NCBI GenBank assembly: GCA_009914755.4
Contig: CP068257.2
Location: forward strand, 7,328,001 to 7,392,000
Reading direction: 5' to 3'
Length of the DNA: 64,000 nucleotides
Origin: the human T2T-CHM13v2.0 reference genome, Homo sapiens
Shown: in pieces, positions 1-64,000 of the stretch
Position numbering within the stretch: the stretch's first letter is position 1
Layout: every line of letters begins with the position of its first letter
Program-made: the position numbers and the translations under genes
Notes under the pieces: model-generated
What the model was told of the DNA's origin: nothing
Databases searched by the model: none
The model's input: the letters and a program-made list of their open reading frames with translations, nothing else

Positions 1-3000
1 AATGGAATGGAATGGAATGGAATGGAGTGGAATGGAATGGAATTGAATGGAATGGAATGGAATGGAAAGGAATCAACCTGGATGGAATGGAATGGAATGG
101 AATGGAATGGAAAGGAATCAACCCGAGTGGAAGGGAATGGAATGGAATTCAATGGAATGAAATGGAATGGGATGGTATGGAATCAACCCGAGTGGAATAT
201 TATCGAATGAAATGGAATGGAATGGGATGGTATGGAATCAACCCGAGTGGAATATTATCGAATTAAATGGAATGGAACGGAATGGAATGGAATAAAATGC
301 AATGGAATGGAATGGAATCAACCAGAGTGGAATGGAATATAATGGAATGGAATGGAATTAAATCGAGAGGAACAGAATGGAATCAACACGAGTGGAATGG
401 AATGGAATGGAATGGAATGGAATCAACCCGAGTGGAATGGAATGGAATGGAATGCAATGGAATGAAGCGGAATATAATGCAATGGAATGGAAACATCCCG
501 AGTGGAATGGAATGGTATGGAATGCAACGGAACGGAATGGAACAGAACGGAATGGAATGGAACGGAATAGATTGAATCAGAAAGGAATTGAATGCAGAGG
601 AATGGATTGGAATGGAATGCAATGGATTCAACCCTAGTTGAATGTCATGGATTGGAAAGGAATGGAATGGAACGGAATGGAATGGAATGGAGTGGAATGG
701 AATGGAATGGAGTGGAATGAAATGGTGTGGAATCAACACGAATGGAAAGGAACGAAATGGAATGGAATGGAATGGAATGGAATGGAATGGAATGGAATGG
801 AATGGAAACAACACGAATAGAATGGAACGGAATGGAATGGAATGCTGTGGAATGGAATGGAATGGAAAGGAATCAACCCGAGTGGAATGAAATGGAATGT
901 AATGCAATGGAATGGAGCGGAATCAACCTGAGTCAAATGCAATGGAATGGAATGGAATGGAGTGGAATGGAATGGAATGGAATGGAATGGAGTGGAATGG
1001 AATGGAATGGAATGGAATGGAATGGAATGGAATGGAACGGAATGGAATCCAATGGAATCAACTGGAATGGAATAGCACAGAATGGAATGGAATGGAATGG
1101 AATCAATCCGGGTGGAATGGAATGGAATGTATGGAGTGGAATGGAATGGAATGGAGTGGAATGGAATGGAATGGAATGCAGCGGAATTTAATGGAACGGA
1201 ATCAAGCCGAATGGAATGGAACGGAATGGAGTGGAAAGGAATGGAATGGAATGGAATGGAATGGAATGGAATGGAATGGAATGGAATCAACCTGAATAGG
1301 ATGGAATGGAATGGAATGGAATGGAATGGAATACAATGGAATGCTATGGAATAAACCCGAGTGTAATGGAAATGCATGGAATGGAATGGAATGGAATGGA
1401 ATGGAATGGAATCAACCCAAGTGCAATGGAATGGAATGGAATGCAATGGTATCAACCCGAGTGGAATGGAATGGAAAGGAATGAAATGAAATGGAATGGA
1501 AAGGAATGGAATGGAATCAACCCGAATGGAATGGAATGGAATGGATTGGAAAGTAAAGAATGGAATGGAATGGAATGGATTGGAATGGAATGGTATGGAA
1601 TCAACCCGAGTGGAATGGAATGGACAGGAATGGAATAGAATGGAATGGGATGGAATGGAATGCAATGGAATGGAAAGGAATGGTACGGAATGGAACGGAA
1701 TGGAATAGAATGAACACGAATGGAATGGAATGGAAAGGAATGGATTGGAATGGAATGGAATGGAATCAACCCGAGTGGAACGGAATGTAATGAAATGGAG
1801 TGGAATGGAAAGGAATGGAATGGAATGGAATGAACACGAATGGAATGGAATGGAATGCAATGGAATGGAATGGAATGGAATGGAATGGAATGGTATGGAA
1901 TCAACCCGAGTGGAATGGAATGGACAGGAATGGAATAGAATGGAATGGGATGGAATGGAATGCAATGGAATGGAATGGAATAGAAAGGAATGGTACGGAA
2001 TGGAACGGAATGGAATAGAATGAACACGAATGGAATGGAATGGAAAGGAATGGATTGGAATGGAATGGAATGGAATCAACCCGAGTGGAACGGAATGTAA
2101 TGGAATGGAGTGGAATGGAATGGAATGGAATGGAATGGAATGGAATGGAATGGAATGGAATCAACACGAATGGAATGGAATGGCATGGAATGGAAGGGAA
2201 TGGAATGAAATGGAATCAACCCTAGTGGAATGGAATGGAATGGAGTTTAATGGAATGGAATAGAATAGATTGGTATGGAATCAACCCGAGAGGAATGGTA
2301 TGGAATGGAATGCAATGGAATGGAATGGAATGCAACAAAATGGAATGGAATGGAATGGTATCAACCCGTGTGGAAGGGAATGGAATGGAATGGAATCAAC
2401 CGGAGTGGAATGGAATGGAATGGAGTGGAATGGAATGGAATGCAATGAAATGGAAAGGAACGGAATTTAATCACCCCGAGTGGAATGGAATAGAATGGAA
2501 TGGAAAGGAATGGAATCAACCCGAGTGGAATGGAATGGAATGGAATGGAATGGAATGCAATGGAATCAACCAGAGTGGAAAGGAATAGAATGGAATGGAT
2601 TATAATGCAATGGAATGGAATCAATCCTGGTGGAATGGAACGGAATGGCATGGAGTGGAATGGAACGGAATGGAATGGAATGGAATGGAATGGAATGGAA
2701 TGGAATGGAAAGGAATCAACCCGAAAGGAATGGAATGGAATGAAATGGAAAGGAATGGAATGCAATGGATTGGAATGGAATGAAATGGATTCAACCCGAA
2801 TGGAATGGAATGGAATGGAATGGAATGTTATATAATCAACACGAGTGGAATGAAATGAATGGAAAGAAATGGAATGGAATGCAATGGAATGGAATGGAAT
2901 GGAATGGAATGGAATGGAATGGAATCAACCCGAATGGAATTGAATGGAAAGGAATGGAATGGAATGGATTGGAATGGAATGGAATGGAATGGAATGGAAT

Positions 3001-6000
3001 GGAGTGGAATGGAATGGAATGGAATCATCCCGAGTGGAATGGAATGGTATGGAATGCAATGGAATGGAATGGAACAGAATGGAAAGGAATGGAATGGAAT
3101 AGATTGAATCTGAGAGGAATTGACTGGAGTGGAATGGATGGAAATGGAATGCAAGGGATTCAACCCAGTTGAATGTCATGGATTGGAAAGGAGTGGAATG
3201 GAATGGAATGGAAAGGAGTGGAATGGAATGGAATGGAATCAACACGAATGGAATGGAACGGAATGGAATGGAATGGAATGGAATGGAATGGAATGGAAAC
3301 AACACGAATGGAATGGAACGGAACGGAATGCAATGGAATGCTGTGGAATGCAATGAAATAAACACGAATAGAATGGACCGGAATGGAACGGAATGGAATG
3401 GAATGGAATGGAATGCAGTGGAATGGCATGAAATGGAAAGGAACGGAATGGAATTAACCCAAGTGGAACGGAATGGAATGGAAAGGAATCAACCCGAGTG
3501 GAATGAAATGGAATGGAATGCAATGGAATGGAGCAGAATCAATCTGAGTCTAATGCAATGGAATGGAAGGGAATGGAGTGGAATGGAATGGAATGGAATG
3601 GAATGGAATGGAATGGAATGGAACGGAATAGAATCCAATGGAATCAACTGGGATGGAATAGCATAGAATGGAATGGAATGGAATGAAATCAATCCGGGTA
3701 GAATGGAATGGAATGTATGGAGTGGAATGGAATGGAATGGAGTGGAATGGAATGGAATGGTATGGAATCAACCCGAGTGGAATGGAATTGAATGGAATTC
3801 AATGGAATGAAACGGAATATAATGGAATGGATTGGAAACATCCCGAATGGAATGGAATGGTATGGAATGCAATGGAACAGAATGGAAAAGAACGGAATGC
3901 AATGGAACGGAATAGATTGAATCAGAGAGGAATTCAATGGAGAGGAATGGACTGCAATGGAATGCAATGGATTCAAACCTAGTTGAATGTTATGGATTGG
4001 AAAGGAATGGAATGGAATGCAGTGGAATGGAATGGAGTGGAATCAACACGAATGGAATGGAACGGAATGGAATGGAATGGAATGGAATGGAATGGAATGG
4101 AATGGAACGGAATGGAATGGAAAAAACAAGAATAGAATGGAAAGGAATGGAATGGAATGCTGTGGAATGGAATGGAATGGAATGAAATAAACACGAATAG
4201 AATGGAATGGAATGGAATGCAATGGAATGGAATGGAATGGAATGGAGTGAAAGGAAAGGAACGGAATGCAATTAACCTGAGTGGAATTGAATGGAATGGA
4301 AAGGAATGAACCCGAGTGGAATGAAATGTAATGTAATGCAATGGAATGGAGCGGAATCAACCTGAGTGGAATGGAATGGACTGGAATGGAATGGAATGGA
4401 ATGGAATGGAATGGAATGGAATGCAATGGAATGGAATGCAATGGAATGGAATCAACCCGAATGGAATGGAACGAAATGGAATGGAAAGGAATGGAATGGA
4501 ATGGAATGGAATGGAATGGAATTGAATGGAATGGAATCATCCCGAGTGGAATGGAATGGTATGGAATGCAATGGAATGGAATGGAACAGAACAGAAAGGA
4601 ATGGAATGGAATAGATTGAATCCGAGAGGAATTCACTGGAGTTGAATGGATTGGAATGGAATGCAAGGGATTCAACCCAGTTGAATGTCATGGATTGGAA
4701 AGAGTGGAATGAAATGGAATGGAAAGGAGTGTAATGGAATGGAATGAAATCAACACGAATGGAATGGAACGTAAAGGAATGGAATGGAATGGAATGGAAT
4801 GGAATGGCAACAACACGAATGGAATGGAAAGGAAGGGAATGGAATGGAATGCTGTGGAATGGAATGGAATGGAATGAAATAATCACGAATAGAATGGAAC
4901 GGAATTGAACGGAATGGAATGGAATGGAATGGAATGGAATGGAATGGAAAGGAATGGAGTGGAATGGAGTAAACACCAGTGGAATGAAATGGAATCAAAT
5001 GAAATAGAATGGAATGGAATGGAATGGAATGGAATGGAATGGAATGGAATGGAATGAACCCGAATGGAATGGAATGGAATGGAATGGAATGGAATGGAAT
5101 GAAATCAACCCAAGTGGAATGGAACGGAATGGAATGCAATTGAATGGAATGGAAATGAATGGAATCAACTGTAATGGAATTAAGTGGAATGGAATAGAGT
5201 GGAATGGAATGGAATGCCATGGAATCAACCCGAGTTAAATGCAATGAAATGTAATGGAATGGAATGGAATGCAATGGAATGGAATGGAATCAACTCGAGT
5301 GGAGTGGAATAAAATGGAATGGAATGGAATGGAATCCACCCGAGTGGAATGGAATGGAATGGAATGGAATGGAATGGAATGGAATCAACCCGAGAGGAAT
5401 AAAACGGAATAGAATGGAATGGAATCAACCCGAGAGGAACGGAATGGAATGCAATGGAATGGCATCAACCCGAGTGGAATGGAATGGAAAGGAATGGAAT
5501 GGAACAGAACGGAATGCAATGGAATCACCTGGAATGGAATAGAATGGATTGGAATGGAATGGAATGGAATGGTATGGAATCAACCAGAGTGGAATAGTAT
5601 GGAATGGAATGGAATGGAATGCCATAAAATGGAATGTAATGCAATGGAATCCACCCGAGTGGAATTGAATGGAATGGAAGGGAAGGGAACGGAATCTAAT
5701 GATTTTAACCCGAGTGGAATGGAATGGAATGGAAGGAATGGAATCAACCCGAGTGGAATGAAATGGAATGTAATGCAATGGAATGGAGAGGAAAAAACTC
5801 GAATGGAATAGAATGGAATGGAATGGACTGCAATGGAATGGAACGGAATGGAATCCAATGGAAACATCTGGAAAGGAATGGAATGGAATGGAATGGAGTG
5901 GAATGGAATCAATCCGGGTGGAATGGAATGGAATCTAAAGGAGTAGAATGGAATGGAATGGAATGGAATGGAATGGAACGGAATGGAACGAAATGGATTT

Positions 6001-9000
6001 GAATGGCATGGAATGAACCCGAAAGGAATGGAATGGAATGGAATGGAATAGAATGGAATGGAATGAAATGGAATAGAAACAACTGGAGTGGAATGGAATG
6101 TAATGGAATGGAGTGGAATGGAATGGAATTGAATGGAATGGAATGCGATGGAATGGAATCAACCCGATTGGAATGGAATGGAATGGAAAGGAATGGAATG
6201 GAATCAACCAGAGTGGAATGGAATGGAATGGAATGCAATGGAATTGAACAGAATACAATGGAATTGAATGGAGTCATCCCGAGTGGAATGGGATTGTATG
6301 CAATGCAACGGAATGGAATGGAACAGAACGGAATGGAATGGAATCAATAGATTGAATCCGAGTGGAATTGAATGGAATGGAATGGATTGGAATGGAATGG
6401 AATGGATTGGAATGGAAAGCAATGGTTTCAAACCGATTGGAATGTCATGGATTGCAATGGAGTGGAATGGAATGGAATGGAAAGGAATGGACTGGAATGG
6501 AGGAAACACCAGTGGAATGAAAGGGAATGGAATGAAATAGAATGGAATGGAATGGAATGGAATGAACCCGAATGGAATGGAATGGAATGGAAAGAAATCA
6601 ACCCGAGTGGAATGGAACGGATTGGAATGCAATTAAATGGAATGGAAAGGAATGGAAATAAAACGAATGGAATGGAACGGAATGGAAAGGAATGGAATGG
6701 AATGGAATGGAAACAACACGAATGGAATGGAACGGAACGGAATGGAATGGAATGCTGTGGAATGGAATGGAATGGAATGAAATAAACACGAATAGAATGG
6801 AACGGAATGGAATTAACCCGAGTGGAACGGAATGGAATGGAATGGAATGGAATGGAATCCAGCCGAATGGGATGGATTGCAATGGAATGGAATGGAATGG
6901 AATAGAATCAACCCGAATGGAATGGAACGGAATGGAATGAAAAGGAATGGAATGGAAAGGAATGGAATGGAATAGAATGGAATAAACCAGAATGGAATGG
7001 AATGGAATGGATTGGAATGGAATGGAATGGAATGGAATGCTATGGAATCAACAGGAGGGTAATGGAAATGAATGGAATGGAATGGAATGGAATGGAATAA
7101 ACCCAAGTGCAATGGAATGGAATAGAATGCAATGGAATCAACCCAAGTGGAATGGAATAGAAAGGCATGCAATGGAATGGAATGGAAAGCAAAGGAATGG
7201 AATCAACCAGACTGGAATGGAATGGAATGGAAAGGAATGAAGGGAATGGAATGGAATGGAAAGGTATGGAATCAACTCGAGTGGAATGGAATGGAATGGA
7301 ATGGAATGGAATGGAATGGAATGGAATGGAATGGAGTGGAATGGAAGGCAAGGCAATGGAATGGAATGGAATGGAATGGAACGGAACGGAATGGATTTGA
7401 ATGGCATAGAATGAACCCGACTGGAATGGAATGCAATGGAATGGAATGGAATGGAATGGAATGGAATGGAATGGAATGGAAAAGAATCAAATCGAATGGA
7501 ATGGAATGGAATGGAATGGAGTGGAATGGAATGGAATTGAATGGAATGGAATGGAATGGAAAGGAATCAACCCGGATGGAATGGAATGGAATGGAATGGA
7601 ATGGAATGGAATGGAATGGAATCAAACCGAGTGGAATGGAATGGAATGGAATTCAATGGAATGAAATGGAATGGGATGGTATGGAATCAACCCGAGTGGA
7701 ATATTATCGAATGAAATGGAATGGAATGGGATGGTATGGAATCAACCCGAGTGGAATATTATCGAATTAAATGGAATGGAACGGAATGGAATGGAATAAA
7801 ATGCAATGGAATGGAATGGAATCAACCAGAGTGGAATGGAATATAATGGAATGGAATGGAATTAAATCGAGAGGAACAGAATGGAATCAACACGAGTGGA
7901 ATGGAATGGAATGGAATGGAATGGAATCAACCCGAGTGGAATGGAATGCAATGGAATGAAGCGGAATATAATGCAATGGAATGGAAACATCCCGAGTGGA
8001 ATGGAATGGTATGGAATGCAACGGAATGGAATGGAACAGAACGGAATGGAATGGAACGGAATAGATTGAATCAGAGAGGAATTGAATGCAGAGGAATGGA
8101 TTGGAATGGAATGCAATGGATTCAACCCTAGTTGAATGTCATGGATTGGAAAGGAATGGAATGGAACGGAATGGAATGGAATGGAGTGGAATGAAATGGT
8201 GTGGAATCAACACGAATGGAAAGGAACGAAATGGAATGGAATGGAATGGAATGGAATGGAATGGAATGGAATGGAATGGAATGGAAACAACACGAATAGA
8301 ATGGAACGGAATGGAATGGAATGCTGTGGAATGGAATGGAATGGAAAGGAATCAACCCGAGTGGAATGAAATGGAATGTAATGCAATGGAATGGAGCGGA
8401 ATCAACCTGAGTCAAATGAAATGGAATGGAGTGGAATGGAGTGGAATGGAATGGAATGGAATGGAATGGAATGGAATGGAACGGAATGGAATCCAATGGA
8501 ATCAACTGGAATGGAATAGCACAGAATGGAATGGAATGGAATGGAATCAATCCGGGTGGAATGGAATGGAATGTATGGAGTGGAATGGAATGGAATGGAG
8601 TGGAATGGAATGGAATGGAATGCAGCGGAATTTAATGGAACGGAATCAACCCGAATGGAATGGAACGGAATGGAGTGGAAAGGAATGGAATGGAATGGAA
8701 TGGAATGGAATGGAATGGAATCAACCTGAATAGGATGGAATGGAATGGAATGGAATGGAATACAATGGAATGCTATGGAATAAACACGAGTGTAATGGAA
8801 ATGCATGGAATGGAATGGAATGGAATGGAATGGAATCAACCCAAGTGCAATGGAATGGAATGGAATGCAATGGTATCAACCCGAGTGGAATGGAATGGAA
8901 AGGAATGAAATGAAATGGAATGGAAAGGAATGGAATGGAATCAACCCGAATGGAATGGAATGGAATGGAATGGAATGGAAAGTAAAGAATGGAATGGAAT

Positions 9001-12000
9001 GGAATGGATTGGAATGGAATGGTATGGAATCAACCCGAGTGGAATGGAATGGACAGGAATGGAATAGAATGGAATGGGATGGAATGGAATGCAATGGAAT
9101 GGAAAGGAATAGTACGGAATGGAACGGAATGGAATAGAATGAACACGAACGGAATGGAATGGAAAGGAATGGATTGGAATGGAATGGAATGGAATCAACC
9201 CGAGTGGAACGGAGTGTAATGAAATGGAGAGGAAAGGAAAGGAATGGAATGGAATGGAATAAACACGAATGGAATGGAATGGAATGGAATGGAATGGAAT
9301 GGAATGGAATGGTATGGAATCAACCCGAGTGGAATGGAATGGACAGGAATGGAATAGAATGGAATGGGATGGAATGGAATGCAATGGAATGGAATGGAAT
9401 AGAAAGGAATGGTACGGAATGGAACGGAATGGAATAGAATGAACACGAATGGAATGGAATGGAAAGGAATGGATTGGAATGGAATGGAATGGAATCAACC
9501 CGAGTGGAACGGAATGTAATGGAATGGAGTGGAATGGAATGGAATGGAATGGAATGGAATGGAATGGAATCAACACGAATGGAATGGAATGGCATGGAAT
9601 GGAAGGGAATGGAATGAAATGGAATCAACCCTAGTGGAATGGAATGGAATGGAGTTTAATGGAATGGTATAGAATAGATTGGTATGGAATCAACCCGAGA
9701 GGAATGGTATGGAATGGAATGCAATGGAATGGAATGGAATGCAACAAAATGGAATGGAATGGAATGGTATCAACCCGAGTGGAAGGGAATGGAATGGAAT
9801 GGAATCAACCGGAGTGGAATGGAATGGAATGGAGTGGAATGGAATGGAATGCAATGAAATGGAAAGGAACGGAATTTAATCACCCCGAGTGGAATGGAAT
9901 AGAATGGAATGGAAAGGAATGGAATCAACCCGAGTGGAATGGAATGGAATGGAATGGAATGGAATGGAATGGAATGGAATGGAATCAACCTGAGTGGAAT
10001 GGAATGGAATGGAATGGAATGGAATGGAATGAACACGAGTGGAATGGAATAGAATGAAATGCAATGGAATGAAATGGAATGCAATGGAATGGAATGGAAT
10101 GCAAGGCATTGGAATCAACTGGAATGGAATGGAATGCAATGGAATGGAATGGAATGCAATGGAATCAACCAGAGTGGAAAGGAATAGAATGGAATGGATT
10201 ATAATGCAATGGAATGGAATCAATCCTGGTGGAATGGAACGGAATGGCATGGAGTGGAATGGAACGGAATGGAATGGAATGGAATGGAATGGAATGGAAT
10301 GGAATGGAAAGGAATCAACCCGAAAGGAATGGAATGGAATGAAATGGAAAGGAATGGAATGCAATGGATTGGAATGGAATGAAATGGATTCAACCCGAAT
10401 GGAATGGAATGGAATGGAATGGAATGTTATATAATCAACACGAGTGGAATGAAATGAATGGAAAGAAATGGAATGGAATGCAATGGAATGGAATGGAATG
10501 GAATGGAATGGAATCAACCCGAATGGAATTGAATGGAAAGGAATGGAATGGAATGGATTGGAATGGAATGGAATGGAATGGAATGGAATGGAGTGGAATG
10601 GAATGGAATGGAATCATCCCGAGTGGAATGGAATGGTATGGAATGCAATGGAATGGAATGGAACAGAACGGAAAGGAATGGAATGGAATAGATTGAATCT
10701 GAGAGGAATTGACTGGAGTGGAATGGATGGAAATGGAATGCAAGGGATTCAACCCAGTTGAATGTCATGGATCGGAAAGGAGTGGAATGGAATGGAATGG
10801 AAAGGAGTGGAATGGAATGGAATGGAATCAACACGAATGGAATGGAACGGAATGGAATGGAATGGAATGGAATGGAATGGAATGGAATGGAATGGAATGG
10901 AATTGAATGGAATGGAAACAACACGAATGGAATGGAACGGAACGGAATGCAATGGAATGCTGTGGAATGCAATGAAATAAACACGAATAGAATGGACCGG
11001 AATGGAACGGAATGGAATGGAATGGAATGGAATGCAGTGGAATGGCATGAAATGGAAAGGAACGGAATGGAATTAACCCGAGTGGAACGGAATGGAATGG
11101 AAAGGAATAAACCCGAGTGGAATGAAATGGAATGTAATGCAATGGAATGGAGCAGAATCAATCTGAGTCTAATGCAATGGAATGGAAGGGAATGGAGTGG
11201 AATGGAATGGAATGGAATGGAATGGAATGGAATGGAATGGAACGGAATAGAATCCAATGGAATCAACTGGGATGGAATAGCATAGAATGGAATGGAATGG
11301 AATGAAATCAATCCGGGTAGAATGGAATGGAATGTATGGAGTGGAATGGAATGGAATGGAGTGGAATGGAATGGAATGGTATGGAATCAACCCGAGTGGA
11401 ATGGAATTGAATGGAATTCAATGGAATGAAACGGAATATAATGGAATGGATTGGAAACATCCCGAATGGAATGGTATGGAATACAATGGAATAGAATGGA
11501 AAAGAACGGAATGCAATGGAACGGAATAGATTGAATCAGAGAGGAATTCAATGGAGAGGAATGGACTGCAATGGAATGCAATGGATTCAAACCTAGTTGA
11601 ATGTTATGGATTGGAAAGGAATGGAATGGAATGCAGTGGAATGGAATGGAGTGGAATCAACACGAATGGAATGGAACGGAATGGAATGGAATGGAATGGA
11701 ATGGAATGGAATGGAACGGAATGGAATGGAAAAAACACGAATAGAATGGAACGGAATGGAATGGAATGCTGTGGAATGGAATGGAATGGAATGAAATAAA
11801 CACGAATAGAATGGAATGGAATGGAATGCAATGGAATGGAATGGAATGGAATGGAGTGAAAGGAAAGGAACGGAATGCAATTAACCTGAGTGGTATTGAA
11901 TGGAATGGAAAGGAATGAACCCGAGTGGAATGAAATGTAATGTAATGCAATGGAATGGAGCGGAATCAACCTGAGTGGAATGGAATGGAATGGAATGGAA

Positions 12001-15000
12001 TGGAATGGAATGGAATGGAATGCAATGGAATGGAATGGAATGCAATGGAATGGAATGCAATGGAATGGAATCAACCCGAATGGAATGGAACGGAATGGAA
12101 TGGAAAGGAATGGAATGGAATGGAATGGAATGGAATGGAATGGAATGGAATGGAATCATCCCGAGTGGAATGGAATGGTATGGAATGCAATGGAATGGAA
12201 TGGAACAGAACAGAAAGGAATGGAATGGAATAGATTGAATCCGAGAGGAATTGACTGGAGTTGAATGGATTCGAATGGAATGCAAGGGATTCAACCCAGT
12301 TGAATGTCATGGATTGGAAAGGAGTGGAATGAAATGGAATGGAAAGGAGTGGAATGGAATGGAATGGAATCAACACGAATGGAATGGAACGTAAAGGAAT
12401 GGAATGGAATGGAATGGAATGGAATGGAATGGAATGGCAACAACACGAATGGAATGGAAAGGAACGGAATGGAATGGAATGCTGTGGAATGGAATGGAAT
12501 GGAATGAAATAATCACGAATAGAATGGAACGGAATTGAACGGAATGGAATGGAATGGAATGGAATGGAATAGCATGAAATGGAAAGGAACGAAATGGAAT
12601 TAACCCTAGTGGAACGGAATGGAATGGAAAGGAATCAACCCGAGTGGAATGAAAGGGAATATAATGCAATGGAATGTAGCGGAATGAACCTGAGTCTAAT
12701 GCAATGGAATGGAATGGAATGGAGTGGAATGGAATGGAACGGAATGGAATGGAATGGAATGGAATGGAACGGAATGGAATCCAATGGAATCAACTGGGAT
12801 GGAATAGCATAGAATGGAATGGAATGGAATGGAATCAATCCGAGTGCAATGGAATGGAATGTATGGAGTGGAATGGAATGGAATGCAGTGAAATGGAATG
12901 GAATGGAATCAAACCGAATGGAATGGAACGGAATGGAATGGAATGGAAAGGAATGGAATGGAATGGAATGGTATGGAATGGAATGGAATGGAATGGAATG
13001 GAATGGAATAGAATCAACCCGAATGGGATGGAATGGAATGGAATGGAAGGGAATGCAATGGAATGCAATGGAATGCTATGGAATCATCCCGAGTGTAATG
13101 GAAATGCATGGAATGGAATGGAATGGAATGGAATGGAATGGAATGGAATGGAATCAACCCAAGTGCAATGGAATGGAATGGAATGCAACGGAATCAACCC
13201 GAGTGGAATGGAATGGAATGGAATGGAATGGAATGGAATGGAATGGAATGGAAAGGTATGAATGGAATGGAATGGAATGGAATGGAAACAGCACGAATGG
13301 AATGGCATGGAATGTAATGTAATGTAATGGAATGGAATGGAATGGAATGGAATGGAATGGAATGGAATGGCATGGAATCAACCCGAGTGGAATGGAATGG
13401 AATGGAGTTTAATGGAATGGAATAGAATAGATTGGTACGGAATCAACCCGTGAGGAATGGTATGGAATGGAATGCAATGGAATGGAATGGAATGGAATAA
13501 AATGGAATGGAATGGAATGGAATGGAATCAACCCGAGTGGAAGGGAATGGAATGGAACAGAACCAACCGGAGTGGAATGGAATTGAATGGAGTGGAATGG
13601 ACTGGACTGCAATGAAATGGAAAGGAACGGAATGGAATCAACCCGGGTAGAATGGAATAGAGTGGAATGGAATGGAATGGAATAAACCCAACTGGAATGG
13701 TATGGAATGGAATGGAATGGAATTAACACGAGTGGAATGGAATGGAATGGATTGCAATGGAATCAACAGGAGTGGAATGGTATAGAATGGAACGGATTAT
13801 AATGCAATGGAATGGAATCAATCCTGATGGAATGGAACGGAATGGCATAGAGTGGAATGGAATGGAATTGAATGGAATGGAATGGAATGGAATGGAATCA
13901 TCCCAAAAGGAATGGAACGGAATGAAATGGAAAGGAATGGAATGCAATGGATTTGAATGGAATGAAATGGATTCAACCCGAATGGAATGGAATGGAATGG
14001 AATGTTGTGGAATCAACACGAGTGGAATGAAATGAATGGATTGGAATGCAATGGAACGGAATGGAATGGAATCAACCTGAATGGAAAGGAACGGAATGGA
14101 ATGGAAAGGAATGAAATGGAATGGAATGGAATGGAATGGAATGGAATGGAATCATCCCGAGTGGAATGGAATGGTATGAAATGCAGTGGAATGGATTGGA
14201 ACAGAACGGAAAGGAATGGAATGTAATAGATTGAATCCGAGAGGAATTGTCTGGAGTGGAAAGGATTGGAATGGAATGCAAGGGATTCAACCCAGTTGAA
14301 TGTCATGTATTGGAAAGGAGTGGAATGGAATGGAATGGAAAGGAGTGGAATGGAATGGAATGCAATCAACACGAATGGAATGGAACGGAAAGGAATGGAA
14401 TGGAATGGAATGGAAACAACACGAATGGAATGGAACGGAACGGAATGCAATGGAATGCTGTGGAATGGAATGGAATGGAATGAAATAAACACGAATAGAA
14501 TGGAACGGAATGGAACGGAATGGAATGGAATGGAATGGAATGGAATGGAATGGAATGACATGAAATGGAAAGGAATGGCATGGAATCAACCCGAGTGAAA
14601 TGAAATGGAATGTAATGCAATGGAATGGAGCGGAATCAACCTGAGTCTAATGCAATGGAATGGAATGGAATGGAGTGGAATGGAATGGAATGGAATGGAA
14701 AGGAATGAATGGAATGGAATTAAATGGAATAGAATGGAATCAGCACGAATGGAATGGAATGGCATGGAATGGAATGGAATGGAATGGAAAGGATCGGAAT
14801 GGAATCAACCCGAGTAGAATGGAATAGAATGGAATGGAATGGAATGGAATCAACCCGAATGGAATGGAATGGAATGGAATGGAATGGAATGGAATGGAAT
14901 GGAATGAACACGAGTGGAATGGAATAGAATGGAATGCAATTGAATGGAATGGAATGCAAGGCATTGGAATCAACTGGAATGGAATGGAATGGATTGCAAT

Positions 15001-16300
15001 GGAACGAACCGGAGTGGAATCGAATAGAATGGAATGGATTATAATGCAATGGAATGGAATCAATCCTGGTGGAATGGAACAGAATGGCATGGAGTGGAAT
15101 GGAATGGAATGGAATGGAATGGAATGGAATGGAATGGAATGGAATCAACCCGAAAGGAATGGAATGGAATGAAATGGAAAGGAATGGAATGCAATGAGTT
15201 GGAATGGAATGAAATGTATTCAACCAGAATGGAATGGAATGGAATGTTATGGAATCAACACGAATGGAATGAAATGAATGGAATGGAATGGAATGGAATG
15301 CAATGGAATGGAATGGAATGGAATCAACCCAAATGAAATGGAACGGAATGGAATGGAAAGGAATGGAATGGAATGGAATGGAATGGAATGGAATCATCTC
15401 GAGTGGAATGGAATGGTATGGAATGCAATGGAATGGAATGGAACAGAACGGAAAGGAATGGAATGGAATAGATGGAATACGAGAAGAATTGACTGGAGTG
15501 GAATGGATTAGAATGCAATGCAAGGGATTCAACCCAGTTGAATGTCATGGATTGGAAAGCACTGGAATGGAATGGAGTGGAAAGTAGTGGAATGGAATGG
15601 AATGCAATGAACACGAATGGAATGGAATGGAAAGGAATGGAATGGAATGGAACGGAATGCAATGGAATGGAATGGAATGGAATCAACACGAATGGAATGG
15701 AACAGAATGGAATGGAAAGGAATGGAATGGAATGGAATGGAATGGAATGGAATCATCCAGAGTAGAAGGGAATGGTATGCAATGCAATGGAATGGAATGG
15801 AACAAAAAGGAAAGGAATGGAATGGAATAGGTTGAATCCGAGAGGAATTTACTGGAGTGGAATGGATTGGAATGGAATGCAAGGGATTCAACCCAGTTGA
15901 ATGTCATGGATTGGAAAGGAGTGGAATGGAATGGAATGGAAAGGAGTGGAATGGAATGGAATGCAATCAACACGAATGGAATGGAAAGGAACGGAAAGGA
16001 ATGGAATGGAATGGAATGGAATGGAATGGAATGGAATGGAAACAACACGAATGGAATGGAACGGAACGGAATGGAATGAAATGCTATAGAATGGAATGGA
16101 GTGGAATGAAATAAACACGAATAGAATGGAACGGAATGGAACGGAATGGAATGGAATGGAATCAACAGGACGGTAATGGAATGGAATGGAATGGAATGGA
16201 ATGGAATGGAATGGAACGGAACGGAATCACCCTGAGTGTAATGGAAGGGAATTGAATGGATTGGAATCAACGGCAGTGGAATGGAAAGGAATGGAATGGA
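1..16300 (+). repeat. HSat3 (GGAAT)n satellite, block A; ~7.5–7.6 kb higher-order repeat, two-plus copies
   Basis: Continuous GGAAT pentamers with interspersed CAACCCGAGT / CAACACGAATGG 10-mers. Segments recur at offsets of 7494–7619 bp: 267–575 vs 7771–7959, 642–890 vs 8136–8369, 1306–1638 vs 8805–9137, 3169–3666 vs 10758–11285, and 4341 vs 11950. Confidence 0.9.
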
Positions 16301-19300
16301 ATGGAAGGCAGTGGAATTAACTGGAATGGAAAGGAATGCAATGGAATAGAATGGAATGGAAGGCATTGGAATCACCTGGAATGGAATGGAATGGGATGGA
16401 ATGGAATGGAATAGAATCATTCCTTGTGTAATGGAATGGAATGTAATGGAGTGGAATGTAATGGAATGGTGTGGAATGGAATGGAATGGAATGGAATGGA
16501 ATCAAACCAAATGCAATGTAAAGGAATGAAATGGAACGGAATGGAATGGAATGGAATTTAATGAAATGGAATGGAATCAACCAGAAGGGAATGGTATGGA
16601 ATGGAATGGAATGGAATGGAATGGAATGGAATCAAACCAAGTGGAATGGAATGGAATGGAATGCAACGGAATCAACCGGAATGGAATGGAATGGAAAGGA
16701 ATGGAATGGAATGGTATGAAATCAACCGAGTGTAATGGAACGGAATGTAATGGAAGGGAATGGAATCAACCCGAATGGAATGGAACTGAAAGGAATGGAA
16801 TGGAATGCAATGGAATCAACCCTAGTGGAATGCAAAGGAATGGAATGGAAAGGAATGGAATGGAACGGAATGGAACGGAACGTAATGGAATGGAATGGAG
16901 TGGAATCACCACCAATGGAATGAAATGGAATGGAATGGAATGCAATGGAATGGAATCTAATGGTATCAACCCGAGTGGAAGGGAATGGAATGGAATGGAA
17001 TGGAATGGAATGGAATGGAATGGAATGGAATAGTATGGAAACTACCCTGGTGGAATGGTATTGAATGGAATGGAATGGAAAGGAACGGAATAGAATAAAA
17101 TGGAAAGGAATGGAATGGAAGCAACCAGAGTGAAATGGAATGGAATGGAATGGAATGGATTGGAATGGAATGGAATGGGATGGAATGAAATCAACCCGAG
17201 AGGAATGGAATGGAATGCAAAGAATCAATTGGAGGGGAATGCAATGTAATTTAATGGAAAGAAATGGAATGGAATCAACCCGAGTGGAGTGGAATAAAAT
17301 GGAATGGAATGGAATGTAATCAACCCGAGTGTAACGGAGTGGAATGGAATGGAATGGAATCAAACCGAGTGGAATGGAATGGAATGGAATGGAATGGAAT
17401 GGAATGGTATGGAATCAACCCGAATGGAATAGTATGGAATGGAATGGAATGGAATGGAACGGAATGGAATGGAATAAAATGGAATAGAATGGAATGGAAT
17501 CAACCCAAGTGAAATGGAATGGAAAGGAATGGAATGGAATCAACCAGAGTGGAATGGAATGGAATGGAATGGAAGGGAATGGAATCTAAAGGAATCAACC
17601 TGAATGGAATGGAATGGAATGGAAACACCAGAGTGGAAAGAAGTGGAATGGAATCCAATGGAATGGAAATAAACCAACACGAGTGGAATGGAATGGAATG
17701 GGAAGGAATGGAATGCAATGGAATGCTATGGTGTGGAATGGAGTCAAACCGAGAGGAATATAATGGAATGGATTTTAATGGAATGGAATGGAATGCAATG
17801 GAACGGAATGGAATGGAATCAACCGTGTGTAATGGAATGGAATGGAATGGAAAGGAATGGAATGGAATGCAATGGAATGGAATGGAATGGAAAGGAATGG
17901 AATGGAATGGAATGGAATCTACTCGATTGGAATGAAATGGAATCAACCCGAGTGGAATGGAATGGAATGCAATAGAATGGAATGGAACGGTATGGAATGG
18001 AACAGAATGGAATGGAGTCACCTCGAGGGGAAAGGAATGGAATGGAATGGGAAGGAAAGGAATGCAATGGAATGCAATGGTATGGAATGGAGTCAAACCG
18101 AGAGGAATGATATAGAATGGAATTGAATTGAATGGAATGGAATGGAATGGAATGGAATCAACCGTGTGGAATGAAATGGAATGGAATGGAAAGGAATGGA
18201 ATGGAATGGAATGGAATGAAATGGAATGGAATGGAATGCAATGGAATCAACTCGATTGGAATGGAATGGAATGGAATGGAACGGTATGGAATGGAACAGA
18301 ATGGAATGGAGTCACCTCGAGGGGAAAGGAATGGAATGAAAAGGAATGGAATGGAATGGGAAGGAATGGAATGCAATGGAATGCAATGGTATGGAATGGA
18401 GTCAAACAGAGAGGAATGATATGGAATGGAATTGAATTGAATGGAATGGAATGGAATGGAATGGAATGGAATCAACCGTGTGGAATGAAATGGAATGGAA
18501 TGGAAAGGAATGGAATGGAATGGAATGGAATGGAATGGAATGGAATGGAATGGAATGGAATGAAATGGAATGGAATGGAATGCAATGGAATCAACTCGAT
18601 TGGAATGGAATGGAATGGAATAGAACGGTATGGAATGGAACAGAATGGAATGGAGTCACCTCGAGGGGAAAGGAATGGAATGAAAAGGAATGGAATGGAA
18701 AGGGAAGGAATGGAATGTAATGGAATGCAATGGTATGCAATGGAGTCAAACCGAGAGGAATGATATGGAATGGAATGGAATGGAATGGAATGGAATGGAA
18801 TGGAATCAAAAGTGTGGAATGGAATTTAATGGAATGGAATGGAATGGAATGGAATGAAATGGAATGGAATGGAATGCAATGGAATCAACTCGATTGGAAT
18901 GGAATGGAATGGAATGGAACGGAATCAACCTGAGTGGAATGGAATGGAATGGAGTGGAATGAATGGAATGCAATGGAAAGGAAACTAATGTAATGGAATT
19001 GAAACAACCCGACTGGAATGGAATGCAGTGGAATGGAATGGAATGGAATGGAATGAAATCAATCCGGTTTCAATGGAATGGAATGGAATGGAGTGGAATA
19101 GAATGGAATGGAGTGGAATGGACTGGAATGGAATGAAATGAAATGGAATGGAATGGAACGGAATATACCCGAATGGAATGTAATGGAATGGAAAGAAATG
19201 GAATCAACAAGCGTGGAATGCAATGGATTGGAATGGAATTGAATGGAATGGAACGGAATCAACACGAGTGGAATGGAATGGAATGGAATGGAAAGGAATG

Positions 19301-22300
19301 GAATGGAATGGAATGAAATGGAATGGAATCAACCCTAGTGGAATGCAATGGAACGGAAAGGAATGGAATGGAATGGAATAAAATGGATAGGAATGGAATG
19401 GCATCAACCCCAGTGAAATGCAATGGAATGGAATGCAATGGAACCAACACGAGTGGAATGGAATGCAATGCAATGGAACGGAATGGATTCAATCCAAGTG
19501 GAATGGAAAGGAATGGAATGGAATGGAATGGAATGGAATGGAATGGAATGGACTCAACTGGAATGGAATGGAATGGAATGGAATGGAATGGAATGGAATG
19601 AATGGAATCAACATGAGTGGAATGGAATGGAATGTAATGGAATGGAATGGAATGAATGGAATCAACATGAGCGGAATGGAATGGAATGGATTGGAATGGA
19701 ATGAAAATAATTGAATGGAATGTAAGCAACCTGAGCGGAATGGAATGCAAAGGAATTGAAAGGAATGAAAGGAATGGAATTAACTCGAGTGGAATGGAAA
19801 GGAATGGAATGGAATGGAATGGAATGGAATGGAATGGAATGGAATGGATTGGAATGGAAAGCAATTCAACGGAATGGATGCAACCAGAATGGAATGGAAT
19901 GGAATGGAATGGAATGGAATGGAATGGAATGGAATGGAATCATCCCGAGTGGAATGGAATGGTATTGAATGCAATGGAATGGAATGGAACAGAACGGAAA
20001 GGAATGGAATGGAATAGATGGATTACGAGAGGAATTGACTGGAGTGGAATGGATTGGAATGGAATGCAAGGGATTCAACCCAGTTGAATGTCATGGATTG
20101 GAAAGCACTGGAATGGAATGGAATGGAAAGTAGTGGAATGGAATGGAATGCAATCAACACGAATGGAATGGAACGGAAAGGAATGGAATGGAATGGAATG
20201 CAATGGAATGGAATGGAAACAACACGAATGGAATGGAACGGAACGGAATGGAATGGAATGATGTGGAATGGAATGGATTGGAATGAAATAAACACGAATA
20301 GAATGGAACGGAATGGAACGGAATGGAATGGAATGGAATGGAATGGAATGGAATGGCATGAAAAGGTAAGGAACGGAATGGAATTAACCCGAGTGGAACG
20401 GAATGGAATGGAAAGGAATCAACCCGAGTGGAATGAAATGGAATGTAATGAAATGGAATGGAGCGGAATCACCCTGAGTCTAATGCAATGGAATGGAACG
20501 GAATGGAGTGGAATGGAATGGAATGGAATGGAATGGAATAGAATGGAATCATCCCGAGTGGAATGGAATGGTATGCAATGCAATGGAATGGAATGGAACA
20601 GAAAGGAAAGGAATGGAATGGAATAGGTTGAATCTGAGAGGAATTGACTGGAGTGGAATTGATTGGAATGGAATGCAAGGGATTCAACCCAGTTGAATGT
20701 CATGGATTGGAAAGGAGTGGAATGGAATGGAATGGAAAGGAGTGGAATGGAATGGAATGCAATCAAAACGAATGGAATGGAACGGAACGGAATGGAATGG
20801 AATGGAATGGAATGGAATGGAATGGAATGGAAACAAAACGAATGGAATGGAACGGAACGGAATGGAAAGGAATGCTGTGGAATGGAATGGAATGGAATGA
20901 AATAAACACGAATAGAATGGAACGGAATGGAACGGAATGGAATGGAATGGAATCAACAGGAGGGGAATGGGATGGAATGGAATGGAATGGAATGGAATGG
21001 AATGGAATGGGATGGAATGGAATGGAATGGAATGGAATGGAATGGAACGGAATCACCCTGAGTGTAATGGAAGGGAATTGAATGGATTGGAATCAACGGG
21101 AGTGGAATGGAAAGGAATGGAATGGAATGGAAGGCAATGGAATTAACTGGAATGGAAAGGAATGGAATGGAATGGAATGGAATGGAATGGAATGAACGGA
21201 ATCAACCTCAGTGGAATGGAATGCAACGGAATGGAATGGAATAGAATGCAATGGAAAAGAATTGAATGGAATGGAAACACCCCGAGTGGAATGGAATGCA
21301 ATGGAATGCAATGGAATGGAATGGAATTGAAAGTAATGGAATTCAACGGAATGGAATTAACTCGAGTGGAATGGAATGGAATGGAATGGAATGAAATGGA
21401 ATGGAATGGAAACAAATTCAACGGAATGGAATAAAACAGAATGGAATGGAATGGAATGGAATGGAATGGAATGGAATGGAATGGTATCAACCCGTGTGAA
21501 ATGGAATGGAATGGATTGGAATGGAATCAACCTGAGTGGAATGGAATGGAATGGAAAGGAATGGAATGGAATCAACCTGACTGGAATGGAATGGCATGTA
21601 AAGGAAAGAATGGAATTGAATCGTATGGAATGGTATGGAGTCAACCCGAGTGGAATGGAATGGAATGGAATGGAATGGAATGGAATGGAATAGAATGGAA
21701 TGGAACGGAATCAACCTGAGAGGAATGGAATGGATTGAAATGGAATGGAATGGTATGGAATCAACCCGAGTGGAACAGAATGGAATGGAATGGAATGGAA
21801 TACAATGGTATGGAATCAATCGGAGAGGAATGGAATGCAATGGAATGGAATGGAATCAACCAGACTGGAATGGAACGGAATGGAATGGAATGGAATAGAA
21901 CGGAATGGAATGGAACGTAATGGAATGGAATGGAATCAACCCGAGTGGAATGGAATGGAACGGAATGCAATGGAATGGAATGGAATGGAACGGAACGGAA
22001 TTGAAAGGAATGGAATTGATTGAAACCGAATGGAATGGAATGGAATGGATTGGAAGGGAATGCAATGGAATGGAATAAACCCGAATGGAATGGAGTGGAG
22101 TGGAATGGAATGGAGTGGAAGGGAATGGAATGGAATGGAATTGAATGGAATGGAATCTACCCGAATGGAATGGAATTGCATGGAATGGAATGGAATGGAA
22201 TGGTATGGAATCAACCCGAGTGGATTGGTATGGAATGGAAATGAATGAAACGGAATTGAATGGAATAAAATGGAATGGAATGGAATGGAATCAACACGAG

Positions 22301-25300
22301 TGAAATGGAATGGAATGGTATCAACCCGAGTGGAATGTAATGAAATGGAATGGAAGGAAATGGAATGGAATGGAATCAACCCGAGTGGAAAGGAGTAAAA
22401 TGGAATGGAATGCAATCAAACCGAGTGAAATGGAATGGAATGCAATGCAATGGAATAGAATGGAATGGAAGGCATTGGAATCACCTGGAATGGAATGGAA
22501 TGGGATGGAATGGAATGGAATAGAATCATTCCTTGTGTAATGGAATGGAATGTAATGGAGTGGAATGTAATAGAATGGTGTGGAATGGAATGGAATGGAA
22601 TGGAATGGAATGGAATCAAACCAAATGCAATGTAAAGGAATGAAATGGAACGGAATGGAATGGAATGAAATTTAATGAAATGGAATGGAATCAACCAGAA
22701 GGGAATGGTATGGAATGGAATGGAATGGAATGGAATGGAATGGAATGGAATGGAATCAAACCAAGTGGAATGGAATGGAATGGAATGGAATGCAACGGAA
22801 TCAACCGGAGTGGAATGGAATGGAAAGGAATGGGATGGAATGGTATGGAATCAACCGAGTGTAATGGAACGGAATGTAATGGAAGGGAATGGAATCAACC
22901 CGAATGGAATGGAACTGAAAGGAATGGAATGGAATGCAATGGAATCAACCCTAATGGAATGCAAAGGAATGGAATGGAAAGGAATGGAATGGAACGGAAT
23001 GGAACGGAACGGAATGGAATGGAATGGAGTGGAATCACCACCAATGGAATGAAATGGAATGGAATGAAATGCAATTGAATGGAATTTAATGGTATCAACC
23101 CGAGTGGAAGGGAATGGAATGGAATGGAATGGAATGGAATAGTATGGAAACTACCCTGGTGGAATGGTATTGAATGGAATGGAATGGAAAGGAACGGAAT
23201 AGAATAAAATGGAAAGGAATGGAATGGAAGCAACCAGAGTGAAATGGAATGGAATTGAATGGAACGGAACGGAATGGAATGGAATGGAATGGAATGGAAT
23301 GGAATGGAATGGGATGGAATGGAATGGGATGGAATGAAATCAACCCGAGAGGAATGGAATGGAATGCAAAGAATCAATTGGAGGGGAATGCAATGTAATT
23401 TAATGGAATGAAATGGAATGGAATCAACCCGAGTGGACTAGAATAAAATGGAATGGAATGGAATGTAATCAACCCGAGTGTAACGGAGTGGAATGGAATG
23501 GAATGGAATCAAACCGAGTGGAATGGAATGGAATGGAATGGAATGGAATGGAATGGAATGGAATGGTATGGAAACAACCCGACTGGAATAGTATGGAATG
23601 GAATGGAATGGAAAGGAATGGAATGGAATAAAATGGAATAGAATGGAATGGAATCAACCCAAGTGAAATGGAAAGGAAAGGAATGGAATGGAATCAACCA
23701 GAATGGAATGGAATGGAATGGAATGGAATGGAATGGAATGGAATGCAAGGGAATGGAATCTAAAGGAATCAACCTGAGTGGAATGGAATGGAATGGAATG
23801 GAATGGAAACACCCAAGTGGAAAGAAATGGAATCGAATCCAATGGAATGGAAATGAACCAACACGAGTGGAATGGAATGGAATGGGAAGGAATGGAATGC
23901 AATGGAATGCTATGGTGTGGAATGGAGTCAAACCAAGAGGAATATAATGGAATGGATTTTAATGGAATGGAATGGAATGCAATGGAATGGAATGGAATGG
24001 AATCAACCGTGTGGAATGGAATGGAATGGAATGGAAAGGAAAGGAATGGAATGGAATGGAATGGAATGGAAAGGAATGGAATGGAATGGAATGGAATGGA
24101 ATGGAATCTACTCGATTGGAATGGAATGGAATCAACCCGAGTGGAATGGAATGGAATGCAATGGAATGGAATGGAACGGTATGGAATGGAACAGAATGGA
24201 ATGGAGTCCCCTCGAGGGGAAAGGAGTGGAATGAAAAGGAATGGAATGGAATGGGAAGGAATGGAATGCAATGGAATGCAATGGTATGGAATGGAGTCAA
24301 ACCGAGAGGAATGATATGGAATGGAATTGAATGGAATGGAATGGAATGGAATGGAATGGAATAGAATGGAATGGAAACAACCGTGTGGAATGAAATGGAA
24401 TGGAATGGAAAAGAATGGAATGGAATGGAATGGAATGGAATGAAATGGAATGGAATGGAATGCAATGGAATCAACTCGATTGGAATGGAATGGAATGGAA
24501 TGGAATGGAACGGAATCAACCTGAGTGGAATGGAATGGAATGGAGTGGAATGAATGGAATGCAATGGAAAGGAAACTAATGTAATGGAATTGAAACAACC
24601 CGAGTGGAATGGAATGCAGTTTAATGGAATGGAATAGAATGGAATGGAATGGAATCAATCCGGTTTGAATGGAATGGAATGGAATGGAGTGGAATAGAAT
24701 GGAATGGAGGGGAATGGACTGGAATGGAATGAAATGAAATGGAATGGAATGGAACGGAATATACCCGAATGGAATGTAACGGAATGGAAAGAAATGGAAT
24801 CAACAAGAGTGGAATGCAATGGATTGGAATGGAATTGTATGGAATGGAACGGAATCAACACGAGTGGAATGGAATGGAATGGAATGGAAAGGAATGGAAT
24901 GGAATGGAATGGAATGGAATGAAATGGAATGGAATCAACCCTAGTGGAATGCAATGGAATGGAAAGGAATGGAATGGAATGGAATGGAATGGAATGGAAT
25001 GGAATGGAATGGAATGGAATAAAATGGATTGGAATGTAATGGCATCAACCCCAGTGAAATGGAATGGAATGGAATGCAATGGAACCAACCCGAGTGGAAT
25101 GGAATGCAATGCAATGCAACGGAATGGATTCAACCCAAGAGGAATGGAAAGGAATGGAATGGAATGGAATGGAATGGAATGGAATGCAATGGACTCAACT
25201 GGAATGGAATGGAATGGAATGGAATGGAATGGAATGAATGGAATCAACATCAGTGGAATGGAATGGAATGTAATGGAATGGAATGAATGGAATCAACGTG

Positions 25301-25400
25301 AGTGGAATGGAATGTAATGTAATGGAATGGAATGAAAATAATTGAATGGAATTTAAGCAACCTGAGCGGAATGGAATGCAAAGGAATTGAAAGGAATGAA
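16300..25400 (+). repeat. HSat3-like divergent subfamily, block B; ~6.1 kb periodicity with an internal ~320-bp tandem sub-repeat
   Basis: The GGAAT background carries block-specific variants: CAACCGTGTGGAATG, AATCAACTCGATTGG and GGAGTCACCTCGAGGGGAAAGG. The last appears at 18011, 18301, 18651 and 24197. Segments recur at +6100 to +6180: 16317–16580 vs 22416–22694, 16735 vs ~22865, 17264 vs 23413, and 17519 vs 23778. A ~320-bp unit is triplicated across ~17940–18760; ORF 18132–18419 corresponds to the repeat starting at 18451. Confidence 0.8.
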
Positions 25401-28400
25401 ATGGAAAGCAATGGAATTCAAAGGAATGGAATTAACTCGAGAGGAATGGAAAGGAATGGAATGGAATGGAATGGAATGGATTGGACTGGAAAGAAATTCA
25501 ACGGAATGGATTCAACCAGAATGGAATGGAATGGAATGGAATGGAATGCGATGGACTGGATTGGAATGGAATGGATTGGAATCAACTCGAGTTGAATGGA
25601 ATGGAATGGAATGGAATGGAATGGAAGGGAATGGAATGGAATGGAATGGAATCAACTGGAATGGAATGAATGGAATGGAATGGAATGGAAATGAATGGAA
25701 TGGAATGGAATCAACTAGAATGGAATGGAATGGAATGGAATGGAATGGAATGGAAAGCAATGGAATGGAATCAACCCGCATGGAATGGAATGGAATGGAA
25801 TGGTATCAAATGGAATGGAATGGAAAGGAATGGAATAGAATGGAATGGATTGGAATGGAATGGAATGGAATCAACCCGAGAGGAATGGAATGGAATGGAA
25901 CAGTGTTATCCCGAGTGGAATTAAATGGAATGGAATCAACCCGAGTGCAATGGAATGGAATGGAATGGAATGGAATGGATAGGAATGGAAAGGAATGGAA
26001 TGGAATGGAATGGAATGGAATGGAATGAACTGGAATGGAATGGAATGGAATGAAATCAAACAGAGTGGAATGGAATGGAATGGAAAAGAATGGAATCAAC
26101 TGGAATGGAATGAATTGGAATGGAATGGAATGGAATGAAATGGAATGGAATGGAATCAACCCGAGTGGAATGCAAAGGAATGGAAAGGAATGGAATGGAA
26201 TGGAATGCAATCAACCCTAGTGGAAATGAATGGAATGGCATCGAATGCAGTGGAATCAACTAGAATGGAATGGAATAGAATGGAATGGAATGGAACGGAA
26301 TCAACCTCTGTGGAATGGAATGGAATGGAATGGAATGAATGGAATGCAATGAATGGAAACTAATGGAATTGAATAGAAACAACGCCAGAGGAAGGGAATG
26401 CTTGTAATGCAATGGAATGGAATGGAATGGAATGGAATGGAATTCAACATAATGGAAGCAAACCAAGTGCAATGGAATGGAATGGAAAGCACTGAAATGT
26501 CATGGAATGGATTGGAATCAACCAGATTCCATTGCAATGGAATGGAATGGAACGGAAGGGAATGGAATGGGATGGAAAGGAATGGAATGAACTGGAATGG
26601 AATGGAATGGAAAGGAACGGAATATAATTGAATGGAATGGAATGGAATCAATCCAAGTGGAGTGGAATGGAATGGAACGGAAATGAATGGAATGGAATGG
26701 AACGTAATGGAATTAACTCGAGGTGAATGGAATGGAATGGGATGGAATGGAATGGAATCATCCCCAGTGAAAAGGAATGGAAAGGAATGGAATGGGATGG
26801 AATGGAATGGAATCATCCCCAGTGAAAAGGAATGGAAAGGAATGCAATGGAATGGAAAGGAATGCATTGGAATCAACTACAATTGAATGGAATGGAATGG
26901 AATGCATTGGAATCAACTGGAATGGAATGGAATGGAATGGAATGCATTGGAATCAACTGGAATAGAATGGAATGGAATGGAATGGAATGGAATGGAAAGG
27001 AACGGAATATAATTGAATGGAATGGAATGGAATCAATCCAAGTGGAGTGGAATGGAATGGAACGGAAATGAATGGAATGGAATGGAACGTAATGGAATTA
27101 ACTCGAGGTGAATGGAATGGAATGGGATGGAATGGAATGGAATCATCCCCAGTGAAAAGGAATGGAAAGGAATGGAATGGGATGGAATGGAATGGAATAA
27201 TCCCCAGTGAAAAGGAATGGAAAGGAATGCAATGGAATGGAATGGAATGCATTGGAATCAACTAGAATTGAATGGAATGGAATGGAATGCATTGGAATCA
27301 ACTGGAATGGAATGGAATGGAATGGAATGCATTGGAATCAACTGGAATAGAATGGAATGGAATGCAATGGAATGGAATGGAATGGAATGGAATGGAATGG
27401 AATGGAACGAAATCAATCCGGGTTGAATGGAATGGAATGGAATGGAGTGGAATGGAACACAATGGAGTGGAATGGAATGGAATGGAAAAGAATGGAGTCA
27501 AACCGAATGGAATGGAATGGAATGGTATGGAATGGAATGGAATGGAATGGAATGGAATGGAATGCAACGGAATGCTATGGAATCAACCCGAGTGGAATGG
27601 AAATGAATGGAATGGAATGGATTCAACCAAGTGGAATGGAATGGAATGGAATGCAACGGAATCAACCCAAGTGGAATGGAATGGAAAGGAATGGAATGGA
27701 AAGGAATGGAATGGAATGGAATGGAAAGGAATGGAAAGGAATCAACCAAAGAGGAAAGGAATGGAATGGAATCAACCCTTGTGTAAAGGAATGGAATGGA
27801 ATTGAAAGTAATGGAATGGAATAGTATAGAATCAAACGGAGTGGAATGGTATGGAATGGAATGGAATGGAACGGAATGGACTGGAATAAAATGGAATGGA
27901 ATGGAATGGAATCAACCCCACGGAAATAGAATGGAATATAATGGAATGGAATAAACCCGAGTAGAATAGAATGGAATGGAATGGAATGGAATGGAATGGA
28001 ATGAAATGGAATGTCATGGAATGGAATGCAATGGAATGTCATGGAATGGAATGGAATGGAATGGAATTAACCAGAGTGGAATGGAACTGAATGGAATGGA
28101 ATGGAATGGGATGCAATGGAATGGAATGGAATGGAATGGAATGGAATCAACCCGAGTGTAATGGAACGGAATGGAATGGAATGGAATGGAATGGAATGGA
28201 ATGGAATGGAATGGAATGGAATGGAATGGAAAGGAATGGCATGGAATGGAATGGAATGCAATCTGCCTGAGTGGAATGGAATGTAATGGAATGCAATGGA
28301 ATGGAATGGAAAGTAATGGAACGGAAAAGAATGGATTGGAATAAAATGGAATGAACCTGAATGGAATGGAAGGAATGAACGCGAATGGAATGGAATTGAA

Positions 28401-31400
28401 TGGAACGGATTGGAATGGAATGGAATGGAATGGAATCAAACCAAGTGGAAAGGAATGGAATGGAATGGAGTGGAATGGAAAGGAATTGAATGGAATGGAA
28501 TAGAATGGAATGGAATGGAATGGAATCAATCGGAATGGAATGGAATGGAATGGAATGGAAAGGAATGGAATGCTATGGAATCAACCCGAGTGTAATGTAA
28601 ATGAATGGAATGGAATGGAATGGAATTGAAAGGAATGGAATGGAATGGAATAGAATGGAATCAACCAGAATGGGATGGAAAGGAATGGAATGGAATGGAA
28701 TGGAATGCTATGGAATCAACCCGAGTGTAATGGAAATGAAAGGAATGGAATGGAATGGAAAGGAATGGAATGGAATGGAATCAACCCAAGTGCAATGGAA
28801 TGGAATAGAATGCAAAGGAATCAACCCGAGTGGAATAGAATAGAAAGGCATGCAATGGAATGGAATGGAAAGCAACAGAATGGAATCAACCCGACTGCAA
28901 TGGAATGGAATGGAAAGGAATGAAGGGAATGGAATGGAATTGAAAGGTATGGAATCAACCCGAATGGAATGGAATGGAATGGAATGGATTGGAGTGGAAT
29001 GGAGTGGAATGGAAAGCAATGCAATGGAATGGAATGGATTAGAATGGAATGGAAAGGAATGGAATTGAATGGCATGGAATGAACCCGAATTCAATGGAAT
29101 GGAATGGAATGGAATGGAATGGAATGGAATGGAATAGAATCAAATCGAGTGGAATGGAATGTAATGGAATTGGGTGGAATGGAATGGAATTGAATGGAAT
29201 GGAATGGAATGGAATGGAATGGAAGGGAATGGAATGGAATGGAATGTAATCAACTGGAATGGAATGAATGGAATGGAATGGAATGGAAATGAATGGAATG
29301 GAATGGAATCAACTAGAATGGAATGGAATGGAATGGAATGGAATGGAAAGCAATGGAATGGAATCAACCCGCATGGAATGGAATGGAATGGAATGGTATC
29401 AAATGGAATGGAATGGAATGGAATGGAATAGAATGGAATGGATTGGAATGGAATGGAATGGAATCAACCCGAGAGGAATGGAATGGAATGGAACAGTGTT
29501 ATCCCGAGTGGAATTAAATGGAATGGAATCAACCCGAGTGCAATGGAATGGAATGGAATGGAATGGAATGGATAGGAATGGAAAGGAATGGAATGGAATG
29601 GAATGGAATGGAATGGAATGGAATGGAATGAACTGGAATGGAATGGAATGGAATGAAATCAAACAGAGTGGAATGGAATGGAATGGAAAAGAATGGAATC
29701 AACTGGAATGGAATGAATTGGAATGGAATGGAATGGAATGAAATGGAATGGAATGGAATCAACCCGAGTGGAATGCAAAGGAATGGAAAGGAATGGAATG
29801 GAATGGAATGCAATCAACCCTAGTGGAAAGGAATGGAATGGCATCGAATGCAGTGGAATCAACTAGAATGGAATGGAATAGAATGGAATGGAATGGAACG
29901 GAATCAACCTCTGTGGAATGGAATGGAATGGAATGGAATGAATGGAATGCAATGAATGGAAACTAATGGAATTGAATAGAAACAACGCCAGAGGAAGGGA
30001 ATGCTTATAATGCAATGGAATGGAATGGAATGGAATGGAATTCAACATAATGGAAACAAACCAAGTGCAATGGAATGGAATGGAAAGCACTGAAATGTAA
30101 TGGAATGGATTGGAATCAACCAGATTCCATTGCAATGGAATGGAATGGAACGGAAGGGAATGGAATGGGATGGAAAGGAATGGAATGAACTGGAATGGAA
30201 TGGAATGGAAAGGAACGGAATATAATTGAATGGAATGGAATGGAATCAATCCAAGTGGAGTGGAATGGAATGGAACGGAAATGAATGGAATGGAATGGAA
30301 CGTAATGGAATTAACTCGAGGTGAATGGAATGGAATGGGATGGAATGGAATGGAATCATCCCCAGTGAAAAGGAATGGAAAGGAATGGAATGGGATGGAA
30401 TGGAATGGAATCATCCCCAGTGAAAAGGAATGGAAAGGAATGCAATGGAATGGAAAGGAATGCATTGGAATCAACTACAATTGAATGGAATGGAATGGAA
30501 TGCATTGGAATCAACTGGAATGGAATGGAATGGAATGGAATGCATTGGAATCAACTGGAATAGAATGGAATGGAATGGAATGGAATGGAAAGGAACGGAA
30601 TATAATTGAATGGAATGGAATGGAATCAATCCAAGTGGAGTGGAATGGAATGGAACGGAAATGAATGGAATGGAATGGAACGTAATGGAATTAACTCGAG
30701 GTGAATGGAATGGAATGGGATGGAATGGAATGGAATCATCCCCAGTGAAAAGGAATGGAAAGGAATGGAATGGGATGGAATGGAATGGAATAATCCCCAG
30801 TGAAAAGGAATGGAAAGGAATGCAATGGAATGGAATGGAATGCATTGGAATCAACTAGAATTGAATGGAATGGAATGGAATGCATTGGAATCAACTGGAA
30901 TGGAATGGAATGGAATGGAATGCATTGGAATCAACTGGAATAGAATGGAATGGAATGCAATGGAATGGAATGGAATGGAATGGAATGGAATGGAATGGAA
31001 TGGAACGAAATCAATCCGGGTTGAATGGAATGGAATGGAATGGAGTGGAATGGAACACAACGGAGTGGAATGGAATGGAATGGAAAAGAATGGAGTCAAA
31101 CCGAATGGAATGGAATGGAATGGTATGGAATGGAATGGAATGGAATGTAATGGAATGGAATGGAATGCAACGGAATGCTATGGAATCAACCCGAGTGGAA
31201 TGGAAATGAATGGAATGGAATGGATTCAACCAAGTGGAATGGAATGGAATGGAATGCAACGGAATCAACCCAAGTGGAATGGAATGGAAAGGAATGGAAT
31301 GGAAAGGAATGGAATGGAATGGAATGGAAAGGAATGGAAAGGAATCAACCAAAGAGGAAAGGAATGGAATGGAATCAACCCTTGTGTAAAGGAATGGAAT

Positions 31401-33050
31401 GGAATTGAAAGTAATGGAATGGAATAGTATAGTATCAAACGGAGTGGAATGGTATGGAATGGAATGGAATGGAACGGAATGGACTGGAATAAATGGAATG
31501 GAATGGAATGGAATCAACCCCACGGAAATAGAATGGAATATAATGGAATGGAATAAACCCGAGTAGAACAGAATGGAATGGAATGGAATGGAATGGAATG
31601 AAATGGAATGTCATGGAATGGAATGCAATGGAATGTCATGGAATGGAATGGAATGGAATGGAATCAACCAGAGTGGAATGGAACTGAATGGAATGGAATG
31701 GAATGGAATGGGATGCAATGGAATGGAATGGAATGGAATGGAATCAACCCGAGTGTAATGGAACGGAATGGAATGGAATGGAATGGAATGGAATGGAATG
31801 GAATGGAATGGAAAGGAATGGCATGGAATGGAATGGAATGCAATCAGCCTGAGTGGAATGGAATGTAATGGAATGCAATGGAATGGAATGGAAAGTAATG
31901 GAACGGAAAAGAATGGATTGGAATAAAATGGAATGAACCTGAATGGAATGGAAGGAATGAACGCGAATGGAATGGAATTGAATGGAACGGATTGGAATGG
32001 AATGGAATGGAATGGAATCAAACCAAGTGGAAAGGAATGGAATGGAATGGAGTGGAATGGAAAGGAATTGAATGGAATGGAATAGAATGGAATGGAATGG
32101 AATGGAATCAATCGGAATGGAATGGAATGGAAAGGAATGGAATGCTATGGAATCAACCCGAGTGTAATGTAAATGAATGGAATGGAATGGAATGGAATTG
32201 AAAGGAATGGAATGGAATGGAATAGAATGGAATCAACCTGAATGGGATGGAAAGGAATGGAATGGAATGGAATGGAATGCTATGGAATCAACCCGAGTGT
32301 AATGGAAATGAAAGGAATGGAATGGAATGGAAAGGAATGGAATGGAATGGAATCAACCCAAGTGCAATGGAATGGAATAGAATGCAGCGGAATCAACCCG
32401 AGTGGAATAGAATAGAAAGGCATGCAATGGAATGGAATGGAAAGCAACAGAATGGAATCAACCCGACTGCAATGGAATGGAATGGAAAGGAATGAAGGGA
32501 ATGGAATGGAATTGAAAGGTATGGAATCAACCCGAATGGAATGGAATGGAATGGATTGGAGTGGAATGGAATGGAATGGAGTGGAATGGAAAGCAATGCA
32601 ATGGAATGGAATGGATTAGAATGGAATGGAAAGGAATGGAATTGAAAGGCATGGAATGAACCCGAATTCAATGGAATGGAATGGAATGGAATGGAATGGA
32701 ATGGAATGGAATAGAATCAAATCGAGTGGAATGGAATGTAATGGAATTGGGTGGAATGGAATGGAATTGAATGGAATGCAATGGAATGGAATGGAATGGA
32801 ATCAACACGAATGGAATGGAATGGAATGGCATGGAATCAACCCGATTGGAATGGAATGGTATGGAATTCAATGGAATGGAATGGAATGCAATGGTATGGA
32901 ATCAACCCGAGTGGAACATTATCGAATGCAATGGAATGGAACGGAATGGAATGGAATAAAATGTAATGGAATGGAATGGAATCAACCGGAGTGGAATGGA
33001 ATGGAATGCAGTGGAATGGAATATGATGGAATTGAATGGAATTAAATGGA
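25400..33050 (+). repeat. HSat3 block C; ~3.6 kb higher-order repeat (two copies) with a nested ~385-bp duplication
   Basis: Near-identical segments recur at offsets of 3572–3603 bp: 26035–26220 = 29638–29823, 26145 = 29748, 26632 = 30230, 27272 = 30865, 27976 = 31573, 28410 = 31992, 28675 = 32247, and 29049 = 32626. Within each copy, 26632–26886 is near-identical to 27017–27265 (shift 385), and 30230–30484 to 30610–30858. Confidence 0.85.
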
Positions 33051-36000
33051 AAGGAACGGAATGGAATCAACACGAGTGGAATGGAATGGAATGGAATGGA
33101 ATGGAATCAACAAGAGTGGAATGGAATGGAATGGAATGGAATGCAATGGAATGAAACGTAATATAATGGAATGGAATGGAAACATCCCGAGTGGAATGGA
33201 ATGTTATGGAATGCAATGGAACGGAATGTAGCAGAACGGAATGGAATGGAACGGAGTAGAAAGAATCAGAGAGGAATTGAATGGAGAGGAATAGATTGGA
33301 ATGGAATGCAATGGATTCAATGCTAGTTGAACATCATGGATTGGAAAGGAATGGAATGGAATGGAATGGAGTGGAATGGAATGGAATAGAATCAACTTGA
33401 GTGGAAGGGAATGTAATGGAATGGAGTGGAATGGAATGGAGTGGAATGGAATGGAATGGAATAGAATGGAATGGAATGGATTGGAATGGAGTGGAATGGA
33501 ATGGAATGGAATGGAATGGAATGGAATGGAATGGAATGGAATCATCCCGAGTGGAATGGAATGGTATGGAATGCAATTGAATGGAATGGAACAGAACGGA
33601 AAGGAGTGCAATGGAATAGATGGAATCCGAGAGGAATTGACTGGAGTGGAATGGATTGGAATGGAATGCAAGGGATTCAACCCAATTGAATGTCATGGAT
33701 TGGAAAGGAGTGGAATGGAATGGAATGGAAAGGAGTGGAATGGAATGGAATGGAAACAACAAGAATGGAATGGAACGGAATGGAATGGAATGGAATGGAA
33801 TGGAATGGAATGGAATGGAATGGAATGGAAACAACACGAATGGAATGGAACGGAACGCAATGGAATGGAATGGGATCAACCCAAGCGCAATGGAATGGAA
33901 TAGTATGCAACGGAATGAACACGAGAGGAATGGAATAGAAAGGCATGCAATGCAATGGAATGGAAAGCAATGGAATGGAATCAAGCCGAATGGAATGGAA
34001 TCAAGCCGAATGGAATGGAATGGAATGGAAAGGAATGAATGGAACGGAATGGAATGCAAAGATATGGAATCAACCCGAGTGGAATGGAATGGAATGGAAT
34101 GGAATGGAGTGGAATGGAAGGCATTGCAATGGAATGGAATGGAATGGAATGTAACAGAACGGAATGGAATTGAATGGCACGGAATGAACACGAATGGAAT
34201 GGAATGGAATAGAATCAACTCGAGTGGAATGGAATGGAATGGAATGGAGTGGAATGGAATGGAATTGAATGGAATGGAATGGAATGGAATGGAATGGAAT
34301 GGAATCAGCCTGAATGGAATGGAATGGAATGGAATGGAATGGAATGGCATGGAATCAAGCCGAGTGGAATGGAATGGAATGGAATTCAATGGAATGGAAT
34401 GGAATGGAATGGTATGGAATCAACACGAGTGGAATATTATCGAGTGGAATGGAATGGAACGGAATGGAATGGAATAAAATGTAATGGAATGGAGTGGAAT
34501 CAACCAGAGTGGAATGGAATGGAATGGAGTGGAATGGTATATAATGGAATGGAATGGAATTAAATAGAAAGGAACGGAATGGAATCAACACGAGTGGAAC
34601 GGAATGGAATGGAAAGGAATCAACCCGAGTGGAATGAAATGGAATGTAATGCAACGAAATGGAGCGGAATAAACCTGAGTCGAATGCAATGCAATGGAAT
34701 GGAAAGGAGTGGAATTGAATGGAATGGAATGGAATGGAATGGAATGGAATGGAACGGAATGGAATCCAATGGAATCAACTGGAATGGAATAGCATAGAAT
34801 GGAATGGAATGGAGTGGAATCAATCCGCGTGGAATGCAAGGGAATGCATGGAGTGGAATGGAATGCAATGGAGTGGAATGGAATGGAATGCAGTGGAATT
34901 TAATGGAATGGAATCATCCCGAATGGAATGGAACGGAATGGAATGGAATGAAATGAAATGGAACCAACCCAAATGGGATGGAATGGAATGGAATGGAATG
35001 GAATGGAATGGAATGGAATGGGATGGGATGGGATGGGATGGGATGGAATGGAATGGAATGGAATGGAATGGAATGGAATGGAATGGAATGCAATGGAATG
35101 CAATGGAATGCTATGGAATCAACCTGAGTATAAAGGAAATGCATGGAATGGAATGGAATGGAATGGAATGGAATCAACCCAAGTGCAATGGAATGGAATG
35201 GAATGCAACGGAATCAACCCGAGGGGAATGGAATGAAAAGGATTGGAATGAAATGGAATGGAAAGGAATGGAATGGAATCAATCCGAATGGAATGGAATG
35301 GAATGGAAAGGAATGAATGGAATGGAATGGAATGGAATGGAGTGGAATGGTATGGAATCAACCCGAGTGGAATGGAATGGACTGGAATGGAATAGAATGG
35401 AATGGAATGGAATGGAATGGAATGAATAGAATGGAATCAACTATAATGGAATGGAATGGAATGGAATGGAATGCTATGGAATCAACCCGAGGGTAATGGA
35501 AATGAATGGAATGGAATGGAATGGAATGGAATCAACCCAAGTGCAATGGAATGGAATAGAATGCAACGGAATCAACCCGAGTGGAATGGAATAGAAAGGC
35601 ATGCAACGGAATGGAATGGAAAGCAATGGAATGGAATAAACCCGAATGGAATGGAATGGAAAGGAGTGAAGGGAATGGAATGGAATGGAAAGGTATGGAA
35701 TCAGCCCGAGTTCAATGGAATGGAATGGAATGGAATGGAATGGAATGGAATGGAATGGAATGCAATGGAATGGAATGGAATGGAGTGCAATGGAAGACAA
35801 TGCAATGGAATGTAATGGAATGGAATGGAACAGAACGGAATGGAATTGAATGGCATGGAATGAACCCGAATGGAATGGAATGGAATGGAATGGAATGGAA
35901 TGGAATGGAATGGAATGGAATGGAATGGAATAGAATCAACACGAGTGGAATGGAATGTAATGGAATGGAGTGGAATGGAATGGAATTGAGTGGAATGGAA

Positions 36001-39000
36001 TGGAATGGAATGGAATGGAATGGATTGGAATAGAATCAACCTGAATGGAATGTAATGGAATGGAATGGCATGGAATCAACCCGAGAGGAAAGGAATGGAA
36101 TGGAATTCAATGGAATGGAATGGAATGGAATAGTATGGAATCAACCCGAGTGGAATATTATCGAATGGAATGGAATGGAACGGAATGGGTTGGAGTAAAA
36201 TGTAATGGAATGGAATGGAATCAACCGGAGTGGAATGGAATTATATGGAGTGGAATGGTATATAATGGAACGGAATGGAATTAAATGGAAAGGAATGGAA
36301 TGGAATCAACACGAGTGGAAGGGAATGCAATGTAATGGAATGGAATCAACCCGAGTGGAATGGAATGGAATGGAATGGAATGGAATGCAATGGAATGAAA
36401 CGGAATATAATGGAATGGAATGTAAACATCCCGAGTGGAATGGAATGGTATGGAAGGCAATGAAACGAAATGGAACAGAACGGAATGGAATGGAAAGGAA
36501 TAGATTGAATCAGAGAGGAATTGAATGGAGAGGAATGGATTGGAATGGAATGCAATGGATTCAACCCTAGTTGAATGTCATGGATTGGAAAGGAATGCAA
36601 TGGAATGGAATGGAATGGAGTGGAATGGAATGGAGTGCAATCAACACGAATGGAATGGAACGGAATGGAATGAAATGGAATGGAATAGGAAACAACGCGA
36701 ATAGAATGGAACGGAATGGAATGGAATGCCGTGGAATGGAATGGAATGGAATGAAATAAACAGGAATAGAATGGAACGGAATGGAATGGAATGGAATGGA
36801 ATGGAATGGAGTGAAATGGAAAGGAACGGAATGGAATTAACACAAGTGGAATTGAATGGAATGGAAAGGAATCAACCCGAGTGGAATGAAATGGAATGTA
36901 ATGAAATGGAATGGAGCGGAATCAACCTGAGTGGAATGGAATGGAATGGAATGGAATGGAATGGAATGGAATGGAATGCAATGGAATGGAATGGAATGGA
37001 ATCAACCCGAATGGAATGGAACGGAATGGAATGGAATGGAATGGAATGGAATGCAATGGAATGGAATGGAATGGAATCAACCCGAATGGAATGGAATGGA
37101 AAGGAATGGAAAGGAATGGAATGGAATGGAATAGAATGGAATGGAATCATCCCGAGTGGAATGGAATGGTATGGAATGCAATGGAATGGAATGGAACAGA
37201 ATGGAAAGGATTGGAATGGAATAGATTGAATCCGAGAGGAATTGACTGGAGTGGAATGGATTGGAATGGAATGCAAGAGATTCAACCCAATTGAATGTCA
37301 TGGATTGGAAAGGAGTGGAATGGAATGGAATGGAAAGGAGTGGAATGGAATGGAATGGAATCAACACGAATGGAATGTAACGGAATGGAATGGAATGGAA
37401 TGGAATGGAAACAATACGAATGGAATGGAAGGGAATGGAATGGAATTAAATGCTGTGGAATGGAATGGAATGGAATGAAATAAACAGGAATAGAATGGAA
37501 CGGAATGGAATGGAAAGGAATGGAATGGAATGAAATGGAAAGAAACGGAATGGAATTAACCCGACTGGAACGGAATGGAATGGAAAGGAATCAATCCGAG
37601 TGGAATGAAATGGAATATAATGCAATGGAATGGAGCGGAAACAACCTGAGTCGAATGCAATGGAATGGAATGGAAAGGAGTGGAATGGAATGGAATGGAA
37701 TGGAATGGAATGGAATGGAATCGAATCGAATGGAATGCTATGGAATCAAACCGAGTGGAATGGAATGGAATGGAATGGAGTGGAATGGAATGGAATTGAA
37801 TGGAGTGGAATGGAATGGAATGGAATGGAATAGAATGGAATGGATTGGAATGGAATGGAATGGATTGGAATAGAATGGAATGGAATCAACACGAATGTAA
37901 TGGAATGGAATGGAACGGAATTGAATGGAATGGAATGGAAAAAACACGAATAGAATGGAACGGAATGGAATGGAATGCTGTGGAATGGAATGGAATGGAA
38001 TGAAAGAAACACAAATAAAATGGAACGGAAGGGAATGGAATGGAATGGAATGGAATGGAATGGAATGGAGTGAAAAGGAAAGGAATGGAATGGAATTAAC
38101 CCAAGTGGAATTGAATGGAATGGAAAGGAATCAACCCGAGTGGAATGAAATGGAATGTAATGCAATGGAATGGAGCGGAATCAACCTGAGAGGAATGGAA
38201 TGGAATGGAATGGAATGGAATGGAATGGAATGGAATGGAATGCAATGGAATGGAATGGAATGGAATCAACCCGAATGGAATGGAAAGGAATGGAATGGAA
38301 AGGAATTGAATGCAATTGAATGGAATGGAATGGAATAGAATGGAATCAACCAGAATGGAATGGAATGGAATGGAATGGAATGGAACGGAACGGAATCATC
38401 CCGAGTGGAATGGAATGGTATGGAATGCAATGGAATGGAATGGAACAGAATGGAAAGGAATGGAATGGAATAGATTGAATCCGAGAGGAATTGACTGGAG
38501 TGGAATGGATTGGAATGGAATGCAAGTGATTCAACCCAGTTGAATGTCATGGATTGGAAAGGAGTGGAATGGAATGGAATGGAATGGAATGGAAAGGAGT
38601 GGAATGGAATGGAATGAAATCAATACGAATGGAATGGAACGGAATGGAATGGAATGGAATGGAATGGAATGGAATGGAAACAACACGAATGGAATGGAAA
38701 GGAACGGAATGGAATAGAATGCTGTGGAATGGAATGGAATGGAATGGAAAGAAATGGAATGGAATGGACCGGAATGGAATCCAATGGAATGAAGTGGAAT
38801 GGAATAGCATAGAATGGAATGGAATAGAATGGAATCAACCAGAACGGATTGGAATGGAAAGGAATGGAATGGAATGGAATGGAATGGAATGCTATCGAAT
38901 CAAGACGAGTGTAATGGTAATGAATGGAATGGAATGGAATGGAATGGAATGGAATGGAATGAAATGGAATCAACCCAAGTGCAATGGAATGGAATAGAAT

Positions 39001-42000
39001 GAAACGGAATCAACCCGAGTGGAATGGAATAGAAAGGCATGCAAAGGAATCGAATGGAAAGCAATGGAATGGGATCACCTCGACTGGAATGGAATGGAAT
39101 GGAAAGGAATGAAGGGAATGGAATGGAATGGAAAGGTATGGAATCAATCCGAGTCGAATGGAATGGAATGGAATGGAATGGAGTGGAATGGAACGGAATG
39201 GAATTGAATGGCATGGAATGAACCCGAAAGGAATGGAATGGAATGTAATGGAATGGAATGGAATAGAAACAACTCGAGTGCAATGGAATGTAATGGAATG
39301 GAGTGTAATGGAATGGAATGGAATGGAATGGAATGGAATGGAATCAACCCGAATGGAATGGAATAGAATGGAATGGAATGGAATGGAATTGAATCAACCT
39401 GAATGGAATGGAACGGAATGGAACGGAAAGGAATGGAATGGAATGGAATGGAATAGAATGGAATCAACCAGAATGGGATGGAATGGAACGGAATGGAATG
39501 GAATGGAATGTGATCCTATTGAATCAACCCGAGTGTAATGAAAATGAATGGAATGGAATGAAATGGATTGGAATGGAATGGAATGGAATCAACCCGAGTG
39601 GAATGGAATGGAATGGAATGGAGTGCAATGGAATTGAATTCAATGGAGTGGAATGGAATGGAATGGAATGGAATAGATTGGATTAGAATAGAATGGAGTG
39701 GAATCAACACAAATGGAATGGAATGGAATGGAATGGACTGGAATGGAATGGAAACAACACGAATAGAATGGAACGGAATGGAATGGAATGCTGTGGAATG
39801 GAATGGAATGGAATGAAATAAACACGAATAGAATGGAACGGAATGGAATGGAATGGAATGGAATGGAATGGAATGGAATGGAAAGGAATCAGCCAGAATG
39901 GAATGGAATGGAATGGTATGGAATCAACCCAAGTGGAATGGAAAGGAATGGAATGCAATGGAATGAAATGGAATATAATGGAATGGAATGGACCATCACG
40001 AGTGGAATGGAATGGTATGGAATGCAATGGAACGGAAGGGAACAGAACGGAATATAATGGAACTGAATAGATTGAATCAGACAGGTATTGAATGGAGAGG
40101 AATGGATTGGAATGGAATGAAATGGATTCAACCCTAGTTGAATGTCATGGATTGGAAAAGAATGGAATGGAATGGAATGGAATGGATTGGAATAGAATGG
40201 AGTGGAATCAACACGAATGTAATGGAATGGAATGGAATGGAAGGGAATTGAATGGAATGGAATGGAAACAACACGAATAGAATGGAACGGAATGGAATGG
40301 AATGCTGTGGAATGGAATGGAATGGAATGAAATAAACACAAATAGAATGGAATGGAATGGAATGGAATGGAATGGACTGTAATGGAAAGGAACGGACTGG
40401 AATTAACCCAAGTGTAATTGAATGGAATGGAAAGGAATCAACCCTAGTGGAATGAACTGGAATGTAATGCAATGGAATGGAGCAGAATCAACCTGAGGGG
40501 AATGGAATGGAATGGAATAGAATGGAATGGAATGGAATGGAATGGAATGGAATGGAATGGAATGGAATGCAATGGAATGGAATGGAATCAACCCGAATGG
40601 AAAGGAAAGGTATGGAATGGAAAGGAATGGAATGGAATGGAATGGAAAGGAATGGAATGGAATGGAAGAGAATGGAATCAACCAGAATGGAATGGAATGG
40701 AATGGAATGGAATCATCCCGAGAGGAATGGAATGGTATGGAATGCAATGGAATGGAATGGAACAGAAGGGAAAGGAATAGAATGGAATAGATTGAATCCG
40801 AGAGGAATTGACTGGAGTGGAATGGATTGGAAAGGAATGCAAGGGATTCAACCCAGTTGAATGTCATGGATTGGAAATGAGTGGAATGGAATGGAATGGA
40901 ATGGAAAGGAGTGGAATGGAATTGAATGGAATCAACACGAATGGAATGGAACGGAATGGAATGCAATGGAATGGAATGGAATGGAATACAATGGAATCAA
41001 CCAGAATGGAATGGAATGGAATGGAATGGAATGGAATGGAATGGAATGGAATGCTATGGAATCAACCCGAGTGTAATGGAAATGAAATGAATGGAATGGA
41101 ATGGAATGGAATGGAATGGAATAGAATGGAATCAACCCAAGTGCAACGGAATGGAATAGAATGCTATGGAATCAACCCGAGCGGAATGGAATAGAAAGGC
41201 ATGCAATGGAATGGAATGGAAAGCAATGGAATGGAATCAACCCGACTGGAATGGAAAGGAATGGAAAGTAATGAAGGGAATGGAATGGAATTGAAAGGTA
41301 TGGAATCAACCCGAGTGGAATGGAATGGAATGGAAGGGAATGGAATGGAATGGAGTGGAATGGAAGGCAATGCAATGGAATGGAATGGCATGGAATGGAA
41401 CTGAACGGAATGGAATTGAATGGCATAGAATGAACCCGAATGGAATGGAATGGAATGGAATGGAATGGAATGGAATATAATCAACTCGAGTGGAATGTAA
41501 TGGAATGGAATGGACCGGAATGGAATGGAATATAATCAACTCGAGTGGAATGGAATGGAATGGAATGGAGTGGAATGGAATGGAATTGAATGGAATGGAA
41601 TGGAATGGAATGGAATGGAATGGAATGGAATCAGCCTGAATGGAATGGAATGGAATGGAATGGAATGGAATGGAATCAGCCTGAATGGAATGGAATGGAA
41701 TGGAATGGAATGGAATGGAATGGCATGGAATCAAGCCGAGTGGAATGGAATGGAATGGAATTCAATGGAATGGAATGGAATGGAATGGTATGGAATCAAC
41801 ACGAGTGGAATATTATCGAGTGGAATGGAATGGAACGGAATGGAATGGAATAAAATGTAATGGAATGGAGTGGAATCAACCAGAGTGGAATGGAATGGAA
41901 TGGAGTGGAATGGTATATAATGGAATGGAATGGAATTAAATAGAAAGGAACGGAATGGAATCAACACGAGTGGAACGGAATGGAATGGAAAGGAATCAAC

Positions 42001-45000
42001 CCGAGTGGAATGAAATGGAATGTAATGCAACGAAATGGAGCGGAATAAACCTGAGTCGAATGCAATGCAATGGAATGGAAAGGAGTGGAATGGAATGGAA
42101 TGGAATGGAATGGAATGGAATGGAATGGAACGGAATGGAATCCAATGGAATCAACTGGAATGGAATAGCATAGAATGGAATGGAATGGAGTGGAATCAAT
42201 CCGCGTGGAATGCAAGGGAATGCATGGAGTGGAATGGAATGCAATGGAGTGGAATGGAATGGAATGCAGTGGAATTTAATGGAATGGAATCATCCCGAAT
42301 GGAATGGAACGGAATGGAATGGAATGAAATGAAATGGAACCAACACAAATGGGATGGAATGGAATGGAATGGAATGGAATGGAATGGGATGGAATGGAAT
42401 GGAATGGAATGGAATGGAATGGAATGGGATGGAATGGAATGGAATGGAATGGAATGGAATGGAATGCAATGGAATGCAATGGAATGCTATGGAATCAACC
42501 TGAGTATAAAGGAAATGCATGGAATGGAATGGAATGGAATGGAATGGAATGGAATCAACCCAAGTGCAATGGAATGGAATGGAATGCAACGGAATCAACC
42601 CGAGGGGAATGGAATGAAAAGGATTGGAATGAAATGGAATGGAAAGGAATGGAATGGAATCAATCCGAATGGAATGGAATGGAATGGAAAGGAATGAATG
42701 GAATGGAATGGAATGGAATGGAGTGGAATGGTATGGAATCAACCCGAGTGGAATGGAATGGACTGGAATGGAATAGAATGGAATGGAATGGAATGGAATG
42801 AATAGAATGGAATCAACTATAATGGAATGGAATGGAATGGAATGGAATGCTATGGAATCAACCCGAGGGTAATGGAAATGAATGGAATGGAATGGAATGG
42901 AATGGAATCAACCCAAGTGCAATGGAATGGAATAGAATGCAACGGAATCAACCCGAGTGGAATGGAATAGAAAGGCATGCAACGGAATGGAATGGAAAGC
43001 AATGGAATGGAATCAACCCGAATGGAATGGAATGGAAAGGAATGAAGGGAATGGAATGGAATGGAAAGGTATGGAATCAACCCGAGTTCAATGGAATGGA
43101 ATGGAATGGAATGGAATGGAATGCAATGGAATGGAATGGAATGGAGTGCAATGGAAGACAATGCAATGGAATGTAATGGAATGGAATGGAACAGAACGGA
43201 ATGGAATTGAATGGCATGGAATGAACCCGAATGGAATGGAATGGAATGGAATGGAATGGAATGGAATGGAATAGAATCAACACGAGTGGAATGGAATGTA
43301 ATGGAATGGAGTGGAATGGAATGGAATTGAGTGGAATGGAATGGAATGGAATGGAATGGAATGGATTGGAATAGAATCAACCTGAATGGAATGTAATGGA
43401 ATGGAATGGCATGGAATCAACCCGAGAGGAAAGGAATGGAATGGAATTCAATGGAATGGAATGGAATGGAATAGTATGAAATCAACCCGAGTGGAATATT
43501 ATCGAATGGAATGGAATGGAACGGAATGGGTTGGAATAAAATGTAATGGAATGGAATGGAATCAACCGGAGTGGAATGGAATTATATGGAGTGGAATGGT
43601 ATATGATGGAATGGAATGGAATTAAATGGAAAGGAATGGAATGGAATCAACACGAGTGGAAGGGAATGCAATGTAATGGAATGGAATCAACCCGAGTGGA
43701 ATGGAATGGAATGGAATGGAATGCAATGGAATGAAACGGAATATAATGGAATGGAATGGAAACATCCCGAGTGGAATGGAATGGTATGGAAGGCAATGAA
43801 ACGAAATGGAACAGAACGGAATGGAATGGAAAGGAATAGATTGAATCAGAGAGGAATTGAATGGAGAGGAATGGATTGGAATGGAATGCAATGGATTCAA
43901 CCCTAGTTGAATGTCATGGATTGGAAAGGAATGCAATGGAATGGAATGGAATGGAGTGGAATGGAATGGAGTGCAATCAACACGAATGGAATGGAACGGA
44001 ATGGAATGAAATGGAATGGAATAGGAAACAACGCGAATAGAATGGAACGGAATGGAATGGAATGCTGTGGAATGGAATGAAATGGAATGAAATAAACAGG
44101 AATAGAATGGAACGGAATGGAATGGAATGGAATGGAATGGAATGGAATGGAATGGAATGGAATGGAATGGAGTGAAATGGAAAGGAACGGAATGGAATTA
44201 ACACAAGTGGAATTGAATGGAATGGAAAGGAATCAACCCGAGTGGAATAAAATGGAATGTAATGAAATGGAATGGAGCGGAATCAACCTGAGTGGAATGG
44301 AATGGAATGGAATGGAATGGAATGGAATGGAATGGAATGCAATGGAATGGAATGGAATCAACCCGAATGGAATGGAACGGAATGGAATGGAATGGAATGG
44401 AATGGAATGGAATGCAATGGAATGGAATGGAATGGAATCAACCCGAATGGAATGGAATGGAAAGGAATGGAAAGGAATGGAATGGAATGGAATAGAATGG
44501 AATGGAATCATCCCGAGTGGAATGGAATGGTATGGAATGCAATGGAATGGAATGGAACAGAATGGAAAGGATTGGAATGGAATAGATTGAATCCGAGAGG
44601 AATTGACTGGAGTGGAATGGATTGGAATGGAATGCAAGGGATTCAACCCAATTGAATGTCATGGATTGGAAAGGAGTAGAATGGAATGGAATGGAAAGGA
44701 GTGGAATGGAATGGAATGGAATCAACACGAATGGAATGTAACAGAATGGAATGGAATGGAATGGAATGGAAACAATACGAATGGAATGGAAGGGAATGGA
44801 ATGGAATTAAATGCTGTGGAATGGAATGGAATGGAATGAAATAAACACGAATAGAATGGAACGGAATGGAATGGAAAGGAATGGAATGGAATGAAATGGA
44901 AAGAAACGGAATGGAATTAACCCGACTGGAACGGAATGGAATGGAAAGGAATCAATCCGAGTGGAATGAAATGGAATATAATGCAATGGAATGGAGCGGA

Positions 45001-48000
45001 AACAACCTGAGTCGAATGCAATGGAATGGAATGGAAAGGAGTGGAATGGAATGGAATGGAATGGAATGGAATGGAATGGAATCGAATGGAATGCTATGGA
45101 ATCAAACCGAGTGGAATGGAATGGAATGGAATGGAGTGGAATGGAATGGAATTGAATGGAGTGGAATGGAATGGAATGGAATGGAATAGAATGGAATGGA
45201 TTGGAATGGAATGCAATGGATTGGAATAGAATGGAGTGGAATCAACACGAATGTAATGGAATGGAATGGAACGGAATTGAATGGAATGGAATGGAAAAAA
45301 CACGAATAGAATGGAACGGAATGGAATGGAATGCTGTGGAATGGAATGGAATGGAATGAAAGAAACACAAATAGAATGGAACGGAATGGAATGGAATGGA
45401 ATGGAATGGAATGGAATGGAATGGAGTGAAAAGGAAAGGAATGGAATGGAATTAACCCAAGTGGAATTGAATGGAATGGAAAGGAATCAACCCGAGTGGA
45501 ATGAAATGGAATGTAATGCAATGGAATGGAGCGGAATCAACCTGAGAGGAATGGAATGGAATGGAATGGAATGGAATGGAATGGAATGGAATGGAATGGA
45601 ATGCAATGGAATGGAATGGAATGGAATCAACCCGAATGGAATGGAAAGGAATGGAATGGAAAGGAATTGAATGCAATGGAATGGAAAGGAATGGAATAGA
45701 ATGGAATCAACCAGAATGGAATGGAATGGAATGGAATGGAATGGAACGGAATGGAATCATCCCGAGTGGAATGGAATGGTATGGAATGCAATGGAATGGA
45801 ATGGAACAGAATGGAAAGGAATGGAATGGAATAGATTGAATCCGAGAGGAATTGACTGGAGTGGAATGGATTGGAATGGAATGCAAGTGATTCAACCCAG
45901 TTGAATGTCATGGATTGGAAAGGAGTGGAATGGAATGGAATGGAATGGAAAGGAGTGGAATGGAATGGAATGAAATCAATACGAATGGAATGGAACGGAA
46001 TGGAATGGAATGGAATGGAATGGAATGGAAAAAACACGAAAGGAATGGAAAGGAACGGAATGGAAAGGAATGGAATGGAATGGAATGGAATGGAATGGAA
46101 TGGAATGGAATGGAAACAACACGAATGGAATGGAAAGGAACGGAATGGAATAGAATGCTGTGGAATGGAATGGAATGGAATGGAAAGAAATGGAATGGAA
46201 TGGACCGGAATGGAATCCAATGGAATGAAGTGGAATGGAATAGCATAGAATGGAATGGAATAGAATGGAATCAACCAGAACGGATTGGAATGGAATGGAA
46301 TGGAATGGAATGGAATGGAATGGAATGGAATGCTATCGAATCAAGCCGAGTGTAATGGTAATGAATGGAATGGAATGGAATGGAATGGAATGGAATGAAA
46401 TGGAATCAACCCAAGTGCAATGGAATGGAATAGAATGCAACGGAATCAACCCGAGTGGAATGGAATAGAAAGGCATGCAAAGGAATCGAATGGAAAGCAA
46501 TGGAATGGGATCACCTCGACTGGAATGGAATGGAATGGAAAGGAATGAAGGGAATGGAATGGAATGGAAAGGTATGGAATCAATCCGAGTCGAATGGAAT
46601 GGAATGGAATGGAATGGAGTGGAATGGAACGGAATGGAATTGAATGGCATGGAATGAACCCGAATGGAATGGAATGGAATGGAATGGAATGGAATAGAAA
46701 CAACTAGAGTGCAATGGAATGTAATGGAATGGAGTGTAATGGAATGGAATGGAATGGAATGGAATGGAATGGAATGGAATCAACCCGAATGGAATGGAAT
46801 AGAATGGAATGGAATGGAATGGAATTGAATCAACCTGAATGGAATGGAACGGAATGGAACGGAAAGGAATGGAATGGAATGGAATGGAATAGAATGGAAT
46901 CAACCAGAATGGGATGGAATGGAACGGAATGGAATGGAATGGAATGTGATCCTATTGAATCAACCCGAGTGTAATGAAAATGAATGGAATGGAATGAAAT
47001 GGATTGGAATGGAATGGAATGGAATCAACCCGAGTGGAATGGAATGGAATGGAATGGAGTGCAATGGAATGGAATTGAATGGAGTGGAATGGAATGGAAT
47101 GGAATGGAATGGAATGGAAACAACACGAATAGAATGGAACGGAATGGAATGGAATGCTGTGGAATGGAATGGAATGGAATGAAATAAACACGAATAGAAT
47201 GGAACGGAATGGAATGGAATGGAATGGAATGGAATGGAATGGAATGGAAAGGAATCAGCCAGAATGGAATGGAATGGAATGGTATGGAATCAACCCAAGT
47301 GGAATGGAAAGGAATGGAATGCAATGGAATGAAACGGAATATAATGGAATGGAATGGACCATCCCGAGTGGAATGGAATGGTATGGAATGCAATGGAACG
47401 GAAGGGAACAGAACGGAATATAATGGAACGGAATAGATTGAATCAGACAGGAATTGAATGGAGAGGAATGGATTGGAATGGAATGAAATGGATTCAACCC
47501 TAGTTGAATGTCATGGATTGGAAAAGAATGGAATGGAATGGAATGGAATGGAATGGAATGGATTGGAATAGAATGGAGTGGAATCAACACGAATGTAATG
47601 GAATGGAATGGAATGGAAGGGAATTGAATGGAATGGAATGGAAACAACACGAATAGAATGGAACGGAATGGAATGGAATGCTGTGGAATGGAATGGAATG
47701 GAATGAAATAAACACAAATAGAATGGAATGGAATGGAATGGACTGTAATGGAAAGGAACGGACTGGAATTAACCCAAGTGTAATTGAATGGAATGGAAAG
47801 GAATCAACCCTAGTGGAATGAACTGGAATGTAATGCAATGGAATGGAGCAGAATCAACCTGAGGGGAATGGAATGGAATGGAATAGAATGGAATGGAATG
47901 GAATGGAATGGAATGGAATGCAATGCAATGGAATGGAATGGAATCAACCCGAATGGAATGGAAAGGTATGGAATGGAAAGGAATGGAATGGAATGGAATG

Positions 48001-51000
48001 GAAAGGAATGGAATGGAATGGAAGAGAATGGAATCAACCAGAATGGAATGGAATGGAATGGAATGGAATCATCCCGAGACGAATGGAATGGTATGGAATG
48101 CAATGGAATGGAATGGAACAGAAGGGAAAGGAATAGAATGGAATACATTGAATCCGAGAGGAATTGACTGGAGTGGAATGGATTGGAAAGGAATGCAAGG
48201 GATTCAACCCAGTTGAATGTCATGGATTGGAAATGAGTGGAATGGAATGGAATGGAATGGAAAGGAGTGGAATGGAATTGAATGGAATCAACACGAATGG
48301 AATGGAACGGAATGGAATGGAATGTAATGGAATGGAATGGAATGGAAACAACACGAATGGAATGGAACGGAACGGAATGGAATAGAATGCTGTGGAATGG
48401 AATGGAATGGAATGAAAAAAACACGAATAGAATGGAACGGAATGGAATGGAAAGGAATGGAATGGAATGGAATGGAATGGAATGAAAGAGAAAGGAACGG
48501 AATGGAATTAACCCGAGTGGAATGGAATGGAATGGAAAGGAATCAATCCGAGTGGAATGAAATGGAATGTAATGCAATGGAATGGAGCGGAATCAACCTG
48601 AGTCGAATGCAATGGAATGGAATGGAAAGGAGTGGAATGGAATGGAATGGAATGGAATGGAATGGAAAGAAATGGAATGGAATGGAACGGAATGGAATCC
48701 AATGGAATCAACTGGAATGGAATAGCGTAGAATGGAATGGAATGGAGTGGAATCAATCCACGTGGAATGCAATGGAATGCATGGAGTGGAATGGAATGCA
48801 ATGGAGTGGAATGGAATGGAATGGAATGCAGTGGAATTTAATGGAATGGGATCATCCCGAATGGAATGGAACGAAATGGAATGGAAGGGAATGAAATGGA
48901 ATCAACCCAAATGGGATGGAATGGAATGGAATGGAATGGAATGGAATGCAATGGAATGCTATGGAATCAACCTGAGTATAAAGGAAATGCATGGAATGGA
49001 ATGGAATGGAATGGAATGGAATGGAATCAACCGAAGTGCAATGGAATGGAATGGAATGCAACGGAATCAACCCGAGGGGAATGGAATGAAAAGGATTGGA
49101 ATGAAATGGAATGGAAAGGAATGGAATGGAATCAATCCGAATGGAATGGAATGGAATGGAAAGGAATGAATGGAATGGAATGGAATGGAGTGGAATGGTG
49201 TGGAATCAACTGGAGTGGAATGGAATGGACTGGAATGGAATAGAATGGAATGGAATGGAATGGAATGAATAGAATGGAATCAACTATAATGGAAAGGAAT
49301 GGAATGGAATGGAATGGAATGGAATGGAATGGAATGCTATTTAATCAACCTGAGGGTAATGGAAATGAATGGAATGGAATGGAATGGAATGGAATCAACC
49401 CAAGTGCAATGGAATGGAATAGAATGCAATGGAATCAACCCGAGTGGAATGGAATAGAAAGGCATGCAACGGAATGGAATGGAAAGCAATGGAATGGAAT
49501 CAACCCGAATGAAATGGAATGGAAAGGAATGAAGGGAATGGAATGGAATGGAAAGGTATGGAATCAACCCGAGTTCAATGGAATGGAATGGAATGGAATG
49601 GAATGGAATGGAGTGCAGTGGAAGACAATGCAATGGAATGTAATGGAATGGAATGGAATAGAACGGAATGGAATTGAATGGCATGGAATGAACCCGAATG
49701 GAATGGAATGGAATGGAATGGAATGGAATGGAATGGAATCAACACGAGTGGAATGGAATGTAATGGAATGGAGTGGAATGGAATGGAATTGAGTGGAATG
49801 GAATGGAATGGAATGGAATGGAATGGATTGGAATAGAATCAACCTGAATGGAATGTAATGGAATGGAATGGCATGGAATCAACCCGAGAAGAAAGGAATG
49901 GAATGGAATTCAATGGAATGGAATGGAATGGAATAGTATGGAATCAACCCGAGTGGAATATTATCGAATGGAATGGAATGGAATGGAATGGATTGGAATA
50001 AAATGTAATGGAATGGAATAGAATCAACCGGAGTGGAATGGAATTATATGGAGTGGAATGGTATATAATGGAATGGAATGGAATTAAATGGAAAGGAATG
50101 GAATGGAAACGTCCCGAGTGGAATGGAATGGTATGGAAGGCAATGGAACGAAATGGAACAGAACGGAATGGAATGGAAAGGAATAGATTGAATCAGAGAG
50201 GAATTGAATGGAGAGGAATGGATTGGAATGGAATGCAATGGATTCAACCCTAGTTGAATCTCATGGATTGGAAAGGAATGCAATGGAATGGAATGGAATG
50301 GAGTGGAATGGAATGGAGTGGAATCAACACGAATGGAATGGAACGGAATGGAATGAAATGGAATGGAATAGGAAACAACGCGAACAGAATGGAACGGAAT
50401 GGAATGGAATGCTGTGGAATGGAATGGAATGGAATGAAATAAACAGGAATAGAATGGAACGGAATGGAACAGAATGGAATGGAATGGAATGGAATGGAGT
50501 GAAATGGAAAGGAACGGAATGGAATTAACACAAGTGGAATTGAATGGAATGGAAAGGAATCAACCCGAGTGGAATGAAATGGAATGCAATGAAATGGTTT
50601 GGAGCGGAATCAACCTGAGTGGAATGGAATGGAATGGAATGGAATGGAATGGAATGGAATGGAATGGAATGCAATGGAATGGAATGGAATGGAATCAACC
50701 CGAATGCAATGGAACGGAATGGAACGGAATGGAATGGAATGGAATGGAATGGAATGCAAAGGAATGGAATGGAATGGATTCAACCCGAATGGAATGGAAT
50801 GGAAAGGAATGGAAAGGAATGGAATGGAATGGAATGGAATGGAATAGAATGGAATGGAATCATCCCGAGTGGAATGGAATGGTATGGAATGCAATGGAAT
50901 GGAATGGAACAGAACGGAAAGGATTGGAATGGAACAGATTGAATCCGAGAGGAATTGACTGGAGTGGAATGGATTGGAATGGAATGCAAGGGATTCAACC

Positions 51001-54000
51001 AAGTTGAATGTCATGGATTGGAAAGGAGTGGAATGAAATGGAATGGAAAGGAGTGGAATGGAATGGAATGGAATCAACACGAATGGAATGGAACGGAATG
51101 GAATGGAAACAATACTAATGGAATGGAAGGGAATGGAATGGAATTAAATGCTGTGGAATGGAATGGAATGGAATGAAATAAACACGAATAGAATGGAACG
51201 GAATGGAATGGAAAGGAATGGAATGGAATGAAATGGAAAGAAACGGAATGGAATTAACCCGACTGGAACGGAATGGAATGGAAAGGAATCAATCCGAGTG
51301 GAATGAAATGGAATATAATGCAATGGAATGGAGCAGAATCAACCTGAGTCGAATGCAATGGAATGGAATGGAAAGGAGTGGAATTGAATGGAATGGAATG
51401 GAATGGAATGGAATGGAATGGAATGGAATGCTATGGAATCAACCCGAGTGGAATGGAACGGAATGGAATGGAGTGGAATGGAATGGAATTGAATGGAGTG
51501 GAATGGAATGGAATGGAATGGAATGGAATGGAATGGAATGGATTGGAATAGAATGGAGTGGAATCAACACGAATGTAATGGAATGGAATGGAACGGAATT
51601 GAATGGAATGGAATGGAAACAACACGAATAGAATGGAACGGAATGGAATGGAATGCTGTGGAATGGAATGGAATGGAATGAAAGAAACACAAATAGAATG
51701 GAACGGAATGGAATGGAATGGAATGGAATGGAATGGAATGGAATGCTATGGAATCAACCCGAGTGTAATGGAAATGAAATGAATGGAATGGAATGGAATG
51801 GAATGGAATGGAATAGAATGGAATCAACCCAAGTGCAACGGAATGGAATAGAATGCTATGGAATCAACCCGAGCGGAATGGAATAGAAAGGCATGCAATG
51901 GAATGGAATGGAAAGCAATGGAATGGAATCAACCCGACTGGAATGGAAAGGAATGGAAAGTAATGAAGGGAATGGAATGGAATTGAAAGGTATGGAATCA
52001 ACCCGAGTGGAATGGAATGGAATGGAAGGGAATGGAATGGAATGGAGTGGAATGGAAGGCAATGCAATGGAATGGAATGGCATGGAATGGAACTGAACGG
52101 AATGGAATTGAAATGCATAGAATGAACCCGAATGGAATGGAATGGAATGGAATGGAATGGAATGGAATATAATCAACTCGAGTGGAATGTAATGGAATGG
52201 AATGGACCGGAATGGAATGGAATATAATCAACTCGAGTGGAATGGAATGGAATGGAATGGAGTGGAATGGAATGGAATTGAATGGAATGGAATGGAATGG
52301 AATGGAATGGAATGGAATGGAATCAGCCTGAATGGAATGGAATGGAATGGAATGGAATGGAATGGAATCAGCCTGAATGGAATGGAATGGAATGGAATGG
52401 AATGGAATGGAATGGCATGGAATCAAACCGAGTGGAATGGAATGGAATGGAATTCAATGGAATGGAATGGAATGGAATGGTATGGAATCAACACGAGTGG
52501 AATATTATCGAGTGGAATGGAATGGAACGGAATGGAATGGAATAAAATGTAATGGAATGGAGTGGAATCAACCAGAGTGGAATGGAATGGAATGGAGTGG
52601 AATGGTATATAATGGAATGGAATGGAATTAAATAGAAAGGAACGGAATGGAATCAACACGAGTGGAACGGAATGGAATGGAAAGGAATCAACCCGAGTGG
52701 AATGAAATGGAATGTAATGCAACGAAATGGAGCGGAATAAACCTGAGTCGAATGCAATGCAATGGAATGGAAAGGAGTGGAATGGAATGGAATGGAATGG
52801 AATGGAATGGAATGGAACGGAATGGAATGCTATGGAATCAACCCGAGTGGAATGGAATGGAATGGAATGGAGTGGAATGGAATGGAATTGAATGGAGTGG
52901 AATGGAATGGAATGGAATGGAATTGAATTGAATGGATTGGATTGGAGTAGAATGGAGTGGAATCAACACGAATGTAATGGAATGGAATGGAATGGAATGG
53001 AACGGATTGGAATTGAATGGAATGGAACGGAAACAACACGAATAGAATGGAACGGAATGGAATGGAATGCTGTGGAATGGAATGGAATGGAATGAAATAA
53101 ACACAAATAGAATGGATCGGAATGGAATGGAATGGAATGGAATGGAATGGAATGGAATGGAGTGAAATGGAAAGGAACGGAATGGAATTAACCCAAGTGG
53201 AATTGAATGGAATGGAAAGGAATCAACCCGAGTGGAATGAAATGGAATGTAATGCAATGGAATGGAGCGGAATCAACCTGAGGGGAATGGAATGGAATGG
53301 AATGGAATGGAATGGAATGGAATGCAATGGAATGGAATGGAATGGAATCAACCCGAATGGAATTGAAAGGAATGGAATGGGAAGGAATGGAATGGAATGG
53401 AATGGAATGGAATAGAATGGAATCAACCAGAATGGAATGGAATGGTATGGAGTGGAATTGAATGGAATGGAATGGAATGGAATCATCCCGAGTGGAATGG
53501 AATGGTATGGAATACAATAGAATGGAATGGAACAGAATGGAAAGAAATGGAATGGAATAGATTGAATCCGAGAGGAATTGACTGGATTGGAATGGATTGG
53601 AATGGAATGCAAGGGATTCAACCCAGTTGAATGTCATGGATTGGAAAGGAGTGGAATGGAATGGAATGGAAAGGAGTGGAATGGAATGCAATGAAATCAA
53701 CACGAATGGAATGGAACGGAATGGAATGGAATGGAATGGAAACAACACTAACGGAATGGAATGGAACGGAATGGAATAGAATGCTGCGGAATGGAATGGA
53801 ATGGAATGAAATAAACACGAATAGAATGGAATGGAATGGAATGGAAAGGAATGGAATGGAATGGAATGGAATGGAATGGAATGCAATGAAATGGAAAGGA
53901 ATGGAATGGAATTAACCCGAGTGGAACGGAATGGAATGGAAAGGAATCAATCCGAGTGGAATGAAATGGAAAGTAATGCAATGGAATGGAGCGGAAACAA

Positions 54001-57000
54001 CCTGAGTCGAATGCAATGGAATGGAATGGAAAGGAGTGGAATGGAATGGAATGGAAAGGAATGGAATGGAATGGAACAGAATGGAATCCAATGGAATCAA
54101 CTGGAATGGAATAGCATAGAATGGAATGGAATAGAATGGAATCAACCAGAACGGAATGGAATGGAATGGAATGGAATGTTATGGAATGGAATGGAATGCT
54201 ATGGAATCAACACGAGTGTAATGGAAATGAATGGAATGGAATGGAATGGAATGGAATGGAATGGAATGGATTGGAATGGAATGGAATCAACCCAAGTGAA
54301 AATGAATGGAATAGAATGCAACGGAATCAACCCAGGTGGAATGGAATAGAAAGGCATGCAAATGAATCGAATGGAAAGCAATGGAATGGAATCAACCCGA
54401 CTGGAATGGAAAGGAATGGAAAGGAATGAAGGGAATGGAATGGAATGGAAAGGTATGGAATCAACCAGGGTGGAATGGAAAGGAATGGAATGGAATGGAA
54501 TGGAATGGAATGGAATGGAGTGGAATGGAACGGAATGGAATTGAATGGCATGGAATGAACCCGAATGGAATGGAATAGAATGGAATGGAATGGAATGGAA
54601 TGGAATGGAATAGAAACAACTCGAGTGCAATGGAATGTAATGGAATGGAGTGGAATGGAATGGAGTGGAATGGAATGGAATGGAATGGAATGGAATGGAA
54701 TGGAATCAAACCGAATGGAATGGAATAGAATGGAATGGAATGGAACGGAATGGAATGGAATGGAATGGAATCAACCCGAATGGAATGGAACGGAATGGAA
54801 TGGAATGGAATGGAATGGAATAGAATGGAATCAACCAGAATGGGATGGGATGGAATGGAATGGAATGGAATGGAATGGAATGGAATGGAATGGAATGTGA
54901 TCCTATTGAATCAACCCGAGTGTAATGAAAATGAATGGAATGGAATGGAATGGAATGGAATCAACCCGAGTGGAATGGAATGGAATGGAATGGAGTTTAA
55001 TGGAATGGAATTGAATGGAGTGGAATGGAATGGAATGGAATGGAATGGAATGGAATGGAATGGAATCAACCCGAATGGAATGGTATGGAATGGAATACCA
55101 TGGAATCAACCCGAGTGGAATGGAATGGAATGGAATTCAATGGAATGGAATGGAATGCAATGGTATGTAATCAACCCGAGTGGAATATTATCGAATGCAA
55201 TGGAATGGAACGGAATGGAATGGAATAAAATGTAATGGAATGGAATGGAATCAACCGGAGTGCAATGGAATGGAATGGAGTGGAATGGAATATAATGGAA
55301 TGGAATGGAATTAAATGGAAAGGAACGGAATGGAATCAACACGAGTGGAATGGAATGGAATGGAATGGAATGGAATGGAATGGAATCAACCCGAGTGGAA
55401 TGGAATGGAATGGAATGCAATGGAATGAAATGTAATATAGTGGAATGGAATGGAAACATCCCGAGTGGAATGGAATGGTATGGAATGCAATGAAACGGAA
55501 TGGAACAGAACGGAATGGAATGGAACGAAATAGAATGAATCAGAGAGGAATTGAATGGAGAGGAATGGATTGGAATGGAATGCAATGGATTCAACGATAG
55601 TTGAATATCATGGATTGGAAAGGAATGGAATGGAATAGAATGGAATTGAATGGAATTGAATGGAATGGAGTGGAATGGAATGCAACGGAATGAAATTGAA
55701 TGGAATTGAATGGAATGGAGTGGAATGGAATGGAATGGAATGGAATGAAGTGGAATGGAATGGAATGGAATGGATTGAAGTGGAATGGAATGGAATGGAG
55801 TGGAATGGAATGGAATGGAATGCAATGGAATGGAATGGAGTGGAATGGAATGGAATGGAATGCAATGGAATGGAATGGAGTGGAATGGAATGGAATGGAA
55901 TGCAATGGAATGGAATGGAATAGAATGGAACGGAATGCAATGCAATGGAATGGAATCAACCCGATTGGAATGGAACGGAATGGAAGGGAAAGGAATGGAA
56001 TGGAATGGAATGGAATGGAATGGAATGGAATGGAAAGGAATGGAATGGAATGGAATGGAATGGAATGGAATGGAATGGAATGGAATGGAGTCATCCCGAG
56101 TGGAATGGAATGGTATGGAATGCAATGGAATGGAATGGAACAGAACGGAAAGGAATGGAATGGAACAGATTGAATCCGAGAGGAATTGACTGCAGTGGAA
56201 TGGATTGGAATTTAATGCAAGGGATTCAACCCAGTTGAATGTCATGGATTGGAAAGGAGTGGAATGGAATGGAATGGAAATGAGTGGAATGGAATGGAAT
56301 GGAATCAACACGAATGGAATGGAACAGAATGGAATGGAATGGAATATAATAGAATGGAATGGAGTGGAATGGAATGGAAACAACACGAATGGAATGGAAC
56401 GGAACGGAGTGGAATGGAATGGTGTGGAATGGAATGGAATGGAATGAAATAAACACGAATAGAATGGAACGGAATGGAATGGAATGGAATGGAATGGAAT
56501 GGAATGGTATGGAATGGAATGGAATGGAATGAAATGGAAAAGAATGGAATGGAATTGACCCGAGTGGAACGGAATGGAATGGAAAGGAATCAACCCGAGT
56601 GGAATGAAATGGAATGTAATGCAATGGAATTGAGTGGAATCAACCTGAGTCGAATGCAATGGAATGGAATGGAATGGAGTGGAATTGAATGGAAAGGAAT
56701 GGAATGGAACGGAATGGAATCCAATGGAATCAACTGGAATGGAATAGCATAGAATGGAATGGAATGGAATGGAATCAATCCGGGTGGAATGGAATGGAAT
56801 GTATGGAGTGGAATGGAATGGAATGGTGTGGAATGGAATGCAGTGGAATTTAATGGAATGGAATCAACCCGAATGGAATGGAATGGAATGGAATGGAAAG
56901 TAATGGAATGGAATGGAATGGAATAGAATGGAATGGAATCAACCGTAATGGGATGGAATGGAATGGAATAGAATGGAATCAACCCGAATGTAATGGAACG

Positions 57001-60000
57001 GAATGGAATGGAAAGAATGGAATGGAATGAATTGGAATGGAATAGAATGGAATCAACCAGAACGGAACGGAACGGAATGGAATGGAATGGAATGGAATGG
57101 AATGGAATGGAATGGAATGGAATGCTATGGAATCAACCCGTGTGTAATGGAAATGAATGGAATGGTATGGAATGGAATGGAATGGAATGGAATGGAATGG
57201 AATGGAATCAACCCAAATGCAATGGAATGGAATAGAATGCAACGGAATCAACCCGAGTGGAATGGAATAGAAAGGCATGCAAAGGAATCGAATGGAAAGC
57301 AATGGAATGGAATCAACCAGACTGGAATGGAATGGAATGGAAAGAAATGAAGGGAATGGAATGGAATGGAAAGGTATGGAATCAACCCGAGTGGAATGTA
57401 ATGGAATGGAGTGGAATGGAACGGAATGGAATTGAATGGCATGGAATGAACCCGAATGGAATGGAATGGAATGGAATGGAATATAATGGAATGGAATGGA
57501 ATAGAAACAACTCGAGTGCAATGGAATGTAATGGAATGGAGTGGAATAGAATGGAATGGAATGGAGTGGAATGTAATGGAATGGAATCAACCCGAATGGA
57601 ATGTAATAGAATGGAAACGAATGGAATGGAATGGAATGGAATGGAATGGAATGGAATGGAATGGAATGGAATCAACCCGAATGGAATGGAACGGAATGGA
57701 ATGGAAAGGAATGGATTGGAATGGAATGGAATGGAATAGAATAGAATCAACCAGAATGGGATGGAATGGAATGGAATGGAATGGAATGTGATCCTATTGA
57801 ATAAACCCGAGTGTAATGAAAATGAACGGAATGGAATGGAATGGAATGGAATGGAATGGAATGGAATGGAATGGAATCAACCCGAGTGGAATGGAATGGA
57901 ATGGAATGGATTTTAATGGAATGGAATTGAATGGAGTGGAATGGAATGGAATGGAATGGAATGGAATGGAATGGATTCAACCCGAATGGAATGGAATGGA
58001 ATGGAATACCATGGAATCAACCCGAGTGGAATGGAATGGAATGGAATTCAATGGAATGGAATGGAATGCAATGGTATGGAATCAACCCGAGTGGAATATT
58101 ATCGAATACAATTGAATGGAACGGAATGGAATGGAATAAAATGTAATGGAATGGAATGGAATCAACCGGAGTGCAATGGAATGGAATGGAGTGGAATGGA
58201 ATATAATGGAATGGAATGGAATTAAATGGAAAGGAACGGAATGGAATCAACACGAGTGGAATGGAATGGAATGGAATGGAAATGGAATCAACCCGAGTGG
58301 AATGGAATGGAATGGAATGCAATGGAATGAAACGTAATATAGTGGAATGGAATGGAAAAATCCCGAGTGGAATGGAATGGTATGGAATTCAATGGAACGG
58401 AATGGAACAGAACGGAATGGAATGGAACGAAATAGAATGAATCAGAGAGGAATTGAATGGAGAGGAATGGATTGTAATGGAATGCAATGGATTCAACGAT
58501 AGTTGAATATCATGGATTGGAAAGGAATGGAATGGAATGGAATGGAATGGAATGGAATGGAATGGAGTGGAATGGAATAGAATCAACTCGAGTGGAAGGG
58601 AATGTAACGGAATGGAATGGAATGGAATAGAATGGAATGGAATGGAGTGGAATGGAATGTAATGGAGTGGAATGGAATTGAATGGAATGGAATCATCCCG
58701 AGTGGAATGGAATGGTATGGAATGCAATGGAATGGAATGGAAGAGAACGGAAAGGAATGGAATGGAATAGATTGAATCTGAGAGGAATTGACTGGAGTCG
58801 AATGGATTGGAATGGAATGAAAGGGATTCAAGCCAGTTGAATGTCATGGATTGGAGAGGTGTGGAATAGAATGGAATGGAAAGGAGTGGAATTGAATGGA
58901 ATGGAATCAACACGAATGGAATGGAACGGAATGGAATGGAATGGAATGGAATGGAAATAACACGAATGGAATGGAACGGAACGGAATGGAATAGAATGCT
59001 GTGGAATGGAATGGAATGGAATGGAATGAAATAAACACGAATAGAATGGAACGGAATGGAATGGAAATGAATGGAATGGAATGGAATGGAATGGAATGGA
59101 ATGGAATGGAATGCAATGGAATGAAATGGAAAGGAACGGAATGGAATTAACCCGAGTGGAATGGACGGAATGGAATGGAAAGGAATCAACTGGAGTGGAA
59201 TGAAATGAAATGTAATGCAATGGAATGGAGCGGAATCAACCTGAGTTGTATGCAATGGAATGGAATGGAAAGGACTGGAATGGAAAGGAATGGAATGGAA
59301 TGGAATGGAATGGAATGGAATGGAATGGAATGGAACGGAATGGAATCCAATGGAATCAACTGGAATGGAATAGCATAGAATGGAATGGAATGGAATCATC
59401 CCGAGTGGAATGGACTGGTATGGAATGCAATGGAATGGAATGGAATGGAACAGAATGGAAAGGAATGGAATGGATTAGACTGAATCCGAGAGGAATTGAC
59501 TGGAGTGGAATGGATTGGAATGGAATGCAAGGGATTCAACCCAGTTGAATGTCATGGATTGGAAAGGAGTGGAATGGAATGGAATGGAAAGGAGTGGAAT
59601 GGAATGGAATGGAATCAACGAGAATGGAATGGAACGGAATGGATTGGAATGGAATGGAATGGAATGGAATGGAAACAACACGAATGGAATGGAACGGAAT
59701 GGAATGGAATTAAATGCTGTCGAATGGAATGGAATGGAATGAAATAAACACGAATAGAATGGAATGGAACGGAACGGAATGGAATTAAATGCTGTGGAAT
59801 GGAATGGAATGGAATGAAATAAACACGAATAGAATGGAACGGAATGGAATGGAAAGGAATAGAATGGAATGAAATGGAAAGGAACGGAATGGAATTAACC
59901 CGAGTGGAACGGAATGGAATAGAAAGGAATCAATCCGAGTGGAATGAAATGGAATGTAATGCAATGGAATAGAGCAGAATCAACCTGAGTCGAATGCAAT

Positions 60001-60240
60001 GGAATGGAATGGAAAGGAGTGGAATGGAATGGAATGGAATGGAATGGAATGGAATGGAACGGAATGGAATGGAATGGAATGGAATGGAACGGAATGGAAT
60101 GGAATCAACCCGAGTGCAATGGAATGCAATGAAATGGAATGGAATTAACGAGAGTGGCATGGAGTGGAATGGAATAGAATGGTATGGAATGGAATAGAAT
60201 CGAATGGAATCAACTTGAGGGGAAAGGAATAGATTGGAAA
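33050..60240 (+). repeat. HSat3 block D; ~7.35 kb HOR in three-plus copies, the third copy rearranged
   Basis: Offsets of 7341–7376 bp link 34234–34563 to 41685–41939, 36045 to 43386, 36726 to 44117, 37505 to 44866, 38554 to 45915, 40472 to 47838, and 40808 to 48164. The third copy shows a 6462-bp offset (43546 to 50008) and a 10692-bp offset (41164–41484 to 51856–52176; 41510 to 52202; 41685 to 52377). Its internal modules are therefore deleted or permuted relative to copy 2. Confidence 0.85.
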
Positions 60241-60257
60241 GGAATGGAATGGAATAG

Positions 60258-60325
60258 TGAAATGAAATGTGAGCTGAGATTCTGCCTCTGCACTCCAGAC
60301 TGGGTGACAGAGTGAGATCCTGTTG
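60258..60325 (+). mobile_element. Alu 3'-arm fragment (~55 bp), copy 1, embedded in satellite
   Basis: gtgagctgagattctgcctctgcactccagactgggtgacagagtgagatcctg. Confidence 0.75.
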
Positions 60326-60667
60326 AATGTAAAGAATGGAATGGAATAGACTGTAATATAATGGAGTGGAGCAGAGCAGAGTGGCGTAGAGTGGAGTAGA
60401 ATGGAGTGGAGTGGAGTGGAATGGAATGGGAAGGAATCTAATGGTATGAAGTGGAGGGGAGTGGAGTGGAGGGACGAGGGGTGGAATGGAATGGAATTGG
60501 ATGGAATTGGATGGAATTGGATGGAGTGGAGTGGATTGGGGTGGAGAGGAGTGGAGTAGAGTGGAATGGAATGGAATGCAATGGAATGGAGTGGAGTGGA
60601 GCAGAGTGGATTTTAGTGTAATGGAATAGAATGGAATGGAAAGGAATGGAATGGTATTGACTGGAAT

Positions 60668-60735
60668 TATGAAATGAAATATGAGCTGAGACTGTGCCAC
60701 TGCACTCCAGCCTGGGTGACAAAGTGAGATCCTGT
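60668..60735 (+). mobile_element. Alu 3'-arm fragment, copy 2
   Basis: atgagctgagactgtgccactgcactccagcctgggtgacaaagtgagatcctgtcgaagg. Confidence 0.75.
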
Positions 60736-60944
60736 CGAAGGAAATGAATGGAATTTAAAGGAGTGGAATGGAATGGAGTGGAATGGAATGGAATGGAGTG
60801 GAGTGGAGTGGAGTGGAGTGGCGTGGAATGGAATTGAATGGAATGGAATGGAGTGCAGTGGAGTGGAGTTCATAGGAGTGGAATGAAATGGGATGGAATG
60901 GAATTGAATGGAATATAATGGAATGGAATGGAATGGTGAAATTA

Positions 60945-61010
60945 AATGTGAGCTGAGATACTGTCACTCCACTCCAGTCTGGGTGACAGATTGAGATCCT
61001 GTCGAAAGAA
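60945..61010 (+). mobile_element. Alu 3'-arm fragment, copy 3 (variant type)
   Basis: gtgagctgagatactgtcactccactccagtctgggtgacagattgagatcctgtcgaaag. Confidence 0.7.
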
Positions 61011-61057
61011 AGAAATGGAAAGGAATGGAATGGTATTGACTGGAATTATGAAATGAA

Positions 61058-61125
61058 ATATGAGCTGAGACTGTGCCACTGCACTCCAGCCTGGGTGACA
61101 AAGTGAGATCCTGTCGAAGGAAATG
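61058..61125 (+). mobile_element. Alu 3'-arm fragment, copy 4 (identical to copy 2)
   Basis: atgagctgagactgtgccactgcactccagcctgggtgacaaagtgagatcctgtcgaagg. Confidence 0.75.
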
Positions 61126-61321
61126 AATGGAATTTAAAGGAGTGGAATGGAATGGAGTGGAATGGAATGGAATGGAGTGGAGTGGAGTGGAGTGGAGTGG
61201 CGTGGAATGGAATTGAATGGAATGGAATGGAGTGCAGTGGAGTGGAGTGCATAGGAGTGGAATGAAATGGGATGGAATGGAATTGAATGGAATATAATGG
61301 AATGGAATGGAATGGTGAAAT

Positions 61322-61388
61322 TAAATGTGAGCTGAGATACTGTCACTCCACTCCAGTCTGGGTGACAGATTGAGATCCTGTCGAAAGA
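61322..61388 (+). mobile_element. Alu 3'-arm fragment, copy 5 (identical to copy 3)
   Basis: gtgagctgagatactgtcactccactccagtctgggtgacagattgagatcctgtcgaaag. Confidence 0.7.
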
Positions 61389-61825
61389 AAGAAATGGAAA
61401 GGAATGGAATGGAATGGAGTGGAATGGAATGGAATGGAGTGTGGTGGAGTGGAGTGGAGTGGACTGGATTTGAGTGGAGTCAAATGGAAGGGAGTGGAAT
61501 GGAATGGGGTGGAATGGAATGGAATTGATTGGAGAGAAGTGGAGTGGAGTGGAGTGGAGTGGAATTGAGTGGAATTCAGTGGGATGGAATGGAGTGGAGT
61601 GGAGTGGAATGTAGTGGATTGGAGTGGAATGTAGTGGATTGGAGTGGAATGGAGTGGAATGGAATGGAATAGAGTGGAATGGAATGGAGAGGAGTGGAGT
61701 GGAATGGAGAGGAGTGGAGTGGAATGGAGTGGAATGGGAAGGGATGGAATGGAATGGAATGCAATGGAATGGAATGGAATGAAATGGAATGCAATGGAAT
61801 GGAATGGAATCATGAAATGAAATGA

Positions 61826-61882
61826 TAGCTGAGATTATGACACTGCACTCCATCCTGGGTGACAGAGTGAGGTCTTGTCGAC
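61826..61882 (+). mobile_element. Alu 3'-arm fragment, copy 6
   Basis: gatagctgagattatgacactgcactccatcctgggtgacagagtgaggtcttgtcgac. Confidence 0.7.
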
Positions 61883-62111
61883 AGAAAGGAATAGAATGGA
61901 ATGGTGTGGAATGGAATGGAGTAGAATGCAGTGGATTGGAGTGGAACGGAATGGGATGGGATGGAGTGGAATGGAATGGCGTGAAGTGGAATGGAGTGGA
62001 GTGGAATGGAATGGGATGGAATGGAGTTGAGTGGATTGGATTCAAATTGAATGCAGTGGAGTGCACTGGAGAGGAGTGTAGTGGAATGGAATGGAATAGA
62101 ATGGTGAAATG

Positions 62112-62168
62112 AAATGTGAGCTGAGATTGTGCCACTGCACTCCATCCTGGGTGACAGGTGATATCCTA
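62112..62168 (+). mobile_element. Alu 3'-arm fragment, copy 7
   Basis: gtgagctgagattgtgccactgcactccatcctgggtgacaggtgatatcctatcgaaag. Confidence 0.7.
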
Positions 62169-62389
62169 TCGAAAGAAAGGAATGGAACGGATTAGAGTAG
62201 AATGGAATGGAGTGGGGTGGAGTGGGTTGGAGTAGAGTGGAGTGTAGTGGAGTATATTGGAAAGAAGAGGAAGGGAATGGGATGTAATGGAAAGGAATGC
62301 AGTGGAGTGGAGTAGAGTGGAGTTTTGTGGAGTGGTGTGGAATAGAATGGAAAGGAATGGAATGGAATGGAATGGCACGTTGAGATGAA

Positions 62390-62447
62390 ATGTGGGCTGA
62401 GATTGTGCCACTGCACTCCAACCTGGGTGAGGGAGTGAGTTCCTGAC
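62390..62447 (+). mobile_element. Alu 3'-arm fragment, copy 8
   Basis: gtgggctgagattgtgccactgcactccaacctgggtgagggagtgagttcctgac. Confidence 0.7.
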
Positions 62448-62647
62448 AAAATAAAAGAATGGAATGGAATGGATTGGAATGAAATGGAATGGAATAGAAT
62501 GGAGTGTAGTGGACTGGAGTAGAGTGGAATGGAGTGGAGTAGAGTGGAAGGGAGTGGAATGGAATGGGATGGAATGGCATGGAATGGAATGGAATGGAAT
62601 GGAATGGAATGGAATGGAATGGAATGGAATGGAGTGGAGTGGAGTGG

Positions 62648-62998
62648 AGTGCAAAATCCTCAATAAAATACTACCAAACCGAATCCAGCAGCAAATCAAA
62701 AAGCTTATCTACCATGATCAAATGGGCTGCATCCCTGGGATGCAAGGCTGGTTCAACATACACAAATCAATACACATAATCCATTATATAAACAGAACCA
62801 ACATCAAAAACCACATGATTATCTCAATAGATGCAGAAAAGCCCTTTGACAATATTCAACAACCTTCATGCTAAAAACTCTCAATAAATTAGATATTGAT
62901 GGGATGTATCTCAAAATAATAAGAGCTATTTATGTCAAACCCACAGCCAATATCATACTGAATGGGCAAAACCTGGAAGCATTCCCTTTGAAAATCTC
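62648..62998 (+). mobile_element. LINE-1 ORF2 fragment covering the start of the reverse-transcriptase domain; 5'- and 3'-truncated; pseudogenic
   Basis: ORF 62464–62874 reads [70 protein letters not shown]. The next frame continues [42 protein letters not shown]. Both are co-linear with human L1 ORF2p ([43 protein letters not shown]…[68 protein letters not shown]). A frameshift lies between the two pieces, and L1 similarity is lost after …EAFPLK at about 62998. Confidence 0.85.
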
Positions 62999-64000
62999 AG
63001 TTACCTTTCTTTTGGATATGTGTGTGAGGAAAGCGTACCGAAAAACTACCCTTTTAGTTAAATGCCATATACAATAAATATTAATACCTACAGTCCTCAT
63101 GTTGTACATTAGATCCCTCAACTTGTTAATTCTACATATCTGCAACTTTGCATCCTTTGAATTCTCTATCTCCATTTTCTCTTCTCACCCCCAGCCCCTG
63201 GTAACCACTGTTTTATACTCTATCTCTGTGTATTTAACTTTTTGTTTTTTTTGTCCTGAGAAGTTTTTTGGGACTTTCAGATAGGAGATAATATGTTCTG
63301 AGTCTTGGGTATCTCAAATTATAGCAGGTAAGAAGTTTTACTTGTCTGCAGAGCAGAGTGCCAGTGCATAATTTTATGCCGAAGAGGGAATAAAGAGAAT
63401 TCTCTAATTAAAATTTGAATCAGAAATATGGCTATTTTTATGTACAACAATCTCTAAGGCATCTTGGAAAGGAACTAGCTGCCTGATTTTTTTTCATTTG
63501 AATCCACTAATACATGGAGAGGATGATTCTCCCATACCAATCACAAGAATGATATCTGTAGAATCAAAAGTTGAAATCCTATTATCCTAGAACTTTCTTC
63601 AGAAAACTTGAACATGTATTGAAATGTCATGCTGGTCATATATTTTATAACAATGAGGAATTTACTTATTATATACTTTAGATTTTTAGCACTTTCCCTG
63701 CCCACCAGAAATGTTTCTTTTGAATCCAATTTTGTCCTCAGAGATTTAGAATGTTAAGGAATGTATAGGGGTTTCTTTTTTCTTCTTCTTTTTTTTTGTC
63801 AAGCTATTGTATATTTTTACTTTACCTGTTTGGTTATGTAGTTACTATTTGTTTATATTCTCATACCAGAAAAAGAATTATAGTGAATTTTACATGTACG
63901 GAGTCTTCATTAATCTGTATAAACTGACAAGTTGAGAATATCAAAGTCAACACTGTAAAAAATAAAGTGATATTTTATCTGGTCTATCTCCTTGCAAATA
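62999..64000. other. Non-satellite, AT-rich flanking sequence; no supported gene
   Basis: No pentamer periodicity. Only short ORFs of ≤81 aa with low-complexity translations. A segment at ~63170–63260 (ctcacccccagcccctggtaaccactgttttatactctatctctgtgtatttaacttttt) resembles a motif common in human interspersed repeats and may be another repeat fragment; I cannot resolve this by eye. Poly-T and T-rich runs occur at 63236–63250 and 63775–63800. Confidence 0.4.

What the first reader, a model, noticed from the sequence alone, without database searches (positions are those of the whole stretch)
1..60240. Mosaic of at least four HOR domains with different periods (7.5, 6.1, 3.6, 7.35 kb) inside one contiguous array
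Self-similarity offsets change abruptly at ~16300, ~25400 and ~33050. Blocks A and D share the same module vocabulary, including the landmark GATTCAACCCAGTTGAATGTCATGGATTGGAAAGG. Block B uses a distinct variant set (CAACCGTGTGG, CTCGAGGGGAAAGG). Block C has a 3.6-kb period. Junctions between HOR domains inside a satellite mark historical expansion or rearrangement events. Such junctions are where array-structure polymorphism between haplotypes is usually found.
Basis: seen in the sequence. Interest (0 to 1): 0.55.

Follow-up and report, generated by a model that had tools for sequence, protein, structure and literature searches.

The report
Patchwork of local duplications in satellite-3
The window is the edge of a primate satellite-3 (GGAAT)n array whose kilobase "periods" come from a few separate two-copy local duplications of different ages; this is real but is ordinary, already described behaviour for this satellite.

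Summary
Positions 1-60,250 are one uninterrupted, single-orientation satellite-3 array: 5-bp GGAAT repeat plus the CAACCCGAGT decamer. Collinear self-matches occur at the stated offsets: 7.49-7.62 kb (1-5,000 vs 7,495-12,630), 6.11 falling to 5.6 kb (16,335-19,903 vs 22,444-25,535), 3.57-3.60 kb (25,597-29,189 vs 29,190-32,798) and 7.34-7.44 kb (34,270-40,950 vs 41,640-48,309). Further offsets of 6.3-6.5, 10.69, 13.7-13.9 and 2.9 kb were not listed. Paired copies are 93-99.8% identical against an 80-85% background, far above shuffled controls.

The "HOR domain" reading is only partly right. No discrete monomer exists. Each period rests on 2.0-2.07 copies, and 41% of 500-bp windows have no close paralogue. 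Block A's repeat stops at 12.6 kb, not 16.3 kb. Block D's stops at 48.3/52.8 kb, not 60.2 kb. The two "block B" motifs come from one ~0.3-kb sub-repeat.

The best fit is a nested patchwork of local tandem duplications made by unequal exchange in pentamer runs and then eroded by 5-bp-multiple indels. Altemose et al. already describe this as nested tandem repeats that expand "hyper-locally". It is already known and of low interest. Chromosome, species and polymorphism could not be tested.

The parts
1..5000 (+). A1: first copy of the 7.5-kb-offset duplication. It is cut by the window start, so the unit may extend upstream.
   Evidence: 500-bp windows are 93.9-98.4% identical to A2 at offsets 7,494-7,619, except window 3,001-3,500, a landmark-module window that is 91.9% to A2 and has no paralogue at 93% or better. 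Windowed global alignment falls to background after about 5,000/12,630. Substitution identity is 98.95%, with 21 gaps totalling 387 bp.
5001..7494 (+). Spacer between A1 and A2 with no close paralogue in the window, except a ~460-bp landmark-type piece at 7,001-7,460.
   Evidence: Best non-self identity is 81-83% for 5,001-7,000, which is background level. Positions 7,001-7,460 are 93.7% identical to 42,811-43,270.
7495..12630 (+). A2: second copy of the A duplication, carrying a 190-bp insertion at about 9,948.
12631..16334 (+). X: A/D-type satellite with landmark modules but no recent duplicate. It is not part of the 7.5-kb repeat.
   Evidence: No paralogue at 93% or better. Forced alignment to 5,000-7,494 gives 64-84%. 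Landmark hits lie at 14295, 15537 and 15896.
16335..19903 (+). B1: first copy of the 6.1-kb falling to 5.6-kb offset duplication. It contains 3 tandem copies of a ~300-345-bp sub-repeat at 17,872-18,860.
   Evidence: Chains. 500-bp identity to the cognate B2 copy is 85-94%. Substitution identity is 97.6%, with 294-bp and 289-bp gaps. Sub-repeat copies are 92-97.5% identical.
19904..22443 (+). Y: unmatched spacer between B1 and B2. It holds an island of A/D-type landmark modules at 20.0-21.0 kb.
   Evidence: Landmark hits lie at 20083 and 20692. Positions 20,501-21,000 are 94.9% identical to 15,705-16,200, and 21,001-22,443 is at background.
22444..25535 (+). B2: second copy of the B duplication, with only one copy of the ~0.3-kb sub-repeat (24,061-24,411).
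25597..29189 (+). C1: first copy of an exact head-to-tail 3.6-kb tandem duplication. It contains an internal ~390-bp doublet.
   Evidence: Most 500-bp windows are 95-99.8% identical to C2 at offsets 3,572-3,603; the three windows spanning a breakpoint (25,501, 29,001, 32,501) are 89-94%. Substitution identity is 99.38%. The boundary alignment is and the sub-repeat.
29190..32798 (+). C2: second copy. Homology ends at about 32,798 inside a TTGAATGG(AATGG)n run, the same run that starts both copies.
   Evidence: One search shows that the L/C1, C1/C2 and C2/R junctions share the same pentamer run.
32799..34269 (+). Z: A/D-type satellite between C and D with no recent duplicate.
   Evidence: Best paralogue is 88-89.5%. 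Identity to the region upstream of D2 is 58-79%.
34270..41718 (+). D1: first copy of the 7,376-bp-offset tandem duplication.
   Evidence: Most 250-column windows are 92-100% identical to D2; a few windows containing indels are lower, 66-90%. Substitution identity is 99.29% over 6,448 bp. The left boundary is at about 34,270/41,640.
41719..48309 (+). D2, proximal part: second copy, collinear with D1 as far as 40,950/48,309.
48310..51727 (+). I: extra 3.4 kb inside copy 2. It is an older partial copy of 35,042-38,017 and 41,942-45,388, at offsets 13.7-13.9 and 6.3-6.5 kb.
   Evidence: Chains. It is 97.7-97.8% identical to both D1 and D2 on shared columns. At 58 sites D1=D2 but differs from I, against 16 and 11 sites for the other two patterns. 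I therefore branched off before D1 and D2 split.
51728..52832 (+). End of copy 2 plus about 0.4 kb of a third start of the unit. It is a 99.7% gap-free copy of the D1/D2 junction region 41,036-42,087.
   Evidence: 1,052 bp at 99.71% with no gaps at offset 10,692. Homology ends at about 42,140/52,832.
54126..55634 (+).
   Evidence: Chain 54,126-55,634 to 57,037-58,536. Substitution identity is 96.07%. The top k=6 interval is 2,900 bp.
57037..58536 (+). E2: second copy of the 2.9-kb duplication.
60241..62650 (+). A different satellite variant that caps the array: GGAAT/GGAGT pentamers interrupted by 8 Alu 3'-end fragments. It has no CAAC decamer.
   Evidence: Sequence read. Alu-core hits lie at 60286, 60698, 60965, 61077, 61344, 61841, 62133 and 62409. 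GGAGT occurs 34.9 times per kb against 4.6 in the main array, and CAACCCGAGT does not occur.
62653..63012 (+). Degenerate L1 ORF2 (reverse transcriptase) fragment abutting the satellite, followed by non-repetitive AT-rich sequence to 64,000.
   Evidence: The translation contains stop codons. Pfam RVT_1 hit, E = 7.2e-07.

Best explanation
Positions 1-60,250 are the distal end of a primate (most likely human) satellite-3 array. The array is a 5-bp GGAAT repeat with interspersed CAACCCGAGT decamers, all in one orientation.

The kilobase periods are not homogenised multi-copy higher-order repeats. They are traces of at least six separate local duplications of 1.5-7.9 kb of sequence, each present as about two copies.

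The proposed mechanism, which is inferred, is out-of-register exchange between short, near-identical pentamer runs a few kilobases apart. This could be unequal sister-chromatid or homologue crossing-over, or template switching during replication or repair. It yields L-U-U'-R products. The copies then diverge by point changes and, mainly, by slippage indels in multiples of 5 bp and by copy-number changes of internal 0.3-0.4-kb sub-repeats.

The events are nested and of different ages. By substitution identity the order is:
- 99.7%: the 1-kb D junction copy.
- 99.4%: C.
- 99.3%: D1/D2.
- 98.95%: A.
- about 97.7%: the I segment and B.
- 96%: E.

Beneath these lies an older layer. A ~450-bp landmark module recurs about 32 times at 87-93% identity in the A/D-type parts and is absent from B and C. 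This is why A and D look alike and B and C look different.

Shown directly: the copies, their coordinates, identities and copy numbers, breakpoints in pentamer runs, the 5-bp indel bias, and the branching order ((D1,D2),I). Inferred: the recombination mechanism, the relative dating, and human origin.
For: HSat3 identity:
- TRF calls one 5-bp array with consensus AATGG over 1-62,648.
- Self-match at lag 5 is 0.72, against 0.11 and 0.33 at lags 23 and 26. There are 114 CAACCCGAGT copies and no HSat2 motifs.
- The published definition is 5-bp GGAAT plus 10-bp CAACCCGAGT with strict 5-bp periodicity.

Duplications:
- Offsets and chains.
- Per-window identities.
- Boundaries.
- Identities and gaps.
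- Shuffled and Markov controls.

Copy number:
- At 93% or better, 49 of 120 windows have no paralogue, 53 have one, 14 have two and 4 have three or more.
- C is exactly two head-to-tail copies, and all three of its junctions lie in the same TTGAATGG(AATGG)n run.
- D homology runs about 7.87 kb for a 7.376-kb period, which is 2.07 copies. Both ends lie in pentamer runs.

Divergence and nesting:
- 88 of 97 indels between copies are multiples of 5 bp.
- The sub-repeat count differs between B1 (3 copies) and B2 (1 copy). C's ~390-bp doublet is present in both copies, so it predates the C duplication.
- The branching order is ((D1,D2),I).
- Landmark module and domain k-mer sharing.

Against: - A and B are not head-to-tail within the window. 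In each, two copies are separated by about 2.5 kb of unmatched sequence. A simple tandem duplication then needs either a unit reaching upstream of the window (A, untestable) or a later deletion or replacement (B). An alternative tandem model for B fitted poorly.
- D needs a second event, either loss of the 3.4-kb I segment from copy 1 or its gain in copy 2.
- Substitutions between copies show more transversions (165) than transitions (147). This is unusual for neutral mammalian change. It suggests that some 'substitutions' are pentamer-register misalignments or conversion between variant pentamers, so the age ranking is soft.
- Substitution identities depend on the gap penalties used.
- The window starts inside the array, so A could belong to a larger multi-copy series.
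- Species and chromosome were not established.
Confidence: 0.83

Rival explanations
1. True higher-order or nested-repeat arrays. Each block would be a homogenised multi-copy array with its own unit length, and the window would merely sample a few units of each.
For: Domain-specific top periods are real. Copies are much more alike than background. Block A is cut by the window start and could continue upstream.
Against: - B, C and D are bounded inside the window and have 2, 2.0 and 2.07 copies.
- 41% of windows have no paralogue at 93% or better.
- Sequence that should form the rest of a unit (5,001-7,494 vs 12,631-15,300; 19,904-22,443 vs 25,536 onward) is at background identity.
- No discrete monomer exists.
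Confidence: 0.07
2. Assembly artefact: false tandem duplications, or mis-joins of haplotypic or paralogous reads within a hard-to-assemble satellite.
For: Satellite arrays are error-prone in assemblies. No read data are available to check this. The 1,052-bp gap-free copy at 99.7% is the kind of patch a mis-join could create.
Against: - Copies differ by 0.3-4% in substitutions and by dozens of 5-bp-multiple indels.
- They show a consistent nested genealogy, ((D1,D2),I), with sub-repeats shared by both C copies.
- Breakpoints sit in pentamer runs, as expected for real unequal exchange.
- False duplications are usually near-identical.
Confidence: 0.04
3. Homogenisation by gene conversion rather than duplication. 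Pre-existing diverged paralogous segments would have been overwritten by one another in long conversion tracts, giving high-identity diagonals without new copies.
For: - The 99.7% patch at 41,036-42,087 vs 51,728-52,779 is flanked on its right by about 91% similarity.
- An older repeat layer at 87-93% exists that could supply conversion partners.
- The transversion excess hints at non-mutational differences.
Against: - Tracts of 3.6-7.9 kb with sharp ends in pentamer runs, and exact head-to-tail adjacency in C and D, fit duplication better.
- Sequence flanking the C and D copies is at background identity (72-79%), not at older-paralogue level.
Confidence: 0.06

Closest known systems
Nested tandem repeats (NTRs) of human satellites 2 and 3, as defined by Altemose et al. 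(bioRxiv 10.1101/2021.07.12.452052; published in Science in 2022)
   Same: Kilobase-scale repeat units are superimposed on a diverged (CATTC)n base without discrete monomers. Periodicity changes along one array, and expansions are local. The k-mer interval spectra here behave the same way.
   Different: Here each unit is present only about twice in the sampled 60 kb. The word 'array' or 'period' therefore overstates what are single duplication events. The Altemose subfamily could not be assigned: none of the 14 top marker 24-mers matches exactly.
DYZ1 / HSat3A6, the 3.56-kb satellite-3 unit of the human Y chromosome
   Same: It is a satellite-3 pentamer base with a ~3.6-kb repeat length, numerically close to block C.
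   Different: DYZ1 is a megabase-scale homogeneous array. Block C is two copies embedded in unrelated satellite-3. The HSat3A6 marker 24-mer has no hit within one mismatch. The similar length is most likely a coincidence.
Alpha-satellite higher-order repeat arrays with layered expansion
   Same: Inter-unit identity is far higher than background. Distinct variants sit side by side, and junctions record past expansions. A/D-type sequence flanks a different B/C core.
   Different: - Alpha HORs are built from discrete ~171-bp monomers and repeat hundreds to thousands of times.
- Here there is no monomer and only about 2 copies.
- No age gradient from centre to flanks is seen: C 99.4%, D 99.3%, A 98.95%, B 97.6%.
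Unequal-crossover model of tandem-repeat evolution (Smith 1976; from my own knowledge)
   Same: It predicts emergent long periodicities, nested duplications of varied size and age, and breakpoints in short homologies. All of these are seen.
   Different: It is a general model, not a family, and the exchange itself is inferred here rather than observed.

Membership tests
Human satellite 3 (HSat3) | Imperfect GGAAT/CATTC pentamer repeat with strict 5-bp periodicity | tested here: met
   TRF calls one period-5 array over 1-62,648 with 72% matches. Self-match at lag 5 is 0.72, and 53% of bases lie in exact GGAAT.
Human satellite 3 (HSat3) | Interspersed 10-bp CAACCCGAGT element | tested here: met
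   There are 114 exact copies in 1-60,240, or 1.9 per kb. The relaxed pattern CAACN[CT][GA]A has 370 sites.
Human satellite 3 (HSat3) | Not HSat2: no 23/26-bp unit built from ATTCCATTCG x2 plus ATG | tested here: met
   Self-match at lags 23 and 26 is 0.11 and 0.33. HSat2-type motifs are absent. The three HSat2 marker 24-mers have no hit within 2 mismatches.
Human satellite 3 (HSat3) | Assignment to one of the Altemose 2014 subfamilies (A1-6, B1-5) by subfamily-specific 24-mers | tested here: inconclusive
   Only the single most common marker per subfamily was available, and none matches exactly. One-mismatch hits are few and mixed among A2, A4, B1, B2 and B3. The stored marker list is truncated within HSat2A1.
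Human satellite 3 (HSat3) | Pericentromeric or acrocentric location in a human or great-ape chromosome | not testable with these tools
   No primate genome collection is available. Alu and L1 fragments in the flank only indicate a primate.
Higher-order repeat (HOR) array | Unit made of a fixed number of discrete monomers of similar length | tested here: not met
   The only sub-unit is the 5-bp pentamer. Decamer spacing is irregular: median 110 bp, IQR 65-230, range 30-1,144.
Higher-order repeat (HOR) array | Unit repeated head to tail many times | tested here: not met
   C has 2.0 copies and D has 2.07. A and B each have 2 copies separated by unmatched spacers. 49 of 120 windows have no paralogue at 93% or better.
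Higher-order repeat (HOR) array | Identity between units far above identity within the unit | tested here: met
   Copies are 93-99.8% identical against an 80-85% background.
Nested tandem repeat (NTR) of HSat2,3 | Multi-kilobase repeat unit nested on a simple-repeat-derived satellite, with no discrete monomers | tested here: met
   Units of 2.9-10.7 kb sit on a pentamer base.
Nested tandem repeat (NTR) of HSat2,3 | Copies in tandem (head to tail) | tested here: inconclusive
   This is met for C and for D (with a 3.4-kb length difference). It is not shown for A, where the unit may run off the window, or for B, which has a 2.5-kb unrelated spacer.
Tandem duplication by unequal exchange | Both ends of the duplicated unit lie in the same short homologous sequence | tested here: met
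   For C, the TTGAATGG(AATGG)n run is present at 25,597, 29,190 and 32,768-32,798. For D, the boundaries lie in (AATGG)n runs at about 34,270/41,640 and 42,140/52,832.

The most novel reading that the evidence does not exclude
The B-C core (16.3-32.8 kb) lacks the landmark module and shares only background k-mers with the flanking A/D-type sequence. It might be a foreign satellite-3 variant that entered an A/D-type array, for example by exchange with another chromosome's array, and then expanded in place. That would be a kilobase-scale analogue of the layered expansion seen in alpha satellite. Its junctions at 16,335, 25,535-25,597 and 32,798-34,270 would then be sites of structural polymorphism between haplotypes.
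Probability: 0.12. Interest if true: 0.3.

Novelty: already known. Interest (0 to 1): 0.12.

Why it matters
It matters little beyond careful annotation. The result gives a base-level example of how satellite-3 arrays grow. Single unequal-exchange events of 1.5-7.9 kb occur in pentamer runs, are nested on older modules, and are then eroded by 5-bp slippage. This agrees with what the telomere-to-telomere centromere papers report at array scale.

There are two practical consequences:
- An apparent period in a short window of HSat3 can rest on just two copies and should not be called a HOR.
- The breakpoints listed here (29,190; 41,719; 48,309/51,728; 16,335/22,444) are good candidate sites to check for copy-number polymorphism in pangenome assemblies.

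Tried and rejected
- A whole-window megablast self-comparison timed out. I replaced it with rare-k-mer chaining and 500-bp-window BLAST.
- The repeat finder was swamped by the pentamer background. Every 300-nt stretch matches more than 4,000 places at 68-79%. It was useful only for showing no inverted repeats.
- TRF sees only the 5-bp period, because its maximum period is too short.
- Subfamily assignment with the Altemose 2014 top 24-mers gave no exact hit. The stored supplementary marker list is truncated within HSat2A1, so I could go no further.
- I tested a head-to-tail model for B (14,800-19,903 vs 19,904-25,535). It gave only 90% identity with 124 gaps. Only about 0.5 kb (15.8-16.2 kb vs 20.6-21.0 kb) is similar, so I rejected the model.
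- I looked for a single older period underlying the A/D-type sequence. None dominates. There is only a weak ~2.6-kb landmark series at 51-59 kb.
- I tested whether the I segment was copied from D2 after the D duplication. It is equidistant from D1 and D2 and branches outside them, so I rejected this.
- I considered that block C is DYZ1 because of its 3.6-kb length. It has only two copies and no HSat3A6 marker, so I rejected this.
- An Rfam scan of the flank found nothing.
- A fuzzy regex for the full Alu fragment timed out. I replaced it with a 19-mer core search.

Full report
**What the sequence is**

The window reads as (AATGG)n-type satellite from base 1, with frequent AATCAACCCGAGTGG elements. 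GC content is about 0.41 and GC skew about +0.65, both flat to 60 kb, and they change only in the last 4 kb. TRF reports one 5-bp array (consensus AATGG, 72% matches) over 1-62,648.

Self-match is 0.72 at lag 5 but 0.11 and 0.33 at lags 23 and 26. There are 114 exact CAACCCGAGT copies, and HSat2-type motifs and markers are absent. This fits the published definition of human satellite 3: an imperfect GGAAT pentamer plus the CAACCCGAGT decamer with strict 5-bp periodicity. No inverted repeat of 600 bp or more exists, so the array has one orientation.

None of the 14 most common subfamily marker 24-mers of Altemose 2014 matches exactly. The stored full list is truncated. The subfamily, chromosome and species are therefore not established. 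Alu and L1 fragments in the flank indicate a primate.

**Checking the observation**

I used four approaches:
- Offset histograms of rare 24-mers in 2-kb bins.
- A 1-kb text dot-plot.
- Diagonal chaining of rare 20-mers.
- BLAST of each 500-bp window against the whole window.

- 7,494 rising to 7,619 bp for 1-5,000 vs 7,495-12,630.
- 6,109 rising to 6,224 bp, then about 5,500-5,640 bp, for 16,335-19,903 vs 22,444-25,535.
- 3,572-3,603 bp for 25,597-29,189 vs 29,190-32,798.
- 7,336-7,436 bp for about 34,270-40,950 vs 41,640-48,309.

Several bands were not described:
- 6.3-6.5 kb (41,942-45,388 vs 48,489-51,710).
- 13.7-13.9 kb (35,042-38,017 vs the same target).
- 10,692 bp (41,036-42,087 vs 51,728-52,779).
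- 2.9 kb (54,126-55,634 vs 57,037-58,536).

A k=6 interval spectrum in the style of NTRprism gives the same leading period for each domain.

Cognate windows are 93-99.8% identical. Arbitrary satellite windows are 80-85% identical. The largest offset-bin count is 1,083, against at most 59 in order-8 and order-12 Markov simulations and at most 119 in 100-bp block shuffles. The bands are real and far above chance.

The 35-mer landmark occurs exactly 9 times. Its 24-mer core, allowing one mismatch, occurs 32 times. All copies lie in the A-type and D-type parts and the short A/D-like stretches X, Y, Z, E and T. None lies in B1, B2, C1 or C2.

Aligning the 32 sites shows a conserved module of about 450 bp, with about 20 copies at 87% or better. 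A-type and D-type segments share 23-32% of their distinct 20-mers. B and C share only 10-18% with anything but their own partner copy. So "A and D share a vocabulary; B and C differ" is correct.

CAACCGTGTGG and CTCGAGGGGAAAGG are exclusive to block B, but each occurs only 4 times, at 18.0-18.7 kb and 24.0-24.4 kb. These positions belong to one 300-345-bp sub-repeat, which has three tandem copies in B1 and one in B2. They are not a block-wide variant set.

**Anatomy of each block**

*Block C* is the cleanest. It is exactly two head-to-tail copies, 25,597-29,189 and 29,190-32,798, with 99.38% substitution identity. Sequence to the left and right is at background identity. The left edge, the internal junction and the right edge all lie in the same TTGAATGG(AATGG)n run. 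This is the signature expected of one out-of-register exchange between two short homologous runs 3.6 kb apart. A ~390-bp internal doublet is present in both copies, so it predates the duplication.

*Block D* is collinear from about 34,270/41,640 to 40,950/48,309, with 99.29% identity over 6.4 kb. Homology then resumes at 41,036/51,728 and runs gap-free at 99.71% to 42,087/52,779. It ends at about 42,140/52,832. The homologous run is therefore about 7.87 kb for a 7.376-kb period, which is 2.07 copies.

Copy 2 carries an extra 3.4 kb (48,310-51,727), here called I. That segment is itself a partial copy of the unit. On 3,150 shared columns it is 97.8% identical to D1 and 97.7% to D2, whereas D1 and D2 are 99.1% identical to each other. 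At 58 sites D1=D2 but differs from I, against 16 and 11 sites for the other two patterns. The extra segment is therefore older than the D1/D2 split. The simplest history is a 10.7-kb unit that was duplicated and then lost 3.3 kb from copy 1. This order of events is inferred.

Beyond 52.8 kb only older similarity (92% or less) to the unit is seen, plus the separate 2.9-kb duplication at 96%. The 7.35-kb "domain" therefore does not extend to 60,240.

*Block A* consists of 1-5,000 and 7,495-12,630, with 98.95% identity and a 190-bp indel. Neither 5,001-7,000 nor 12,631-16,334 has a paralogue above background; within the spacer only 7,001-7,460 matches elsewhere, at 93.7% to 42,811-43,270. A's repeat thus stops at 12.6 kb, not 16.3 kb. 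This is compatible with one tandem duplication whose unit starts about 2.4 kb upstream of the window, with copy 2 then spanning 5,001-12,630. That cannot be checked here.

*Block B* consists of 16,335-19,903 and 22,444-25,535, with 97.6% identity. Its 294-bp and 289-bp gaps are sub-repeat copy-number changes. The two copies are separated by 2.5 kb of unmatched sequence. That spacer contains an island of A/D-type landmark modules. A head-to-tail model for B did not fit.

**Copy number and the HOR question**

At 93% identity or better, 49 of 120 satellite windows have no paralogue, 53 have one, 14 have two and 4 have three or more. The spacing of the decamer is irregular, with median 110 bp, IQR 65-230 and range 30-1,144. 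So there is no discrete monomer from which a higher-order unit could be counted.

Two defining features of a HOR array fail: discrete monomers and many tandem units. One is met: inter-unit identity far exceeds background.

Altemose et al. introduced "nested tandem repeats" for exactly this situation in HSat2,3. [quoted passage not shown] The window is a base-level illustration of that statement. Most "periods" here are single duplication events.

**Mechanism**

Two observations bear on the mechanism:
- Breakpoints lie in pentamer runs.
- 88 of 97 indels between copies are multiples of 5 bp, ranging from 5 to 294 bp.

I infer unequal sister-chromatid or homologue exchange, or replication or repair template switching, between pentamer runs a few kilobases apart. 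This is followed by pentamer slippage and sub-repeat gain or loss. It matches the classical unequal-crossover model (Smith 1976, from my own knowledge).

The relative ages from substitution identity are:
- 99.7%: the 1-kb D junction copy.
- 99.4%: C.
- 99.3%: D1/D2.
- 98.95%: A.
- about 97.7%: I and B.
- 96%: E.

This ranking is soft. It depends on the gap penalties. Also, differences between copies show 165 transversions against 147 transitions, which suggests that some are register artefacts or conversion between variant pentamers.

No cellular function is implied by the pattern. HSat3 as a class is pericentromeric heterochromatin reported to bind HSF1 and TEAD factors. Nothing here tests that.

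**Rival explanations**

- *Multi-copy arrays sampled by the window.* This is contradicted for B, C and D, which are bounded inside the window. It is open only for A.
- *Assembly artefact.* This cannot be excluded without reads. It is unlikely given the 0.3-4% divergence, the many 5-bp-multiple indels and the consistent nested genealogy.
- *Long gene-conversion tracts instead of duplication.* This is possible for the 1-kb 99.7% patch. It fits C and D poorly, because their flanks are at background identity.

**The flank**

At 60,241 the CAAC-bearing satellite gives way to a GGAAT/GGAGT variant. GGAGT occurs 34.9 times per kb there, against 4.6 in the main array, and the decamer is absent. This stretch is interrupted by 8 Alu 3'-end fragments spaced 112-497 bp apart. 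It includes a ~379-bp duplication at 99%. GGAAT/GGAGT mixtures are a described satellite-3 composition, and TE fragments inside HSat3 units are reported.

At 62,653 a degenerate L1 ORF2 fragment begins (Pfam RVT_1, E = 7e-7). Non-repetitive AT-rich sequence follows. Rfam finds nothing in this flank.

**Verdict**

The phenomenon is already known for HSat2,3, and interest is low.

The most novel reading still open is that the landmark-free B/C core is a foreign satellite-3 variant that entered and expanded inside an A/D-type array. I found no age gradient or clean insertion signature to support it.

Noticed in passing
window 60241-62650: The array is capped by a different satellite variant. GGAAT/GGAGT pentamers without the CAAC decamer are interrupted by 8 copies of a ~70-bp Alu 3'-end fragment (core hits at 60286, 60698, 60965, 61077, 61344, 61841, 62133, 62409). 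It includes a ~379-bp duplication at 99% identity (about 60,620-61,000 vs 61,000-61,390).
   Followed up: partly
window 62653-63012, and 63013-64000: A degenerate L1 ORF2 reverse-transcriptase fragment (Pfam RVT_1, with stop codons) directly abuts the end of the pentamer array. The last ~1 kb is non-repetitive AT-rich sequence that could anchor the window to a chromosome.
   Followed up: partly
window, 32 sites from 637 to 59544 (e.g. 3168, 12299, 15896, 20692, 38539, 45900, 53626, 56234): A ~450-bp landmark module around GTTGAATGTCATGGATTGGAAAGG recurs at 87-93% identity in all A/D-type parts and is absent from 16.3-19.9, 22.4-25.6 and 25.6-32.8 kb. It forms an older repeat layer beneath the recent duplications. 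Common spacings are about 700, 1,250 and 2,600 bp.
   Followed up: partly
window 50992-58825: Landmark copies at 50992, 53615, 56223 and 58825 are spaced 2,623, 2,608 and 2,602 bp apart. The matching windows are only 87-89% identical. This looks like a decayed older ~2.6-kb periodicity confined to the right-hand part.
   Followed up: partly
window 41036-42087 vs 51728-52779: A 1,052-bp gap-free copy at 99.71% spans the D1/D2 junction. It is more similar than the surrounding D copies (99.3%) and much more than what follows it (about 91%). It is either the true end of the duplicated unit or a conversion patch.
   Followed up: partly
all paralogous pairs (A, B, C, D, I, E): Differences between duplicated copies show 165 transversions against 147 transitions, the opposite of the usual mammalian bias. 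88 of 97 indels are multiples of 5 bp. The transversion excess may reflect pentamer-register misalignment or conversion between variant pentamers.
   Followed up: no
window 17872-18860 and 24061-24411; 26502-27285 and 30066-30880: There are small nested sub-repeats. A 300-345-bp unit is present 3 times in B1 but once in B2, so it changed after the B duplication. A ~390-bp doublet is present in both C copies, so it formed before the C duplication.
   Followed up: yes
window 20000-21000: An island of A/D-type sequence with two landmark modules sits inside the otherwise distinct B region. Positions 20,501-21,000 are 94.9% identical to 15,705-16,200, just left of B1.
   Followed up: partly

What the first reader, a model, noticed from the sequence alone, without database searches (positions are those of the whole stretch)
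33050..55500. Third ~7.35-kb HOR copy is rearranged relative to copy 2
Copies 1→2 are collinear (offset 7341–7376). From copy 2 to copy 3, some modules move by 6462 bp (43546 to 50008) and others by 10692 bp (41164–42030 to 51856–52722). The B/C module (41164–42030) is therefore missing after 48164 in copy 3 and reappears ~3.3 kb downstream, after the 44866-equivalent module at 51203. This is a structural-variant breakpoint inside a satellite HOR. It could be unequal exchange between ~1.2–1.4-kb sub-modules, or an assembly collapse or expansion.
Basis: seen in the sequence. Interest (0 to 1): 0.55.

Follow-up and report, generated by a model that had tools for sequence, protein, structure and literature searches.

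The report
Recent sub-module copy in HSat3 satellite
The breakpoints are real: a 1.13-kb piece of a human-type satellite-3 array has recently been copied 10.7 kb downstream into older repeat copies. This is the ordinary way such satellites evolve, not a new kind of feature.

Summary
Observation confirmed. Copies 1 and 2 (34280-40987 and 41655-48343) are collinear at offsets of 7336-7436 and 99.3% identical. Downstream the offset jumps: 7356, about 6547 falling to 6322, then 10692, then 7736.

The "third copy" is not one rearranged copy. It is a mosaic of age layers:
- j (48344-48436): a short remnant.
- R (48437-51704): matches unit positions ~41890-45425 at 97.9% and is an outgroup to copies 1 and 2.
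- The patch (51705-52828): matches 41013-42141 with 3 substitutions and one 5-bp indel (99.7%). It is the youngest element in the region.
- T (52829-~56365): matches 45093-48343 at about 94.5%.

Both patch junctions lie in or beside perfect (AATGG)8-10 runs, inside paralogous ends of ~1.2-kb sub-modules. The module is duplicated rather than moved: the donor is intact, and an older version of its last ~250 bp still sits where expected (48437-48690).

The best reading is a homology-mediated non-allelic copy (ectopic gene conversion or template switching) inside an HSat3 nested tandem repeat near the array edge. The rivals are a 3.34-kb insertion into the 7.36-kb duplication and a mis-assembly, which cannot be tested without reads. 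The window has no window-wide period, so "HOR" is a misnomer. This is known biology and of low interest.

The parts
34280..40987 (+). Q1: first copy of the recent 7.36-kb tandem duplication
   Evidence: Aligns to 41655-48343 at 99.27% substitution identity. There are 48 substitutions and 21 indel events, all multiples of 5 bp.
41013..42141 (+). Donor sub-module. It comprises spacer P1 (which has only two close copies, P1 itself and the patch) plus the first ~490 bp of copy 2.
   Evidence: Matches 51705-52828 with 3 substitutions and one 5-bp indel. It is bounded by perfect AATGG runs at 41004-41053 and 42086-42130.
41655..48343 (+). Q2: second copy of the 7.36-kb duplication
   Evidence: High identity to Q1 ends at 48343, which corresponds to 40987.
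48344..48436 (+). j: short junction remnant after Q2. It resembles the 'ACACGAAT.GAATGGAACGG...' sub-module end seen around unit 45300-45475.
   Evidence: Read directly in the sequence. The best tile matches elsewhere are 85% or lower.
48437..51704 (+). R: older copy of unit ~41890-45425. Its first ~250 bp (48437-48690) are the old in-place version of the end of the 'moved' module.
   Evidence: 97.9% identity to both Q1 and Q2, with 14-17 indel events. It is an outgroup: 57 sites have Q1=Q2 but differ in R, against 16 and 12 sites for the other two patterns. Left edge.
51705..52828 (+). Patch: young near-identical copy of 41013-42141
   Evidence: 99.73% identity, and the flanks drop to 83-92% at once. 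It shows 4 differences, whereas every 1124-bp window of Q1 versus Q2 has at least 8 (0 of 559 windows). It carries the copy-2 state at both sites that distinguish copy 1 from copy 2.
51705..51745 (+). Left junction: perfect (AATGG)8 run
   Evidence: Upstream sequence matches unit 45345-45382. Downstream sequence matches unit 41054 onward.
52778..52830 (+). Right junction: perfect (AATGG)8 run, then the donor-type AACGGAATGGAAT, then acceptor-type GCTATGG...
   Evidence: Three-way comparison. Donor and acceptor share a paralogous context of about 90 bp: CCTGAGTCGAATGCAATG.AATGGAATGGAAAGGAGTGG(AATGG)n.
52829..56365 (+). T: oldest layer, loosely collinear with unit 45093-48343
   Evidence: 94.5% identity with 15.5 indel events per kb. 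The controls give 90.3% with 17.6 per kb (shifted within the unit) and 85.7% with about 26 per kb (unrelated).
51415..51747 (+). e_R: R-lineage copy of unit 45093-45425. The same unit stretch recurs as e_T at 52829-53161.
   Evidence: e_R differs from e_T at 28 of 364 sites but from copy 2 at only 9 of 364. The tree is ((e1,e2),eR),eT. The 332-bp repeat flanking the patch is therefore old and was not made together with the patch.

Best explanation
**Setting.** The region is the edge of a hominoid HSat3 array, made of (AATGG)n with CAACCCGAGT motifs. Its multi-kb repeats are nested tandem repeats built from ~1.2-kb sub-modules, and they have expanded locally and at different times.

**Layers.** At 33-56 kb there are four age layers:
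- T, an old layer.
- R, an intermediate layer.
- Q1/Q2, a recent 7.36-kb tandem duplication.
- The patch, which is the youngest.

**The event.** The most recent event copied one sub-module (41013-42141, taken from the copy 1/copy 2 boundary) to 51705-52828, between R and T. The copy was non-reciprocal and homology-mediated. It was either ectopic gene conversion that overwrote an older paralogous sub-module, or repair or replication with two template switches. Entry was in a perfect (AATGG)8-10 run. Exit was in a ~90-bp paralogous sub-module end.

**Shown versus inferred.** Shown: the anatomy, the relative ages and the junction sequences. Inferred: the molecular pathway and the state of the site before the event.

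**Function.** The rearrangement has no function of its own. It is a footprint of satellite turnover.
For: **Identity of the region**
- Period-5 AATGG runs across 1-62648.
- 252 CAACCCGAGT-type motif hits.
- An L1 ORF2 fragment lies in the flank.

**Patch boundaries and age**
- The patch is sharply bounded: 99.73% inside, 83-92% in the flanks.
- It is less diverged than every equal-sized window of Q1 versus Q2 (4 differences against at least 8; 0 of 559 windows).
- It has the copy-2 state at both sites that distinguish copy 1 from copy 2.
- The donor is intact.

**Junctions**
- All four donor and acceptor junction sites fall in or directly beside perfect AATGG runs of at least 40 bp, which cover only 8.4% of the region.

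**Older layers**
- R is an outgroup to Q1/Q2.
- T is older still, and the e_R and e_T copies flanking the patch differ at about 8% of sites.

**Array context**
- Sub-module periodicity of 1.2/2.3/3.55 kb.
- Other local duplications in the window have other periods.
- No inverted repeats at 33-57 kb.

**Literature**
- HSat2/3 multi-kb units are nested tandem repeats whose periodicity varies within an array and which expand hyper-locally (10.1101/2021.07.12.452052).
Against: - The left edge of the donor (41004-41013) lies only 17-26 bp from the point where Q1/Q2 high identity ends (40987). Also, 10692 - 7356 = 3336. The patch could therefore be read as the displaced tail of the Q1-to-Q2 duplication. 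Under my reading this is a coincidence. It would occur roughly 3-8% of the time if both events are restricted to the 12-31 long AATGG runs of the unit.
- Relative to copies 1 and 2, copy 3 carries a net extra 1414 bp at this site. Pure replacement-type conversion therefore requires an unseen older sub-module there beforehand.
- The state before the event cannot be observed from one sequence.
- Read-level support for the assembly is unknown.
Confidence: 0.55

Rival explanations
1. **Insertion view.** The recent tandem duplication originally ran 34280-42141 to 41655-48343 plus 51705-52828, made by one unequal exchange between the two ~490-bp near-identical q repeats. A 3,336-bp block (j+R, 48344-51680) was later inserted into the (AATGG)n run at unit 40987-41013. 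This split copy 2 from its own tail.
For: - Q2 identity stops at unit 40987 and the patch starts at unit 41004-41013.
- Removing 3336 bp restores the local offset of 7356 exactly.
- The start of j resembles the end of R, so the block is flanked by similar ~90-bp sequences.
Against: - The patch has 4 differences from its partner, while no 1124-bp window of Q1 versus Q2 has fewer than 8. The two pairs are therefore not the same age unless the patch was later homogenised.
- R is an outgroup to Q1 and Q2, and no closer source for it exists in the window.
- R ends at unit 45425 and T starts at unit 45093. Under this view that near-collinearity is unexplained coincidence.
- High identity would span about 7.84 kb, more than one 7.36-kb period.
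Confidence: 0.2
2. **Assembly or polishing artefact.** The 1.13-kb patch, or the order of the segments, was produced by a mis-join, a collapse or expansion, or mis-mapped reads during consensus polishing.
For: - Satellite arrays are hard to assemble.
- Both junctions lie in low-complexity (AATGG)n runs.
- No independent sequence could be found to check the junctions.
Against: - The patch is not a verbatim reuse of the donor. It carries 3 private substitutions and a 5-bp indel.
- It is only 1.13 kb long and is flanked on both sides by sequence 2-6% diverged and rich in indels relative to its paralogues. Any read longer than about 2 kb would anchor it uniquely.
- An artefact would need two compensating mis-joins, because the flanks return to the older lineages.
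- These are arguments, not a test.
Confidence: 0.13
3. **Deletion view.** A once-regular array of four or more 7.36-kb units was trimmed by three homology-mediated deletions. About 0.8-0.9 kb was lost at the start of unit 3. About 2.94 kb was lost from unit 45425 to the next 41013. About 2.95 kb was lost from unit 42141 to 45093.
For: In coordinates modulo 7356, all three junctions are forward skips. Two of them are nearly equal in size (2944 and 2952 bp) and join paralogous sub-module ends.
Against: The surviving pieces have very different divergence from copy 2: 97.9%, 99.73% and 94.5%. They cannot be parts of same-age units without further conversion events. The model also needs three events plus homogenisation.
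Confidence: 0.08

Closest known systems
HSat3 nested tandem repeats (NTRs) as described for T2T-CHM13 (Altemose et al., 10.1101/2021.07.12.452052)
   Same: - A pentamer (CATTC/GAATG)-derived satellite organised into multi-kb repeat units.
- Periodicity changes along the array and units expand hyper-locally. The window shows 7.4-7.6, 6.1/5.6, 3.6, 7.36 and 2.9-kb local duplications.
- TE fragments are incorporated near the edge of the array.
   Different: Nothing differs in kind. The HSat3 subfamily and the chromosome were not determined here. This particular 1.13-kb copy was not looked up in any annotation.
Alpha-satellite higher-order repeats (HORs)
   Same: A hierarchical repeat-of-repeats organisation, homogenised by unequal exchange and conversion.
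   Different: - There are no discrete monomers of uniform length.
- There is no array-wide constant period.
- Only two near-identical unit copies exist.
- Sub-modules are about 1.2 kb, irregular, and only about 76-90% alike.
Ectopic (non-allelic) gene conversion tracts between paralogous repeats
   Same: - A short (~1.1 kb), sharply bounded tract of near-identity in a context of lower identity.
- The donor is left unchanged.
- The end points lie in stretches of shared homology.
   Different: Whether an older homologous segment was replaced cannot be seen. Compared with copies 1 and 2, the site is 1414 bp longer.
Tandem duplication by unequal sister-chromatid exchange (Smith-type satellite model; my own knowledge)
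   Same: This model explains the Q1/Q2 pair: about one period of 99.3% identity flanked by older paralogy.
   Different: It does not explain the patch. Only 1.13 kb of the 10.69-kb offset is highly identical.

Membership tests
Human satellite 3 (HSat3) | Built from diverged (CATTC)n / (GAATG)n pentamers | tested here: met
   TRF finds period 5 with consensus AATGG across 1-62648. Strand skew is constant and strong.
Human satellite 3 (HSat3) | Interspersed CAACCCGA(A/G)T-type decamer (classical satellite 3 motif; from my own knowledge) | tested here: met
   252 matches to AATGCTATGGAATCAACCCGAGTG at up to 3 mismatches, against 0 expected.
Human satellite 3 (HSat3) | Assignment to one of the subfamilies A1-6 or B1-5 by diagnostic 24-mers (Altemose 2014) | not tested
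   The k-mer lists were not available. A text search of PMC4022460 gave no usable criteria.
Nested tandem repeat (NTR) of HSat2/3 | Multi-kb repeat unit layered on the simple repeat, with periodicity that may vary locally | tested here: met
   Local periods of 7.36, 7.4-7.6, 6.1/5.6, 3.6 and 2.9 kb. Sub-module offsets of 1.2/2.3/3.55 kb. Definition.
Higher-order repeat in the alpha-satellite sense | A discrete number of similar-length monomers forming a unit that is repeated many times with a constant period | tested here: not met
   Only two copies are more than 99% alike, there is no window-wide period, and the sub-modules are irregular.
Gene-conversion tract | A sharply bounded near-identical tract within less similar paralogous flanks, with the donor retained | tested here: met
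   99.73% identity over 1124 bp. The flanks are 83-92% within 100 bp of the tract. The donor at 41013-42141 is intact.
Gene-conversion tract | Replacement of a pre-existing homologous segment with no change in length | not testable with these tools
   The pre-event haplotype is unknown. Compared with copies 1 and 2 the site is +1414 bp, and the flanking e_R and e_T copies are old.
Simple unequal-crossover tandem duplication (as the origin of the patch) | One full period of contiguous high identity at the duplication offset | tested here: not met
   At offset 10692, only 1.13 kb of 10.69 kb is highly identical.
Inversion-type rearrangement (common in the chr9 HSat3 array) | A strand switch of the pentamer | tested here: not met
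   GC and AT skew are constant across 1-60 kb. No inverted repeats of at least 40 bp at 33-57 kb.

The most novel reading that the evidence does not exclude
The 1.13-kb sub-module may have behaved as a mobile unit. It is bounded by direct (AATGG)n runs. It could have been excised as an extrachromosomal circle by recombination between those runs, then re-integrated by homologous recombination into another run 10.7 kb away. This would be a sequence-resolved example of circle-mediated spread of satellite sub-modules in a human HSat3 array. The evidence does not exclude it. However, the donor-type AACGG beyond the right-hand run and the old e_R/e_T flanks fit it no better than conversion.
Probability: 0.05. 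Interest if true: 0.4.

Novelty: already known. Interest (0 to 1): 0.15.

Why it matters
It matters little beyond bookkeeping. The finding shows base-level footprints of how HSat3 nested repeats turn over: layered local duplications, and a young 1.1-kb non-allelic copy with junctions in perfect pentamer runs. This agrees with published descriptions of HSat2/3 arrays. It could serve as a marker for haplotype or assembly validation at this array edge. It does not open a new question.

Tried and rejected
- Tiled blastn of the window against itself timed out, because every tile hits everything. It was replaced by k-mer-seeded tile alignments.
- Unfiltered blastn of copy 2 against the window was swamped by 78-85% background hits.
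- Using the 1.13-kb module as a probe to define a sub-module register failed. It aligns almost anywhere at 76-83%.
- The motif AATGCTATGGAATCAACCCGAGTG is too frequent to mark sub-module boundaries.
- A local target-site-type duplication made together with the patch was rejected. The two 332-bp flanking copies differ at 28 of 364 sites.
- A single unequal crossover as the origin of the patch was rejected.
- An inversion was rejected.
- Junction-specific and patch-specific patterns gave 0 hits in metagenome contigs and genome contigs. There is therefore no independent check of the junctions.
- An Rfam scan of 60-64 kb returned nothing.
- The text of Altemose 2014 gave no periodicity or motif criteria for assigning a subfamily.
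Full report
**What the window is.** Tandem Repeats Finder reports one array of period 5 (consensus AATGG) from 1 to 62648. Strand skew is constant and strong up to about 60 kb. The classical satellite-3 motif CAACCCGAGT is everywhere: 252 matches to a 24-mer containing it, against 0 expected.

From about 60.2 to 62.65 kb the repeat changes. It becomes (AGTGG/AATGG)n interspersed with roughly 50-bp fragments that I recognise as the 3' end of Alu (read; three of them matched). At 62649 unique sequence begins with a degenerate LINE-1 ORF2 fragment. That fragment hits Pfam RVT_1 and residues 541-655 of human L1 ORF2p. The window is therefore the edge of a hominoid HSat3 array.

**Checking the observation.** Exact 32-mer chains and offset histograms reproduce every number in the finding. 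Copies 1 and 2 are collinear at 7336-7436. 43274-43646 maps to 49736-50108 at 6462. 41024-42112 maps to 51716-52804 at 10692.

Global alignments sharpen the picture. I use copy-2 coordinates as "unit" coordinates.
- Q1 (34280-40987) against Q2 (41655-48343): 99.27% identity, with 48 substitutions and 21 indel events, all multiples of 5 bp.
- After 48343 comes a ~90-bp remnant, j.
- R (48437-51704) matches unit ~41890-45425 at 97.9%, with 14-17 indel events.
- The patch (51705-52828) matches unit 41013-42141 with 3 substitutions and one 5-bp indel (99.73%).
- T (52829-~56365) matches unit 45093-48343 at 94.5%, with 15.5 indel events per kb.

Controls with the same scoring give 85.7% with about 26 indel events per kb for unrelated array segments. 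A shifted comparison within the unit gives 90.3% with 17.6 per kb. Three of the ten longest exact repeats in the window lie in the patch.

**What the "third copy" really is.** It is not one copy.
- Three-way site patterns show that R is an outgroup to Q1 and Q2. At 57 sites Q1=Q2 and R differs, against 16 and 12 sites for the other two patterns.
- Unit 45093-45425 occurs four times. The tree is ((e1,e2),eR),eT, with eR and eT differing at 28 of 364 sites.
- The 332-bp stretch that flanks the patch on both sides is therefore old. It cannot be a duplication created together with the 99.7% patch.
- The patch is the youngest element. It has 4 differences in 1124 bp, whereas none of 559 sliding 1124-bp windows of the Q1/Q2 alignment has fewer than 8.
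- At both sites that separate copy 1 from copy 2 in the shared ~490 bp, the patch has the copy-2 state.

The order of ages is T > R > Q1/Q2 > patch.

The module is also not simply moved. The donor is intact, and an older version (~94%) of unit ~41890-42141 is still at the expected place, 48437-48690. Only unit ~40988-41890 is missing there.

**Junctions.**
- On the left, copy 3 follows the copy-2-like sequence ...GAAAGAAACACAAATAGAATGGAACGG into a perfect (AATGG)8 run (51705-51745). It leaves the run as AATGCTATGGAATCAACCCGAGTGTAATGG, which is the donor sequence after its own 50-bp run (41004-41053).
- On the right, donor and acceptor share about 90 bp: CCTGAGTCGAATGCAATG.AATGGAATGGAAAGGAGTGG(AATGG)n. 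The switch falls just after the donor-type AACGGAATGGAAT, at 52828/52829.
- Perfect AATGG runs of at least 40 bp cover 8.4% of 33-57 kb. All four donor and acceptor junction sites lie in or directly beside such runs.
- Within the unit, non-trivial 20-mers recur at offsets of about 1.2, 2.3 and 3.55 kb. The 7.36-kb unit is therefore about six irregular ~1.2-kb sub-modules, and the patch is about one sub-module.
- There are no inverted repeats, so no inversion is involved.

**Mechanism.** A single unequal crossover is excluded for the patch. It would give a full period of high identity, but only 1.13 kb of 10.69 kb is highly identical.

My preferred reading (confidence 0.55) is a non-reciprocal, homology-mediated copy of one sub-module from the copy 1/copy 2 boundary into the older R/T context. 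It would be either ectopic gene conversion over an older paralogous sub-module or a two-switch template-switching repair. The anatomy, relative ages and junction sequences are shown. The pathway and the pre-event state are inferred.

The main rival (0.2) comes from a real coincidence. Q1/Q2 identity ends at unit 40987 and the patch donor starts at 41004-41013. Also, 10692 - 3336 = 7356. The patch could therefore be the original tail of the Q2 copy, separated from it by a 3,336-bp insertion (j+R). Four things count against this:
- The patch is significantly less diverged than Q1/Q2.
- R is an outgroup with no closer source in the window.
- The near-collinearity of R (ends at unit 45425) and T (starts at 45093) would be unexplained.
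- The span of high identity (~7.84 kb) would exceed one period.

A three-deletion history from a regular array fits the geometry: all junctions are forward skips modulo 7356, and two of them are about 2.95 kb. It does not fit the mixed divergences (0.08).

An assembly or polishing artefact (0.13) cannot be tested here. The patch's private differences and its short length between distinctive flanks argue against it. However, the scans of two public collections for junction-specific and patch-specific patterns found nothing that could confirm the junctions independently.

**Comparison with what is known.** Altemose et al. (10.1101/2021.07.12.452052) describe exactly this organisation for HSat2/3:
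- Multi-kb "nested tandem repeats", named to distinguish them from HORs.
- TE fragments as part of the repeating units.

The rest of the window agrees. There are independent local duplications with periods of 7.4-7.6 kb (1-5000 to 7495-12630, 98.9%), 6.1/5.6 kb (16.3-19.3 to 22.4-24.9 kb), 3.6 kb (25592-29201 to 29190-32778, 99.4%) and 2.9 kb (54.1-55.7 to 57.0-58.6 kb). No period is shared across the window.

[quoted passage not shown] The membership tests for HSat3 and NTR are met. The test for an alpha-satellite-type HOR is not met.

**Verdict.** The feature is real but ordinary. It is partly wrong: this is not a rearranged third copy, the module was copied rather than moved, and the unit is not an HOR. 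Novelty: already known. Interest: 0.15.

Noticed in passing
window 60200-62648: Transition zone at the array edge. (AATGG)n gives way to (AGTGG/AATGG)n interspersed about every 280-410 bp with a ~50-bp fragment resembling the 3' end of Alu (GAGCTGAGA..GCCACTGCACTCCAGCCTGGGTGACA.AGTGAGATCCTGTC). About eight copies are visible by eye at ~60271, 60683, 60950, 61062, 61330, 61819, 62119 and 62395. The zone includes a near-perfect 379-bp tandem duplication (60635-61033 to 61014-61412).
   Followed up: partly
window 62649-63002: The satellite ends abruptly at 62648. It abuts a degenerate LINE-1 ORF2 fragment (RVT_1; residues 541-655 of human ORF2p, with stop codons and a frameshift), followed by AT-rich unique sequence up to 64000.
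   Followed up: yes
window 1-12630; 16300-24950; 25592-32778; 54100-58600: Independent local tandem duplications with different periods and ages: 7.4-7.6 kb (98.9%), 6.1/5.6 kb (~95%), 3.6 kb (99.4%) and 2.9 kb (~95.5%). The array has no window-wide repeat unit.
   Followed up: partly
window 26593-27364 and 30191-30957: Inside each 3.6-kb copy there is a 380-385-bp near-identical internal tandem duplication (26593-26979 to 26978-27364; 30191-30577 to 30571-30957).
   Followed up: no
window ~3012, 10601, 12143, 33529, 37134, 38392, 44495, 45748, 50847, 53463, 56091, 58680, 59434: A conserved ~250-bp module recurs at least 12 times across otherwise diverged parts of the array, at irregular spacings (about 1.25, 1.5 and 2.6 kb). 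Most of the copies that could be checked begin with the variant motif AATGGAATGGAATCATCCCGAGTG. It is better conserved (~85-92%) than its surroundings.
   Followed up: no
window 38641 and 39739 (copy 1) versus copy 2: The largest length differences between the two 99.3% copies are an 80-bp and a 70-bp indel. All 21 indels are multiples of 5 bp. This indicates pentamer-register slippage as the dominant mutation.
   Followed up: partly
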